A stretch of DNA of 64,000 nucleotides from Candidatus Margulisiibacteriota bacterium (GCA_034723395.1 JAYEOW010000029.1:32001-96000), one strand, 5' to 3'; numbered from the stretch's first letter, positions 1 through 64,000 are shown. A program made the numbers and translations. Notes: a model not told the origin generated them from the sequence alone.

Positions 1-1214
1 AGGCTAAGGGGGAGAAAGAGAACGCAGTAGAGAACCAAGAATTTGAGGTAGCGGCCAAACTTAGAGATAAAGAAGAGGCACTTCGACTGCAGTACGAAGC
101 AGTTTCTAAAAAAATGACCGGGATCAGCCGTGAAGGCTACCCGGAAGTGAATTCTGAAATCATCGCTCAGGTTGTCTCTGCCTGGACCAGGGTTCCGGTC
201 ACTCAATTAACCCAGGAAGAGACCGAAAGACTGCTTAAGATGGAAGACGAGATTAAAAAACGGGTGATCGGGCAGGAAGAAGCGGTAAAGGTCATCTCTA
301 AGTCTATCCGAAGAGCCCGTGCCGGATTAAAAGATGCCAAAAGGCCGATTGGCTCTTTTATCTTTTTGGGTCCTTCTGGGGTGGGAAAAACTGAACTGGG
401 AAAAAGATTGGCCGAGTTTTTATTTGGAGATGTTGACGCTATGATCCGGATCGATATGTCAGAATATCTAGAGCAGCATACGGTTTCAAGATTAATCGGT
501 TCTCCTCCCGGATATGTCGGATTTGGCGAAGGGGGACAACTGACCGAGCCGGTAAGAAGGCGGCCTCATTCGGTCGTCCTTTTTGACGAGATCGAAAAGG
601 CGCACCCCAATGTTATGAACATTCTGCTGCAGATCCTTGATGAAGGAAAAGTGACCGACGCGCAAGGGCGCGCGATCGATTTTAAAAATACGGTTATTAT
701 CATGACCAGCAATGTAGGTGCCGACTTGATTCGAAAACAAACCGCGATCGGTTTTGTTACCCGCGATGACGCGCAGGCCTCCTATGAAAAGATGAAAGAG
801 ACAGTAGTCGAACAGATGAACAAGGAATTCCGCCCGGAATTCTTGAACCGGGTAGATGAAAAGGTCGTCTTTCGCCCGTTATCAAAAGAAGATCTGGTTT
901 CGATCGTCGATATTATGATCGGAGATATTAATAAACGATTGGAAGAGAAGGGATTATCAATTAAAGTTACCAAAAAAGTTAAGGAATTTCTGGTCGATAA
1001 AGGATACGATCCAAAGCTGGGCGCACGGCCGCTCCGCCGTTCGATCCAGGAACATATTGAAGATCCGCTATCAGAAGAGGTCCTAAAAGGCCGCTTTGGC
1101 TACGGAAGCAAAATTTCTTTAAAAGTTGAAAAAGATAAGATTGTTTTTACGGGGACAAAGGGGAAGAGATCGATAAGATCCAAGACCAAAAAAGATGAGC
1201 CCGCAATTAGCTAA
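1..1214 (+). CDS. clpC: ATP-dependent Clp protease ATPase subunit, 5'-truncated by the window edge
   Basis: The frame is open upstream of the 114 ATG (AKGEKENAVENQEFEVAAKLRD, UVR-like middle domain). Second AAA+ domain has GPSGVGKTE, DMSEY, GSPPGYVG, FDEIEKAH. Adjacent to radA. Confidence 0.95.
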   Translation, partial: AKGEKENAVENQEFEVAAKLRDKEEALRLQYEAVSKKMTGISREGYPEVNSEIIAQVVSAWTRVPVTQLTQEETERLLKMEDEIKKRVIGQEEAVKVISKSIRRARAGLKDAKRPIGSFIFLGPSGVGKTELGKRLAEFLFGDVDAMIRIDMSEYLEQHTVSRLIGSPPGYVGFGEGGQLTEPVRRRPHSVVLFDEIEKAHPNVMNILLQILDEGKVTDAQGRAIDFKNTVIIMTSNVGADLIRKQTAIGFVTRDDAQASYEKMKETVVEQMNKEFRPEFLNRVDEKVVFRPLSKEDLVSIVDIMIGDINKRLEEKGLSIKVTKKVKEFLVDKGYDPKLGARPLRRSIQEHIEDPLSEEVLKGRFGYGSKISLKVEKDKIVFTGTKGKRSIRSKTKKDEPAIS

Positions 1215-2556
1215 GTACGTTTGCCAATCGTGCGGCCAGGATTACCCCAAGTGGGAAGGGCAGTGTAGGAGTTGTGGGGAGTGGAATAGCCTTGAAGAGG
1301 AAGTCCGAAATCCTAAATCCGAAGGCCAAAACAAATTCGAAATTCCAAATATCAAACCTCAAAAGCCGGTTGCGATTACGGAAGTTGAAATTGAAGTAGA
1401 GGAGAGAGATAAGACCGGGATTGCGGAGGTTGATCGGGTTTTGGGTGGGGGAGTAGTAGCAGGCTCAGTTGTTCTAGTTTCTGGAGAGCCAGGGATTGGA
1501 AAATCGACAATGATGCTGCAGGCAGCGGAGGCTTTAAGTAAAATCGAGAAGGTTCTATATGTAAGTGGGGAAGAATCGGCTAAGCAGATCAAACTTCGCG
1601 CACAAAGACTGGGAACCCTTTCGAAAAATCTAATCCTTCTGCCCGAAACCAATATCTTTGCTATTCAAAAAGCGATCGATGAAGTAAAGCCGAAGTTTTT
1701 GGTAATCGATTCGATCCAAACCATGTATCGGGAGGATATTACATCGGCTCCGGGATCGGTTTCGCAGGTTAGAGAGAGCGCAAACTATCTGGTTAAGATC
1801 GCAAAATCGACCGGGATCCCTGTTTTTATCGTCGGACATGTGACCAAAGATGGAAATATTGCCGGTCCAAGAGTTTTGGAACATGTGGTCGATACTGTTC
1901 TTTACTTTGAGGGGGAGAGACATAAACAGTATCGCATTCTCCGGGTAACCAAGAATCGTTTCGGCTCGACCAATGAAGTCGGAATATTTGAAATGCGGGA
2001 TAAGGGATTGATCGAAGTTGCCAATCCTTCGCAGGTTTTCCTTTCCGAGCGGCCTAAGGAGTCTTCTGGTTCAGTTGTGACTGCAGCTATTGAGGGGACG
2101 CGTCCGCTACTGGTCGAAATTCAAGCATTAGTCCATCCGAGCAAGATGGCCTATCCGATCAGAAAGTCTACCGGGGTGGATTATAACCGTGTTTCGATCA
2201 TTCTTGCTGTTCTAGAAAAGCAGCTGGGGTTAAAACTATCAAATTCTGATGTTTATGTTAATGCGGCAGGTGGAGTTAGAATTTCAGAACCAGCGATCGA
2301 CCTGCCGATTGCGATTGCAGTTGCTTCTTGTTATAAAAATAAACCATTTAACTTCGAAACTGCGGTAGTTGGGGAGATTGGTCTTGCTGGAGAGATCCGT
2401 TCGGTTAATCAAATAGAACAACGAGTAAAAGAAGCAGAGAAATTAGGATTTAAAAAGATCATTATTCCCAAAGCAAACTTGAAAGAGGTTAAAAAATCAA
2501 AAATAGCTGTGATCAACTTTTCTTCTATCCGTGAAGCTTTTACAGGTATTTCCTAG
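1195..2556 (+). CDS. radA: DNA repair protein RadA/Sms
   Basis: C4 zinc finger, Walker A GEPGIGKST, KNRFG motif, Lon-like C-terminus. Confidence 0.97.
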   Translation: MSPQLAKYVCQSCGQDYPKWEGQCRSCGEWNSLEEEVRNPKSEGQNKFEIPNIKPQKPVAITEVEIEVEERDKTGIAEVDRVLGGGVVAGSVVLVSGEPGIGKSTMMLQAAEALSKIEKVLYVSGEESAKQIKLRAQRLGTLSKNLILLPETNIFAIQKAIDEVKPKFLVIDSIQTMYREDITSAPGSVSQVRESANYLVKIAKSTGIPVFIVGHVTKDGNIAGPRVLEHVVDTVLYFEGERHKQYRILRVTKNRFGSTNEVGIFEMRDKGLIEVANPSQVFLSERPKESSGSVVTAAIEGTRPLLVEIQALVHPSKMAYPIRKSTGVDYNRVSIILAVLEKQLGLKLSNSDVYVNAAGGVRISEPAIDLPIAIAVASCYKNKPFNFETAVVGEIGLAGEIRSVNQIEQRVKEAEKLGFKKIIIPKANLKEVKKSKIAVINFSSIREAFTGIS

Positions 2557-3793
2557 GATCCGCGATTTTTCCTTCGATCAGTGAAGCAGCGACCGTTGCT
2601 GGAGAGCCGAGATAGATAAAGGCGTTTACGTTACCCATTCTTCCCTTAAAATTTCGGTTAGCTGTTGAGATTACATTTTCTCCATCAGATGGAACTCCGT
2701 TATGAGTGCCGACACAGGGGCCGCAGCCAGGGGTAACAAAGATCGCTCCGGCATCCATTAAAATATCAACAATTCCTGCATGCATTGCGTCTTTAAAAAT
2801 CTGTGCGGAAGCTGGAGCGATGATCAGTCGGGTCCCTTCCTTTATTTTTTTACCTTTAAGAATAGAGGCGGCGATCTTAAGATCTTCTAACCGTCCATTA
2901 GTACAAGTTCCGATATATCCTTGCTGGATAGGGGTGCCTAAAACTTCTGAAATAGGGCAAACATTATCGACGGTGTGCGGTTTGGCGATCTGTGGTTCAA
3001 GTTTGGAGACATTGTATTCTTTGGTCACTTTATAAACCGCGTCTTTATCGGCTTTTGTAGGATTCGGCTCCTTCTTAGAGTGCCCCTTTACCCAATCGAG
3101 AACTTTCTTATCCGCATTCATTAGGCCAACTTTAGCGCCGCATTCAATTGCCATGTTGGAGATCGTAAAGCGGGCTTCAACCGAAAGTTTGTCGATGACT
3201 TCACCATAAAATTCTAGTGCCATATAAGTAGCACCGTCTGCGCCGATATCACCGATAAAATTTAATATCAGATCTTTTGAGTAAATACCTTTAGGGAGAT
3301 TTCCTTTGAAAGTTACTTTCATAGTCTCTGGGACTTTAAACCATAGTTTACCGGAAGAAATTCCTGCCGCCAGATCGGTTGATCCTACTCCGGTCGAAAA
3401 GACATTGATCGCGCCGTAAGTGCAGGTGTGTGAATCTGCGCCAATAACCAAATCGCCGGGGACTACATGTCCTTGTTCTGGGACTATTTGATGACAAACA
3501 CCACAACCGACATCATAAAGGAGCGATCCTTGTCCTTCCGCAAAATCTCTGATCTTTTTATGGATCGCTGAAACGCCAGCGTTCGGCGATGGGGAACTGT
3601 GGTCGATAATGATCGCAAACTTTTTAGGGTCAGCGATCTTCTTCGTCCCCATCTTTTGGAAGGAGTCGACTATAATACCGGAAGTGCCGTCTTGCCCCAT
3701 CATAAAATCCAGATCGGCAATTACAATATCTCCAGCCTTAGCATCTTTTCCAGAGTGGTTAGAGAGGATTTTCTCAGCGATGGTTCTTCCCAT
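2540..3793 (-). CDS. leuC: 3-isopropylmalate dehydratase/homoaconitase-family large subunit
   Basis: GADSHTCT, GTCTNGR, PGCGPC and STANRNFKGRMG aconitase-family motifs. Confidence 0.9.
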   Translation of the reverse strand: MGRTIAEKILSNHSGKDAKAGDIVIADLDFMMGQDGTSGIIVDSFQKMGTKKIADPKKFAIIIDHSSPSPNAGVSAIHKKIRDFAEGQGSLLYDVGCGVCHQIVPEQGHVVPGDLVIGADSHTCTYGAINVFSTGVGSTDLAAGISSGKLWFKVPETMKVTFKGNLPKGIYSKDLILNFIGDIGADGATYMALEFYGEVIDKLSVEARFTISNMAIECGAKVGLMNADKKVLDWVKGHSKKEPNPTKADKDAVYKVTKEYNVSKLEPQIAKPHTVDNVCPISEVLGTPIQQGYIGTCTNGRLEDLKIAASILKGKKIKEGTRLIIAPASAQIFKDAMHAGIVDILMDAGAIFVTPGCGPCVGTHNGVPSDGENVISTANRNFKGRMGNVNAFIYLGSPATVAASLIEGKIADPRKYL

Positions 3794-4777
3794 TTATCTT
3801 TTCTTCCGTGCCCTCCGAAGCTTTAGCGAAGGAGGGTTCTTGGCAGGTTTTACATGATTAACCCTTCGAGTTTTTTCCTTAACCGCTTTTTCGATCAAAC
3901 GAGTTTTCTCAATCAGGTAGGGGTCCAATCCTTCCATCTGGACAACCTCCTGGATCAATTTGATCGCCTTTGGGTGATGGGCGATGTCGGCCAGATCGAG
4001 CTTTGCGCGGGCGATCAGGTCTTTATAAGCAAAAGGCATTTTTAAAACTTCGGTAAGTAGCTTCTGAGCTTTTTTAAAATCTCCTCTTTTAGCCCGGTGG
4101 ATCAAGATCTCTGATTTTAAAACTTTCCCTTTATTTACAAAATAGTCGTCTGGCCTTGATTTCATCTCCTTCAAGGCGAGATCGACCAGTTTGAGGGATT
4201 GCGCGACGTAATCCGGATTGCGATAAAGGATGATCTCGGCTTTAGAAAGGAGGGCTCGTCCTCTGAAATACCAGTGTGCCTCTTTTTCTTTCACAACCCG
4301 GTTAATAAGCTCCAGCGCTTTGGCCCAATCCCCTTTGTTGCGGCGCGCTAAAAGAAGCTCAGCTTCTACCAAATATGTTTTTGCGACAAAAAATTCGGCC
4401 ATGTTTGATCCCAGGGTCTTTCTCGCTTTCTCGGAAAGGGAGATCGCGTTATCAAATTCGTCACGGACGCCGATCATCAGCTCCGCTTTTCCGATCAGCG
4501 CGCGGGCCCTAAGTGATTCCGGGATCGGGCGGAGGAGGATTTGGTCATAAAGGCTCATCGCTTTCCGGTGGTCGCCCGCGTCGCCGCGGCCTACCATAAG
4601 ATCGGCGATCCCGAACATGAGTTCCGGAGTGTCCGAGCGTTTCGGATTTTGGACCAGGATCCGGTTGTAGCGCTTTAGGACCTTATTTATTTTTTCTTTT
4701 TCGGACGGGACCGGAAACCCAACTTCCTTATCAACGATATAGCTCATAATCGGGGATAGAATTGCCATTTTTTTCAC
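3794..4777 (-). CDS. TPR-like alpha-helical repeat protein of unknown function
   Basis: Repeated helical units (RALIGKAEL, RALLSKAEI, GKVLKSEI). Confidence 0.75.
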   Translation of the reverse strand: MKKMAILSPIMSYIVDKEVGFPVPSEKEKINKVLKRYNRILVQNPKRSDTPELMFGIADLMVGRGDAGDHRKAMSLYDQILLRPIPESLRARALIGKAELMIGVRDEFDNAISLSEKARKTLGSNMAEFFVAKTYLVEAELLLARRNKGDWAKALELINRVVKEKEAHWYFRGRALLSKAEIILYRNPDYVAQSLKLVDLALKEMKSRPDDYFVNKGKVLKSEILIHRAKRGDFKKAQKLLTEVLKMPFAYKDLIARAKLDLADIAHHPKAIKLIQEVVQMEGLDPYLIEKTRLIEKAVKEKTRRVNHVKPAKNPPSLKLRRARKKR

Positions 4778-4803
4778 CTACTTGAAATTAAATTTTTTAG
4801 ATA

Positions 4804-4832
4804 TTGACCCCTAATTGTATATAATGTAAAAT
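4804..4832 (+). promoter_or_regulatory. sigma70-type promoter of rnc
   Basis: TTGACC-N17-TAAAAT immediately before the ATG. Confidence 0.6.
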
Positions 4833-4835
4833 ATA

Positions 4836-5624
4836 ATGTCAATGATACAGATTTCCCCACAGCGCGAAAAAGAATTGAACGAGATCGAAAAAAAGATTGG
4901 AACCTCCTTTTTGAATAAGGCCTTGTTGAACCAGGCATTTGTCCATAGCTCCTACGGCCACGAAAAAAGTACCCCCGACAACGAACGCTTGGAGTTTTTG
5001 GGCGACGCGGTACTAAAACTGGTGATCAGCGAATATATTTACCATAAATTCCCCGATCGTGCCGAAGGCGACCTGACCAAGATCCGGGCAGCGGTCATTT
5101 CCGATGAAACACTCTCAAGGATCGGGAAGGCCCTCTCCCTGGGAAATTATCTTTTACTAAGTCCGAACGAGAGGCGTACCGGGGGGACCAGGAAAAAATC
5201 GAATATGGCCAATACCTTTGAAGCGCTGATCGGAGCGGTTTTCCTGGACTCAGGGATCGGGAAATCCAGGGATTTAATTATCGAGTCTCTGCGAGCAGAG
5301 ATCGAAAAAACCTCCCGAAAAGGGTATATCGTCGATTTTAAATCGGCCCTGCAGGAATATGCCCAGAAGAGAAGATGGCAGCTCCCGTACTATCGGGTAA
5401 TTAAGGAGAGCGGACCAAAGCATCGCCGGGTTTTTTGGATGGAGGTAAAAATCAAAGGGAAACAATATGGGGTGGGGAGAGGCCGCAGCAAAAAAGAGTC
5501 TGAGCAGCGGGCAGCCACGCAGGCCTTGCGCAAACTAAAGCTTGAAGAAAAACAGGGCGAAAAGAAGGTTAATAAGGGGATCAGAAATCTTATTACCACT
5601 GTTAGAAAAAGGATGAAGATGTAA
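4836..5624 (+). CDS. rnc: Ribonuclease III
   Basis: NERLEFLGDAVL signature and C-terminal dsRNA-binding domain. Confidence 0.97.
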   Translation: MSMIQISPQREKELNEIEKKIGTSFLNKALLNQAFVHSSYGHEKSTPDNERLEFLGDAVLKLVISEYIYHKFPDRAEGDLTKIRAAVISDETLSRIGKALSLGNYLLLSPNERRTGGTRKKSNMANTFEALIGAVFLDSGIGKSRDLIIESLRAEIEKTSRKGYIVDFKSALQEYAQKRRWQLPYYRVIKESGPKHRRVFWMEVKIKGKQYGVGRGRSKKESEQRAATQALRKLKLEEKQGEKKVNKGIRNLITTVRKRMKM

Positions 5625-6913
5625 TGGTGGGGATACTGATTAAAAATGGAAGGGTAGTTGATCCCGCATCTAAAATAGACGGGAAAAGGGATGTCTTAAT
5701 CGAAGGCGGGAAGGTAAAAAAAATAGGGACGAGATTGGCGGGACGGGGGGCGAAGATTGTAGATGCCAAAGGGATGCTGGTTTTACCGGGTTTGATTGAT
5801 CTGCATGCTCACTTAAGAGATCCGGGAAGGCCGGATAAAGAGACAATTGCGTCGGGGACCAGGGCGGCGGCGATGGGAGGGTTTACCTCTATATGTTGTA
5901 TGGCAAATACCGAACCGCCGGTCGATAATCCCGCGGTCGTAAAATATATTGTAAACAAAGCTGAAACCGATGGAGTAGTGAATGTTTTTCCGATCGGGGC
6001 GGTTACTAAAGGGATAAAGGGAGAATTTCTTGCCGAACTCGGTTTGATGCTCAATGAGGGGGCAGTTGCTTTTTCCGATGATGGAAACCCATTAATGAGC
6101 GCAAAGATGATGCGCCGGGCGCTTGAGTACTCAAAGCAATTCGATGTTCCGATTATTTCCCATTGCGAAGATAGGACCTTGTCAAAAGAGGGGGTGATGA
6201 ACGAGAGCGCTCTTTCGACCGAGCTTGGCCTTCCCGGCATTCCCGCATTGTCTGAAGAGGTTATGGTAGAGCGCGATGTTAGGTTGGCCGAAGAGTTTGG
6301 AAAGGTCCATATTGCCCATGTTTCGTCGGCCAAATCGGTTGATATTATCCGTAAGGCTAAGAGAAGGGGCGCCCCGGTAACAGGCGAGACCTGTCCGCAC
6401 TATTTTTCATTAACGGAGGAAGCGATAAGAGGTTATAATACAAACGCGAAAGTTAACCCCCCGCTTAAAAGCAAAAAAGATCAAAAAGCAGTTATCAAAG
6501 GATTAAAGGATGGGACGATTGATGCGATCTCGACCGACCATGCCCCGCATAATATTGAAGAAAAGAATGTAGAATTTAATCAGGCTGCTTTTGGGATGGT
6601 CGGGCTTGAGACCGCGCTCGCTTTAACTCTGACCAGCCTGGTAAATAGCAAAGCGTTAACCTTAAAACAGGCAATCAGTAAATTAACCGCTGAACCGGCC
6701 CGGATCCTCGGATTGAACAAAGGGAACTTGAAAGTTGGAGCAGACGCTGATCTTATTATCGTTGATCCAAAGGCTGAGTGGGTAGTTGATCCTTCAAGAT
6801 TTGCCTCAAAAAGTAAAAATTCGCCATTTGCGGGACACAAGCTAAAAGGGAGAGTGCTCTTTACGATTGTCCGCGGTAAGGTTGTGGTGCGAAATGGCAA
6901 ACTGGCCGTCTAA
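5624..6913 (+). CDS. pyrC: Dihydroorotase
   Basis: DLHAHLRDPG, KVNPPL and STDHAPH motifs. Confidence 0.95.
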   Translation: MVGILIKNGRVVDPASKIDGKRDVLIEGGKVKKIGTRLAGRGAKIVDAKGMLVLPGLIDLHAHLRDPGRPDKETIASGTRAAAMGGFTSICCMANTEPPVDNPAVVKYIVNKAETDGVVNVFPIGAVTKGIKGEFLAELGLMLNEGAVAFSDDGNPLMSAKMMRRALEYSKQFDVPIISHCEDRTLSKEGVMNESALSTELGLPGIPALSEEVMVERDVRLAEEFGKVHIAHVSSAKSVDIIRKAKRRGAPVTGETCPHYFSLTEEAIRGYNTNAKVNPPLKSKKDQKAVIKGLKDGTIDAISTDHAPHNIEEKNVEFNQAAFGMVGLETALALTLTSLVNSKALTLKQAISKLTAEPARILGLNKGNLKVGADADLIIVDPKAEWVVDPSRFASKSKNSPFAGHKLKGRVLFTIVRGKVVVRNGKLAV

Positions 6914-7523
6914 ATTAATCCTTCTGGGTTTTTCGTTTTTTGTCCTGTTGGCTGGTTGTGGGGATATTGAGGGGGATGTTGCCACATTAACGCTCTCTCC
7001 TTCGAGCGCGACCATCGGGATCAATCAATCTCAAGTATTTACCTCGATCGCAAAGGACAGCTACGGGCTGATCGTCGATTCTTCGCCGACCTGGAGTACT
7101 ACGGGCGGGATCGGGGCGATCAGCACGACCGGGTTGTTCGTTGCCGGAGATAGCACGGGAGAGGGATATGTGGCCGCTACTTTAGACAACAAGATTGCGA
7201 CCGCTACGGTAACAATTACTGATGCCGGCTGGCTTACCGGAAGGGTCCAAAGTTCACTGAGCAATCTTGGCTATATCGCAAACATTAAAGTTTACCTTAG
7301 TGAAGATCCGACCCTTTATGACCGTTCAGATAGTGATGGGAGATACGAAATTTCGGGAATTCCAGCGGGGACCTATGAAGCCTTGACTGAAGCTACGGTT
7401 ACCTTCCAGTCCGCTTCCCGTGAAGTTGCGGTTACCCGCGGTCAAACAACGACTTGGGATATCATGCTTGAGGCTCAGCCGGGGGTAAATCCGGTCCCAA
7501 CTACTACGGTCCCTTCTTTTTAA
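6894..7523 (+). CDS. Lipoprotein with Ig-like and carboxypeptidase-regulatory-like beta domains
   Basis: Lipobox LLAGC after the ATG at 6894; Thr/Ser-rich beta strands; SDSDGRYEISGIPAGTY. Confidence 0.75.
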   Translation: MANWPSKLILLGFSFFVLLAGCGDIEGDVATLTLSPSSATIGINQSQVFTSIAKDSYGLIVDSSPTWSTTGGIGAISTTGLFVAGDSTGEGYVAATLDNKIATATVTITDAGWLTGRVQSSLSNLGYIANIKVYLSEDPTLYDRSDSDGRYEISGIPAGTYEALTEATVTFQSASREVAVTRGQTTTWDIMLEAQPGVNPVPTTTVPSF

Positions 7524-7867
7524 TGATGGCAGAGACGTTTGATCCAAAAGAGGAGGGGCGACGGATCGCTAGCGAGTATTTAAGCAAGCGGGGGTGGGCG
7601 AGGGAGCGGAGGAGGTCGTTGGACCGGCAGGTCAATCCCGGATTCCAGAGGGAAGAGTTTGAAGAGAAGGAGAGGCAGTGTGACCGGACCGAAGAAGATG
7701 CGGAGACGCTTTTTTCCGGTAAGGTTGAGCTGTACCGGAAGGATGGTTCATCTCAGGCCAAAGCGGTATTATGGTCGATTGTTGATATTCTGGGAAGAAG
7801 AACTGATCTCGGTTTTTTTGCAAAACGTATTATTGATCGATTAAAAAGGGAGTTGGAACTGTTCTAA
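7523..7867 (+). CDS. Hypothetical protein
   Basis: ORF is translationally coupled on both sides (TAATG overlaps). Confidence 0.65.
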   Translation: MMAETFDPKEEGRRIASEYLSKRGWARERRRSLDRQVNPGFQREEFEEKERQCDRTEEDAETLFSGKVELYRKDGSSQAKAVLWSIVDILGRRTDLGFFAKRIIDRLKRELELF

Positions 7868-8838
7868 TGGTTTGGCTAAAATTATTAATTTGTGCGGGGA
7901 TCATATTTTTTGCGGGGATGAAGATTACCCGCTATGCGGATGTGATCGCCGAAAAAACCGGTTTAGGAAAAGCTTGGATCGGGCTGGTCCTTTTAGCAAC
8001 GGTCACTTCACTCCCGGAGCTGGCGAACGGCATTTCCGCGGTAACTTTTACCGATATCCCTGATCTGGCGGTCGGCGACCTGTTAGGGGCCTGCATGATC
8101 AATATGCTTACCCTGGCCTTGCTTGACATTATTCAATGGGTTAGAGGAAAGCCAACAATATTCGTTAAGCCGGCAAAAAGGAATGTTTTCGCGTGTTTTG
8201 TGAGTTTGTCGCTGCTGTTGTTCACCGCGTTCTCGATATTAATGAGTATTTATGTTTTTGATCTAGCAATATTTTCGGTTTCATTATATACCCTGATTAT
8301 TTTCGCGGTATATTTTGTTTCGCAGAAAGTTATGTTCCATCGCGAACATGAAAATGTTGAAATTTGTCATGAAAATGCAAATTATAAACTTTATCTAAAG
8401 TTCTTATTGTTAGGCTTGTTAATAATTGTCGCAGGCAGTTGGCTCCCTTTTATTGGCGGGGAGATAATATCAGTAATGGGATGGGGAAAAACATTTGTCG
8501 GGGTCCTTTTCTTGGGTTTAGCGACTACGCTGCCGGAACTAGTAGTTTCAATTTCGGCTTTAAGGATGGGAAATATCTCGATGAGCAAAGGAAATCTGTT
8601 TGGAAGCAATATTTTTAATATTGGGATCCTATTTGTCGTTGACGTTTTTTACCGAAAGGGACCTCTATTGGCAAGTGTTTCTAATAATATGATCTATGCC
8701 GCTCTGTTTGGCGCCCTCCTGACCGGGGTTGCGTTCAGGGCGATTAAGGCCAAGACAAAATTCCGTTTTGCCGCGGCGGCGATCATAGTTATCTATATCA
8801 TTTCTATCTATATTTTATATGGATTGGGCATGTCATAA
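7867..8838 (+). CDS. Sodium/calcium exchanger (CaCA family) antiporter
   Basis: Two alpha-repeats (TSLPEL...GDLLGA and TTLPEL...GNLFGSN); highly hydrophobic. Confidence 0.9.
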   Translation: MVWLKLLICAGIIFFAGMKITRYADVIAEKTGLGKAWIGLVLLATVTSLPELANGISAVTFTDIPDLAVGDLLGACMINMLTLALLDIIQWVRGKPTIFVKPAKRNVFACFVSLSLLLFTAFSILMSIYVFDLAIFSVSLYTLIIFAVYFVSQKVMFHREHENVEICHENANYKLYLKFLLLGLLIIVAGSWLPFIGGEIISVMGWGKTFVGVLFLGLATTLPELVVSISALRMGNISMSKGNLFGSNIFNIGILFVVDVFYRKGPLLASVSNNMIYAALFGALLTGVAFRAIKAKTKFRFAAAAIIVIYIISIYILYGLGMS

Positions 8839-8886
8839 GTTTACAGGTTTTATTGCTGCCTTTTTCTGTAAAGTACCGCAAAGTCC

Positions 8887-8915
8887 TTGACATTTTTTTA
8901 ATATTTCCTTACAAT
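8887..8915 (+). promoter_or_regulatory. sigma70-type promoter
   Basis: TTGACA-N17-TACAAT upstream of the 8926 ORF and ruvCA. Confidence 0.7.
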
Positions 8916-8925
8916 TATCAGGTAG

Positions 8926-9327
8926 ATGAGGGTGAAATCTTTAATACTTCTGTTTGTCTTGGGGATAGTTATTGTTGGTTGTGCTCCGAAGCCTGCCAGA
9001 GAAGTTGTACTCCTAAAAGATAGCATCGAAGTTGAATTTGCGAAATCACCATCCTTTGTCGGTCAGGTCAAGAATATCGGTGAAAAAGATGTCCAATTGA
9101 GATCGATTGCTTTCACGATCTGGAAGAGCGGTAAACGTGACTGGATAAAGGATGCCGGAGTGGCGTGGTTTGCGAAAAACCTTAAGCCGGAGGAAGCAGC
9201 CGTCTTTGAAGTTAATTTTCCTGAGCTAGGAACTACCGAAGGTCTCTCTGTCTACTCTTATGAACTCCGATGGTACGACAAGGCAGCCAGCCGGCTATTT
9301 TCTAAAACCGAAAACGCCACCCTTTAA
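8926..9327 (+). CDS. Lipoprotein, FxLYD-like beta-sandwich
   Basis: Lipobox IVGC; GQVKNIG...LKPEE pattern. Confidence 0.65.
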   Translation: MRVKSLILLFVLGIVIVGCAPKPAREVVLLKDSIEVEFAKSPSFVGQVKNIGEKDVQLRSIAFTIWKSGKRDWIKDAGVAWFAKNLKPEEAAVFEVNFPELGTTEGLSVYSYELRWYDKAASRLFSKTENATL

Positions 9328-9809
9328 TGTTAACCCTGGGAATCGATCCAGGCACAGCAACCACCGGTTTTGGTCTGATCAAAGAAAAAAAAGATAGGCT
9401 CGCTTTTGTGGACCACGGTATTATTTCTACTTCAAAAAAAGATAGTCCTCAGGATAGGCTGCGGAAGATATATATTGAGCTAAAGAACCTCCTGATCGAA
9501 TTCAAGCCGGGCTCAGTGGCAATTGAGCGGCTTTTTTTCGGTAAGAACAGCAAAACCGCGATCGCGGTGGGGCAGGCGAGAGGGTTGGCGCTACTAGCTG
9601 CAGCTGAGCTTAAGATCCCGATTGCAGAATATACGCCTTTGCAGGTTAAAATGGCGATAACCGGGTACGGGAAAGCAGATAAAAAACAGGTGCAGCAGAT
9701 GGTCAAGGCTTTATTACGGCTGGACTTTATCCCTAAGCCGGACGACGCGGCGGACGCCCTGGCGATCGCGATTACCCATCTGCATTCCTATAAGCTGGAG
9801 AATTTATGA
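9327..9809 (+). CDS. ruvC: Holliday junction resolvase
   Basis: LGIDPG, AIERLFF and PDDAADALAIA motifs. Confidence 0.97.
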   Translation: MLTLGIDPGTATTGFGLIKEKKDRLAFVDHGIISTSKKDSPQDRLRKIYIELKNLLIEFKPGSVAIERLFFGKNSKTAIAVGQARGLALLAAAELKIPIAEYTPLQVKMAITGYGKADKKQVQQMVKALLRLDFIPKPDDAADALAIAITHLHSYKLENL

Positions 9810-10405
9810 TCTCGCATTTGAAAGGGATACTGGAGCACACTGACAAGAACCATATTATAATTGATGTTGGAGGTGTTGGTTATCACGTAAATGTCCCTTC
9901 CGCGATCCTGGCGAAGCTTCCAAAGACCGGAGAAGAGGTAAAGCTCTTTACCTATCAAGTAGTGAGAGAAGATGATGTTTCGTTGTATGGATTCCTTTCT
10001 AAAGAAGAGCGGAGCTTGTTTTCTTTGTTGCTTTCAGTGAGCGGGATCGGGCCCAAAGCTTCGCTTAAAATTATCTCCAGTTTCCCGATCGATAAGTTGG
10101 TCTCTGCAATCGCTTCAGGCGATGCCGATATGATCACTTCGGTCCCGGGCGTTGGGGCAAAAACTGCGCAAAAACTGGTAATTGAGCTTAAAGAAAAAAT
10201 TGCAAAAGCGTATGCGATCAAACCTTCGGAGATGGCAATTGGTATTAAAGGCGACACGCCTATAGTTTCGGATGCGATCTCAGCCCTAATTGCACTTGGC
10301 TATTCTCCTCGCGAAGCGCGCGACACAATTTTAAAGTCCGGACTCGATTTATCTGCTCAGAGTGTTGAAGGCATAGTAAGACAGGCGTTAAAGAACTTTG
10401 TCTAG
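9806..10405 (+). CDS. ruvA: Holliday junction branch migration protein
   Basis: GGVGY, VREDD..LYGF and VSGIGPK (HhH) motifs. Confidence 0.97.
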   Translation: MISHLKGILEHTDKNHIIIDVGGVGYHVNVPSAILAKLPKTGEEVKLFTYQVVREDDVSLYGFLSKEERSLFSLLLSVSGIGPKASLKIISSFPIDKLVSAIASGDADMITSVPGVGAKTAQKLVIELKEKIAKAYAIKPSEMAIGIKGDTPIVSDAISALIALGYSPREARDTILKSGLDLSAQSVEGIVRQALKNFV

Positions 10406-10888
10406 GGTCCATCTTTCCGCCCGCCGCATCCATTTCCGCAGCCAAAATGTCTCTTCGGTCAGGTATTTTACAAAAATGGTATGGATTTTCAAAAACTTTG
10501 CTCCCAGGATATCCATAAAAATCTGATCCCCGATCATTGCGCATTCCTCCGGTTTTGAATTGAGCAGCTTGAATGATTTTAAGAATACAAAAGGGAGCGG
10601 TTTCAGGCTAAACGGGATAGCCGGAATATCCAGGGTCTCTCCAATAAATTTAACCCTTATCGGATGGCGGCTGTTTGAGATGATGCAAAGTTTAAATCCT
10701 TCTTCCTTGCGCATGGCTACCCATTCAAAGACCCGCGGGGAGACATCGTTTACATTCCGGGGGATAAGGGTATCATCGATATCCAGGAGCAGGGAGTTAA
10801 TCCCCATTTTCTTTAATTTTTCAAAATCTATCTCATGGATATTATTTAGGATCTGGTCGGGCTTAAATATTTTTTGAAGCCAGTTCAA
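10388..10888 (-). CDS. yqeG: YqeG-family HAD IIIA phosphatase
   Basis: LDIDDTL, ISN, KP and IGDQIFMDILGA motifs. Confidence 0.88.
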   Translation of the reverse strand: MNWLQKIFKPDQILNNIHEIDFEKLKKMGINSLLLDIDDTLIPRNVNDVSPRVFEWVAMRKEEGFKLCIISNSRHPIRVKFIGETLDIPAIPFSLKPLPFVFLKSFKLLNSKPEECAMIGDQIFMDILGAKFLKIHTIFVKYLTEETFWLRKWMRRAERWTLDKVL

Positions 10889-11096
10889 AGTTTATCCTCC
10901 TTTTGAGCCCCTCTATCAATTTATCAAAGTCTTCTTTGAAATCGGGCGCAACCATCAGTTTAATGGTCGCCTTCGGGCCGGGCTCAGGTTTTGGGGTGCG
11001 AATAGAGACCATCCCCTCAAAGGCCTCAAAATAGGGGCAGATTAGATAAATATCCTCCTTGTTTACTCTAAGAAATACATCGATCGAGTCCATCAT
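10863..11096 (-). CDS. Small protein, DUF4911-like
   Basis: EDIYLICPYFEAFEGMVSIRT pattern; coupled within the operon. Confidence 0.65.
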   Translation of the reverse strand: MMDSIDVFLRVNKEDIYLICPYFEAFEGMVSIRTPKPEPGPKATIKLMVAPDFKEDFDKLIEGLKRRINFELASKNI

Positions 11097-11875
11097 AGTT
11101 TTTCGATGTAGAAGATCAAAACCGCTGGAACATCTTCATATAAGATATCGTTGACCTCCTTTAATTTTTCATTACGGTCGCCTTTTAAGGCGGGATTGAT
11201 ATTTTCAAGTTGGCCCAAAAGTTTATCTACCCGTGGGTTGTCATATCTGGAAAAGTTCGCATTGCCGTCCGACTTAAAGAGCGGTTCGATAAGGGTATAA
11301 CTGTCATAGTTTGCGGCCGCCTCTTCGGTAAAAAGCTGTTTGATATTTGCTTTATAACCGAGCAGATATAAATCGTGTTTGCCCGAAGAAAGCCCATCAA
11401 TCCATTTATCTTCATCAGAATAGGGGATCTCTACCAGTTTTACCTTCATTCCGATATTGCGCAGGTCCTTTTGGATCTGATTGGCAATAGCGACGGTCAT
11501 TAGTCCGTCGGTATGGAGGAGGGTTAGCGTTTTTAAGCGTTTGTCATTCATCGGATAATTGGAGCCTTTCATTAAAAGTTTGGCGTAAGAGACATCCATT
11601 TCGCGCGGGGCAAGGTCGGGATCATAGCCGATCATCTTAGGCGGGATATAGCTTCCCGGGACTACCTCTTCGCTGATGATTTCGGTAAGAATATATTTTT
11701 TATTGATCGTTTGATCGACCGCTTCCCGGACACGGAGATCTTTAAGCACGGGATTTTTCTGGTTGAATGCCATGAACCAGAGGCCATCGTACTCTTTTGC
11801 TAGAGCGAAAGAACAATTAACAATTAACAATGACACAATTAACAATGAATGAAATATTATCTTATTTAGACGCAT
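11093..11875 (-). CDS. Secreted protein equivalent to the C-terminal half of a family-5 ABC substrate-binding protein
   Basis: Signal peptide; LKDLRVREAV, IQKDLRNIG, NFSRYDNPRVDKLL. Confidence 0.75.
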   Translation of the reverse strand: MRLNKIIFHSLLIVSLLIVNCSFALAKEYDGLWFMAFNQKNPVLKDLRVREAVDQTINKKYILTEIISEEVVPGSYIPPKMIGYDPDLAPREMDVSYAKLLMKGSNYPMNDKRLKTLTLLHTDGLMTVAIANQIQKDLRNIGMKVKLVEIPYSDEDKWIDGLSSGKHDLYLLGYKANIKQLFTEEAAANYDSYTLIEPLFKSDGNANFSRYDNPRVDKLLGQLENINPALKGDRNEKLKEVNDILYEDVPAVLIFYIEKL

Positions 11876-12413
11876 ATTTTTTTCTCCCTTGTTCAAAAAG
11901 ATCTTTCCCCTTGGAATCGATCGCCACGATCGCCGGAAAGTCGACTACGTCCAGCGCTAAAATTGCTTCTGACCCGAGATCAGGATAAGCGATCACGGTC
12001 GACTTCTTAATATGGCGCGACATTAAAGCGGCAGTCCCTCCCGGAACGACCATGTAGGCCGCTTTGTATTTTTTCATCGCGGTAATAACCTCTTTTCCGC
12101 GGCGCCCTTTGCCGATCGTTATCTTTACGCCCTGCTTTAGGAGCGCGGGAGTAAAAGGATCCATTCTGGTCGACGTCGTGGGGCCGATCGACCCGATAAT
12201 TTTTCCCTTTGGGGTTGGGGTGGGCGACGCGTAGTAAAGGATCGCCCCTTCGGTTTTAAATGGGGGTTTGTTTTGAAATATCCGATGCGCCGCGTCGCGG
12301 GCAGTATAGATTATTCCAGAGATTAAAACTTTATCGCCAGCTTTTAGGCTTTTGACATCTTTATCGGTTAGCGGTGCTTTTAATTTTATTAGTTTTGATT
12401 TAGATTTCGGCAT
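11862..12413 (-). CDS. Class I fumarate/tartrate hydratase beta subunit
   Basis: YTARDAAH, GPTTSTRMD and IGKG motifs. Confidence 0.92.
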   Translation of the reverse strand: MPKSKSKLIKLKAPLTDKDVKSLKAGDKVLISGIIYTARDAAHRIFQNKPPFKTEGAILYYASPTPTPKGKIIGSIGPTTSTRMDPFTPALLKQGVKITIGKGRRGKEVITAMKKYKAAYMVVPGGTAALMSRHIKKSTVIAYPDLGSEAILALDVVDFPAIVAIDSKGKDLFEQGRKKYASK

Positions 12414-13236
12414 GTTTTACCCTATGCGCGTGACATTCGATATTTATCGCTACCGGCAAACTTGAAATGTGGCACGGCCGCTTTTCAATGTTAACCGCTA
12501 ATGCGGTGATTTTTCCGCCCATCCCCATCGGCCCGATCCCGGTCTTATTGGTTTTATCAAGCAGCTCTTTTTCCCAATCGGCCATATTCTTTTCACTATT
12601 ATGCATTCCAATTTCCCTAAAGAGCGCTTTTTTTGCGATTATCGGTGCGTAATCAAAACTTCCGCCAATACCGACACCGACGATCATTGGCGGGCAGGCG
12701 TTTGGCCCCGCGTTTTTGACGGTGTCCAGAATGAATTCGGAGATTTCCCCTTTTCGGCTGTTTGGATTGAACATTTTAACTGCACTGCAGTTTTCTGCTC
12801 CGCCCCCTTTAGCCATCAAACTGAGTTTTATGTTTTCTCCGGGGACGATCTTAGTGTGGATGATAGCAGGCGTATTATCTCCGCTATTTTTTCGCCTTAA
12901 AGGATCCTTTGCTACCGATTTTCTTAGTTGAGCGTATCCGCGGCTGACCCCTTCATTGATTGCCTCTTCGAGGACGCCATTTATGATTGCAACATCTTGT
13001 CCGACTTCAAGGAAGATTATTGCGAGTCCGGTATCCTGGCAAATGGGGAGTTTTTCTCTCCAGGCAGTTTTGGAATTGTTTATTAGCTGCCTGATGATTT
13101 CTCTTCCGGTGGGGGAGGTCTCTTTGGCCAGCGCTTTGTTCAATGCTCCGGTAACGTCTTCTGGTAAGGAAGTGGTCGCTTCAACGCAGAGTTTTTTTAC
13201 CGTATCGGTGATCTTTTTTGCTACGACTTCTCTCAT
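12400..13236 (-). CDS. Class I fumarate/tartrate hydratase alpha subunit
   Basis: PICQDTG, KGGGAEN, NACPP and CHA motifs; next to mdh. Confidence 0.92.
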   Translation of the reverse strand: MREVVAKKITDTVKKLCVEATTSLPEDVTGALNKALAKETSPTGREIIRQLINNSKTAWREKLPICQDTGLAIIFLEVGQDVAIINGVLEEAINEGVSRGYAQLRKSVAKDPLRRKNSGDNTPAIIHTKIVPGENIKLSLMAKGGGAENCSAVKMFNPNSRKGEISEFILDTVKNAGPNACPPMIVGVGIGGSFDYAPIIAKKALFREIGMHNSEKNMADWEKELLDKTNKTGIGPMGMGGKITALAVNIEKRPCHISSLPVAINIECHAHRVKHAEI

Positions 13237-13275
13237 ATCAATGACCAATGCCTAATGACGAATGACTAATTATGG

Positions 13276-14199
13276 TCATGTTATTTTATTATTATTTTCC
13301 CGGATAACTTCAGCTGACTTATGGAGGGCGGCTTTCTCTTTTTCGGTTAGTTCTATTTCAATTACCTCTTTTACCCCGTTTCTTCCAAGTTTTGCCGGGA
13401 GACCGATATAAAGACCCTTTAATCCGTATTCACCATCCGTGTAGACCGAAGAGGGGATAACCTCTTCTTTATCTCGCAGGATAGATTCTATCATATGGGC
13501 GGCGGCAGCTGAAGGGGCATAATAGGCGGAGCCGGTTTTTAAGTGGGCAACTATTTCAGCTCCCCCCTTGCGGGTCCTTTCCACGATTTGGTCGATATTC
13601 TTTTGAGGGAGGAGTTTTTCGATCGATTTGCCAGAAACGGTGGTTTGGCTGGGAACCGGGACCATGAGGTCGCCGTGAGTGCCCAAAACCATCGCTTTTA
13701 CTTCGGTTACCGGGACATTCAGCTCCATCGCGATAAAAGTTGCCATCCTTGCCAGATCGAGCAGGGGAGCCATTCCTAATACTTTCTTAGGATCGAAACC
13801 CAAGGTTTTCCAGGCGACATAGGTCATTGTATCTAAAGGATTGGTGACCAGCAGAACGATCGAATTAGGGGCAAATTCTTTTATCTTTTCGGATACCGAA
13901 GTAATGATCGCAGTGTTCTTTGCTAAAAGATCATCCCTGCTCATCCCCGGTTTGCGGGCGAGTCCGGCGGTTACGACTACGATCTCTGAATCTTTGATCA
14001 GAGAAAAATCATTGGTGCCGGTTATTTTCGAGTCATAGCCGACAACCGGTCCGGCCTGCATCATATCGAGTGCTTTTCCTTGAGGGATTCCTTCGATAAT
14101 ATCGACTAAGACGATATCGCCCAGCTTTTTTTCGGCTAGTCGGCGGGCGACTTCGGCTCCCACATTACCAGCGCCAATCACACTAATTTTAGACGTCAT
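13276..14199 (-). CDS. mdh: Malate dehydrogenase (LDH-like)
   Basis: GAGNVG, ARKPGMSRDDL, NPLD and GSAYYAP motifs. Confidence 0.95.
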   Translation of the reverse strand: MTSKISVIGAGNVGAEVARRLAEKKLGDIVLVDIIEGIPQGKALDMMQAGPVVGYDSKITGTNDFSLIKDSEIVVVTAGLARKPGMSRDDLLAKNTAIITSVSEKIKEFAPNSIVLLVTNPLDTMTYVAWKTLGFDPKKVLGMAPLLDLARMATFIAMELNVPVTEVKAMVLGTHGDLMVPVPSQTTVSGKSIEKLLPQKNIDQIVERTRKGGAEIVAHLKTGSAYYAPSAAAAHMIESILRDKEEVIPSSVYTDGEYGLKGLYIGLPAKLGRNGVKEVIEIELTEKEKAALHKSAEVIRENNNKIT

Positions 14200-14236
14200 G
14201 GGGATAGTTTATCAGAATTTTAAGGGGAGATCAATT

Positions 14237-15046
14237 TTAGACGGGCAGGTGATCAGCCAATATAACTAATTCTTCGATCGACAGCGTTTCCGGCCTTCGA
14301 TTTAGATCGATCCCGGCATCTTCTAGGTTAAACTCCTTCAGCGAATTCCTAATCATCTTTCTCCGCTGCTGGAAAGCTGCGTGGACGACATCGAAGAACC
14401 GTTTCTCATCCTTAACTTTATATTTCGGAGTCTGGCGTGGTTTTAGAACAACCACTGCTGACCCAACTTCCGGCCATGGGTAGAAAGATGATTTGCTGAC
14501 AAATGAATTAAGCGAAACCTCGGCGTGATACTGGACAAAAACCGAAAACGAACCGTATTTTTTCGTTCCCGGGGATGCTGCCATCCGTTCGGAGACCTCT
14601 TTCTGGACCATGATTACCGCAAGCTCCGGTTTATCTTCGATCGTTAATATTTTTTCGACGATAGGGGCGGTAATATAATAGGGGAGATTACCGATAATCT
14701 TATATCTTCTTCCCATGATCAGTTTCTGCAGGTCGGTCTTTAATATGTCTTTAGAGATAAAACTGATATTGTCGAAAGGCTTTAAAACCTCTTTGCTGAT
14801 ACTGAGAAGCTCTTTGTCGATTTCGATCGCGATCAGGTGATAGACATGTTTGGCTAGTTCGGAAGTAACAACTCCGAGCCCGGAACCGATCTCGATTACC
14901 AGGTCGTCCTTGGAAAGTTCTCCTGCATTAATGATCCGTTTGAGGACCTGGGGATCCACCAAAAAATGCTGGCCCAAACGTTTGCGTGGAAATCTGCCGT
15001 GGACTAATAGTAGTTCTTTGGTGATCTGTGCCAGGGTCGGGGTCAT
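14237..15046 (-). CDS. rsmA: 16S rRNA adenine dimethyltransferase
   Basis: LGQHFL, EIGSGLG, GNLPYYIT, MVQKEV and RPETLS motifs. Confidence 0.96.
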   Translation of the reverse strand: MTPTLAQITKELLLVHGRFPRKRLGQHFLVDPQVLKRIINAGELSKDDLVIEIGSGLGVVTSELAKHVYHLIAIEIDKELLSISKEVLKPFDNISFISKDILKTDLQKLIMGRRYKIIGNLPYYITAPIVEKILTIEDKPELAVIMVQKEVSERMAASPGTKKYGSFSVFVQYHAEVSLNSFVSKSSFYPWPEVGSAVVVLKPRQTPKYKVKDEKRFFDVVHAAFQQRRKMIRNSLKEFNLEDAGIDLNRRPETLSIEELVILADHLPV

Positions 15047-16035
15047 CTAATTTTGGCAAAATGTGTGGCGACTTTGATCGCCTCGATCAAGCTCTGCGGC
15101 TTGGCCCACCCTTTACCGGCAATATCAAAGCCAGTCCCGTGATCGACCGAAGTGCGGATGATCGGCAGGCCGACCGTAACATTGACCGAATGGTTGAAGG
15201 AGAGAAGTTTTAACGGGATCAATCCCTGGTCATGATACATTGCGATCACAATATCGAACATCCCGATGTTTGCTAGATAGAAAATCGCATCGGGCGAGAT
15301 CGGGCCTTTGACATTGATCCCAAGCTTTTTCGCTGCGTCAACGGCCGGTTTGATAATCTTTATCTCTTCATCGCCAAAGATACCTGCTTCACCAGCGTGA
15401 GGATTAAGACCCGCCACCCCGATCTTCGGTTTTTTCCCGCGGAGCTTTAGAAGGGTTTCGTGGGCGAGTTTTATCCTTTTGACGATCTTTTGTTTATCAA
15501 TATGTTTACTAACTTCTTTTAATGGCAGGTGGGTAGTGACCAGCATAATCCAAAGTGAATCGGAGATAAACATCATTGCGTAATCCTTGGCGCCGGTCCG
15601 CGTGGCCAGGATCTCGGTATGTCCCTGGAATTTATAGCCCGCTTTATGGATCGACTCTTTATTGATTGGCCCGGTAGTGATCGCGTCGATCTTTCCGTCT
15701 TTGGCCAGGCGGATCGCTTTTTCGATATATTCTACCGAGGCTTTGCCGGCCGCTTTTGAGACCTGGCCCAACTTTAGGCTCGCGCCGACGTTTTTTAGAT
15801 TGAGGACATCGATGATGCCGCGCTGGAATTTTGCTTCGGATATTTTTTTGATCGGATTGATCTCGATGTTGGGGATCTTAGAGACCTTGATTCCCTGGCG
15901 CATCGCCTTTTTATCGCCGATTACAACACAGTTAGCGATGACTTGAATTTCGTTGTCAGTTAAAGCCTTAGCGCAGATTTCGGGGCCGATCCCGGCGGGA
16001 TCGCCCATGGTGACGCCGACTACCGGCTTATACAT
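15043..16035 (-). CDS. pdxA: 4-hydroxythreonine-4-phosphate dehydrogenase family
   Basis: GDPAGIGPE, GLNPHAGE, MYHDQG and RTSVDHGT motifs. Confidence 0.95.
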   Translation of the reverse strand: MYKPVVGVTMGDPAGIGPEICAKALTDNEIQVIANCVVIGDKKAMRQGIKVSKIPNIEINPIKKISEAKFQRGIIDVLNLKNVGASLKLGQVSKAAGKASVEYIEKAIRLAKDGKIDAITTGPINKESIHKAGYKFQGHTEILATRTGAKDYAMMFISDSLWIMLVTTHLPLKEVSKHIDKQKIVKRIKLAHETLLKLRGKKPKIGVAGLNPHAGEAGIFGDEEIKIIKPAVDAAKKLGINVKGPISPDAIFYLANIGMFDIVIAMYHDQGLIPLKLLSFNHSVNVTVGLPIIRTSVDHGTGFDIAGKGWAKPQSLIEAIKVATHFAKIR

Positions 16036-17197
16036 TGTACTTTATCCCCGCCTTTTTCATGCGGGAGAGAGCCTCTTTGAGCCTTTCTTCCGTATCAACC
16101 AGAGAGATTCGCACATATCCTTCCCCCAGCTCACCAAACCCTATCCCTGGAGATACTACCACCCCGGTTTCATGGATCAAGTGGTTTGTAAAAGAGCTGG
16201 CATTAAAACCCGACGGGACCGGGATCCAAAGGTACATAGCGGCCATCGGCTTTTTAATGTTCCAGCCGAGGCTGTTTAATCCATCAACCATGATATCTCT
16301 TCTTTTCTGGTAAGTGGCCCGCATATTGTCTAAATAACTTTTTTTAACCTTTAACGCGGAGATCGAAGCTTTTACTACTGCGCAAAAGGGACCATAATCT
16401 AGATTAGTTTTCATTGAACGGAGAGATTCGATCAGTTTCGCGTTGCCGATAGCAAATCCCATCCTCCAGCCGGCCATCCCGAATGTTTTAGACAGGGTAT
16501 GAAATTCGATGCAAACATCTTTTGCGTCCGGGATCGAAAGGCAGGAGATCGGTTTTTTCCCTTCAAAATAGAGTTCGGCATAAGCAAAATCGTGTACTAA
16601 GATAAGGTCGTACTTTTTAGCAAAGGCGACCGCTTTTTCAAAAAATGACCTGGGGGCAACCGCCGCGGTCGGATTAGTCGGATAAGAGAGAAAAAGGATC
16701 TTTGCCCGCTTGGCAATGGAAGCATCAATGATGTCCAGGTCAGGGATGAACCCATTATTTTCAACGGTTGGCAGGATAAATGGTTCTGCTCCAGCAAGGA
16801 TTGGCCCTCTGAAGTGAGCGGGATAGGCGGGGGAGGGGGTTAAAACCGTATCTCCCGGGTTTAAAAAGGCAAAACAAAAATGGACGATCCCCTCTTTGCT
16901 TCCTAAAAGTTCGATCACTTCATTCTTCTTAATGTCAATGTTGTACTGTTTTTTACACCAGGCAATAACCGCAGACTTGAATTCTGGATCGCCTTCAAAA
17001 GATGAGTAGCGATGGCTCTGCGGATCTTTTACCGCTTTTACTAAAGCTTCGACCACTTCTTTGGGAGGGGGAACGTTAGGGGAGCCGATGCTAAGATCTA
17101 TCAGGTCTTTCCCGTTGGCCCGCTCCTTGGCTTTTTGTTTATCCAGCTGGGCAAATAGATAAATCGGTAATTTTTGTAATCTGTCTGATTCTTTCAT
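16028..17197 (-). CDS. Class I/II PLP aminotransferase (LL-diaminopimelate aminotransferase-like)
   Basis: GSKEG, YPTNPT, HDFAY and LSKTFGMAGWRMG motifs. Confidence 0.88.
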   Translation of the reverse strand: MKESDRLQKLPIYLFAQLDKQKAKERANGKDLIDLSIGSPNVPPPKEVVEALVKAVKDPQSHRYSSFEGDPEFKSAVIAWCKKQYNIDIKKNEVIELLGSKEGIVHFCFAFLNPGDTVLTPSPAYPAHFRGPILAGAEPFILPTVENNGFIPDLDIIDASIAKRAKILFLSYPTNPTAAVAPRSFFEKAVAFAKKYDLILVHDFAYAELYFEGKKPISCLSIPDAKDVCIEFHTLSKTFGMAGWRMGFAIGNAKLIESLRSMKTNLDYGPFCAVVKASISALKVKKSYLDNMRATYQKRRDIMVDGLNSLGWNIKKPMAAMYLWIPVPSGFNASSFTNHLIHETGVVVSPGIGFGELGEGYVRISLVDTEERLKEALSRMKKAGIKYNV

Positions 17198-18054
17198 TTT
17201 ATTAGATCCTTAGCGTGATAAGAGCTTCTTACAAACGGACCAGCAAAAACCTTTAATCCAAATTTTTCTCCAGCCGCTTTGTACTCTTCAAATTCACTGG
17301 GTTCTACGTATCTTACTACCTTTTGGTGTGATTTTGAAGGGGGAAGATACTGCCCGATGGTTACGATATCGCAGGCAATGTTTTTCAGGTCGTTTAAAAC
17401 TGAAAAAACCTCTTCTTTTTTCTCTCCCAATCCTACCATAATCCCGCTCTTAGTGTAAATCTTTTCCTTCAGACGTTTTGTCATTTTCAAGACAGATAAG
17501 GAGCGTTTATAGCCGGCTTCCGGCCGTATTTGGGAATAGAGCCTGGGAACCGTTTCCAGATTATGGTTCAAGACAAAAGGATTGGAGTTAAGAGCGGTCG
17601 CTAACGATGTTTCATTCCCTTTAAAGTCGGGGATTAATACCTCTACTTTGATATTTGTTGTGTGAGCCGTGATATGTGAGTTGTGATATGTGAGTTGCCT
17701 GACAACTTTTGCAAATTGGGCTGCGCCGCCATCTGGAAGATCGTCTCTTGTTACCGAAGTAATAACGACATATTGTAAACCTAATTTTGTTGCGGTCCGA
17801 GCGATTCTTTCCGGTTCTTTCGGATCAAGGGGGATGGGTGTTCCTTTTCTTACTCCGCAGAAACGGCAGCTGCGGGTACAACGGTCACCCAGGATCATAA
17901 AGGTCAAAGTGTTATTTTTAAAACATTCGCCGATATTCGGGCATTTAGCCAATTCGCAGACGGTATGGATGTTATCGTCGTTAATGATTGCGCGGATTCG
18001 GCGGATATGCTTTTGCTTCGGCGTTTTTTTTATAAGGAAGTCAGGCAAGCTCAC
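17194..18054 (-). CDS. lipA: Lipoyl synthase
   Basis: CxxxxCxxxxxC (CELAKCPNIGEC), radical-SAM CTRSCRFC and VRSSYHA. Probable GTG start at 18054. Confidence 0.95.
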   Translation of the reverse strand: MSLPDFLIKKTPKQKHIRRIRAIINDDNIHTVCELAKCPNIGECFKNNTLTFMILGDRCTRSCRFCGVRKGTPIPLDPKEPERIARTATKLGLQYVVITSVTRDDLPDGGAAQFAKVVRQLTYHNSHITAHTTNIKVEVLIPDFKGNETSLATALNSNPFVLNHNLETVPRLYSQIRPEAGYKRSLSVLKMTKRLKEKIYTKSGIMVGLGEKKEEVFSVLNDLKNIACDIVTIGQYLPPSKSHQKVVRYVEPSEFEEYKAAGEKFGLKVFAGPFVRSSYHAKDLIK

Positions 18055-19099
18055 GGAGCATCTTTTCCAGTCTTTCGTAATTGGCCGCGTAGACCATGGC
18101 GGTGTCTTTGGTAACCCGTTTCTTTTTAACCAGATCGCGCAGCGAAACATCCATGCTGATCATTCCGTATTGGGTGCCGAGATCGACCATCGAATAGATA
18201 TCTTGGGTAGAACCCTTTCGAATAATATTTCTAATTGCCGTGGTGGCGATCATTATCTCTAGGGCCATTGCCAGGCCGCTGTTATCAGCTTTAGGGATAA
18301 GTTGCTGCGAGATAATTCCCTCTAAGCAGAGAGAGAGCATGCTGCGGATTTGTAATTGCTGGTAGGGTGGGAATACGTCGATCATCCGGTCGACCGATTG
18401 TACTGCGTCCTGGGTATGCAGGGTAGAAATTACCAGATGTCCGGTCTCGGCGGCAGTCACCGCCATTTGGATAGATTCGAGGTCCCTCATTTCTCCGACC
18501 AAAATTACATCGGGGATCTGGCGCAGGACACGTTTTAGCGCTTCGCCAAAAGATTTTGTGTCGATCCCTACTTCTCTCTGCTCGACCACCGAAAGTTTAG
18601 GGGTATGCATATATTCGATCGGATCTTCGATCGTGATAATATGGCAAGAACGGGTTGCATTAATATGGTCGATCATCGCCGCCTGGGTAGTAGATTTTCC
18701 GCAGCCGGTGGGGCCGGTTACCAGGACCAATCCTCTTTCGAGTTGAGTGAGATCTTTTATCTTTTGCGGTAAATTCAGCTCGTTGAAAGATGGGGGGGGG
18801 TTAGGTACCCGGCGGATAGTTGCCGCGATCGTCCCTTTTTGATAATGAAGGTTCACCCGGTAACGGCTGTGCATGTCCTCATAGGAGGTGTCTAATTCTT
18901 TTTCTTTCTTAAAAACAACTAAATCCTCTTTGCTAATGATTTCTTTGATCAATTCTGAGATCTCTTCCTCGGTTAGAGGCTCTTCCCTCTGTTTTTGTAA
19001 AAAAGTATTGATCCTAAGCGCTGGGGGGTTGCCGACTGCAAGAAGAAGATCGGAGGCTCTAGATTTATTCAGATCGGAGAGTAGGGTTTTTAAATACAT
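18041..19099 (-). CDS. pilT: Type IV pilus retraction ATPase, PilT/PilU family
   Basis: GPTGCGKST, TIEDPIE, GEMRD, AAETGHLV and AIRNIIR motifs. Confidence 0.93.
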   Translation of the reverse strand: MYLKTLLSDLNKSRASDLLLAVGNPPALRINTFLQKQREEPLTEEEISELIKEIISKEDLVVFKKEKELDTSYEDMHSRYRVNLHYQKGTIAATIRRVPNPPPSFNELNLPQKIKDLTQLERGLVLVTGPTGCGKSTTQAAMIDHINATRSCHIITIEDPIEYMHTPKLSVVEQREVGIDTKSFGEALKRVLRQIPDVILVGEMRDLESIQMAVTAAETGHLVISTLHTQDAVQSVDRMIDVFPPYQQLQIRSMLSLCLEGIISQQLIPKADNSGLAMALEIMIATTAIRNIIRKGSTQDIYSMVDLGTQYGMISMDVSLRDLVKKKRVTKDTAMVYAANYERLEKMLRELA

Positions 19100-19114
19100 G
19101 CTAACGACCTCATT

Positions 19115-19143
19115 TTGACTTTAACTGTTGATTACTATATAAT
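19115..19143 (+). promoter_or_regulatory. sigma70-type promoter of pilD
   Basis: TTGACT-N17-TATAAT. Confidence 0.7.
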
Positions 19144-19166
19144 CTCCTCATCCCTATGTCAAGGTT

Positions 19167-19919
19167 ATGCTTTATTTCATAATTGGAACAGTTGTCGGAA
19201 GTTTTTTAAATGTGTGTATCCATCGGCTGCCCCGAGAAGAATCGATAGTTTTCCCACCTTCTCATTGCCCCCGATGCAAACATAAGCTCTCTTTTTTTGA
19301 TCTGGTCCCGATCGTTAGTTATTTTATTTTACGCGGAAAGTGCCGATATTGCGGTGAAAAGATATCTTTTCGATACCCTCTAGTTGAATTAGTTACCGGC
19401 CTGTTATTTGCCCTGATTGGCTATCTTTTTCCGATAATGATCCAGCCGGTCGATTTCTTTTTTTCTGTAGTTTTTATTATGCTGCTCATGGTGGTATTTT
19501 TTGTTGACCATGAGCAGTTGGTCATTCCGGACAGTATCAATATTATAGGGGTGATACTCGGGCTTTTATATAACTTTCTGAAAGGGAATATCTTATCTGC
19601 TTTATCAGGGATGCTGCTCGCCTATTCAGCCATGTTTCTGATCGCAAAGATCGGAAAACTTTCCCTCAAAAGAGATGCTATGGGGGAGGGGGACTTGTAT
19701 TTATCCGCTTTTTTGGGGGCGGTGTTGGGATGGAAGGTAGTTTTGCTTTCGCTTTTCATCGCTTATCTTATCGCGGGAGCGACCGCAGTCTTGTTGCTGT
19801 TGATGAATAAGGTCGAGTTTGGCCAGGAGGTCCCTTTTGGAGGGGCGTTAGCGGCTAGCGGGATCATATCATTTTTTTACGGCCAGCAGATCCTGGCCTG
19901 GTATTTTGGGATAATGTAG
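19167..19919 (+). CDS. pilD: Prepilin peptidase (A24)
   Basis: GSFLNVCIHRLP, two CxxC pairs, MGEGD and PFG motifs. Confidence 0.95.
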   Translation: MLYFIIGTVVGSFLNVCIHRLPREESIVFPPSHCPRCKHKLSFFDLVPIVSYFILRGKCRYCGEKISFRYPLVELVTGLLFALIGYLFPIMIQPVDFFFSVVFIMLLMVVFFVDHEQLVIPDSINIIGVILGLLYNFLKGNILSALSGMLLAYSAMFLIAKIGKLSLKRDAMGEGDLYLSAFLGAVLGWKVVLLSLFIAYLIAGATAVLLLLMNKVEFGQEVPFGGALAASGIISFFYGQQILAWYFGIM

Positions 19920-19922
19920 CAG

Positions 19923-20192
19923 ATGAAAAGATTTGGCTTTATATTATTTATTCTAATCATCATCTACTTTATTTTTCTCATCCGTCAGGATATAATTGGT
20001 AACCTGGAGCTAAAGCAGCAGGCCAAGAATATTGCGGTAGAACTTAAACGAGAGAAGATCCGGGCTAAAAATCTGCAAGACAAATTAAAAGCTCTCAACC
20101 GCAATAGTTATATCGAAAGCCTCGCGCGTACACGTTTAGGAATGATCAAAAAGGGGGAGACCCCTTATAAGGTGATAGAAAAAAATGACTAA
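19923..20192 (+). CDS. FtsB/DivIC septum formation initiator family
   Basis: N-terminal TM helix, coiled coil, IESLARTRLGMIKKGE. Confidence 0.85.
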   Translation: MKRFGFILFILIIIYFIFLIRQDIIGNLELKQQAKNIAVELKREKIRAKNLQDKLKALNRNSYIESLARTRLGMIKKGETPYKVIEKND

Positions 20193-20303
20193 TGCCGAAT
20201 GACTTAATGACTAATGGATGTAAAATTATTATAATAATAAGCTCATTCATTCGTCATTAATTAATTAGTCATTAGTAATTATCCAGTAGGGGGTGAAGTA
20301 GAA

Positions 20304-20708
20304 TTGCCCATTGATATTGGGTCCGAGATTGAAGGTAAAGTGACCGGGATAGCGAATTTTGGCGCGTTTATAGAATTGCCGGAGAGGAATGCCGGACTGG
20401 TCCATATTTCGCAAGTTGCCGATAATTATGTGACTGATATTAGCAAACATATAAATGTTGGAGATATGGTAAAAGTTAAGGTCTTGGGAATTAACAAGAC
20501 TGGTAAATATGATCTTTCGATCAAGCAGGTCGGTAAACCTGCCTGGCAGCAGAAAAGACGAAGGATCGAAGCGCCCAAGGGGAAGCCGGTTCCGGGTACA
20601 TTTGAGGATAAGATTACCGCTTTTCTTAAGCAAAGCGATGAAAAACTGCAGGATTGGAAAAAGAATTTAGAGCAGAAGCAGGGTGGACGAAAGAAGAAAT
20701 TCACCTAG
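20304..20708 (+). CDS. S1 RNA-binding domain protein (YabR/YugI-like)
   Basis: GKVTGIANFGAF, GLVHISQVA and FEDKITAFLK motifs; TTG start. Confidence 0.9.
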   Translation: MPIDIGSEIEGKVTGIANFGAFIELPERNAGLVHISQVADNYVTDISKHINVGDMVKVKVLGINKTGKYDLSIKQVGKPAWQQKRRRIEAPKGKPVPGTFEDKITAFLKQSDEKLQDWKKNLEQKQGGRKKKFT

Positions 20709-20716
20709 GTCTATAT

Positions 20717-20802
20717 GCCGGGGTGGCGGAATTGGCAGACGCTGCGGACTTAAAATCCGTTTGGACTTAACTCCAGTGCCGGTTCAAATCCGGCCCTCGG
20801 CA
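20717..20802 (+). tRNA. tRNA-Leu(TAA)
   Basis: Cloverleaf GCCGGGG...CCTCGGCA, anticodon loop CT-TAA-AA, long variable arm. Confidence 0.95.
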
Positions 20803-20848
20803 TTTTCCTTTGTCTCTCGCTTCGCTCGAGGCTTCGGAGAATAAAGAG

Positions 20849-22096
20849 CTAAAGCTTAACTTCGAGCACAGTTGGAGTAATCCCCAGAAAAGAAGCGGTC
20901 TTTGCTTTGTCTTTCCCTTTTTCCTCATAGACTTTTTGGATATATTCTTTTTCAAACTTCAAAATAAATTCGCTCCCTGTCCCTTGGGTTGTCCTTAATA
21001 GAACGTCGAGCGGGAGATCTTCTATTTCAACAATCCTTTTGTTCAAGGAAAGGACATAGCGTTCCACCAAGCAGCCAAGTTCTTGTGTGTTTCCCGGCCA
21101 TTGGTATGAAGCTAGCGCTTTAATCGTATCTGGAGAAAATGAGATCTCTTTATCATATTTGTCATTACATTTATTACAGAAATATTTTATTAAAAGCGGG
21201 ATATCTCTATTCCTTTCTCTTAGCGGCGGGATATTAATAACTCTTTCAGAGAAGAGGTCAAAGAGGGGCCGGTTTTTTTCGGCAAGACCAGGCATGGCGC
21301 CTGCGATCAGGCGGGTCTCGATCTCGATCTTGGTCTGGCTCCCATCCCGCGAAAATTCTCCATCCACAATTGCTTGAGAGACGCTGCCCGGTAAGGCTTC
21401 GAGATTGTCAATAAAAAGGGTCCCCGACCTTAATTGTTCAAATAGTCCAGTCTTGCCGGTTAATTCGGCGGTGGTCGATCCTTTCCCCCGGCCAAGAAAA
21501 AGGGCGGTGAGCTCTTTTGAATGAATTAACGATGAGAGGTGGGTTGTCATGAATTGAGCTTTGGAACGGCCCGACATTTCATGGATAATTGAGGCGACGA
21601 TCTCTTTTTCGGTCCCTGGTTCCCCTAAGATCAGAACTTTTTTGTCATCCCTGATCTTGCTGACCGCTTTTTGGATATTATCTAGGCCGACGAGGTCGGC
21701 CCCCTTTTTTTTGATGACAACTTTTTCTTTTTGGATCGACTTTTTACTTAAGATTTGTTCGGTAAGCTTTAAAATATGGTCAACATCAAATGGTTTTACC
21801 ACATAATCACGCGCGCCGATCTTGATCGCTTTACTGGCGTTCTGTACGTCGTTAACCGCGGTTACCATAATCACTTCGAGGTCGGGATCGATCTCGCGGA
21901 CCCGAGTTAAGGTTTCGATCCCGTCCATGCCGGGCATGCGGATATCAAGATAGGCCATGTCCAGTTTTTGGTCAGAGACCGCTTTTAGGGCAGCTTCTCC
22001 GGAAGCGGCTAAAATAACCCTGTACTTTCCTTCGAGGATAAGGGAGAAGGATTCGCGAATTGACAATTCGTCGTCAACGACTAATATACTATGCAT
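20849..22096 (-). CDS. NtrC-like response regulator with a degenerate AAA+ domain
   Basis: Intact REC domain (VVDDE, LDIRMP, KPFD); Walker A GEPGTEKE; no GAFTGA; Walker B DN; C-terminal Fis-type HTH. Confidence 0.85.
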   Translation of the reverse strand: MHSILVVDDELSIRESFSLILEGKYRVILAASGEAALKAVSDQKLDMAYLDIRMPGMDGIETLTRVREIDPDLEVIMVTAVNDVQNASKAIKIGARDYVVKPFDVDHILKLTEQILSKKSIQKEKVVIKKKGADLVGLDNIQKAVSKIRDDKKVLILGEPGTEKEIVASIIHEMSGRSKAQFMTTHLSSLIHSKELTALFLGRGKGSTTAELTGKTGLFEQLRSGTLFIDNLEALPGSVSQAIVDGEFSRDGSQTKIEIETRLIAGAMPGLAEKNRPLFDLFSERVINIPPLRERNRDIPLLIKYFCNKCNDKYDKEISFSPDTIKALASYQWPGNTQELGCLVERYVLSLNKRIVEIEDLPLDVLLRTTQGTGSEFILKFEKEYIQKVYEEKGKDKAKTASFLGITPTVLEVKL

Positions 22097-22424
22097 GTGA
22101 AAAACGATCGATAATAATTAGTGCTTGTTTCCTTAGTTCGGCATCATCCAAGACGCCGCGGGTGATCGTGCTGATCATCTGTTTTGCTCCCTGTGCTGCG
22201 ACCAGGGATGCGCCAAATTCAGCGGCTACCGCCATCCTTACGATCTTCCCGACCGCTTGTTCAATGGTGTCTTCTTTGTGGAGCTCTTTCTCGAGCCCTT
22301 TTTCAAAAAGCTCTAACTTTTCAAGGTCTTTTTGCTCCAGCTCTTCACTGGCATTTTTTCCTAAAATTAAAGGGAGCAGCTTTCTGCTTGGGGTCCATTC
22401 ACCTTTTCTAATTTGTGTTTTCAT
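22089..22424 (-). CDS. Hypothetical helical protein
   Basis: GGAGG Shine-Dalgarno before the ATG at 22424; overlaps the start of the downstream gene. Confidence 0.7.
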   Translation of the reverse strand: MKTQIRKGEWTPSRKLLPLILGKNASEELEQKDLEKLELFEKGLEKELHKEDTIEQAVGKIVRMAVAAEFGASLVAAQGAKQMISTITRGVLDDAELRKQALIIIDRFSHA

Positions 22425-22466
22425 TTTAATTACCTCCAATCTATTTGTTAATGCTATCTTATAAGG

Positions 22467-22483
22467 AGCAATTATATTACCAA
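22467..22483 (-). promoter_or_regulatory. Putative sigma54 -24/-12 promoter
   Basis: Minus strand TTGGTAATATAATTGCT is GG-N10-GC with TTGC at -12; it lies next to rpoN and ntrC. Confidence 0.65.
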
Positions 22484-22549
22484 GATTTTAGCCTGCTTTT
22501 GGCTACTTTAGCACAAAAAGTGGGGCAAATCAATCGGAAGACGCACTTG

Positions 22550-23938
22550 TTAGTGTGCGTTTTTACGTGCTTTTCTTTCGAGGTTGATCAAGGTATTACG
22601 GTGAACGCCGAGGAGTTTGGCTGCTTCCCCTTTTCTTCCTCCCGTTTTATTAAGGACTTTCTTAATAAAATCGGCCTCAAATTTCATGACCGCTTCTGAT
22701 AGGGTCGCTTCGCCAGAAGCTGTTTCACCGATCAATTCACCGGTTATTTCGGGCGGTATATGTTCGGTGCCGATCTGATCATCTTTGCTCAAAACAGCAA
22801 AGCGCTCGATCAAGTTCTCAAGCTCCCGGACATTTCCCGGCCAATCATAATCGATCAGCATCTGCATTGCCTCTTTCTTTATCATTTTAATCTTTTTTCC
22901 AAATTTATGGTTACATTTGTTAAGGAAATGGTTGGCTAGGAGAGGGATGTCTTCTTTCCTGTCGGTTAATGCCGGCAGATGGATAGGGATGACGTTTAAC
23001 CGGTAATAAAGGTCTTTTCTGAACTTATAATTTTTGATCGCCTTGTGGAGGTCAGAATTCGTAGCAGAGATGATCCGCACATCGACCGGGGTTGGATAAC
23101 CGGCGCCAATCCTTTCGATCTCTTTTTCCTGGATCGCGCGCAAAATTTTAGCCTGCATGGGAAGCGGCAGCGAGCCAATCTCGTCCAGAAAAAGGGTCCC
23201 GCCATTGGCGATCTCGAATTTTCCGATCTGCCTTTCGGTCGCGCCGGTAAAGGAACCGCGTTCGTGGCCGAAGAGTTCTGATTCTAGCAGGTTTTCAGGG
23301 ATTGCCGCACAATTAACAGCGACAAAAAGTTTTTCAACACGCGGGCTTCGGTTATGGATGGCATGGGCGACTAGCTCTTTGCCGGTCCCCGATTCGCCAG
23401 TGATCAATATAGTGGCATTGCTCTTAGCGACATCATCGATGACCTTGAAAACTTCACGGATCTCCTTACTTTTGCCGACGATCTTTTCGAATTGGTAATC
23501 CTGCTCGATCAGTTTTCGGAGGGTGATATTTTCTTGGAGCAGCGACTTTTTCTCCAGCGCTTTCTCAACCTGTTCCTGTAGCGCGTCGATATCGAACGGT
23601 TTAGTTACGTAATCGTAGGCGCCGAGGCGGATTGCCTGCACCGCTTTTTTAACCATTACCACTGCAGTGACCATAATAACTTCAATCGACTTATCGATCC
23701 CCTTAATGATCTTTAAAATCTCAATGCCGTCAATCTCGGGCATGCGGATATCTAAGAGAACTAGATCGATCGGGTGGTTCTTTACCGTTTCAACCGCGTC
23801 TTTGCCTGATTTGGCAATATGCACATTGTAGCTGTTTTTTAAAAGCATCTGCATCGAATCGCGCATGCTTTTTTCGTCATCGACGATTAAAAGATTTGCT
23901 CTCTTACCCTTTTTCTTGCTTTTTCTTTTCTTCTTCAT
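22550..23938 (-). CDS. Sigma54-dependent response regulator (NtrC/AtoC/ZraR family)
   Basis: REC domain, GESGTGKE, ELFGHERGSFTGA, LDEIG, FRKDLYYRL, WPGNVREL, HTH. Confidence 0.95.
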   Translation of the reverse strand: MKKKRKSKKKGKRANLLIVDDEKSMRDSMQMLLKNSYNVHIAKSGKDAVETVKNHPIDLVLLDIRMPEIDGIEILKIIKGIDKSIEVIMVTAVVMVKKAVQAIRLGAYDYVTKPFDIDALQEQVEKALEKKSLLQENITLRKLIEQDYQFEKIVGKSKEIREVFKVIDDVAKSNATILITGESGTGKELVAHAIHNRSPRVEKLFVAVNCAAIPENLLESELFGHERGSFTGATERQIGKFEIANGGTLFLDEIGSLPLPMQAKILRAIQEKEIERIGAGYPTPVDVRIISATNSDLHKAIKNYKFRKDLYYRLNVIPIHLPALTDRKEDIPLLANHFLNKCNHKFGKKIKMIKKEAMQMLIDYDWPGNVRELENLIERFAVLSKDDQIGTEHIPPEITGELIGETASGEATLSEAVMKFEADFIKKVLNKTGGRKGEAAKLLGVHRNTLINLERKARKNAH

Positions 23939-25278
23939 ATTTTTTTTCGCTCACTATAAGGAAGGATCTTCAGCTCTTTCCTGTAGTAGGCGACAGTGCG
24001 CCGATCGATCCCTGCTCCTTTTTTCTTGAGCTCCTCGGTTAGTTGGCTGTCCGATAACGGATCCTCCGGTGCTTCATTTTTTACACACTCAACCAGGAGT
24101 GACTTCATTCTTGCCACAGTCATCCCTCTTGGTCCCCGCGGGCAGAGGAACTTTAATTGATAAAGCCCCTGTGGGGTCTGGATATACTTCTGGGCAATAC
24201 TACGGGATATAGTCGAAGGATGCAATCCGAATCCATCGGCCAGGTCCTTCTGTGCCAAAGGGTTCAGCCAGGTAATCCCCCGGCTTAAAAAGTCCTCTTG
24301 GGTCTCAACTATTTTTCGGACAATTTTCCCCATAGTTTCACTTCTTTTACCAAAATCCTCGATCAGATTTTTGGCTTTTTTAAGCTTTTCCCTGAGGAAT
24401 GTTTTGGTTTCTTCATCGGTTTTGGGATCTTCGAGCATCTTGATATATTGGGGGGATAAATTGATCTTTGGCCCATAACGGGTTTCAAGCGCAATTATCT
24501 TATATCCTTTTTTATCCTTTTCAACCGCGAATGAGGGGATAACATGTTTGGTCTCTCCGCCAAAAGCTGCCGCAGGATTAGGGTGCAGGTTAGTTTTGAT
24601 AAACTCGGCGATCTCTTTTACTCCGGTTTCGGGGATCCCTAAAGCTTTTGAAACCTTGTTGAACTTTTCTTCGCTAATGTCTTCGAGATGTTTGTCGATT
24701 GCCCGGGTGAGCAGGTTTTCTAGCGCTTCATTCTCAAAATTGAATTCGCTAATCTGTATTAGCAGGCATTCCCTGAGGTTGCGGGCCCCGACCCCTTCAG
24801 GCTCAAAACTTTGCACGATCTTTAATATTTTATCGACGGTAGGGCGGGATATGTCATGTTTTTTCATGATCCGATCGCGTAGTTTTGGGTAATTGACCAC
24901 ATAGCCAAAATCATCGATGTTCTCGATGATCTCTTTAGCGATCTCTTTTTGCGGCGATTCGAGATCTTCGAGTTCGAGTTGGTCCAGCAAATGTTCTTCC
25001 AGTGTTTTTTCGACGTTTCCCACATTTTCGAGTCCGGGCAAATCTTTAAAGTCGGCCCCTTTTTTGATTTCTTTATCAGAGGTGAGATAGCGGATGTATT
25101 CAAGATATTCATCCTGGCACTCCACTTCTAAAACCGGATTTTCTTCGGCCTCTTTAACGATATGTTCGACCAGCTCCATATAGGGGACGCTCAAAACCTT
25201 GAGCATCTGGAGCATTCTGGGGGATAAAAGCAGCTCCAGGCTCTGTTTGAGACCCTGTTGAAGGTGAAGGTCAATCAT
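23935..25278 (-). CDS. rpoN: RNA polymerase sigma-54 factor
   Basis: EENPVLE, FEPEGVGARNLRECL, LHPSTISR, PLSD and RpoN box DRRTVAYYR. Confidence 0.93.
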   Translation of the reverse strand: MIDLHLQQGLKQSLELLLSPRMLQMLKVLSVPYMELVEHIVKEAEENPVLEVECQDEYLEYIRYLTSDKEIKKGADFKDLPGLENVGNVEKTLEEHLLDQLELEDLESPQKEIAKEIIENIDDFGYVVNYPKLRDRIMKKHDISRPTVDKILKIVQSFEPEGVGARNLRECLLIQISEFNFENEALENLLTRAIDKHLEDISEEKFNKVSKALGIPETGVKEIAEFIKTNLHPNPAAAFGGETKHVIPSFAVEKDKKGYKIIALETRYGPKINLSPQYIKMLEDPKTDEETKTFLREKLKKAKNLIEDFGKRSETMGKIVRKIVETQEDFLSRGITWLNPLAQKDLADGFGLHPSTISRSIAQKYIQTPQGLYQLKFLCPRGPRGMTVARMKSLLVECVKNEAPEDPLSDSQLTEELKKKGAGIDRRTVAYYRKELKILPYSERKKI

Positions 25279-25299
25279 GCTACAATTATAGCACAACAT

Positions 25300-25373
25300 C
25301 GCGGGGTGGAGCAGTCTGGTAGCTCGTCAGGCTCATAACCTGAAGGCCGTGGGTTCAAATCCCACCCCCGCTA
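25300..25373 (+). tRNA. tRNA-fMet(CAT), initiator type
   Basis: CGCGGGG...CCCCGCTA with unpaired 1:72; anticodon loop CT-CAT-AA. Confidence 0.92.
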
Positions 25374-25629
25374 AGTTTCTTTTTCCTACGTTTATCTATC
25401 AGTTTTCATTTGGGTTCTCCCGTCGCACATTATTATAATATTTTAATCTTTGTATTTAAGCTGCGGCTTACTGGTCTGCAATTGACGGGTAATTTTTACT
25501 AAATTTGTGCTTTGACTATTTAAAAGATTGATGTATAATGATTAGTGTACAGGGATATATAATACTAAATATACAACAATGTACAGTGCCAATATACAAA
25601 TAAATTACGGAGGGAGAATAAATTATTCT

Positions 25630-25983
25630 GTGAGTCTTGTAGAGCGAATGGCGGAGTCTATGATCGAACAGATGAGCAAAAAAGAGAGAGAAGAGCTTTT
25701 TTGTGATATGACGAAGAAGTTCTGTTCGGAAATGGGAGAAGAGGGGCTGCAGAAGATCATGGAAAAGGTGCTTTTCGATATGGGGCCGAAGGACAAGCAT
25801 AGTTTGGTGGAAAAGTTTTTCATGGATATGCCGATGGAGGAAAAAGAGCTTGTTATTGATAGTTTTTTTTCCAACATGTCAAAAGAAGATAAAGAAAAAA
25901 TAATAAATACTATTTTAAAAGATGTGCAGGATGTAGTGGCCAGGAAAAATAGAGAAAAGTCTGGAAAGGGACCCGGGCGGTAA
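25630..25983 (+). CDS. Hypothetical Met/Glu-rich helical-repeat protein
   Basis: GGAGGGA Shine-Dalgarno before GTG; about 16-aa repeats of M(S/G/P)x(E/K)(D/E)K type. Confidence 0.6.
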   Translation: MSLVERMAESMIEQMSKKEREELFCDMTKKFCSEMGEEGLQKIMEKVLFDMGPKDKHSLVEKFFMDMPMEEKELVIDSFFSNMSKEDKEKIINTILKDVQDVVARKNREKSGKGPGR

Positions 25984-26056
25984 GGCTATTCAAGCAGGAC
26001 GGCTGACACACAGGAAATAGGCAGCCGGGAACAGGCGGCTGAAAGGAAATGGTTGA

Positions 26057-26566
26057 GTGAAAAAACTGATAGTTTTTCTTATACTTCTGATTGCCGTTAT
26101 ATTTTTAGTGAAATACCAGCCTGTAAAAAATAAGCCCTCGGATGAACAGATAAGATCAGACGTGAGATTTGATAGAAAATACGAACAACTGCTCGATGTT
26201 AAAGTAAAAGGGGTCCGCATCAAGGATAATCTGGCACAGGCTTTTGTTGAAGTTAAAACCGGTTTAATCAAAAGCATCGGTTTATTTGGTGTGATGAGCA
26301 AAGAAGAAAATCCACGCGTATGGCGCCTAGCAAAGAAATATTTTTACTTCCTGGATAGCAGGTCGCATTCCCGGCCAGTATCAGTAGAGGCAGATAATAA
26401 ATCGAACGTTAATGACGCCGTCAAGGTGGAAACTAATGAAGATTTTGTTTTTTATTATGTCAAGACCGATAGGGGTTGGGCAAAGATCAGGACCATGGGA
26501 ATTAATAATTTCCTGCAAAAAACATTTGGAACACAAGCAATTTTAAATGAAAAGGAGGTGAAATGA
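26057..26566 (+). CDS. Hypothetical exported or membrane-anchored protein
   Basis: N-terminal basic residues followed by a hydrophobic segment. Confidence 0.65.
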   Translation: MKKLIVFLILLIAVIFLVKYQPVKNKPSDEQIRSDVRFDRKYEQLLDVKVKGVRIKDNLAQAFVEVKTGLIKSIGLFGVMSKEENPRVWRLAKKYFYFLDSRSHSRPVSVEADNKSNVNDAVKVETNEDFVFYYVKTDRGWAKIRTMGINNFLQKTFGTQAILNEKEVK

Positions 26567-26567
26567 G

Positions 26568-26876
26568 ATGGTAGTTGATTATCTAAAGAAGGGCGTCTTG
26601 GTTGGTCTTGGAGTGAGCTCGATGATAAAGGAAAGAGCGGAAAAAGAATTCGAGAAGATGCAGAAAGACGGCGAATCAGATATCGAAGAGGGGAAAAAGC
26701 TTGTTACGGAATGGATAGAGAGCGCAGAGAAGCAGAATGAGGAATTCCAGAAAAGAGCAGAAGCGGAAGTACAGAAAGTTTTAGAGAGTTTTCCTCTTGC
26801 CACAAAAAAAGATATTGATTCGATTAAAGATGAGCTTAAAGGGTCCCAGGGCAAGCGATCCAAAAAGGACGCGTAG
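26568..26876 (+). CDS. Phasin-like (PHA granule-associated family) protein
   Basis: LVGLG...KERAEK...EEGKKLV...LATKKDID pattern; precedes an ABC1 kinase. Confidence 0.75.
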   Translation: MVVDYLKKGVLVGLGVSSMIKERAEKEFEKMQKDGESDIEEGKKLVTEWIESAEKQNEEFQKRAEAEVQKVLESFPLATKKDIDSIKDELKGSQGKRSKKDA

Positions 26877-26904
26877 GTTTTACTGATCAGTAAAAAAATC
26901 TTTA

Positions 26905-26941
26905 ATGGCTGGCTGCCTAAACAAGCAGTCAGCCATGTTTT
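26905..26941 (+). terminator. Intergenic stem-loop (terminator or stabiliser)
   Basis: ATGGCTGGCTGC-loop-GCAGTCAGCCAT followed by GTTTT. Confidence 0.5.
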
Positions 26942-26954
26942 CTGAAGGGTAAAA

Positions 26955-28646
26955 ATGAGATTAAGCAGGTTTAAATCTAGAAAAGAGCATTTTGAAAGAA
27001 TAGCGGAAATAACCCGGGTTTTGGCGAAGTACGGGTTTGGCTATTTTTTTGACCGCATTCAGGCCAGAAAAGAATCCATCTTTTCGAAAAACAAAGAGAG
27101 AATTTCTCGTTCGCGGGAAGAATTCAATGCCTCTGTTCCTCGAAGGATAAGAATGGCCCTGGAAGAATTAGGGTCTACTGCCATTAAGTTTGGCCAGATC
27201 ATGAGCACTAGAGAAGACCTGGTCGGCGAAGAATTTGCTAAAGAGTTGTCTTTGCTCCACGATAACGCGGACCCTCTCCCCTACAAAATGGTAAAGTTGG
27301 TGATCGAAGCGGAATTTTCCTGTCCGCTAGATTTACTCTTTGCAAAATTCGACGAGGAACCTTTAGCAAGCGCTTCTTTAGCCCAGGTCCACAAAGCGGT
27401 CTTGGAGAATGGGGACACAGTTGCGGTAAAAGTTCAGAGGCCGGGGGTCATCCAGCAGGTCAAGGGGGATGTGGCCATTTTGCGTTACTTTGCAAAATTG
27501 GTTGACAAATATTCCCTAAGCTCAAAATATTTCCGGACAAATATGAGGAAGATTGTCCTGGAATACGAGCGGACAGTCTTAAAAGAGCTGGATTTTATCC
27601 ACGAAAAAATGAATATCAGGAAGTTCGCGGATAATTTTTCCTCGGACGAAGGGATCTGTGTGCCTGATGTCTACGACGATTATTCGACCAAGCGGGTTTT
27701 GACCATGAAATTTATGGAGGGGGTTAAGATCAGCGAGCTGGAGAAGTCGGGGATTGAATATAATCGGCAGGTTTTAGCCCAAAGGTCCACCGATAGTTAT
27801 TTAAAGCAGATCTTGATCCATGGTTTTTATCACGCCGATCCCCATCCCGGGAATATCCTTGTTATGGAGAACAATGTAATTGGGTATATTGATTTTGGGA
27901 TGATGGGGCACACCGATAAGGATTTTGTCGACGACCTTGTGCAGGCGATTTTCTTTATGCTGGATTTTGATGTCAGCAGCCTGCTTGGCCATTTTACAAA
28001 TATGGGCTTGCTTAACGACAAAGTTAATTTAGAAGTTTTTAAGTACGATTGCATGGACCTTATGAGCCGTTATAACGGCTGCAAGATGAGCGACATAGAT
28101 TTTGCCGAGGTAACGAATAAATATGTAATACTTTTTTCCAGGCACCACGTTAATTTGCCGCGGGAAATGGTCCTTTTATCCAGGAGCTTAATGCTGATGC
28201 AGAATATCGCAGGGACGCTTGATCCGGAGTTCGACGCTCAGCAGGTTTTTAAGCCTTACGTCGGGGAGATCTTGCAGAGAAGAAGAGGTTTTAAAAAGTT
28301 TATTAAATTGATTGAGGGGAATGTTTTTGAGTTCGAGCATTTTCTAAAGACTTTACCGCAAAGTATAAAGAAGGTTTTAAAAAACCTGGAAGATGGAAAA
28401 GTTAACGTGGCGCTCTCTTCCGATAGCCTCGACAGGTTGTCTGATAAATCTGCCGCTTCGAGTAATAAAATTGCCGTAGCAATGGTCGTTTCTTCCCTGG
28501 TAATTGGCTCTTCAGTTGCTTTATTAAGCAATAAGGGGCCATACCTTTTTGGCCTCCCCCTTGTTGGAGTTGCAGGATTGGCGGTTAGCGGACTGGTTGG
28601 CATGGGTTTATATGTTCTGATAATGAAACCAAAAGATAGATCCTGA
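26955..28646 (+). CDS. AarF/ABC1/UbiB atypical kinase family
   Basis: IKFGQ, ASASLAQVH, VAVKVQRP, HADPHPGN and DFGM motifs; C-terminal TM helices. Confidence 0.93.
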   Translation: MRLSRFKSRKEHFERIAEITRVLAKYGFGYFFDRIQARKESIFSKNKERISRSREEFNASVPRRIRMALEELGSTAIKFGQIMSTREDLVGEEFAKELSLLHDNADPLPYKMVKLVIEAEFSCPLDLLFAKFDEEPLASASLAQVHKAVLENGDTVAVKVQRPGVIQQVKGDVAILRYFAKLVDKYSLSSKYFRTNMRKIVLEYERTVLKELDFIHEKMNIRKFADNFSSDEGICVPDVYDDYSTKRVLTMKFMEGVKISELEKSGIEYNRQVLAQRSTDSYLKQILIHGFYHADPHPGNILVMENNVIGYIDFGMMGHTDKDFVDDLVQAIFFMLDFDVSSLLGHFTNMGLLNDKVNLEVFKYDCMDLMSRYNGCKMSDIDFAEVTNKYVILFSRHHVNLPREMVLLSRSLMLMQNIAGTLDPEFDAQQVFKPYVGEILQRRRGFKKFIKLIEGNVFEFEHFLKTLPQSIKKVLKNLEDGKVNVALSSDSLDRLSDKSAASSNKIAVAMVVSSLVIGSSVALLSNKGPYLFGLPLVGVAGLAVSGLVGMGLYVLIMKPKDRS

Positions 28647-28659
28647 TTATCCTAGCTGT

Positions 28660-29916
28660 TTACCTAACCGGTGTCTCCGCGGCTTGCTTTCCTGCTAAGT
28701 ACCCGGTGCTCCAGCACATTTGCAGGTTAAACCCGCCGGTTGGGCCGTTCAGATCGATAATTTCCCCTGCAAAATAGAGGTTTTTGATCAGTTTTGACCG
28801 CATCGTCTTAGGTTCGATCTCTTTAAGGTTGATGCCACCCGCAGTTGCAATGGCCCGTTCAAAACCCAGCAGGGATCTAACTTTTAAGGTCATTTCCTTT
28901 AGCAGATGAAGCAGCTTATTTCTTTCCTCTTTTGTGATTGCGTTGACCTTTTTATCCGGATCGATCCCGGACAATTTAATGGCTACCGGGATCAATTTCT
29001 GTGGCAGCAATTTGTCTAAGCTGTTTTTAAACATCTTGTTGCTTATGGCGAGCCAGTCGCGCTGGATCCGGCTGTCTAATTTGGGGAATTCCAAAGCTGG
29101 TTTAAAGTCGAGACTTAATTCAACTTCGCCATGTTCCAGGAGTTCACCGATCTTCTGGCTCATGTCTAAAATGATCGGACCGCTTAAACCATCATGCGTG
29201 AATATCGCTTCACCAAAGCGCTCATCTCTTTTTTTACCATGCTGGTAAACGCTTATCCGGGCGTTTTTTAGGCTTAAACCTTCAAGGTCTTTGGCCCAGG
29301 ATTCTTTGGTGCGAACTGGAACTAACGAAGGCTGGGGATCGATGATCTTATGGCCAAGCGTCCCGGCCCAGGCATAACCATCACCGCTTGAGCCGGTCGA
29401 GGGCGCCGCTTTGCCGCCGGTGGTGACGACAAATTTGTTCGCGCTAAAATCTCCCTGGGAAGTTTTTACTTTTTCGATCGCCTTGCCCTTGGTCACCAGC
29501 TTGTGCACAGCGCAATTAGTGATTATTTTTACTTTTTTTTCTTTTAACCAATCAACTAAGGCTTGGAGCACATCGCTCGCCCGGTCGCTGACCGGGAAGA
29601 TCCGTTGACCGCGCTCAACCTTGGTGGCTACGCCGCGCTGATTAAAGAAGTCGATCGTATCCTGAACACTAAATTTGTGGAAAGCCGAGTAAAGGAACTT
29701 ACCGTTTTTGCCAAAGGATTCGATAATCGTCGCTGGATCCGTTTCTGCCGTAGTAATATTGCAACGGCCTTTGCCGGAAATCAGCAGTTTTTTACCCGGA
29801 CGCTCGTTTTTTTCCAGCAAAACAACCTTTGCGCCGCACTCGGCAGCTACGCCCGCGGCCATCAATCCGGCCGGCCCGCCGCCGATTATTACTAGATCAA
29901 AGTGTTGATTGGTCAT
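28660..29916 (-). CDS. HI0933/BaiN-family flavoprotein
   Basis: GGGPAG, KLLISGKGRCN and GEIIDLNGPTGGFNLQ motifs. Confidence 0.93.
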   Translation of the reverse strand: MTNQHFDLVIIGGGPAGLMAAGVAAECGAKVVLLEKNERPGKKLLISGKGRCNITTAETDPATIIESFGKNGKFLYSAFHKFSVQDTIDFFNQRGVATKVERGQRIFPVSDRASDVLQALVDWLKEKKVKIITNCAVHKLVTKGKAIEKVKTSQGDFSANKFVVTTGGKAAPSTGSSGDGYAWAGTLGHKIIDPQPSLVPVRTKESWAKDLEGLSLKNARISVYQHGKKRDERFGEAIFTHDGLSGPIILDMSQKIGELLEHGEVELSLDFKPALEFPKLDSRIQRDWLAISNKMFKNSLDKLLPQKLIPVAIKLSGIDPDKKVNAITKEERNKLLHLLKEMTLKVRSLLGFERAIATAGGINLKEIEPKTMRSKLIKNLYFAGEIIDLNGPTGGFNLQMCWSTGYLAGKQAAETPVR

Positions 29917-29920
29917 GAGG

Positions 29921-30850
29921 TTACTTCTTATGTTTTCTAACTAACTGATATCCCTTTTGAATGCATTCGATGATAAATTCGATTAAGTGAGTTTCAGATT
30001 TTTTCTGGGCATATTCCAAATCTTCATAGTATTCGGTTTTCTGGTTATTTTCGATCAGGCATGGTGCATAGCCCGCATTCAGGAGTTGAATGATCATAAT
30101 TAATCTTCCAGCCCGGCCGTTACCGTCGCCAAAAGGATGGATCGCTTCGAATGCTGCGTGCATTTTGGCAATATGCTTTACTATATGTTCTTTGGTGCGA
30201 TTAATTTTTCTCAATAACCTGGCTATCTCTTCCTGAATATCTTCCGGATGTGGCAGGATTAGGTCTACTCCGCGGATAGCCCGATGATGTTTTGAGTATT
30301 TTCCGGCATCTGGGTTTATTCCTTGTAAAATAATGCCGTGAAGCTTTTTTATGATTTTTTCGGTGATCGGCCCTTTGAATTTGCCGTCGAAGATCATGTT
30401 TAGGGCCACGGCATGATTGGTAGCTTCCAAATGTTCGACATAAGACTTATCTGGAATGTGAGCTTTGTCAAAAATAATTGTTTCGGTCTGTTTTTTGGTA
30501 AGCGTGCTTCCTTCAATGGCGTTGGAATTATAGGTAAGTTCCAAAAGGAGGTCTTCCCTTAAGTGTTTATTTTCTTTTATTATCTTTTTTATGTTTTTAT
30601 GTTTTTTCTTTTCCCGGTCGAGCGAATGAAGCGCTTGCCGGATGTTTTTGTCAGGAAGAGGGAGGATGCCGACCTCCTCTTTATAGACCCTATAGATCTC
30701 TTTTTGGGTTGAAGGGCGCGGTTTTGCCCGTTGGTTAAGCCAGCGATTAAGGGCAGCAAAGGTAACGCCGATTTCTTGGGCCAGCTTTACCTGGCTCCAG
30801 CCGGTTGCGTTGAGAATGGCCTTTATTTGCGCTATATAGTTATTAGGCAT
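29921..30850 (-). CDS. XRE-HTH + Fic domain protein (class II)
   Basis: N-terminal HTH (WSQVKLAQEIGVT), inhibitory motif SNAIEG, Fic motif HPFGDGNGRAGR. Confidence 0.92.
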   Translation of the reverse strand: MPNNYIAQIKAILNATGWSQVKLAQEIGVTFAALNRWLNQRAKPRPSTQKEIYRVYKEEVGILPLPDKNIRQALHSLDREKKKHKNIKKIIKENKHLREDLLLELTYNSNAIEGSTLTKKQTETIIFDKAHIPDKSYVEHLEATNHAVALNMIFDGKFKGPITEKIIKKLHGIILQGINPDAGKYSKHHRAIRGVDLILPHPEDIQEEIARLLRKINRTKEHIVKHIAKMHAAFEAIHPFGDGNGRAGRLIMIIQLLNAGYAPCLIENNQKTEYYEDLEYAQKKSETHLIEFIIECIQKGYQLVRKHKK

Positions 30851-30860
30851 ATATGGGCAT

Positions 30861-30890
30861 AGTATATACGAAACTATATAGAGGTGTCAA
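30861..30890 (-). promoter_or_regulatory. sigma70-type promoter of the HTH-Fic gene with a possible operator
   Basis: TTGACA-N18-TATACT; TATATA-N6-TATATA dyad across the spacer and -10. Confidence 0.55.
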
Positions 30891-30996
30891 GGGCAAATTG
30901 GCTTTTTGCCGTCGCGGCGCAATTAGTGATTATTTTAACTTTAAAGAGGATAGAGAAGAATTCCAATGAAGATATCGGCGTAATTTTGCGAAATAG

Positions 30997-31024
30997 TGAA
31001 ATTTTTGAGGGGGGACGACGATGA
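30997..31024 (+). promoter_or_regulatory. Conserved motif copy 1 (sigma28-like promoter)
   Basis: TGAAATTT-N14-CGATGA. Confidence 0.65.
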
Positions 31025-31081
31025 TAATGTGATGTGGGAAGTAGTGCTGGCCGGGAAATTAAGTTGAATGGGGATAAATTT

Positions 31082-31327
31082 ATGACAAAAATTAGAATCA
31101 TCCAGCCCTATGACCAGGTCTCGTTTGGCCGATTTGTAGTTAATAAGCGTGACATGCAAAGACGCAGCCTGCTTGTCGAAAACCTTAATCCTGTATTTTC
31201 TTATTTTCGCAAGAACACGCCTAAAATTTTTGAGAAAGATTACTTCACTGGTTATTTCTTGGAAAATCTGAATAAAACAGGAAAAAAACATTTCGAAACT
31301 GGTGAGCCCCTTAGCCGAGCACTTTGA
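31082..31327 (+). CDS. Short orphan ORF, possibly the detached N-terminus of the downstream RelA/SpoT-like gene
   Basis: Follows the conserved promoter motif; see the frameshift finding. Confidence 0.45.
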   Translation: MTKIRIIQPYDQVSFGRFVVNKRDMQRRSLLVENLNPVFSYFRKNTPKIFEKDYFTGYFLENLNKTGKKHFETGEPLSRAL

Positions 31328-31418
31328 CCAGCGCTGGGGTTGGGGAAAAATGGACAAACTGCTCAGCGTTCTTAATTAAGCTTGCTGCGAGGAAGAAGAG
31401 AAGATTGAGCTTGTCTTA

Positions 31419-33662
31419 GTGGGTTCACCGGGATTACCCAACTCCAAAATCAAGATACTGCCTCGGCAATGTTCAGTAGATAAGGATGATAATTTTGACT
31501 TTATAGGTCTTGCACAAAATCCTGCGTGGCTTAGGATAGCGCTTGATAGTTCCAGAATAGAACTGAATACGGTTTATACTGAAAGCGAGCTCTATCAAAT
31601 CGCGGTTGAGGAATTCGGTGAAGTCAGCCGCGAGGCGGTGGCGAGCCTTTTTATTCAGCAATATCCCTCCTTTGTCCAGCTCATGCGCCCTCGTTGCCGT
31701 GAGCACGAAGAACGCCTTTTTGTTCGCAGAGGGCGCCAACCATACTCCAATATACGGTTCGTGAACCCTCGTTGCCATGAGCACGAAGAACGTCCTGTTG
31801 TTCGCAGAGGGGGCCAGCCAAAAACTGTGCCGGTGTTTTTGCTGGAAGGCCCCGAATTTTTTTATTTCGGAAGTGAACCCGAAAGTGAACTATATACCCT
31901 GGCTTTAAAAAAAGAGATAAAAGAGATCGTAAAAGAAGGGCGGGCAGTTCCGGTTTATTTTCAAAAAAATCGAGCGGCCTATTTTACTCCTGACGCTCTG
32001 GCGCAATGGCTAGAGGCAGGAGACATTTTAGAGGTGGAAGAAAACAACGCCCTGAAATACGTTTTTACGCAAAAGTCCGGAGTTTTCTTTGCTGGCGGCA
32101 AAGCAAAAATACGCCGCAAATCTATGCCCGCGGCTAGTGAGGCCCTCCTTAGTTTTTTAAGAAACAAGCAGCTTTCCAGGCGGGAAAGACTTTCTTTCCC
32201 GCTGCTTGCGGAAGCCATCCAGGCTTTAGCTTCTTCTCCCCAGGGTACTGATCCATATTTTGAGGCGGCGCGCATCGCAGCCGAACATGGCGCGTCAGAA
32301 ACAAGCCTAGCTGCGCTTCTTCTGCAGAAGATTTTACCAGAATATACCAGCCCCAGCTATGATTGGTTATTAAATAAAAGGGGTCTACCGACTACGTTTA
32401 TACAGCATCTCAAAGCTGTCCACGGAGAAACCGGATTTTCGTGGAGGAGATGGCCCCTTGAAGTGCGCCTACTGGGAGGTAAAGTTGCCGACATTCGACA
32501 TGTCTCTGGTATGCATGTGGGCTTGATGCGCATCCAGAATGCCGGAGACATACATACTTATTTGCAGCTTTTTCTTAATGTTCTTGGTTTTGATTCTAGT
32601 TATAAGCAAGAGACCTACCTCGAATACTTTGCCACTGTTTTGGGAAAACTCCGGCATACGCCGGTGCGAGCCCTTAAAAAAGAAGAGGAAAGAAATCTAA
32701 GGGTTGTAGTAGCTCCCCTGGCGGAAAGACGTGGTTTTTCTGGTTTAGCGGCGATGATCCGTAATGAAATATTCCGTATTTCTTACAACCGCGCCTACAA
32801 TCATTTTCGAAGAAAAATTGAAAAAGCGACCGGCTTAACTTATTCAGAGATGGAGCTACACCTGCAAGATACAGTAAACCTAATTCGCGAAGTGATTGCT
32901 GCGGCAGGCATTGCGCCTGAAGACTATGAGATCTTCTTTCGGGTTAAACTCCCTTATTCAGCATGGGAGAAGATGCAAGCTAATAAGATCAGTGATCCTG
33001 GTCAAGTTCATGATCTCTTAGGGATGAGTATCGTGGCTGAAAATGACCGTTTGGTCCGCCGCATTGAGAAATTGATCCCTCAGGTGCTTCCAAACCTCTC
33101 ACTTGAAAATTTTAAGGACCCTCACGAACTTTTGCCGCACATGCGTGAAAATCGTCTGCCAACATATAAGGATCAGATTGCTAAACCCGCGGACAGCGGC
33201 TTCTCAGCGATAACCATGATACGTTTGACTATGCTAAAGTTGCCAGCGGAAGTTCAAGTCACAAGTCGAGAGCGTGACAGGATAAATCGCGAGGGTGTTG
33301 CCGCGCACTGGAAGCATAAGATACGCAGGGAGATCAAACATTTTTACGGGATTGAAATTGCTGAACTTGCGGATCTCGTGGAACACAAAGATAAGTTTAG
33401 CGTGGTCCTTTATGGGGATTGGAAAGGGAATATTAGGAAAACCCTTAACCAGGGCCTGGATTACAAGGTGTTTGATAATTTGCAAGAAAAGGATGTGGCG
33501 GAGTTTCTGGATTACAATCCCCATGATAAGCTATTTTATCTAGACCATTGGAAATTTAGGCGTTTGGGAAGAATCCGCCGTGTCTCCGCGCTTGAGCCTC
33601 TCCAGACTGAAGGGGACCATTCTATGACCTATCTCTTTTTAGTGCTCAGGGATAAAAAATAA
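31419..33662 (+). CDS. Divergent RelA/SpoT-homolog domain protein with an unknown N-terminal region
   Basis: APLAERRG, RVKLPYSAWEKM, HDLLG, IAKPADSGF, EVQV and GVAAHWKHK motifs. True start uncertain. Confidence 0.8.
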   Translation: MGSPGLPNSKIKILPRQCSVDKDDNFDFIGLAQNPAWLRIALDSSRIELNTVYTESELYQIAVEEFGEVSREAVASLFIQQYPSFVQLMRPRCREHEERLFVRRGRQPYSNIRFVNPRCHEHEERPVVRRGGQPKTVPVFLLEGPEFFYFGSEPESELYTLALKKEIKEIVKEGRAVPVYFQKNRAAYFTPDALAQWLEAGDILEVEENNALKYVFTQKSGVFFAGGKAKIRRKSMPAASEALLSFLRNKQLSRRERLSFPLLAEAIQALASSPQGTDPYFEAARIAAEHGASETSLAALLLQKILPEYTSPSYDWLLNKRGLPTTFIQHLKAVHGETGFSWRRWPLEVRLLGGKVADIRHVSGMHVGLMRIQNAGDIHTYLQLFLNVLGFDSSYKQETYLEYFATVLGKLRHTPVRALKKEEERNLRVVVAPLAERRGFSGLAAMIRNEIFRISYNRAYNHFRRKIEKATGLTYSEMELHLQDTVNLIREVIAAAGIAPEDYEIFFRVKLPYSAWEKMQANKISDPGQVHDLLGMSIVAENDRLVRRIEKLIPQVLPNLSLENFKDPHELLPHMRENRLPTYKDQIAKPADSGFSAITMIRLTMLKLPAEVQVTSRERDRINREGVAAHWKHKIRREIKHFYGIEIAELADLVEHKDKFSVVLYGDWKGNIRKTLNQGLDYKVFDNLQEKDVAEFLDYNPHDKLFYLDHWKFRRLGRIRRVSALEPLQTEGDHSMTYLFLVLRDKK
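31688..31820 (+). repeat. Imperfect direct repeat, 2 x 55 bp with a 78-bp period, in frame
   Basis: CCCTCGTTGCC(G/A)TGAGCACGAAGAACG...TTGTTCGCAGAGGG at 31688 and 31766. Confidence 0.9.
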
Positions 33663-33782
33663 ACTCATTTTATAACAATCTTTACCATGCTTTGATTTTA
33701 GCATAATATTCGTTTATAATAATGTTTCTTAATGCGATTCGCGAAATCCCAAAGAAGATTGTAAAAGGAAGGTATAGCTGTA

Positions 33783-35645
33783 ATGAAAATGTTAAAAGAA
33801 AAATGTGGGGCAGAAAATTATAAAAAGCTGGAGGCGCTGGGCAATCCGGCCTTGCTTGAATTTGTGGCAAAATATGTGGAACATTGCAATCCCGCGTCGG
33901 TTTTTGTGCGTACCGATTCTCCGGAGGATGCGGAATACATTAGGAATAAAGCGATCGAGAACAAAGAAGAACATAAACTGGCTATTAAAGGCCATACTTA
34001 TCACTTTGACGGATATTTTGACCAGGCCAGGGATAAGGCGAATACAAAATATCTGCTCCCTCCGGACGTAGAGCTGGGTTCTGATATCCGGAAAACAGAC
34101 CGGACTAAAGGTTTGCAGGAGATTAGCGGACTTCTAAAGAACATTATGTCCGGCAAAGAGATGTATGTCGGCTTCTTTTGTCTGGGTCCGACAAATTCCC
34201 CTTTTTCGATCCCCGCGCTCCAGATAACCGATTCGGCTTATGTGGCGCATAGTGAGGATATCCTTATCCGAAGCGGGTACGAGATGTTTAAAAAACTGGG
34301 GAAGACGGCCGATTTTTTCAAGTTTGTTCACAGCGCTGGAGAGCTCGAAGGCGGCGTGAGTAAAAATGTTGATAAACGCAGGGTTTATATTGACCTTGAG
34401 CAGAATTTGGTTTTCAGTGCCAATACCCAGTATGCCGGTAATACTGTTGGCTTAAAGAAGTTGGCCATGCGCCTGGCTATAAAAAAGGCCTCCTTTGAAG
34501 GGTGGCTTACCGAGCATATGTTTGTTATGGGGGTCCATGGCCCAAAGGGGAGGGTCTCTTATTTATCCGGTTCATTTCCGAGCGCCTGCGGAAAAACGTC
34601 TACCGCGATGCTGGAAGGCGAAACGATCGTCGGGGATGATATCGCCTATTTAAGGAATATTGACGGCAAAATTCGCGCGGTAAATGTTGAGCGCGGGATG
34701 TTCGGCATTATCCGTGACGTGAATAAAAAAGGAGATCCATTGATCTTTGAAGCGCTTAATTCTACTGGAGAAGTGATCTTTTCTAACATCCTGGTAGCTG
34801 ATAAGGGGATCCCTTTTTGGCTTGGGGATGGCAGGGAGATGCCTGAAAAGGGTAAAAATTACTCCGGCGAATGGACGATCGGAAAAAAGGACGCAAAAGG
34901 GCAGGAGATAACCCACTCGCATAAGAACTCAAGATATACCATCCGTTTGAGTGAATTAAAAAATTGCGACCCTAAGCTTAATGACCCCGAAGGGGTGGAA
35001 CTGTCCGGTATTATTTACGGTGGCAGGGATTCAGATACTACTGTACCGGTCGAGCAATCATTTGATTGGAACCATGGGATATTGATGAAGGGGGCAACGA
35101 TCGAATCGGAGACCACCGCCGCCACCCTGGGACAGGAAGGGGTAAGGAAGTTCAATCTCATGGCCAATATAGATTTCCTCTCGATCCCGATGGGGAGGTA
35201 TATTACTAATAATTGTGATCTGGGCAACTCGGTGAAAAAACCACCCCAGATTTTTTTGGTTAACTATTTCCTAAAAGATAAAGATGGTAAATATTTGAAC
35301 GGGGTAAAGGATAAGCATGTCTGGCTTAGATGGATGGAGCTGCGCATTCACGGTGATGTTTCGGCGATCAAGACCCCCACCGGTTATATTCCGGAGTATA
35401 AAGACCTTAAAAAAATATTTGAAGAGGTACTTGATAAAGAATACTCAAAAGAGGAATACCTTAAACAGTTTACTATAAGAATTCCTGAGAACCTTGCTAA
35501 GATAAAAAGAATTGCCGAGATCTATAAGACCAAAGTTCCCGATGCTCCGCATATCCTGTTCGAAGCGCTAGAAGAGCAAAAAAATAGGCTAGAGGAAACC
35601 AGGAAAAAATTGGGAGATTATATATCTCCTGAGGCTTTGGGTTAA
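33783..35645 (+). CDS. pckG: Phosphoenolpyruvate carboxykinase (GTP)
   Basis: YAGNTVGLKK, WLTEHM, FPSACGKTS, VGDDIA and YGGRD motifs. Confidence 0.95.
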   Translation: MKMLKEKCGAENYKKLEALGNPALLEFVAKYVEHCNPASVFVRTDSPEDAEYIRNKAIENKEEHKLAIKGHTYHFDGYFDQARDKANTKYLLPPDVELGSDIRKTDRTKGLQEISGLLKNIMSGKEMYVGFFCLGPTNSPFSIPALQITDSAYVAHSEDILIRSGYEMFKKLGKTADFFKFVHSAGELEGGVSKNVDKRRVYIDLEQNLVFSANTQYAGNTVGLKKLAMRLAIKKASFEGWLTEHMFVMGVHGPKGRVSYLSGSFPSACGKTSTAMLEGETIVGDDIAYLRNIDGKIRAVNVERGMFGIIRDVNKKGDPLIFEALNSTGEVIFSNILVADKGIPFWLGDGREMPEKGKNYSGEWTIGKKDAKGQEITHSHKNSRYTIRLSELKNCDPKLNDPEGVELSGIIYGGRDSDTTVPVEQSFDWNHGILMKGATIESETTAATLGQEGVRKFNLMANIDFLSIPMGRYITNNCDLGNSVKKPPQIFLVNYFLKDKDGKYLNGVKDKHVWLRWMELRIHGDVSAIKTPTGYIPEYKDLKKIFEEVLDKEYSKEEYLKQFTIRIPENLAKIKRIAEIYKTKVPDAPHILFEALEEQKNRLEETRKKLGDYISPEALG

Positions 35646-35705
35646 AATAATTTGCCAATACTTTTTATAGTAAGTTTCACTGTTTTATAGTATAATAATT
35701 TTACC

Positions 35706-36773
35706 ATGAAAATTCGTTCGAATACACGTGAAGGGAACAAGATTATCCTCGAAGTTGAAGAAGATTATTCAGAATTCCTCAAATCGGTCGATAAAACTAT
35801 CATTGAAGCGGGGAAAGAGGTTAAAATTCCCGGTTTCCGCCCCGGTAAAGCCCCCAAAGCGATGGTTGAAAAGGTGTTAAACCGCGAATTTATTGAAGCG
35901 CAGGCAGCTCAGGACCTTATCTCCGCAATTTATCCAAGAATCCTTGATGAGATAAAAATTGAACCGGTTGATTATCCTAATCTTCAAATTCTTGATAAAA
36001 AGAAGAAGAAACCAATCGTTTATAAGATCGAGATCGAGGTTTACCCGGAGGTAAAACTCGGTAAATATAAGGGTTTGAGGGCTGAGAAAAAAGAGGTAAA
36101 AGTTACTGATGAAGATGTGAATAAAGTCTTGGAAAACCTCCAAAAAAGGCTGGCCCATATGGAAGGGGGCGAGCCGGCGATCGATGATGAATTTGCTAAA
36201 AAAGTGAGCAAGTATCAGACCCTTGAAGAGCTAAAAAAAGAGTTTCGAACGGGGATGCAAAAAGATAAAGAGGGCGCCGAAGAGGCTGACGTAAAGAATA
36301 AGCTTATCGCAGAAGCCTCGAAAAATGCAAAAGTGGATATTCCCAACGGGATGGTCAAGCGGGAGATCGATGTAATGCTTGATGAGCTGCGCAACTCACT
36401 TGCTCAAAGCGGCTTGACCCTTGAAGATTATTTAAAAGGGATAAAAAAGGACGAGAAGCTGATGCGGGAAGAGCTGCACAAATCGGCCGAAGTAAGGGTG
36501 ATCGGTAAAGTCGTTTTAAAGGCGATCGCGGAAACTGAAAAAATTGAGATCTCAAAAGAGGAGATGGATGAGGAGCTCAAAGAGCTGGCAAAGGCGGCCG
36601 GGCAGCCGGTCGAAGAGGCGGGTAAAGAGATCGATGAGCACGCTAAAAAATATGTCGAAGACTATCTCATGCGCCGTAAAGCGCTAGATTTTATTCTAGA
36701 AAAAGCAAAGGTAACAACGGTTGAAAACAAGCCCCTCGATGAAACTCGGGGCGAGGAGGAAAAAAATGACTGA
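35706..36773 (+). CDS. tig: Trigger factor, short form apparently lacking the FKBP domain
   Basis: [10 protein letters not shown] ribosome-binding motif, DDEFAK, C-terminal domain; upstream of clpP. Confidence 0.92.
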
Positions 36774-37389
36774 AAGAGCACAATTGATCCCGATGGTAGT
36801 TGAGCAATCCGCCAGGGGAGAAAGGGCCTACGATATTTACTCCCGCTTATTAAAAGAGAGAATTATCTTTGTCGGGACCCCGGTTGATGATATGGTTGCT
36901 AATACAATTATCGCACAAATGTTATTTTTGCAGGCTGAAGACTCAGCCAAGGATATCAATATGTATATTAACAGCCCGGGTGGGGTAGTTACCGCCGGCT
37001 TAGCGATCTACGATACAATGCAATACATTAAATCGCCTATTTCAACCATCTGTATCGGCCAGGCTGCGTCAATGGGGGCGCTGCTTCTAGCGGCGGGGAA
37101 CAAAGGAAAACGCTTTGCGCTGCCGAACGCCCGGATGATGATCCATCAGCCGTTGGGGGGAGCTCAAGGGCAGGCGACCGATATCGAGATCCAGACAAAG
37201 GAAATGTTGAGGATCAAAAAGCTGCTAAACGATATATTGGCAAAACATACCAGCCAATCTCTGGCTAAGATCGAGAAAGATACCGACCGTGATTTCTATA
37301 TGGGGGCGGACGAGGCGGTAAAATACGGTATTATTGATGAAGTGATCTCTACCGCTAAAGTTTCGGGAAACGGAAAAAAATCGAAATAA
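36766..37389 (+). CDS. clpP: Clp protease proteolytic subunit
   Basis: [24 protein letters not shown] and MIHQP motifs. Confidence 0.97.
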
Positions 37390-37392
37390 TAT

Positions 37393-39816
37393 ATGGCAGG
37401 CTCCGCCAAAAAATCTAGCCGCAAACTTGGGGAGTGGAAAGAAGTCCTCCCCTTAATACCGCTGCGCAACATTGTTGTTTTTCCCCAGATGATCGTCCCT
37501 TTATTTATCGGCCGTTCACCCTCGGTTAAAGCGCTTGAGGAGACGGTCGAAAAAGAGAAGATGATTATCTTTGCCGCGCAGAAAGAGGAAGAGAATGAGG
37601 ATCCGTCCCCCAAAGATATTGCCAAAATCGGGACCTTATCTGAAATTGTTCAGTTGCTCCATCTTCCCGACGGAACGACCAAGATATTGGTAGAGGGAAT
37701 CTGCCGTGTAAGGATCGAGAAATACGAAAAACAGGCCCCATATTTTAAAGTGGCAATTTCGCGGATCGAAGAATCAGAAGATATCACGCCCGAGACTGAA
37801 GCGTTGGTCAGGAACGTAATCAAGCAGTTTGAGGAGTATGTAAAACTGAACCGACGCATCCCTTCGGAAACTTTAATGTCGATCGTGAACGTTGATAATC
37901 CAGGGAGATTAGCTGACCTTATTGCCTCATACCTCTCTTTGAAGGTTGACGAGAAACAGGCAATCCTGGAAGCGGTAAAGCCCGAGAAAAGACTGGCAAA
38001 GCTTTCTGAGATATTGGAAAAGGAGATCGGAGTTTTGGATGTCGAGAAAAAATTGCGAGGTAAGGTCAGGAAGCAGATCGAAAAGGTCCAGAAGGAGTAC
38101 TATTTAAAAGAAAAAATGCGCGCGATCCAGGAGGAGCTGGGTGAAGAAGATGAATACGACCAGCCGGAGCTGAAAGAGTATAAGAAAAAGATAAAAGCGG
38201 CAAAACTTCCGGCGGCAGTAAAAGAGAAGGCGGATAAAGAGCTTGAGCGATTAAGTAAAATGCCGCCGATGGTAGCCGAAGCCTCGGTGATCCGTACCTA
38301 TCTCGATTGGCTGATCGAACTCCCCTGGAAGAAAAAGACAAAAGGTAAGTTTGATATCTCAGAAGTAGAGAAGATCTTAAATAAAGACCATTACGGATTA
38401 GATAAAGTCAAAGAGCGGATCCTGGAATATTTCGCGGTCCTTCAATTGACCGGGAAGATAGCGGGGACGATCCTTTGCCTGGTTGGTCCTCCTGGCGTTG
38501 GTAAAACATCGGTTGCCCAATCGATTGCCCGGGCGATGGGGAGGAAGTTCACCAGGGTTGCGTTGGGTGGAGTGCGCGATGAGGCTGAAATTAGGGGGCA
38601 TCGCCGGACTTATGTCGGGTCGATGCCGGGACGGGTAATCCAATCGATCAGCAAGGCCGGATCAAATAATCCGGTTTTCCTGCTTGATGAAGTTGATAAG
38701 ATGGGGATGGATTTTAGGGGTGATCCATCTGCCGCGCTGCTCGAAGTTTTGGATCCGGAGATGAATAAAGAATTTTCCGACCACTATCTTGAGGTCCCGT
38801 TTGATCTCTCCGATGTATTTTTTATAACTACTGCAAATACACGTGATCCGATTCCCCGACCCCTTCTGGACCGAATGGAGGTTATCCAGATGTCCGGTTA
38901 TACCGAAGAGGAGAAAATGGGGATTGCCAGAGGTTATCTGATCCCGCGCGAGCTGGAGAAACACGGGCTAAAAAAGAGTAAGATCGAATTCGAAGATAAA
39001 GCGCTGCTTTCGATTATCCGCGAATATACCAAAGAGGCCGGGGTTAGGAATTTGGAGAGAAAAATCGCCGATATATTGCGAAAGATCGCGACTAAAATAG
39101 TCAGGAAAAAGGGGAAGGCGAAAACGGTCGTAAAATTATCGGATCTCCAGGAATATTTGGGCGCTCCCAGATTTACTTTTGGAATAGCCGAAGAGAAAGA
39201 TCAGGTTGGGGTGGCGACCGGGCTGGTATGGACCGAGGTTGGCGGAGATACGGTCCCGATCGAGGTGACCGTGATGCCGGGGAGGGGGAACCTGACCTTA
39301 ACTGGGATGATGGGGGAGGTTATGCAGGAATCTTCTAAGGCGGCGATGAGCTATGTTCGCTCCCGGGCAAAGCAGTTCGGGCTCGAAGATAATTTTTACC
39401 GGAAGATTGATGTCCATCTGCATGTCCCGGAAGGGGCGGTTCCCAAGGATGGACCGTCGGCCGGGGTAACGATGGCGACCGCTTTGACTTCGGCCTTGAC
39501 CCAGACGCCGATCCGGCGCGATGTGGCGATGACCGGTGAGATAACCCTTAGGGGGCGGGTGATGCCGATTGGCGGGTTAAAAGAGAAACTGCTGGCGGCG
39601 CGCAGGGCGGGGATAAAACGTGTTATAATACCGATGGAAAACAAGAAGGATCTCAAAGAGATAAAAAAAGACCTTTTGGATGATCTGGAGATAGTTTTTG
39701 TTAAAGAGGCAGATGAAGTTATAAAGAATGCTCTTTCCCGAAGCATCAAGGGGAAAAAGAGCAAGCCGATCAGGTATTTTCCCCCGGGGCCCGAACCGCC
39801 GCCCATGTACGCTTAA
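37393..39816 (+). CDS. lon: Lon protease
   Basis: [26 protein letters not shown] and GGLKEK motifs. Confidence 0.97.
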
Positions 39817-39834
39817 TAATAGGAGGAGATCAGG

Positions 39835-40731
39835 ATGAAAAAAATAATAGTTGTTAGTTGTCTGTTGTTAGTCGTTAGTTATTTGATAGGCTGCGGATTA
39901 AAGACCGAGACGACCAGATATTTCTACGGTCCGAGTTGGGTAAGGGATGGGAAGGTCATTTTTGTTGGAGAAGTGAATACCGCGGATAAAGACGTGCTTG
40001 GATCTCAGATCGGATCGAGCTATAGTCAATATCTTGCGACGATGTATTCGGCTGGTACCGGAGAGTCATCTTCGCTAATCGACACTACCGCTACTTCAGC
40101 ATATTCGCTAAGTTGTTCTCCGGCGACCGATTACGTCGCTTATATGATCGGTTTGCGGAACGGATTATTCAGCACGATCGTGATCCGCAATATCGCTACT
40201 GGAGTCCATACCGGCCTTGAAATGGTCGAGCTAAATTTTTCACCAGGGATTAAGGCGTTTGACTGGTCGCCGGACGGGGCAAGGTTGGCTTACTGCACAA
40301 CCACAGAGGTTAGGATCGTTGATGTTGATGGGGACAATGATGACCTAGTAATAGCTGAGGCGAATCTTGAATTTGTCTCGTGGCAAAATGGCGGAAGGAT
40401 CGCTTTTGTCCGTGCTTCGGAATCGGACAAATTATTATCGCTGATCTATTCTGACGGATCAGGAAGGGTAGACCTGACGGCCGCCCAATCGGTCGATCTT
40501 CCGCAGATATCTTCGACAAATACGGATGAGGTTTATGGCATAGTATCAGATAGCCTGCAGAAGGTTGACGTTGGTACGACAACTAGAACTGCGGTGATTG
40601 CTTCTGGTTTTACCGGTTCGCTTCCACGGCTTTCTCCTGATGCGACCAAGGTGACCTATAGTAAGACGGGAGAGAATACAGGGGTCTACGTTTATAACCT
40701 TACAACGTCTTTAGAGTCTGAGGTTAAATAG
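39835..40731 (+). CDS. Lipoprotein with a TolB-like/PD40 beta-propeller
   Basis: Lipobox LIGC; WSPDG and LSPDA repeats. Confidence 0.8.
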   Translation: MKKIIVVSCLLLVVSYLIGCGLKTETTRYFYGPSWVRDGKVIFVGEVNTADKDVLGSQIGSSYSQYLATMYSAGTGESSSLIDTTATSAYSLSCSPATDYVAYMIGLRNGLFSTIVIRNIATGVHTGLEMVELNFSPGIKAFDWSPDGARLAYCTTTEVRIVDVDGDNDDLVIAEANLEFVSWQNGGRIAFVRASESDKLLSLIYSDGSGRVDLTAAQSVDLPQISSTNTDEVYGIVSDSLQKVDVGTTTRTAVIASGFTGSLPRLSPDATKVTYSKTGENTGVYVYNLTTSLESEVK

Positions 40732-41959
40732 CCAACGCCTTAAACATAGCTGCGGCTTTATGCAGGGTTTCGTGGTATTCCCGTTCGGGGATCGAGTCTG
40801 CTACTATTCCTGCGCCGACCTGAATATAGGCTTTATCCTCTTTCATTATCATAGTACGGATCGCAATGTTTAGATCGATTTTATCTTTCATGATATATCC
40901 GATCGAGCCGGTATAAATTCCTCGTTTAACCGGTTCCAATTCTTCAATTATCTCCATCGACCTAATTTTAGGGCAGCCGGTAATCGTCCCGCCGGGGAAC
41001 ATCGCCTTGATCAAATCGAATTTATTTTTATCTTTTCTTAATTTACCGACGACATTAGAGACGATATGAATAACATGTGAATACTTTTCGATAATCATTG
41101 ACTCTGTCACTCGAACAGAACCAAACTCACTAATCCTTCCCAAATCGTTCCTTTCGAGGTCGACTAACATAATGTGTTCGGCCCTTTCTTTGGGATCGAG
41201 CAGGAGTTCGTCTTCCTTGGCCGTGATCGGTCGTGTGCCGGCAATTGGCCTGGTTTGCGCGACGCCATTTTCTAGCTTGATCAAACGTTCTGGTGAGCTG
41301 CCGACTATTTTTATTTCGCCAAAATCAAAATATGAAGCGAAGGGAGAGGGATTTATCTTTCGTAATCGTTTGTATATCTCGAACGGATGTTCTTCGATCT
41401 CTTTTTCGAACCTTTGAGATAAGTTTACCTGGTAGATGTCGCCGGATGAAATGTATTCTTTAGCCTGGCGGACGATCTCTTCGAACTCTTCTTTTTTTAG
41501 GTTTGATGTTGGCAGGCTATCCCCATCCCCCTTCCCCCTTAGTAAGGGGGAAGGGGAGAAAGGGGTTAGGGGTTGATTAATTTTATCCGCAATCGCCTTA
41601 GGATTCTTGGCGCGTATCTCAACTTCCTGTTTTTGATGATCAAAAATGGCTAATGTTTCCGGCGCTATAAAATTAACCTTAGGAATTCCTAAATCATCTT
41701 TTGCCAAATTTGGTAGATCCTCGATCTCCCAGGCAAAATCGTAGCTAAAAAATCCAAAGGCGCCGTTTTTTAGGTATGCTTTCTCTAGTTCTTCAAATGA
41801 GGAAATAGTCTGGACAGGATCGATCCCGATAAATGAGTATTGCTCGAGCCTGCCTTGACCGAGGGGACTTTCCAAAAGAAAGGATCCTGGCCCGTTATAA
41901 AGGGATTCAAAGATTGATAATGGTGTTAAATTTTGAGCTTTGAGCTTTAAGTTTTGCAT
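40724..41959 (-). CDS. Anthranilate synthase component I / PabB family chorismate-binding enzyme
   Basis: YQVNLSQ, SSPER, PIAGT, KERAEHIMLVDLERNDL and GAGIVADS motifs. Confidence 0.9.
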   Translation of the reverse strand: MQNLKLKAQNLTPLSIFESLYNGPGSFLLESPLGQGRLEQYSFIGIDPVQTISSFEELEKAYLKNGAFGFFSYDFAWEIEDLPNLAKDDLGIPKVNFIAPETLAIFDHQKQEVEIRAKNPKAIADKINQPLTPFSPSPLLRGKGDGDSLPTSNLKKEEFEEIVRQAKEYISSGDIYQVNLSQRFEKEIEEHPFEIYKRLRKINPSPFASYFDFGEIKIVGSSPERLIKLENGVAQTRPIAGTRPITAKEDELLLDPKERAEHIMLVDLERNDLGRISEFGSVRVTESMIIEKYSHVIHIVSNVVGKLRKDKNKFDLIKAMFPGGTITGCPKIRSMEIIEELEPVKRGIYTGSIGYIMKDKIDLNIAIRTMIMKEDKAYIQVGAGIVADSIPEREYHETLHKAAAMFKALAI

Positions 41960-42018
41960 TTTAAAAGTGAGGTTTGGATGTCCGCTTTTACAGGACTAGG
42001 GCATAACCTAAAATAAAT

Positions 42019-42147
42019 TGGGCCCAGTTGGATTCGAACTCCCTCGACTCACTACGTTCGCTCGGGAGTCTTTGATCACACTCTATTTTACCAATTAATA
42101 TCGAGCGAGTGAAACGAGTCGAGATATGGGCCCAGTTGGATTCGAAC
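42019..42147. repeat. 21-bp duplication of a tRNA 3' end flanking an 87-bp inverted-repeat insert
   Basis: TGGGCCCAGTTGGATTCGAAC at 42019 and 42127; CTCGACTCACTACGTTCGCTCG / CGAGCGAGTGAAACGAGTCGAG arms lie between. Confidence 0.9.
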
Positions 42148-42198
42148 CAACAACCAATCGGTTATGAGCCGAGCGCTCCACCATTGAGCTATGGGCCC
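42127..42198 (-). tRNA. tRNA with CAT anticodon (probably Ile2, lysidine-modified)
   Basis: GGGCCCATAGCTCAATGG...CT-CAT-AA...GTTCGAATCCAACTGGGCCCA. Confidence 0.9.
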
Positions 42199-42261
42199 GT
42201 CGCGAAATTTAAGTCTAGCCTAACTTGCGACGGTAGTCAAGGCGTGGTAAGATTTAGCGAA

Positions 42262-42335
42262 GGGCGGTTAGTTCAGCTGGTTAGAATGCCTCGCTTACAC
42301 CGAGGAGGTCGTAGGTTCGACTCCTACACCGCCCA
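42262..42335 (+). tRNA. tRNA-Val(TAC)
   Basis: CCTCG-CT-TAC-AC-CGAGG anticodon arm; GGTTCGACTCC T-arm. Confidence 0.95.
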
Positions 42336-42356
42336 TTCTAAAGTCGTAGAGCGCGG

Positions 42357-42428
42357 GGGCGTGTAGTTTAGTGGTAGAACGCTTCCTTCACACGGAAGAG
42401 GTCGCAGGTTCGATCCCTGCCGCGCCCA
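42357..42428 (+). tRNA. tRNA-Val(CAC)
   Basis: CTTCC-TT-CAC-AC-GGAAG anticodon arm; GGTTCGATCCC T-arm. Confidence 0.93.
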
Positions 42429-42450
42429 TTCTTACTAAGAGGTGATAAAA

Positions 42451-42618
42451 ATGGGAGAAGAGACCAAAAATGTTGATGATTTATTAAAGCAGATCGGGGA
42501 GTTTGAGAAGACATTAGACGGATTGAAGCAGAATGTCGGGAGTTTAAAGACAAAACTTTTAGAAAGCAAAGAGAAATTCGGCATAGATATCAATAAGTGG
42601 CCGAAAGACGCTCAGTAG
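42451..42618 (+). CDS. 55-aa coiled-coil small protein (not in the ORF track)
   Basis: GAGGTG Shine-Dalgarno; MGEETKNVDDLLKQIGEFEKTLDGLKQNVGSLKTKLLESKEKFGIDINKWPKDAQ; stops 3 nt before the transporter ATG. Confidence 0.7.
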   Translation: MGEETKNVDDLLKQIGEFEKTLDGLKQNVGSLKTKLLESKEKFGIDINKWPKDAQ

Positions 42619-42621
42619 AAG

Positions 42622-44157
42622 ATGGCTGAAAAACGCGAAAAGTGGGGGACCAAGATCGGGGTGATCCTGGCGGTAGCTGGATCAGCCGTCGGTCTCGGAA
42701 ACTTTCTCCGCTTCCCGGTCCAGGCCGCCCAGAACGGTGGCGGCGCCTTCATGATCCCCTATTTCATCTCCTTTCTCCTTTTAGGTATTCCTCTGATGTG
42801 GATCGAATGGGCGATCGGACGGCACGGCGGTCTTTTTGGCCACGGAACTGCCCCTTTTATCTTCAATAAACTGGCCAAGAATAGAATTGTTAAATATCTT
42901 GGAACGATCGGGATCTTTGGCCCGATGGTAATTTTCATCTACTATACATATATTGAATCGTGGCTTCTTGGGTATGCATTTTTTGCGCTGACGGGAAAGC
43001 TCCTTTCGATGGCAACCAGTGATGGGATGAAAGAGTTCCTGACCGCTTATCAGGGATTATCTCCCCAAAGCAATATCTGGACCGCATATGTATTTTTTCT
43101 TGTAACTTTTGGCATAAATTTTTATATTATCCGGCAGGGAATTAAAAAAGGGATCGAAAGGCTGTGTAAAATTGCATTGCCTCTGCTGTTTATGTTTGCG
43201 ATCATTATTGCGGTAAGAGTATTAAGTTTGGGAGCTCCGGTCCCGGGGAATCCAAACTGGAATATCTTAAATGGGATCGGATTTCTCTGGAACGCGGATT
43301 TTTCCGCTTTGACCAACGCCAAAGTTTGGCTGGCTGCGGCTGGCCAGATATTCTTTACCCTTAGCGTCGGTATCGGGGCGATCTTAACTTACGCGAGTTA
43401 TCTGAGCCATGGGGATGATGTGGTCCTCTCCGGCCTAACTTCTGCTTCGATGAACGAATTTGCCGAAGTTATTCTGGGAGGATCGATCGTTATCCCCGCT
43501 GCTTTTGCCTTTTTTGGAATGGTTGGGGCGCAAGAGGTCGCGGCTGGCGGGGCGTTTAACCTTGGCTTTGTAACAATGCCGCTGATCTTCGGACAGATCC
43601 CGTTCGGCCAGGTATTTGCGGTCCTCTGGTTTACCCTTCTGTTTTTAGCGGGAATAACTTCTTCCGTATCGCTGATCGAGCCGGCAGTTGCTTTTGTTAA
43701 AGATGAGTTTAAGCTCGATCGCAAAGCTGCCGTCCGCTGGATAATGATCGTTACCTTTATTCTTTGCCAGTTCCCGGTCTTTTTCCTGGGGCAGGGGGTG
43801 GTGGATGAGATGGACTTTTGGGGAGGGACATTCTGCTTAGTCCTTTTTGCCACGATTGAAACGGTTCTTTTCGTTTGGGTATTTGGGATCGATAAGGCGT
43901 GGGAGGAGATCCATCACGGCTCTGAACTTACTATCCCAAAATTCTATAAATTTATCATGAAATATGTTACCCCGGCATTCTTATTCTTTATCCTCGGTTT
44001 CTGGTTTATCCAGCAGGGAATACCGACAATAATGATGGAAGGGGTGCCGGCGGCAAATGTCCCCTATGTCCTGGCAACCAGGCTGGGGTTGATCGGATTG
44101 TTTGCCGGGCTGGCGATCATGGTTAGGATCGCGTGGAAGAGGAGGCAACAAGTATGA
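42622..44157 (+). CDS. Sodium-dependent NSS/SNF-family transporter (LeuT-like)
   Basis: GSAVGLGNFLRFP, GGGAFMIPY and QIFFTLS motifs. Confidence 0.95.
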   Translation: MAEKREKWGTKIGVILAVAGSAVGLGNFLRFPVQAAQNGGGAFMIPYFISFLLLGIPLMWIEWAIGRHGGLFGHGTAPFIFNKLAKNRIVKYLGTIGIFGPMVIFIYYTYIESWLLGYAFFALTGKLLSMATSDGMKEFLTAYQGLSPQSNIWTAYVFFLVTFGINFYIIRQGIKKGIERLCKIALPLLFMFAIIIAVRVLSLGAPVPGNPNWNILNGIGFLWNADFSALTNAKVWLAAAGQIFFTLSVGIGAILTYASYLSHGDDVVLSGLTSASMNEFAEVILGGSIVIPAAFAFFGMVGAQEVAAGGAFNLGFVTMPLIFGQIPFGQVFAVLWFTLLFLAGITSSVSLIEPAVAFVKDEFKLDRKAAVRWIMIVTFILCQFPVFFLGQGVVDEMDFWGGTFCLVLFATIETVLFVWVFGIDKAWEEIHHGSELTIPKFYKFIMKYVTPAFLFFILGFWFIQQGIPTIMMEGVPAANVPYVLATRLGLIGLFAGLAIMVRIAWKRRQQV

Positions 44158-44261
44158 ATGTTTTTGGCTGGATTTTTATTACTACCTCTTGGGTAATTAT
44201 TATTGCGCTTAATATCTTCTGTTTTTATCGTGTCTTTACCGAACCTGAAGAAGAGCTGTGA
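44154..44261 (+). CDS. 35-aa single-TM peptide, MetS-like NSS accessory subunit (not in the ORF track)
   Basis: MNVFGWIFITTSWVIIIALNIFCFYRVFTEPEEEL; GGAGG Shine-Dalgarno; ATGA and GTGA overlaps on both sides. Confidence 0.7.
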   Translation: MNVFGWIFITTSWVIIIALNIFCFYRVFTEPEEEL

Positions 44262-45064
44262 AGAAGTATCTTGCCTTTTTCCTGTTTTTGTTCTTTGTTT
44301 TATCAATTCCTTCATCCGCGAAGTTTAATTATTTCCCGGTATTGGAATATCACCTGATCAGCCGTCCAGAGGCGCGTTGGAGCCGGTCGCCGGACAACTT
44401 TCGCAAAGATCTCGAATGGCTACATCAAAACAATTACTATCCAATGAACGTAAAAGATATTCTGACCAACTTTAAAGGGTTGCCTAAAGGAAAAAAACCG
44501 GTAGTTCTCACTTTTGACGACTCATCTTCCAGCCAGTTTCGTTATCTAAAGGATGGATCGATCGATCCAAATTGTGCGGTCGGGATTATGAAGGCTTTTT
44601 GCGATAAACATCCGGGCGAATGGCCGATGCGGGCGACCTTTTTTGTGCTGATCGAGACCAACAATCCGGACCGTGATCTTTTTGGCCAGAAAAAATATGC
44701 AAAGAAGAAGTTAAAAGAATTAATCGAGTGGGGGATGGAGGTTGGTGGGCACTGTTATTCGCACGAGCGGTTGAGTGATATCAGCACAAAAGCGGCGAAG
44801 TATGCTTTGGCGCGTTCATCGTATTATTTGGAGAAGATAACCGGACAGAAAATTGTCAGCATGGCGACGCCGATGGGGCTTTATCCAGAGGACGATTCGA
44901 TTTTTTCGGGAAGATACCAAAAGATCAAATATGATTATAAACTGGTTTGTGAAGTAGCGGGCGGATTCCAGGTCGTTCCCTGGTCAAAGAAGTTCAATCC
45001 CCGGCATATTAATCGGATTCAAACGATTTCTTCGGAATGGAAGAAATGGTTTGAGCGGGACTAA
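44258..45064 (+). CDS. Secreted polysaccharide deacetylase (CE4/NodB-like)
   Basis: Signal peptide; VLEYH, VLTFDDS and GHCYSH motifs. Confidence 0.85.
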   Translation: MKKYLAFFLFLFFVLSIPSSAKFNYFPVLEYHLISRPEARWSRSPDNFRKDLEWLHQNNYYPMNVKDILTNFKGLPKGKKPVVLTFDDSSSSQFRYLKDGSIDPNCAVGIMKAFCDKHPGEWPMRATFFVLIETNNPDRDLFGQKKYAKKKLKELIEWGMEVGGHCYSHERLSDISTKAAKYALARSSYYLEKITGQKIVSMATPMGLYPEDDSIFSGRYQKIKYDYKLVCEVAGGFQVVPWSKKFNPRHINRIQTISSEWKKWFERD

Positions 45065-46020
45065 AACCGATACTGTGTTAAGGCCCTAGCCCCGCTTTTA
45101 TTAATGATTTTATGTTTTATTCCGAAGAGAAGGTCCCGACTGGCGGTTGCGGTCGAGATATCTTTGTGGAAAGCCAGGTAGTCTTTTCTGGAAAAAAGCT
45201 TCTTTTGAAAATGGTCCCTGACCGACCTTAACCTGGTTTTTGCCGTCTGGACCTGCGGCCTAATATTGACCAAGAGCTTGCTAACCGCCTGTAAAATAAC
45301 TTTTAACATAAACTCAATGAACCGGGTCGAGTTCCCGGCTTTATCCGCTTCCGCCAGGGATCTATAATATTCTTTTTGTTTTTCGCGGATGATTGATTCG
45401 ACCGGGATATATTCAAAAAGCGGGTGGTATTTGCGTAAAATAACGGTTTGCCAAAGGCGGCCCATTCGCCCGTTGCCATCTGAAAAAGGGTGGATAAATT
45501 CAAGTTCATAATGGAAAACGCTCGATTTTATCAGGGGATTTAAATTGTCTTTTCTTTTTAAGAAATTAAAAAGCTTGCCCATTAATTTTGGGACCAGTTG
45601 ATGCTTGGGGGCCATATGGGCAACTTTTGTCCCTTGAAAAATCCCGACGTTCCTGGAGCGCAGGAAACCCGCGTCTTCGGCCAGGCTGTTCAGTAGCGTT
45701 TGATGAGCTTTAAGTAAAGAATCAAGCCGATTAACCTTATAGCTATGGATTAAATCGTAGGCCATGATGGCATTTTTTACCTCGAGAATGTCTTTTTGTG
45801 GGCCGATCACCCGCTTGTGGTTTACCAGGTCTGTTACCTGTTGTTCGGTTAGCTGGTTTCCTTCAATTGCCAGTGATGAAAAAATTGTTTTTATCCGGTT
45901 TTTTTTGCGCAGCTGCGGTTGAGGGATCGGGCCCTTTAATCCTTCGAACCGGCCCAGGAGGCGGTTGATCTCCGCGCAGAGGTTTAGGCTTCCAGCGGTA
46001 ATTTTGAAAGGTGGATACAT
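45061..46020 (-). CDS. Fic family protein (class II) with a C-terminal HTH
   Basis: SLAIEGN, HPFSDGNGRMGR, C-terminal ISTATASRDL. Confidence 0.92.
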   Translation of the reverse strand: MYPPFKITAGSLNLCAEINRLLGRFEGLKGPIPQPQLRKKNRIKTIFSSLAIEGNQLTEQQVTDLVNHKRVIGPQKDILEVKNAIMAYDLIHSYKVNRLDSLLKAHQTLLNSLAEDAGFLRSRNVGIFQGTKVAHMAPKHQLVPKLMGKLFNFLKRKDNLNPLIKSSVFHYELEFIHPFSDGNGRMGRLWQTVILRKYHPLFEYIPVESIIREKQKEYYRSLAEADKAGNSTRFIEFMLKVILQAVSKLLVNIRPQVQTAKTRLRSVRDHFQKKLFSRKDYLAFHKDISTATASRDLLFGIKHKIINKSGARALTQYRF

Positions 46021-46024
46021 TCCG

Positions 46025-46055
46025 TGATAGTATCATATGATACTATCATAGTCAA
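46025..46055 (-). promoter_or_regulatory. Leaderless sigma70 promoter overlapped by a perfect 24-bp palindromic operator
   Basis: TTGACT-N17-TACTAT-N6-ATG; palindrome TGATAGTATCATATGATACTATCA at 46025-46048. Confidence 0.75.
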
Positions 46056-46074
46056 GCGGTTCGATTGAAAAACA

Positions 46075-46149
46075 TGGTAGCCCCACGGGGAATCGAACCC
46101 CGGTTCTCAGCTTGAAAAGCTGGTGTCCTAACCCCTAGACGATGGGGCC
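46075..46149 (-). tRNA. tRNA-Glu(TTC)
   Basis: GGCCCCATCGTCTAGGGGTTAGGAC...TT-TTC-AA...GGGGCTACCA. Confidence 0.93.
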
Positions 46150-46165
46150 ATGTCAGAACATCGGA

Positions 46166-46185
46166 CCTGCCTGCCGGCAGGCAGG
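46166..46185. repeat. Perfect 20-bp REP-like palindrome embedded in 8-mer tandem repeats
   Basis: CCTGCCTGCCGGCAGGCAGG flanked by AACATCGG, GATATCAG, ATTACCAG and AATATCAG. Confidence 0.8.
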
Positions 46186-46281
46186 ATATCAGATTACCAG
46201 AATATCAGAGGGAATTCAAGTTTTCAAGATTTGCTTGCCATCTCTTTTCCAAATGTTATAATTCTACCCAAGGGAAAACTT

Positions 46282-47484
46282 GTGAATATTCGCTATATTA
46301 TATGCTCATTAATGGTTTTGTTTGTGATTGCCGGCTCATCCTTTTCTGCTACAACCTCTGTCGATCCTCTCCGGATTGGTGTCGGCGCCCGCTCGCTGGC
46401 TATGGGACGGACCAATCTAGTAGCCCCGGGCGATATTAACGCCATCTTTGTTAATCCTGCTAACGCCGCCTATATCGATGGATGGGGATTAACCAGCATG
46501 TACACCTCCCTGATGGATGGAGATATTAACTATACGTTAATGGGTGGGGGAAAGAAGTTTGATTTTGGCGGGATGGGGGTCGCTTACTTGAGCGGTGGAA
46601 CGACCGGGATCTCAGTTACAACCAGAGATGCGAATGGAAGGGTGGTTTCGGCCGGAACAAGCTTTGACTATGCAAATTCGGTGATCGCGTTAAGCTGGGG
46701 TAGGATGCTGCGCGAAAATATTGCCGGCGGCGCTGTCTTAAAATCATTTTCTAAAGGATTTACCGGTGGATATTCATCCGGATCTGGATTTGATCTCGAT
46801 CTTGGGATCCTTTTTAAACCGAGACCAAACCTAACTGCCGGGATCGCGATCCAAAATGTTCTTCCGACCGGTATTTCGTGGAATACGGGGACGAACGAAG
46901 ATGTCCCGATGCTAATTAAGGCAGGATTGACCAGCCGGATAAAAGAGAATATTTTGCTGGCTGCAGATGCAGACCTCTCACCTTTTGCTTTACATAGTGG
47001 GGTGGAGTGGCAATTAAACAGGATGTTTGTCCTGCGCGGCGGATTAGACCAGGTGCCGAGCGGATCTGAGAGCGCTTTAAATCTTGGCGTTGGCGTGGGA
47101 ATAGATTTCCGGCGCTTTAAGTTTGATTACGCTTACTACAAAGATAATACGCTGGATGCGAATTCAACCCATTATTTTACCTTGGGATTTGCCGCTCCAC
47201 AATTTGGGAAGAAAACGAAAAAAAACCTTGACTCCGCTCGGGGGAACCAAGCCCGGGGCAAAGAAGTGAAGAAAAAACTCCCTCCGCCGCCAATTAAAAA
47301 AGTTCCTGAGCCGACGCCGAAACCGCGAATTAAGTCGGTTAAAGAGAAAAAGATCGAGGCTTATATCGATCTTTTAGAAAATAAACTGAGAAGCGCAAAA
47401 AAACCCGCTCGCAGAGTAAAACTAAAATCAATGATCGACCAGCAGAAAGCCCGTCTTGAACAGGTTACTTCAAATACTCCCTAA
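46282..47484 (+). CDS. PorV/PorQ (FadL-like) outer-membrane beta-barrel with a Lys/Pro-rich C-terminal extension
   Basis: Signal peptide; [22 protein letters not shown] and FDYAY motifs. TTGCCA-N16-TATAAT lies upstream of the GTG at 46282. Confidence 0.8.
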
Positions 47485-48520
47485 GTTTTCGGGCCCGGGT
47501 CGGATGTTTTAATTTCCGCAGCGCTTTGGCTTCGATCTGGCGGATTCGTTCACGTGTAACATTGAATACCCGCCCTACCTCTTCTAACGTCCGCGGATGG
47601 CCGTCGTCCAGGCCAAAACGAAGTTTAAGTACGATCTTTTCGCGCTCAGTAAGGGTGTTCATTACATTTTCAAGATCATCACGCAAAAGCCCTTGCATTA
47701 CGATATCGTCCGGAGCTTGCACGCTCCCATCCTCAACAAAATCGCCCAGACGCGAACTCTCTTCGTCGCCGATCGGCATTTCCAGCGATAGGGGGACCTG
47801 GGAGATCTTGATGATCTCGCGCACCTTTTCTACCGTGATATGTGCTTTCTTGGCAATCTCTTTTTCGGTCGGTTTACGGCCCAATTTTTGCAGCAGCTGG
47901 CGCGAAGTCTTGCGCAGCCGGTTGATGGTCTCGACCATGTGTACCGGGATACGGATCGTGCGCGCCTGGTCGGCAATCGCTCGGGTGATCGCCTGGCGGA
48001 TCCACCAGGTCGCGTAAGTTGAGAACTTGTACCCTTTGCGGTAATCGAATTTCTCAACCGCACGGATCAGGCCAAGATTTCCTTCTTGGACCAGATCGAG
48101 GAAGAGCATTCCGCGGCCGGTATACTTTTTGGCGATCGAGACCACCAATCGCAAATTGGAGTTAACCAGCTTATGTTTGGCGCGGATCTCCATCGCTTTG
48201 ATCTTTTTGGCCAGAACGACCTCTTCTTCTGAGGTTAGAAGCGGGAATTTGCCGATTTCGCGCAGGTACATGCGGACGGTATCATCCACGCCGACCCCTT
48301 TAAGGGCGGCAAGCTCCTTTTTTATCGGTTCGTCTTCTTTATTGTGTTTTACTATCTCCTTTTTTTCGGAGATTTCGATCCCTTTCCCGATCAGTTGCTC
48401 GATCTGGCCGAGATTTTTCTCCGGCTCGGGGATAATCGAAAGGATCTCCTCAGGAGTTAGATAACCCTTGCGGGCTGCGGTTGCTTTTAAGAATTCAAAT
48501 CCATTTCGTTTTGCAATCAT
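47465..48520 (-). CDS. rpoD: Primary sigma factor SigA/RpoD
   Basis: [34 protein letters not shown] and [10 protein letters not shown] motifs; follows dnaG. Confidence 0.97.
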
Positions 48521-48537
48521 TACATTCCTCCAAATTA

Positions 48538-50289
48538 TTATCGGACATTACTTTGGGCGATTTCACTTTTTAGGGCAGAAAGTAATTGTGAGACTTTTTG
48601 GGTCTCACCTTTTTTTTCTGCCTCCCGGATCTCTGTTTTTAAGATCTCTATTTTGTTTTTTTGCCGCACCCCTTTTATTACGTTTATGCAGTCTTCCATG
48701 ATCTGTTTGTCGTCGCTGCTATGGACCAATCGATCGCTCATTAATATTCCGGATAAGAACTTCCTGGTCCCTTCTTCCGGCAAGTTGTCCAGGATAAAAT
48801 GGGCCGGATTATTGTTTTCTGCTTCCGCAGAAAACATAAGTTCGGCGATCTTTTTTATGTCCGGGATAGAGAAATCGTCCACTTTTAGATGGTCTCTTAA
48901 TGTTTTTAACGATCCAGCATTTTGGGCGGCAATGGCAATGATCGTTTTTTCCGCTTCGTGGACCTTTGAGGCCGGCTTCTCGGTTTTTCTATGCAGCAAC
49001 CCTCTTCCCATCCTTTTATATTGTTTAGATCGCTTGGTTTCAGATAAGATCGTGTCCGTGCTTGTTTTGAGAACAGGAGCGATCAGTTTTGCATACTCTT
49101 TCTGGACAAAGGGATCTTTCTCGGTATTCAGCAAGGCGGAGACTTCTTGGAGTGCCTTTCCTCTCCCTTCGATCTCTTTAAGATTGTGGCGTAACAAGGT
49201 TCGATTGATTTTAAATTCAAGATAGGGGAGGGAAGAATTTAAGCATTGGTCAAATCCTTCCCTTCCCAACTTATTGATTATTTCATCGGGATCTTTTCCG
49301 CCCGAAAGTTTTGCAACCTTTACCTTTAATCCCTGGCCCCTGAGCAGTTCAATCGAACGCTCGGCCGCGATCCCGCCGGCCGCATCGGCGTCGAATCCCA
49401 GTATTACTGTATCGCAGTAGCGCGACAATAACTTGCACTGGTTAACGGTCAATGCTGTCCCCAAGGTGGCGACGATATTCGTGATCCCTGCTTGGAACGG
49501 GGTGATCAGATCAAAGTACCCTTCGACCATCACTGCGGTTTTGCTCTTCTTAATACTATCTTTCGAAAGATCCAAACCAAAAAGAGTTTCTCCTTTGTGA
49601 TAGATCAAGGTGTCGGAGGAATTCATGTACTTGGGCTCTTCATCCCCGAGCGATCTCCCGCCAAAAGCCAAGACCCTTCCGCGCTGGTCGCAGATGGTAA
49701 AGATCAAGCGGTTGCGGAAACGGTCGTAATAACCGCTTTTCCCTTCCCGGGCGAGGATCAAACCGCTCTTTTCGATCAGTTGGGGATCGACTCCGCGCGA
49801 TACCAGATGTTTGAAAAGATTATCCCAGCCGGGCAGGGCAAAACCCAAGCGGAAGGCTTCTTTTGTTTTATCGGTTATCTTTCTCTTCTTTAAATATGCC
49901 AGGGCCTCATCATTTAGATTACTTTGAAAATAATCGGCGGCGAGCTTCATGACCTGATAGAGCTTGTCTTTTTCGCCGCGCGAACGGCCTGCGGTCTTTG
50001 GCTTTGGAACATCTATCCCAACTTTTATCCCAAGTTCTTCAACTGCTTCGACAAAGCTGATATTTTCGATCTTCATTAAGAAGGCAAACGCGTTGCCCCC
50101 CTCGTTGCAGCCGAAACAATGGAAGATCTGTTTCTCAGGGGATACTGTAAACGAGGCATCCTTTTCCGCGTGAAAAGGGCAGAGACCGAGGTAGTTCTTC
50201 CCCCGCTTTTTTAACTGGACAAATTCGGATATCACTTTTACGATATCCGATTTATTTCTTATCTCTTCAATTATATGAGCTGGAATCAT
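48538..50289 (-). CDS. dnaG: DNA primase
   Basis: CPFH..CFGC zinc finger, EGYFD, FDADAAG and KDPDE motifs. Confidence 0.97.
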
Positions 50290-50292
50290 AGA

Positions 50293-51290
50293 TTAGTTTT
50301 CGGTTCTCCATTCAACAGGGACGAACAGCTCGGAGAATTTGTTAATGGCATAGCGGTCGGTCATTCCGGCGATAAAATCTATCGTGTGTTGGAGTTGGCG
50401 GTCTTCACCTCGGATCCCCTTTTGGAAATATTTATCATAGTGATAGTGCCTAAAAAGATGGCGCATCAGGATCGGGACCTTGGATTCTTCTCTTTTAGCG
50501 ACCGGATTGGTATAAACGTTCTTATACATAAAATCATAAAGTCCATCCATTGCGTTTTGTACGTTTCTGCTCATTTTTATTTTATTTTTTTCAAGCGAGT
50601 GTTTGATAATATCCGGTACGATAGAATCTAAAATATTTTCACCTAAAACCTTCATGTGTTTTCGCGGGAGATCTTTTTTGGCCAAAACTCCCGCGGTGAT
50701 CGCGTCTTCAATATCGTGCCTCAGATATGCGATCCGGTCGGCCAGCCGAACAATGCATCCTTCAAGCGTTTTCGGCCAGGGATCGTTGGGGGTGTGATTT
50801 CTGATCCCATCGATTACCTCACAGGTTAAGTTGAGCCCTTTACCATGTTTTTCTAACACTTCAACCACCCGAGCGCTTTGTTCGTTATGAAAAAAGCGCT
50901 TCCCGTAATTTTCGCGCAATATATCGTCGAGAGCAAATTCCCCGGCGTGCCCAAACGGGGTGTGTCCAAGGTCGTGTCCCAGGGCGATCGCTTCGGCCAA
51001 GTCTTCGTTCAGTGCCAGGGCGCGGGCGATCGTGCGTGCGATCTGGGCAACCTCGATCGTATGGGTAAGCCGTGTCCTAAAGTGATCCTCGGCGGGAGAG
51101 ATGAATACCTGAGTTTTATGTTTGAGCCTCCGGAATGATTTACAATGAAGGATCTTATCCCGATCGCGCTGGTAGGCGGTCCGGATATCGCACTCTTTTT
51201 CCGGCCGCTTCCTCCCTTTACTTTGGGATGAGAGGGCCGCATAGCGCGAGAGCTCTTTTTTCTCTCGCGCTTCTAACTCTTTGCGGATTA

Positions 51291-51294
<4 letters not shown>
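50293..51294 (-). CDS. dgt: Deoxyguanosinetriphosphate triphosphohydrolase-like HD protein
   Basis: [17 protein letters not shown] and [13 protein letters not shown] motifs. Confidence 0.93.
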
Positions 51295-53993
<2,699 letters not shown>

Positions 53994-54021
53994 TTTTCCT
54001 TACCTTCCTTTCTTTTTATTG

Positions 54022-54093
54022 TGGAGCTGAGGGGATTTGAACCCCTGACCTCTTGACTGCCAGTCAAGCGTTCTCCCGCTGAACTACAGCCCC
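54022..54093 (-). tRNA. tRNA-Ala(GGC)
   Basis: GGGGCTG...CAGCTCCA with G3:U70; CTTGA-CT-GGC-AG-TCAAG anticodon arm. Confidence 0.95.
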
Positions 54094-54103
54094 ACGGTTT
54101 TGT

Positions 54104-54445
54104 CTAATAGTGATAAATGATCGCTTCTTTTTCCCAAAGTTCTTCTAAATTGTAATATTCGCGCTCTTCTTTGCCCATTACATGGACAACGATATTGCCT
54201 AAGTCGAGGATTATCCAGCCTGATTTGACCAATCCTTCCCACCGGAAACCTCTAATTTTATTCGATCTGAGCTGTTTGTCAATCTCTTTCTCGATTGCCC
54301 TGATTTGCACGCTCGAATCACCGCTGCAGATGATCAGGTAATCCAGAATGTTCGAAACCTTACGAACGTCCAGGATCTTAAGGTTGTTGGCCTTTTTACC
54401 TTCGGCTGCTTTGGCAATTATTTCGATAACCGTCTCTCTTTTCAC
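54104..54445 (-). CDS. rsfS: Ribosome silencing factor
   Basis: KKA..I.ILDV, WIILDLGNIVVHVM and YYNLEELW motifs. Confidence 0.95.
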   Translation of the reverse strand: MKRETVIEIIAKAAEGKKANNLKILDVRKVSNILDYLIICSGDSSVQIRAIEKEIDKQLRSNKIRGFRWEGLVKSGWIILDLGNIVVHVMGKEEREYYNLEELWEKEAIIYHY

Positions 54446-55314
54446 GTTTTTGAACCTGCCTTAAAGATTTCGGTCATATTTTTAATCTTATTTAAGTTTG
54501 GTTTTAGATAATAAATCCCATCTACCATCATGTCCGATCCGGGGAGGGTTTTCATTGATATATTTCCGAGCTCTACCGCATCCCTGACTCCCAGACCAAG
54601 TCCGAGAGACTGTCTCGAATTCAGATTAGTATGGAGATAGGAGAGTAGGGTCAAAAACAACTTGGGCGAGCGGAGGATATTGTCCCTTTTTAACATCTCT
54701 TTCGCCATTGACCGTAAGAAATGCTGTTGGCGCCCGATGCGTTTGAAATCCCCCCCATCTTTACGATATCTAAGATAGCCCATAACCTGTTTGCCGGATA
54801 ATCTCTGCTGTCCCGGTTTCAAATCAATGTATAATCCGCCGGCATAATCGACGTAATACATCCGCTTCTCAACATTAACCGGGACTCCGCCCAGGTCGTC
54901 GATAATATTGACGATCCCGGCTAGATCGACCACAATGTGGTAGGGGATTTTGATTTCCAATAGGTTCTCGACAGTTTTTTTAGAGAGCTCTACTCCGCCG
55001 TAGGCATAAGCATGGTTTATTTTATCTAACCCCCGCCCCGGCAGGACGGCAAGCGTATCTCTAGGGATCGAGATCAGGGTCGCTCTTTTGGCTGCCGGAT
55101 CGGAATTTAATACCATGATCGTATCGGAACGGTGTCCATAGGCGCTGTCAACTCCGAGGACTAAAATGTTCGCTTTGGAAAAAGATTGATTTGAGGGGGC
55201 AAGGCTCAAAAAAAGCTCGAACAGGGCCAGTTTTGAGGCGATCGCCATAGTAAAACCGATAACTATTGAGAAGACGATGGTAATTGACAAGCTTATTATT
55301 ACAAATTTCTTCAT
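54442..55314 (-). CDS. LytR-CpsA-Psr (LCP) family protein
   Basis: ILVLGVD, RSDTIM, SIPRDT, KINHAY and RIGRQQ motifs. Confidence 0.93.
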   Translation of the reverse strand: MKKFVIISLSITIVFSIVIGFTMAIASKLALFELFLSLAPSNQSFSKANILVLGVDSAYGHRSDTIMVLNSDPAAKRATLISIPRDTLAVLPGRGLDKINHAYAYGGVELSKKTVENLLEIKIPYHIVVDLAGIVNIIDDLGGVPVNVEKRMYYVDYAGGLYIDLKPGQQRLSGKQVMGYLRYRKDGGDFKRIGRQQHFLRSMAKEMLKRDNILRSPKLFLTLLSYLHTNLNSRQSLGLGLGVRDAVELGNISMKTLPGSDMMVDGIYYLKPNLNKIKNMTEIFKAGSKT

Positions 55315-55874
55315 GTTTTTAGTAAATAATGGTTTCGGGTCTCAACCGTGCCGGGATGGAACGGAAGCCCTTTTTTTAATAAAAAGCTGAGCATTTGTGT
55401 TGATGTCTCAACTACCGCCCGATCAAGGTCTTTAAAGGCCAAGCGCCTGCTTTTATTAACGCCGGGAAGGTTTCGTCCTTCTTCGATGTGGTCGGCGAGG
55501 TAGATGATCTTCTCAATTTTGCTCATCCCCGGAGCGCCGATCGTGTGCCTCCTTATCGCATCAAGGATATCTCTTGACCTTACCCCAAAATCTTTTTTTG
55601 CCAAACGCGCGCTCAGTTCGGCGTGCAGGAGCTTTGGCTCGAATCGGCTGATCGGGTCGATCTTCATTTTAAACCGGCGTGCTTCCTTTAACATTCCGCT
55701 TCTTGAAAATTTTCGGGCGTAATCGTGTAAAAGGGCGGCCAAACTAGCTTTTTGGATGGAGACTTTATGGCGTTTAGCAAGTGCAACGGCAGTTTTTTCT
55801 ACCCTTAAACTATGTTCAAATCTATCCCGCGCAAGCGCTTCCCTTAGTTTGTTAATTATTTCTGGTTTTTTCAC
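55311..55874 (-). CDS. yqeK: YqeK HD-domain Ap4A hydrolase
   Basis: RFEHSLRV, LLHDYA, AIRRHT and YLADHIE motifs; yqeK-LCP-rsfS synteny. Confidence 0.9.
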   Translation of the reverse strand: MKKPEIINKLREALARDRFEHSLRVEKTAVALAKRHKVSIQKASLAALLHDYARKFSRSGMLKEARRFKMKIDPISRFEPKLLHAELSARLAKKDFGVRSRDILDAIRRHTIGAPGMSKIEKIIYLADHIEEGRNLPGVNKSRRLAFKDLDRAVVETSTQMLSFLLKKGLPFHPGTVETRNHYLLKT

Positions 55875-55942
55875 AAAAAATAAACCAAGACTAGCGCCCT
55901 GGCAAGGTTGATATTATAACAGCTTTAAAGATTATCTGTCAA
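55875..55942 (-). promoter_or_regulatory. Consensus sigma70 promoter followed by a short terminator-like leader
   Basis: TTGACA-N18-TATAAT (55942-55913), then CCAGGGC-GCTA-GTCTTGG + TTTATTTTTT directly before the yqeK GTG. Confidence 0.6.
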
Positions 55943-56017
55943 TCCCTCACCCCCTTTTTCCCCCTAGAGGGATGTTGAAGAAACGTAATCATTATGTAAT
56001 AATTGGGTGAGGGCAAA

Positions 56018-56758
56018 ATGAACGATTTAGCAGTTATTATATTAGCAGCTGGTAAGGGGTCACGGATGAGATCGGACCTCCCAAAGGTGTTCCATGAGAT
56101 ACTGGGAGAGCCGATGCTTACCTATACCCTGGAATCGGTAAAAAAGCTCTCTCCGCAGCGGACGTTATTGGTGGTTGGCCATAAGCGGGAGCTGATTATG
56201 GATTATTATAAGGATTGGGAGCTAAAATTCGTCGTTCAGGATGAGCAATTGGGTACCGGACACGCGGTTATGCAGGCGAAGCCGTTCCTGGACGATTTTG
56301 ATGGGAGAGTCCTGATCGTAAACGGCGATGTTCCTTTGATCACTGATGTCACCCTCCGAAAACTGGTCGATTTTCATATCGAAAACAAGGCGGCGGCGAC
56401 CGATCTTACCGCGGTTTTGGATGATGCCGGAAATTACGGGCGAATTGTTCGAAAAGAGAATGGGGAGGTTGTTAAGATCGTTGAAAAAAAGGATGCCTCG
56501 CCCGAAGAGTTAAAGATCAACGAGATCAATACGGGCACTTTCTGTTTTAATAAAAAGGCTTTATATCTCGCTTTGGCTGAAGTCCGCGCCGAAAACGCGC
56601 AAAAAGAGTATTATTTAACCGATACGATCGAAATTTTACAGAAGAAGAACCTTCCGGTTTATGCGTTCCGTGCGGATGATCCAAATGAGACTTTGGGAGT
56701 TAATACCAAAGAAGAATTAGTTGGGATCGAAAAGATCCTTTTAAGCCGCGAAACGTAA
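56018..56758 (+). CDS. GlmU-like nucleotidyltransferase, N-terminal domain only
   Basis: LAAGKGSRM..LPK, QLGTGHAV, YGRIVR, EYYLTD and GVN motifs; no hexapeptide-repeat domain. Confidence 0.9.
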   Translation: MNDLAVIILAAGKGSRMRSDLPKVFHEILGEPMLTYTLESVKKLSPQRTLLVVGHKRELIMDYYKDWELKFVVQDEQLGTGHAVMQAKPFLDDFDGRVLIVNGDVPLITDVTLRKLVDFHIENKAAATDLTAVLDDAGNYGRIVRKENGEVVKIVEKKDASPEELKINEINTGTFCFNKKALYLALAEVRAENAQKEYYLTDTIEILQKKNLPVYAFRADDPNETLGVNTKEELVGIEKILLSRET

Positions 56759-56771
56759 TTTCCCCAAAAGC

Positions 56772-56799
56772 TGAAATTTTTTCCTGAACTTTCCGAAAG
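56772..56799 (+). promoter_or_regulatory. Conserved motif copy 2 (sigma28-like promoter)
   Basis: TGAAATTT-N14-CGAAAG, ending 9 nt before the ATG at 56809. Confidence 0.6.
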
Positions 56800-56808
56800 T
56801 TATTTGCC

Positions 56809-59800
56809 ATGTCACGTATAACAAAAAACAATGGTGGAAGAGCTGTGTTTCCTCGGGCAATAGCTCTTCATGCTAGAAGAGGATTGTTTAACGATCCAAC
56901 TGCGCGAAAATTCCTCAAGCCGATCTTAAAATTTTGGAAAACGGGCAGAATGGAGCCTTCCTCAAAAGATCTGTTGGCGGTTGAGCGGGAGGCAATTCTT
57001 ACGGTTGGAGTTGAAGCGGATTTGAGGAATCTGGCAACCTGCCGCCGAAAAGCCTTAGAAGGATTAGGGTCGAAAAACAGAGAAGAGTATATTAACTTAT
57101 TAATTTCCCTTGGCGCGTGTTACAGGAAAGAGGGGGAACTTGAGGATGCACAACGTCTGCTCCAGGGAATCAGCTTAGTAGAGCCGGGGAATTGGTTGGT
57201 AAAAGCAGAGTTGGGAATTGTTTGTGGATTGCGAGGAAAGTTAGAATTATCTGTCCGATATTTTAAAGAAGCAGACTCGGTCCTGGAAGCATATGATCGG
57301 GAATATGAGGTGGAGGTGGCGGAAAGATGGGAGGCAGCCTCTTTTCGAGCGCGTTTTGAGGCCTTACTTGCGATAGAAAATGATAAAGGAATTAGCCAAG
57401 CGCGACTCTCCGACATCCTTGCTCCGGTTTTAACTTTTCCCGAGGGATTGGAACTTAACGGTATCAAACAATTTTTTTACCAAAAGTTTGAGCGTGCATT
57501 TATCGCTTTGCTGCAAAGCAAAGCTCCGTTCGACCTGTTTTTTAACCTGTTTTATCGAGGAATAAAAGGAGAAAAAGATGGGGTGGCCGCAATGGCCTCG
57601 GGAGAGTGGCCGGTCGATGGGAATAGGCTGCTAAAAGAGAGCCAGATGGTTGTGCTTAAGGTGTTGACAAAAAGCGAGAGGGAGATTGATGCGGTCCAGT
57701 TGAAGGATTTATTCGGCGCCGAAAAAGATAGCAAATCGGCGATAACGGTTTATGTTCGGATGAGAGTGCGCGCACTATTAGGAAAGGGGCGGCTAGATGC
57801 CGCTTGTGTGCTTTGGCAGGAAGTCAAAAACAATAAATTGGTTTCTCCCGCCGTGTTGAAGGCCCTCCGTTCCGAATTGAGGGCTGGGGAAAAGAAGCTG
57901 CGGCAGGATGCGGTGATGGACCAGGCTTCGGAATTTCTGCGCCAATTGGAGTTTTTTCAGAAAGCCGGGAATGAAGAGAAACTGCTTAATGAGCATGGGA
58001 AGCTGGCGGACCAAGCTGCTAGATTGTTGGAGGTTGCCGAGGAAGAGACAAAGGATGCGGTAAGAGAAGCGTTGATCGAGTTTGTCGAGTTTAACCTCCG
58101 GACGGCAAAGACTTTGCAGGGAGCGGTCCTATTGGCAGACCGCCTGATCGAATTTGGAGATGAAATTGCGCAAGGAGTTAAAAAGATTTTTAATGAAAAG
58201 CTTAGCCATGATGGATCAAGAAAGCTTTTCATGGCGGGCCTGGCTAGCGCGAAGGTACAGGTGATCTCGCTTGGGACTATGCTGGCAAAGGGCAATATCC
58301 CGGTAGACGTTACATTTAAAGCTGTGAAAATTTCTAAGAAGAAGAGCCTAAAAATTCCCAATAACGCGGAGTTTAACAAAGTAAAAAGGTTCTTTGATTT
58401 CTTTTTTGTCCGTTTTAGAGAGCATCCCAGGATGCGGACAATGGCGGGAAAGATCGATGTCCCTTTTGCCGAGCCGATTAGCATGGAATCTTTCTGGTTT
58501 TGTTTTATGGCCGCTTTTGACAGCAACATCCATGACCGGACCCATACCTTTGAACTGGCGTTAAGGCTGGACCCAAATAATGTTGTTGCCAAAATGGAGA
58601 TAGCGCGCCAATATCTTGCCCTTAAACAGGCCGTCCGCGCTGAGAGGCAGATCGATGAGGTGTTGGAAAAACTTGATCACCCTGCCGGTGTTTTTAAGGC
58701 GCTTACCATTAAGATAATGGCGGTTTGCCAGAAGCTGGCTGCGGCTAATGTCCGGGGTGAGAGATTGGTTGGGATGGTTGGGGAAAATGAAAAGCTTTTT
58801 CAAAGAGCGGAAAGGGAATACGAAAAAATTGCTCCGGAGTTGCGCAGCTCGCCGCTGATTGCGGATGAACTGCGGGGGCTCAACCAGACCCTTGGACAGA
58901 TATATACGATGGCGCGTGATTTTGGTAAGGCAGTGGCCTATTACGACAAGACCTTGGAGAGCCGTCCGGGCGGCAAGGTCTATGAGTTGGCGATGCGGGC
59001 CAAAACCCATTCGCTTTTACTTGAAGGGAAATTTCCGCGGGCGGTCGACTTCTTGTCCCGTCAGATCGCGGAGCTGGCCAAGGACGTGAACCGCCCGATC
59101 CCGGCATCTTTGTATTTTTATTTCGCGGAGGCGATGTTCCATGTAAAATCGCACAAACACGCGCTGACCGCGATCAACCGCGCGCTCGGGATTAAAAAGA
59201 GGCTCGACCTCATACTTGCGAAGGTCCGTATATTGGCGGCGGCAGGGAAAGTTAGACAGGCGGAGATGATGCTTGATCTTTATGCCGGCCAGGATGCTCA
59301 AGAAACCGGCAAAAAGGGGGAAGAAGGTTCCAAATTTCTTAGGGGACTGCGTGCTTTAGCGGACGCGGAGATCTATCTGGCCAAGGATCGTCCGCAAGCG
59401 GCCATTAAAGCGTTTGAACTGGCGATCAAACTTTTTTCCGGTAATTACAATACGGAGTTTAGGGAGATAGAGTCGAGGTACTATCTGGTTAATCTTATTT
59501 CGCGGATGGCTGTGGAGGCCGGGAACCAAGGACTTGTCCGCCGCGCGGTCGAAGAGGGAGAGAAGCTTTTGCGAAAATATCCTTTTTTTCCGCCGGCCCG
59601 TCAAGTTATGGTTGGTCCGCTGATGATCTTCGGTAAAGAGTCGGAGGCGTTGGGGCACATCCAATGGCTGGTAAAGCAATCTGGCCGGGGGGTATCGAGC
59701 GATATCCTGGCAAACTTGATCATCAGCGTATTTTCGGAGAACGAGGCAATACAAGAAAAGGCGATTGCGCTCTTTGTCCAGGTAAGGAAGGATACGGCGG

Positions 59801-59928
59801 ATGAGGCGTTCCCGGGAATTTACAAAGCGGCTAAACAGGCGGTCAGATTAATTGCAGCGGACTGGAGCGAAATGCATGACCGGCGGCTGGACGATGTCCT
59901 GGCGGCGGATACTGCACCCAGGCAATAA
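56809..59928 (+). CDS. Large TPR-containing orphan protein (1039 aa)
   Basis: TPR-like units (LGACYRKEGELEDA, LRLDPNNVVA, LGQIYTMARDFGKAVAYYDKTL). Confidence 0.8.
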   Translation: MSRITKNNGGRAVFPRAIALHARRGLFNDPTARKFLKPILKFWKTGRMEPSSKDLLAVEREAILTVGVEADLRNLATCRRKALEGLGSKNREEYINLLISLGACYRKEGELEDAQRLLQGISLVEPGNWLVKAELGIVCGLRGKLELSVRYFKEADSVLEAYDREYEVEVAERWEAASFRARFEALLAIENDKGISQARLSDILAPVLTFPEGLELNGIKQFFYQKFERAFIALLQSKAPFDLFFNLFYRGIKGEKDGVAAMASGEWPVDGNRLLKESQMVVLKVLTKSEREIDAVQLKDLFGAEKDSKSAITVYVRMRVRALLGKGRLDAACVLWQEVKNNKLVSPAVLKALRSELRAGEKKLRQDAVMDQASEFLRQLEFFQKAGNEEKLLNEHGKLADQAARLLEVAEEETKDAVREALIEFVEFNLRTAKTLQGAVLLADRLIEFGDEIAQGVKKIFNEKLSHDGSRKLFMAGLASAKVQVISLGTMLAKGNIPVDVTFKAVKISKKKSLKIPNNAEFNKVKRFFDFFFVRFREHPRMRTMAGKIDVPFAEPISMESFWFCFMAAFDSNIHDRTHTFELALRLDPNNVVAKMEIARQYLALKQAVRAERQIDEVLEKLDHPAGVFKALTIKIMAVCQKLAAANVRGERLVGMVGENEKLFQRAEREYEKIAPELRSSPLIADELRGLNQTLGQIYTMARDFGKAVAYYDKTLESRPGGKVYELAMRAKTHSLLLEGKFPRAVDFLSRQIAELAKDVNRPIPASLYFYFAEAMFHVKSHKHALTAINRALGIKKRLDLILAKVRILAAAGKVRQAEMMLDLYAGQDAQETGKKGEEGSKFLRGLRALADAEIYLAKDRPQAAIKAFELAIKLFSGNYNTEFREIESRYYLVNLISRMAVEAGNQGLVRRAVEEGEKLLRKYPFFPPARQVMVGPLMIFGKESEALGHIQWLVKQSGRGVSSDILANLIISVFSENEAIQEKAIALFVQVRKDTADEAFPGIYKAAKQAVRLIAADWSEMHDRRLDDVLAADTAPRQ

Positions 59929-59970
59929 AGCGGCTGTTTACCTCGGGGCTCCGCTTATTTTAAAATAAAG

Positions 59971-59998
59971 TGAAATTTCCTGTGAATCAGCCCGATAA
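59971..59998 (+). promoter_or_regulatory. Conserved motif copy 3 (sigma28-like promoter)
   Basis: TGAAATTT-N14-CGATAA (context CCCGATAAT). Confidence 0.7.
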
Positions 59999-60019
59999 TA
60001 ATTTGGAGGCTGTTTAAAT

Positions 60020-60427
60020 ATGAGTGTAGTTAATTTAGCTATAACCGCTACGACTATTCATAGGGCGTTAGCTAAAAGAAAAATGTCTTATCCCTATTCG
60101 TGCCTTTTGAACCATCGTCTTTCGCCGACGATAAGGGCGCTGAAAAAATTGGCCAATATAGATCCGGTAAGATATACTGCCTATCAGGAGATGATTGATT
60201 TTCTGGTCAATATCGCGAAAAGCCAAAAAGTCAAGGTAAAGCTTACCTTGCATATTCCAGGCCTTGCCGCGTTACGGGTAATTGATGTGGAGAGATTGAT
60301 GGAAGATTCGGATGCCCGCAGGGATATTGTTAAACGTTGCTACCTCCCGACCAAAGGGATAATCGATCTCAGACCGCTGATTTTTATCAATAAATTATAC
60401 ACTCCAGGGATCAAGGCCGCGCTTTAA
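60020..60427 (+). CDS. Orphan basic protein (135 aa)
   Basis: GGAGG Shine-Dalgarno; preceded by the conserved motif. Confidence 0.65.
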   Translation: MSVVNLAITATTIHRALAKRKMSYPYSCLLNHRLSPTIRALKKLANIDPVRYTAYQEMIDFLVNIAKSQKVKVKLTLHIPGLAALRVIDVERLMEDSDARRDIVKRCYLPTKGIIDLRPLIFINKLYTPGIKAAL

Positions 60428-60446
60428 ATATATTTGCTATTTTACC

Positions 60447-60474
60447 TGAAATTTTTGTTGTAACCCCACGATGA
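60447..60474 (+). promoter_or_regulatory. Conserved motif copy 4 (sigma28-like promoter)
   Basis: TGAAATTT-N14-CGATGA, ending 7 nt before the ATG at 60482. Confidence 0.7.
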
Positions 60475-60481
60475 ATGTTAT

Positions 60482-62344
60482 ATGGCTATTTACCAGCGTC
60501 CAGTATCAAGTGTTAAATTAGATCTTGGCCTGTTAGGGGTTAAAGGAAGGCTAATTACGCGGCATCGGCTTGCCCGCATGGAGAAGGGGGCTTATCGAGG
60601 GGTAATTGATTTAGTCAACCGTTTATCCGGCCAAACCGTTGTCGATCGATTAAAACTGGACCCTCCAGGCAAGCTTTCTGCTGGGACTTTAAAAGATATT
60701 CCGTTAGCTTTAGTTGCGGAAAAATTTGTAAGTGGAAGCAATGTCCAAACATTAGATCTGCGCGGGATCGAAAAGTTCTGGGCTAGAGAAGGGGCAGAGA
60801 GAGCAAAAAAACAATATCTCGGGGTTACTGCGGAACGGATAGAAGGGTTGTTTCCTGATCCGAAGACTTTACAGGTTGGCCACCTCTTGGATGTCCTTCT
60901 TGAAGAAAGACAGTATTTTGACCGCCTCGCTCGCGATCCGCAAGCAACGGTTGATAAAGTATTTAAAGCAATCGATCATGGAAAGGAGAAATTAGGATTC
61001 TTGAATGTTACTGTTTATCGCCCGATAGAGGATGGCAAGTGGGTGAGAACACAGCGGACCCGGCAATGGAGATCTTCTCAAACCTTAAAATATGATCCGG
61101 TAAAGGGAGGGGGTTTTCCGGAGACCACGCTAAAAAGTGTGATTGAAGGTGATAAATTGATCTATGACGTGATGATCAATGATCCAAAAACGTTTAGGCG
61201 TGAGGGGTTGGTGCCCGATTTTAGTTCGATCCGTAATGATCTAAAACAATCCAAGGGATCGGACCGGATGCTTTTTGTAAAATTGGTTTCAAGTTCGGGA
61301 GAGGTCGAAGGGGTGGTGCAGCTTCATAATCGGGTAAGTGTTGATGAGCCGATCGATTCGTTGCCTTTGCTGCCAAAAGAACCGCAAGACGCCCGCCGCA
61401 TCAAAACAGAATTGCTACTTTATTTTGATCAAGCGGTGCAGGCGATCGAAGCGATCAGGAATCGTGAAAGGTTAAGGGCTGCCGCTGTCTTCCCGGGCCA
61501 AGAGAGAAAAGATCCGACCGGAGAAGTTTATAGCCCGCTCCAATTTCACCGCTCAAGTGGTGACCCGGAACCGTATCTTGATCTAAAGATCGAGATCAAC
61601 CGGAGCCCATCGCTAAATTTTGAAAAGATCGAAGCCCGTGTAGTTGAACAGCTGACCGCGTTGGCCGAAGCTTGCGGCATTCTCCATATGAGTCCTGCGG
61701 AGATGCGGGAGCACGTCATACGGGTAAGCCGGGCAGAGATCGTGAGGAAAAAAGAGGAGATCGTCGGTTTTGGAACTTCACGGTATTTTGATAATTATGT
61801 TAACCATAAGGGGAAAAAAGAGACCTTAACCCTGCTTTGGGGGACGATGGTAAGGCCCGATATGCGCAGAAGGGGATTAATGATTAAGCTAAACTTTGAT
61901 CTGATCAAGGCGGCCAAAGAGGCGGTCCAACTTGCGATAACCGGTTTGTTCAAGAGTATAAGGCGGCTTTTTGTCCCGGCCCCGATCACGGTAAGGACTC
62001 AAAGTGTTGCCGTCCTTAATGCTTGTTCCCGGCATTTTAGCGGAGTAGCAAGAGTGGGGCAAACACCAAAAGATAGATATGGCCATATGACCAAGTTTGT
62101 TGCCGAACGGGAGAGCTGGGTGATCGATGGGAAGAATATCCAGCGAAATGCTTACGATCGGATGAGAGTTGATAGCAAAGGGGACCTGATCCCGGGATTG
62201 GGCCCTAATGATGCTTACGTCTTTTCGGGGGATTTTACCGCGTGGAAAGAATTTTTAACCTGGGTGGCGATTAAAATTATCTATCCAGCCAAATCTTGGT
62301 GGAAAAGGAAAGGTGGAAAAAAGAAGATCAGTTCTATTATTTAA
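60482..62344 (+). CDS. Orphan with a GAF-like middle region and a C-terminal GNAT-like acyltransferase domain
   Basis: SSGEVEGVVQLHNR (GAF-like); EIVGFG...TMVRPDMRRRGL (acyl-CoA-binding motif A). Confidence 0.65.
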   Translation: MAIYQRPVSSVKLDLGLLGVKGRLITRHRLARMEKGAYRGVIDLVNRLSGQTVVDRLKLDPPGKLSAGTLKDIPLALVAEKFVSGSNVQTLDLRGIEKFWAREGAERAKKQYLGVTAERIEGLFPDPKTLQVGHLLDVLLEERQYFDRLARDPQATVDKVFKAIDHGKEKLGFLNVTVYRPIEDGKWVRTQRTRQWRSSQTLKYDPVKGGGFPETTLKSVIEGDKLIYDVMINDPKTFRREGLVPDFSSIRNDLKQSKGSDRMLFVKLVSSSGEVEGVVQLHNRVSVDEPIDSLPLLPKEPQDARRIKTELLLYFDQAVQAIEAIRNRERLRAAAVFPGQERKDPTGEVYSPLQFHRSSGDPEPYLDLKIEINRSPSLNFEKIEARVVEQLTALAEACGILHMSPAEMREHVIRVSRAEIVRKKEEIVGFGTSRYFDNYVNHKGKKETLTLLWGTMVRPDMRRRGLMIKLNFDLIKAAKEAVQLAITGLFKSIRRLFVPAPITVRTQSVAVLNACSRHFSGVARVGQTPKDRYGHMTKFVAERESWVIDGKNIQRNAYDRMRVDSKGDLIPGLGPNDAYVFSGDFTAWKEFLTWVAIKIIYPAKSWWKRKGGKKKISSII

Positions 62345-62346
62345 CT

Positions 62347-63051
62347 ATGAAAATCAGCGGGCAAAAAATATTCTGGGGTACCTATTGGAAGATCTACCGG
62401 TCTTTGGCTGCAGTACGGCCCTATAAAAAAACGGTAGATCGGGGGATAAACCTGCTTGAGGTCAAAGATGGGGGACGTTATCTTGATCTTGCTTGCGGAC
62501 CGGGGATTACCAGCCGGAAGCTGAAAGACGCGGGCAGGAACTTGAGCGTGCTTGGCATAGATTCTTCTAAGTCGGGCCTGGCAATAGCGCGCGCGGATAA
62601 TCCCGATATCCATTTTGCGGTGGCTGATTTTAATATGCCTTTACCGATAAAATCCCGATCGATGGATGGCGTTTTTGCCAATAATGCTTTTTACCTGGTA
62701 AAAGACCCAGTAACAACGTTAGGCCGTATTCGCGATATTTTAAGGCCGGGCGGGATGTTTGTAATGTCAACGCCAAAAGAGGGGGCCAGGCCTTTTGCGA
62801 TCGTCAGGGAGCATTTAAAAGGGAGCAGGGGGATCTTCGAGCCCTTCAGGGTATTTGCCATGTTCTTAGCGTTCCTCCCGTTCCAGATCGCGCTCAAAGG
62901 CAGTGCGGGCGGAGCGGCAAATTTCTGGTCGCAAGAGAAATGGGAGGCAGTTTTAGAGGATGCCCGATTGAAGGGGATTGAATTTGAAGTTGTAGCGGCT
63001 GAACCATCGTACGCGGACCAGAATACAACCTTTGCCTTGCGTCGCACATAA
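62347..63051 (+). CDS. Class I SAM-dependent methyltransferase
   Basis: YLDLACGPG, GIDSS, VADFN and ILRPGG motifs; ATG 2 nt after the upstream stop. Confidence 0.9.
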   Translation: MKISGQKIFWGTYWKIYRSLAAVRPYKKTVDRGINLLEVKDGGRYLDLACGPGITSRKLKDAGRNLSVLGIDSSKSGLAIARADNPDIHFAVADFNMPLPIKSRSMDGVFANNAFYLVKDPVTTLGRIRDILRPGGMFVMSTPKEGARPFAIVREHLKGSRGIFEPFRVFAMFLAFLPFQIALKGSAGGAANFWSQEKWEAVLEDARLKGIEFEVVAAEPSYADQNTTFALRRT

Positions 63052-63066
63052 TGTATAATTGATTCT

Positions 63067-64000
63067 ATGCTTGAATATCTGATTCAAGTGCAAAATTTTT
63101 TACTTTTGCTTGCCCTCGTTTTAAACCTCGGGTTAAGTAGCTTTATTTTTGCTAAAAACAGCAAAAGCGAGATCAACCGCTCATTTTCTGCCATGCTTTT
63201 TTGGACGGCGGTATGGGTGGTCAGTTTGTTGGTCTTTTTAAACTTAAAAAACGGCGATTGGATACTTTTCGTCCGCCGGCTGACCCCGGTAGGCGCGTCG
63301 ATCCTGGTGGGGTATTTTCTCTGCTTTGCGAAGGTATTTCCCAAAAGCGAAGGAACATGTCCCTGGCAAAAACGGATATTCATCTTAGCGCCGGGATACG
63401 TTTTTGCGGCTCTATCCGTGACCACTCCCTGGATGATCGCCGGGTTTTCCATTGGTGATCCGCGCTACCTTTTTCTGGGAAAGCCTAGCTTTGGGTTTTT
63501 GTATTTTGTCTGGGCGCTTTATTTTATAAGTTATTTTGTCTTGGCCTCATATATTTTATATAGCAAGTTTAAAGACAGCGAAGGTCGGCAGAAACTCCAG
63601 GTTTGGTATGTGTTGTTTGGAACGGTTTTGGCCGGAGGGGGGGGCGCTTCGTTAAGCTTGTTACTGCCGCTTTTTAAGGTCCCGCAATTTTTTACAATTG
63701 GTCCGTTGGCAGCCCTGATCCTTGCCGGATTTACCGCGTATACAATTATCAAGTATAGGCTGCTCCAGATAGAGGATTTTTTGACCCGGGGAGTATATTT
63801 AATTATCGGCTTAAGCGCAATAATCGGGACAATGGTCTTTATGATGACCGGCCAGGTTGCTTTTGTGCCGACCTTTATCCTGATCTTTGTCCAGGGCGTG
63901 CTGGGGTTCTTGATATATATACGCAACAATAAAAGCGAGATCAATCTCTCTTATTCAGCGATCGTCTTCTTCTTCGCTTTTTGGAATTACTATGCGTATC
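63067..64000 (+). CDS. Multi-TM sensor with HisKA_7TM-like domains, 3'-truncated by the window edge (not in the ORF track)
   Basis: Open frame MLEYLIQVQ...FAKNSKSEINRSFSAM...YTIIKYRLLQIE...IRNNKSEINLSYSAI; TTGCCT-N16-TATAAT ends 7 nt before the ATG. Confidence 0.8.
   Translation, partial: MLEYLIQVQNFLLLLALVLNLGLSSFIFAKNSKSEINRSFSAMLFWTAVWVVSLLVFLNLKNGDWILFVRRLTPVGASILVGYFLCFAKVFPKSEGTCPWQKRIFILAPGYVFAALSVTTPWMIAGFSIGDPRYLFLGKPSFGFLYFVWALYFISYFVLASYILYSKFKDSEGRQKLQVWYVLFGTVLAGGGGASLSLLLPLFKVPQFFTIGPLAALILAGFTAYTIIKYRLLQIEDFLTRGVYLIIGLSAIIGTMVFMMTGQVAFVPTFILIFVQGVLGFLIYIRNNKSEINLSYSAIVFFFAFWNYYAY

Follow-up and report, generated by a model that had tools for sequence, protein, structure and literature searches.

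A putative σ28-type promoter class and its candidate global regulon in Saganbacteria, a lineage that apparently keeps the flagellar base without the filament

The textbook −35 box of promoters recognized by the flagellar sigma factor σ28 is TAAAGTTT. In the −10 box, E. coli σ28 requires −13C and −12G, i.e., the CG of CGATAA (bioRxiv 10.1101/2020.01.02.893370). In Bdellovibrio bacteriovorus, a FliA consensus, TTAAG-N16-CCGATA, is reported at 92 of 140 mapped promoters, which control many non-flagellar, uncharacterized genes, and the authors propose that FliA of this organism evolved into a global regulator in the attack phase (PMC3627812). Promoters read by ECF σ factors have AAC in the −35 box and CGT in the −10 box as their hallmarks; in Bacillus subtilis, the σW promoter reads tGAAACnTTTt...CGTA, the −10 box of σX promoters is CGAC, and a T-tract lies beside the −35 box (PMC5758882). 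Finally, Buchnera aphidicola (PMC8109811) and the OH11 strain of Lysobacter enzymogenes (PMC7688988) have no flagellar motility but retain basal-body and type III export genes, for which a changed function, e.g., export, has been proposed.

The DNA described here is a stretch of 64,000 nucleotides (hereafter, the window) from the 1.68-Mb genome of a Saganbacterium (WOR-1, Margulisiibacteriota). Saganbacteria are uncultured relatives of the Cyanobacteria; to our knowledge, nothing is known about gene regulation in this group, and a literature search found no paper on Saganbacteria promoters, σ factors, or flagellar genes. A preliminary description of the window proposed that four 28-bp intergenic elements represent an undescribed σ28-like promoter motif, which would mark a dispersed regulon of orphan, effector-like genes. 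We find that the four elements belong to a rigidly spaced, genome-wide motif class; with a probability of about 0.6, sequence comparison suggests that they form one promoter class read by a σ28-type alternative σ factor that controls a global regulon, with a FliA/WhiG-like protein encoded in a flagellar cluster (the C55 σ factor) as the likeliest reader.

Sequence, spacing and position of the motif

The strict pattern TGAAATTT-N14-CGA(W)(R)(R) matches the window at four positions, 30997, 56772, 59971, and 60447, all on the + strand and each with a same-strand ORF directly downstream, as compared to a mean of 0.01 matches in dinucleotide shuffles, none of which (0 of 100) reached four; the four elements of the preliminary description are thus real. 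As this pattern had been picked post hoc, the whole genome, which contains 25 such sites, was used as the test. TGAAA-N17-CGATA occurs at 68 genome sites, as compared to 3 to 13 sites for each of 13 other spacers in the range of 10 to 23, and the spacer is hence rigid. A 45-nt weight matrix identified 117 genome sites at the threshold of 14 bits used here and 115 at 16 bits or more, versus 3 and 1, respectively, in locally shuffled sequence. These sites are spread over approximately 40 contigs, with spacers that are unrelated from site to site, and 55 of the 117 have another site less than 3 kb away.

The genome-wide consensus is TGAAATTT-N14-CGATA(A/T), or, in its fuller form, AAAAAg-TGAAATTT-N14-CGATA(A/T), with AAT in the −35 box. 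The C, G, and A of CGATA(A/T) are the most informative −10 positions in the matrix, the T at −7 is unconserved, and the two bases (GC) 5' of CGATA are not conserved in this genome. The genome-wide data support the initial proposal of a two-part promoter that shares its −10 core (CGATAA/T) and its spacing with σ28 promoters; to call the motif undescribed goes too far, as it is of an already known type, and what is new is the lineage in which it occurs and the size of the regulon. Canonical TTGACN-N16-18-TANAAT sites are separately enriched in the same genome and show flexible spacing, indicating that two promoter classes coexist.

With regard to gene position, 80 of the 117 sites are followed on their own strand, within 60 nt, by a start codon that keeps at least 90% of a called gene; 20 control sets of 117 random positions gave a mean of 5.65 (range 2 to 11). 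The distance from box to start codon is most often 7 or 10 nt. It is 5 to 12 nt for 40 of 108 sites, 32 of which precede an ATG and only 3 of which have a Shine-Dalgarno-like sequence, and 13 to 60 nt for 55 of 108, of which 42 have such a sequence; the canonical sites share this two-peaked geometry (66 sites; 5 to 14 nt in 21). Judged indirectly from the ATG codons that cluster 7 and 10 nt downstream, transcription from these putative promoters probably starts 7 to 10 nt past the CGATAA box, so that approximately 40 transcripts would be leaderless.

Genes downstream of the motif and conservation in the phylum

Within the window, site 1 (30997..31024, + strand; TGAAATTTTTGAGGGGGGACGACGATGA, 25.0 bits) is followed by a GTG 10 nt and an ATG (MTKIRIIQP) 58 nt downstream, either of which may open a small ORF (31034..31327, + strand; 97 aa if read from the GTG and 81 aa if read from the ATG, at 31082) for which no Pfam family was found. 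The next gene (31419..33662, + strand) is probably co-transcribed from site 1 and encodes a protein of 747 aa, in which RelA_SpoT is the sole domain (residues 508-635; PF04607, 44.4 bits). Site 2 (56772..56799, + strand; 28.6 bits) lies 10 nt upstream of the ATG of a 1039-aa TPR-repeat protein (56809..59928, + strand); this distance is too short to accommodate a Shine-Dalgarno sequence, and the mRNA is hence probably leaderless. At site 3 (59971..59998, + strand; 38.9 bits), the ATG, preceded by GGAGG, is 22 nt downstream and opens a 135-aa orphan (60020..60427, + strand) without a Pfam family even at E 0.05; of 17 related loci, 5 have an ORF of 130 to 140 aa with its own motif at this position. 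Site 4 (60447..60474, + strand; 22.2 bits) precedes a 620-aa protein (60482..62344, + strand) for which Acetyltransf_1 (E 0.004) and Atlas scores of at most 0.88 provide weak GNAT and GAF leads only; with the ATG only 8 nt downstream, this mRNA, too, is probably leaderless.

A fifth site, overlooked in the preliminary description, is located at 48538..48565 on the − strand (TGAAATCGCCCAAAGTAATGTCCGATAA, 36.1 bits), at the 3' end of dnaG, and is followed by GGAGG and, 18 nt downstream, the ATG of rpoD (47465..48520, − strand), which encodes the 351-aa housekeeping σ factor (TIGR02393, 390.7 bits, cut-off 354; also supported by Pfam domains). A motif is found at the same position upstream of the rpoD-like σ gene in all four relatives checked, which contradicts the initial statement that housekeeping genes are not preceded by the motif. 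A further, doubtful match inside rpoN (24313..24340, − strand; TGAAAC...CGAAAA, 25.7 bits) may represent a promoter within the gene or have arisen by chance, and the matrix match at 35652-35679 on the − strand is weak or doubtful.

Across the genome, 71 of 107 target genes have no Pfam family, whereas among the non-target genes of these loci the figure is 18 of 112 (Fisher p = 2e-14), confirming the proposed enrichment of orphans. Targets are also depleted of proteins with hydrophobic, Sec- or TM-like N-termini (8 of 102, versus 391 of 1509 comparison proteins), so that the earlier observation that target proteins lack Sec signals holds as a depletion. Recognizable targets include rpoD and two other σ genes, Ser/Thr kinases, PP2C, the GAF/GNAT-like protein, and three RelA/SpoT-like proteins, two of which are encoded elsewhere in the genome, outside the window; a zinc ribbon resembling that of Mu Com is present in one target. 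The motif also precedes homologues of PGK, PFK, and PGM; as the canonical PFKs elsewhere in the genome are without the motif, these homologues may be extra paralogues.

TGAAAT-N16-CGATA was found in all 30 family and order relatives (10 to 121 matches each) and in all 46 class genomes sampled (10 to 194 each), as compared to 0 to 3 matches for the reversed pattern in both sets; elsewhere in the phylum, the number of matches is below 30 in 47 of 54 genomes. Homologues of the 620-aa protein are present in 15 of 54 class genomes, with the motif directly upstream in 12 of 17 loci, and at orthologous sites of the 620-aa and rpoD-like genes the spacers diverge while the motif stays. The dispersal of the motif that had been proposed is borne out by the number of sites in the genome, and the motif is conserved throughout the class.

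Candidate σ factors and alternative readings

The motif would, in our preferred reading, be recognized by an alternative σ factor of the σ28 (FliA/SigD/WhiG) type and not by RpoD, and the class of approximately 115 members would constitute a global rather than a flagellar regulon, driving genes that are for the most part monocistronic, fast-evolving, and specific to the lineage, along with many signalling proteins, rpoD, and the two other σ genes. The preliminary description had predicted that a σ factor of this family is encoded elsewhere in the genome. The C55 σ factor (246 aa; named after its contig) is a FliA/WhiG-like candidate; its gene lies inside the flagellar basal-body operon, in the order flgI, a 100-aa ORF, the σ gene, flgB, flgC, and fliE. 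Its best match is FliA_WhiG (TIGR02479), at 135.6 bits, which is below the family cut-off of 189.6; among solved structures, it is closest to WhiG and FliA chains (E 7e-22 to 2e-17; RpoD, 4e-13). Of 10 residues that contact −10 DNA in E. coli σ28, 3 are identical and 1 is conservatively replaced, as read from the alignment; WhiG also differs at several such positions and shares VKFETYA with the C55 σ factor. Of the 46 class genomes, 45 have an orthologue (60-78% identity). The one exception, G092 (95% complete), has 107 motif matches, and its missing orthologue is likely an assembly gap; flgI is absent from this genome and FlhA is present. Overall, we consider the odds that C55 is the reader somewhat better than even.

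Two other σ factors were rejected as readers, i.e., a 777-aa protein (contig C33), which has 2 full-length orthologues in 100 phylum genomes, and the C53 ECF σ factor, which has its own upstream site of the GGAAC...GTCTAA type without a matrix match. The main competitor, which we regard as possible at about half the weight given to C55, is that the same promoter class is read by the 196-aa σ factor encoded on contig C46 (the C46 σ factor), which consists of regions 2 and 4 only, in an ECF-like architecture with a FliA-like region 4. All 55 class genomes, G092 included, and 99 of 101 phylum genomes have one copy of an orthologue of this protein; it passes the cut-off of the sigma70-ECF superfamily (71.3 versus 42.9 bits) and matches FliA models via regions 2 and 4. 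The −35 element (TGAAAT plus T-tract) is no less similar to those of ECF σW promoters than to TAAA, and the motif shows a likeness to the σW and σX promoters of B. subtilis, including the T-tract beside the −35 box (PMC5758882). In addition, the two-gene C46 operon has TGAAATCCCTAAGCTAGACTATCGAAGA upstream (13.8 bits; ATG 7 nt downstream), which would represent the autoregulation typical of ECF σ factors; however, no more than 5 of 20 relatives retain this putative site. The consensus, moreover, has AAT where ECF promoters have AAC and CGA where they have CGT, and its −10 box (CGATAA/T) is long and σ28-like. C46 also occurs phylum-wide, even where there are only 1 to 4 motif matches, so that its presence does not track motif expansion, and the three out-of-class genomes without a FliA-like match (G036, G074, and G097) have 2 to 4 motif matches each, which, with n=3, is a weak argument against C46. 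We favor C55 over C46.

Flagellar export genes, a search for which had been suggested earlier, were found elsewhere in the genome, which encodes FlhA, FlhB, FliP, FliR, FliI, FliF, FliN, and a FliM-like protein, as well as rod proteins, FlgH, FlgI, a short FlgE-like protein, and a FliK-like protein; the export apparatus is complete if small ORFs at the expected positions are taken as FliQ and FliO. Flagellin was not found in this genome or in five other Saganbacteria, and FliG and a MotA-type stator were not found in this genome; neither was FlgM with PF04316, which is weak evidence since FlgM is small and divergent. Saganbacteria thus apparently keep the flagellar base without the filament. 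As flagellin and FlgM were not found, no late flagellar gene anchors the regulon. Flagellin is present in 12 of 54 out-of-class genomes and in 1 of 46 class genomes. Flagellin-less out-of-class genomes have from 1 to 83 motif matches, and loss of flagellin is thus not linked to motif expansion in any simple manner; anchoring the motif on the flagellin genes of flagellated out-of-class relatives was uninformative, with a σ28-type site within 260 nt of only 1 of 9.

By analogy with Bdellovibrio FliA, the C55 σ factor may no longer be tied to filament synthesis and may have been co-opted as a general programme switch. Extending this idea, we offer as speculation, to which we give a rather low probability, that the flagellum of Saganbacteria was reduced to a basal body with an export gate and without filament, FliG, or stator, and that the σ factor became the master switch for approximately 100 fast-evolving, lineage-specific genes per genome, including rpoD; if so, basal-body completion, or export through the basal body, would control the whole-cell programme, and some orphans could exit via the gate. 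That the regulon as a whole encodes substrates of a filament-less flagellar type III export gate, as the preliminary description suggested, appears improbable. The set of basal-body and export genes present and missing is consistent with such a function, as are the depletion of hydrophobic N-termini and the two thirds of targets that are orphans; that depletion, however, fits cytoplasmic proteins equally well. An N-terminal segment is common to only 3 of 107 targets, and many targets (σ factors, kinases, PP2C, CheR, and the RelA/SpoT-like and PGK, PFK, and PGM homologues) are cytoplasmic by function. The effector reading is not directly supported.

We consider it very unlikely that the motif is a variant housekeeping promoter read by RpoD across an 18-bp spacer (nTGAAA ... 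GATAAT), despite the likeness of nTGAAA to TTGACA and of GATAAT to TATAAT and the occurrence of the motif before rpoD, PGK, and PFK, as conservation peaks at the C and G of CGA rather than at the T at −7, as the spacing is rigid where the canonical class tolerates 16 to 18 nt, and as the targets differ sharply in make-up from neighbouring genes. Least probable of all is that the motif is a repeat or that the promoters belong to a mobile element, a prophage, or a defence island. The close neighbours of many sites and the Com-like zinc ribbon could speak for such an origin, as against the unrelated spacers, the spread over contigs, the presence of the motif in every class genome sampled, and a mean GC of 0.450 for targets versus 0.449 for other genes. 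A defence island was rejected, PADLOC giving generic domain matches only, in 10 of 107 targets.

Comparison with known promoter systems

If the preferred reading is correct, one recognizable promoter class covers approximately 7% of the genes of this organism. The motif provides a handle for annotating start codons, many of them on transcripts predicted to be leaderless; it defines a putatively co-regulated set of approximately 100 orphan genes per genome that can guide functional study, and it allows promoter/σ factor pairs to be chosen for heterologous tests.

Like the class 3 flagellar promoters read by σ28 (FliA) in E. coli and Salmonella, SigD in B. subtilis, and WhiG in Streptomyces, the motif described here is bipartite with a rigid spacer and a −10 box, CGATAA/T, dominated by C and G; the conserved CG followed by ATAA (GCCGATAA-like) that characterizes σ28 −10 boxes is seen in the matrix consensus CGATA(A/T), an A-rich −35 box lies in the same register at a fixed distance from CGA, and the candidate σ gene lies within a flagellar cluster. 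Unlike in the textbook promoters, the −35 box is TGAAATTT, and there are approximately 115 promoters rather than the dozen or two of σ28 flagellar systems; of the late flagellar and chemotaxis regulon of σ28 (flagellin, flgM, motAB, che), only CheR is among the 107 targets. Register, T-tract, and the CG that opens the −10 box are shared with the σW, σX, σM, and σV promoters of B. subtilis (PMC5758882), from which AAT, CGA, and the longer −10 box set the motif apart. Buchnera and Lysobacter, which provide parallels for a filament-less basal body, are Gammaproteobacteria, and the cited portions of those reports mention no σ28 regulon of approximately 100 promoters. The closest precedent is TTAAG-N16-CCGATA of Bdellovibrio, which has the same register; Bdellovibrio has flagella and a set of mapped start sites, whereas the case described here comes from another phylum, has no filament gene, and is known from sequence. 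After Bdellovibrio, Saganbacteria would be the second independent example of a flagellar-type σ regulon that has grown into a global programme, here in a lineage that has apparently lost the filament and retained the basal body.

Sites and their distance to gene starts

The strict pattern behind the preliminary description has exactly four matches in the window, starting at 30997, 56772, 59971 and 60447 and all on the forward strand (mean of 0.01 in dinucleotide shuffles), and a same-strand ORF does begin just 3' of each of these sites. Because the pattern was picked after the fact, we used the whole source genome (1.68 Mb in 55 contigs, 97% complete) as a test. Genome-wide, the strict pattern occurs at 25 sites, every one ahead of an ORF, and its spacing is rigid, with 68 TGAAA-N17-CGATA sites as compared to 3 to 13 sites at each other spacer length from 10 to 23. 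An iterated 45-nt weight matrix (consensus AAAAAg-TGAAATTTtt-...AAAA.tT..-CGATA(A/T)ATAt) identified 117 sites at or above a threshold of 14 bits, as compared to 3 in shuffled sequence; 55 of these 117 sites have another site within 3 kb. The matrix also finds window sites beyond the original four, the main one being a 36-bit site of promoter type (48538-48565, reverse strand) located 18 nt 5' of rpoD; the proposal that the motif is absent before housekeeping genes was thus not borne out.

Eighty of the 117 sites are located no more than 60 nt 5' of a gene start on the same strand, with a start counted only if it retains at least 90% of the called gene; the mean for random positions is 5.65. 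For 108 sites, the start codon lies at a bimodal distance from the box end: 40 sites fall at 5-12 nt, where 7 and 10 form the peaks (32 of these starts are ATG and 3 have a Shine-Dalgarno-like sequence), and 55 fall at 13-60 nt, where 42 have a Shine-Dalgarno-like sequence. Canonical TTGACN-N16-18-TANAAT sites are separately enriched in this genome, with flexible spacing and the same two distance modes; among the 62 strict sites of this kind that have a downstream ORF, 21 show a start codon 5-14 nt past the -10 box. As both promoter classes are bimodal, leaderless mRNAs are seemingly a trait of the organism rather than of the motif, and the shared distance geometry places the motif where a -10 box would be expected. 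Judged from sequence, the element thus behaves as a promoter, the start sites of which we infer from box-to-start distances, and leaderless starts appear to be common regardless of promoter class (e.g., 56799/56809 and 60474/60482 in the window).

The ends of two contigs (C2:180 and C44:180, both reverse strand) carry an identical 41-bit site with an identical downstream leader, as well as an identical TTGACT...TATAAT on the opposite strand, which suggests that the assembly collapsed or split a repeated locus. At C7:5761-22226 and C19:8434-18363, consecutive genes each have their own motif copy, and these runs are islands of monocistronic units; the order in one of them is a 740-aa orphan, PGK, a 474-aa orphan, a 1405-aa PPDK_N protein, a Com-like zinc ribbon, a Ser/Thr kinase, a 218-aa orphan, and PFK.

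Genes downstream of the sites and conservation of the motif

Enrichment of orphan genes among the targets, as initially proposed, was confirmed: 71 of 107 targets (35/54 and 36/53) match no Pfam family at E 1e-6, as compared to 18 of 112 non-target genes of the same loci (Fisher p = 2e-14). Among the 60 ORFs of the window, 10 are without a family match at E 1e-5, and these include 3 motif targets. Annotated targets are mainly regulatory, including signalling proteins (two Ser/Thr kinases, PP2C, an adenylate/guanylate cyclase, histidine kinases, CheR, and three RelA/SpoT-like proteins) and sigma-type proteins (rpoD, a 222-aa sigma, and a 777-aa sigma-like protein); further targets encode GH16, GH116, an ADP-ribosylglycohydrolase, and PGK, PFK and PGM homologues. 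No motif was found at the canonical PFKs located elsewhere in the genome. Hydrophobic N-terminal segments are rare among targets by a crude window score (8/102 vs 391/1509, p = 9e-6), in agreement with the suggested lack of Sec signals. Targets and other genes have the same mean GC, a common N-terminal segment was found in only 3 of the 107 targets, and PADLOC returned only generic domain matches for them.

Two Fic/DOC-domain proteins are encoded on the reverse strand of the window (29921-30850 and 45061-46020), the first of which also has an HTH_3 domain and adjoins, on the opposite strand, the site at 30997. Downstream of that site (31034-33662), a small ORF is followed after 91 nt, and in another frame, by the 747-aa RelA_SpoT-only protein; these could be two genes or a single frameshifted one.

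All 30 relatives from the family and order have 10-121 copies of TGAAAT-N16-CGATA, as compared to 0-3 for the reversed pattern. Among 100 genomes of the phylum, each at least 80% complete, it has 10-194 matches in each of the 46 from the same class (at least 28 in 45 of these) and fewer than 30 in 47 of the 54 genomes of other classes, the exceptions being G047 (83), G071 (79), G085 (47), G070 (37), G086 (34), G064 (32), and G101 (30). Of 54 class genomes, 15 have homologues of the 620-aa window target (27-51% identity); the motif is immediately 5' of the homologue in 12 of 17 loci and absent in 2, and in 5 of the 17 the homologue follows a 130-140-aa ORF that has a motif of its own, as in the window. 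All 4 loci with rpoD-like genes that come from other families of this class retain the upstream site.

Candidate sigma factors

The source genome encodes six sigma-70-family proteins. RpoD is encoded in the window, adjoining dnaG (390.7 bits, cut-off 354), as is RpoN; contig C53 encodes a classical ECF sigma, the own upstream site of which (GGAAC...GTCTAA type) is unlike the motif, and C31 encodes a 222-aa RpoH/RpoS-like sigma. The preliminary description placed the responsible sigma factor elsewhere in the genome, and a search for a FliA/WhiG-family sigma and flagellar export genes did identify an export gate and, on contig C55, a 246-aa protein with FliA_WhiG as its best family match, although its 135.6 bits are under the cut-off of 189.6. 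Among solved structures, WhiG and FliA chains are its best relatives, and its relatives by sequence are MAGs of Candidatus Saganbacteria, candidate division WOR-1 or Ca. Margulisiibacteriota. The gene is located within a flagellar operon (flgF, flgG, flgA, flgH, flgI, a 100-aa ORF, the sigma gene, flgB, flgC, fliE, fliF ... fliI) that starts with a perfect TTGACA-N17-TATAAT. Orthologues are present in 45 of 46 class genomes at 60-78% identity; in the single genome without one (G092), flgI is likewise absent whereas FlhA is present, and a missing contig is thus likely.

A 196-aa protein with regions 2 and 4 only, encoded on contig C46, could read the motif instead. It occurs in every class genome examined (55/55) and in 99 of 101 genomes of the phylum, a weak motif copy lies upstream of its operon in the source genome, and the -35 box with its T-tract also recalls Bacillus subtilis sigma-W promoters (PMC5758882); however, the weak copy is retained in only 5 of 20 relatives. 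Over the sigma-28 core the -10 box matches completely, and a specific requirement of E. coli sigma-28 for -13C/-12G is reported (bioRxiv 10.1101/2020.01.02.893370). With a sigma-28 core in the -10 box and the register seen in Bdellovibrio, yet a sigma-W-like -35 box, we thus favour the C55 sigma as the probable reader (about 55-60%), with the C46 protein as the less likely candidate. The 777-aa protein on contig C33 (3291-5624; locus L043:1-2334), in which RpoD-like regions 2-4 follow an approx. 500-aa N-terminal extension of no known family and the gene for which has a motif 5' with its ATG 10 nt downstream, was rejected as a reader, with full-length orthologues in only 2 of 100 phylum genomes.

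Flagellar genes and comparison with known systems

The flagellar loci (C55:175-10789 and C46:20422-29688; L084 and L082) encode FlhA, FlhB, FliP, FliR, FliI, FliN, a FliM-like and a FliK-like protein, FlgB, FlgC, FlgF, FlgG, FlgA, FlgH, FlgI, FliE and FliF, a set that covers the export gate, rods, L/P rings and MS ring; a short FlgE/F/G-like protein is FlgE-like, with 271 aa. With the queries used, FliG_C and FlgM were not found in the source genome, nor was flagellin in this genome and five other Saganbacteria (two of them single-contig); for a MotA-type stator, the source genome gave a single ExbB-like match only. Flagellin was detected in 1 of 46 class genomes as compared to 12 of 54 others. 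The sole match within the class (G019:C4:62270-62632; 253-aa frame, 59 bits, profile positions 1-118) is perhaps a remnant or a FlgL-like protein, unless it stems from contamination. By gene content, the set looks like a basal body with an export gate that lacks motor and filament, an arrangement also described for Buchnera (PMC8109811) and Lysobacter (PMC7688988). Such a structure makes export of the targets, as initially suggested, conceivable, but no result links the targets to export, and cytoplasmic regulators are numerous among them.

By its box sequences, the element can be assigned to the sigma-28 promoter type, and this part of the original reading, together with the register, stands; the classical sigma-28 regulon comprises late flagellar genes, whereas none were found among the targets, and the C55 sigma is a sub-threshold member of the family. 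The nearest precedent is FliA of Bdellovibrio, where TTAAG-N16-CCGATA, equal in register to the motif described here, is reported at 92 of the 140 attack-phase promoters mapped and FliA is proposed to have turned into a global regulator (PMC3627812). Our literature search found no paper on this promoter class in Saganbacteria. New here are the lineage, which is uncultured and a sister group to Cyanobacteria, its apparent lack of a filament, the bias to orphan genes, the predicted wiring of rpoD to this promoter type, and the class-wide scale, with approx. 30-190 sites per 1.1-2.2-Mb genome.
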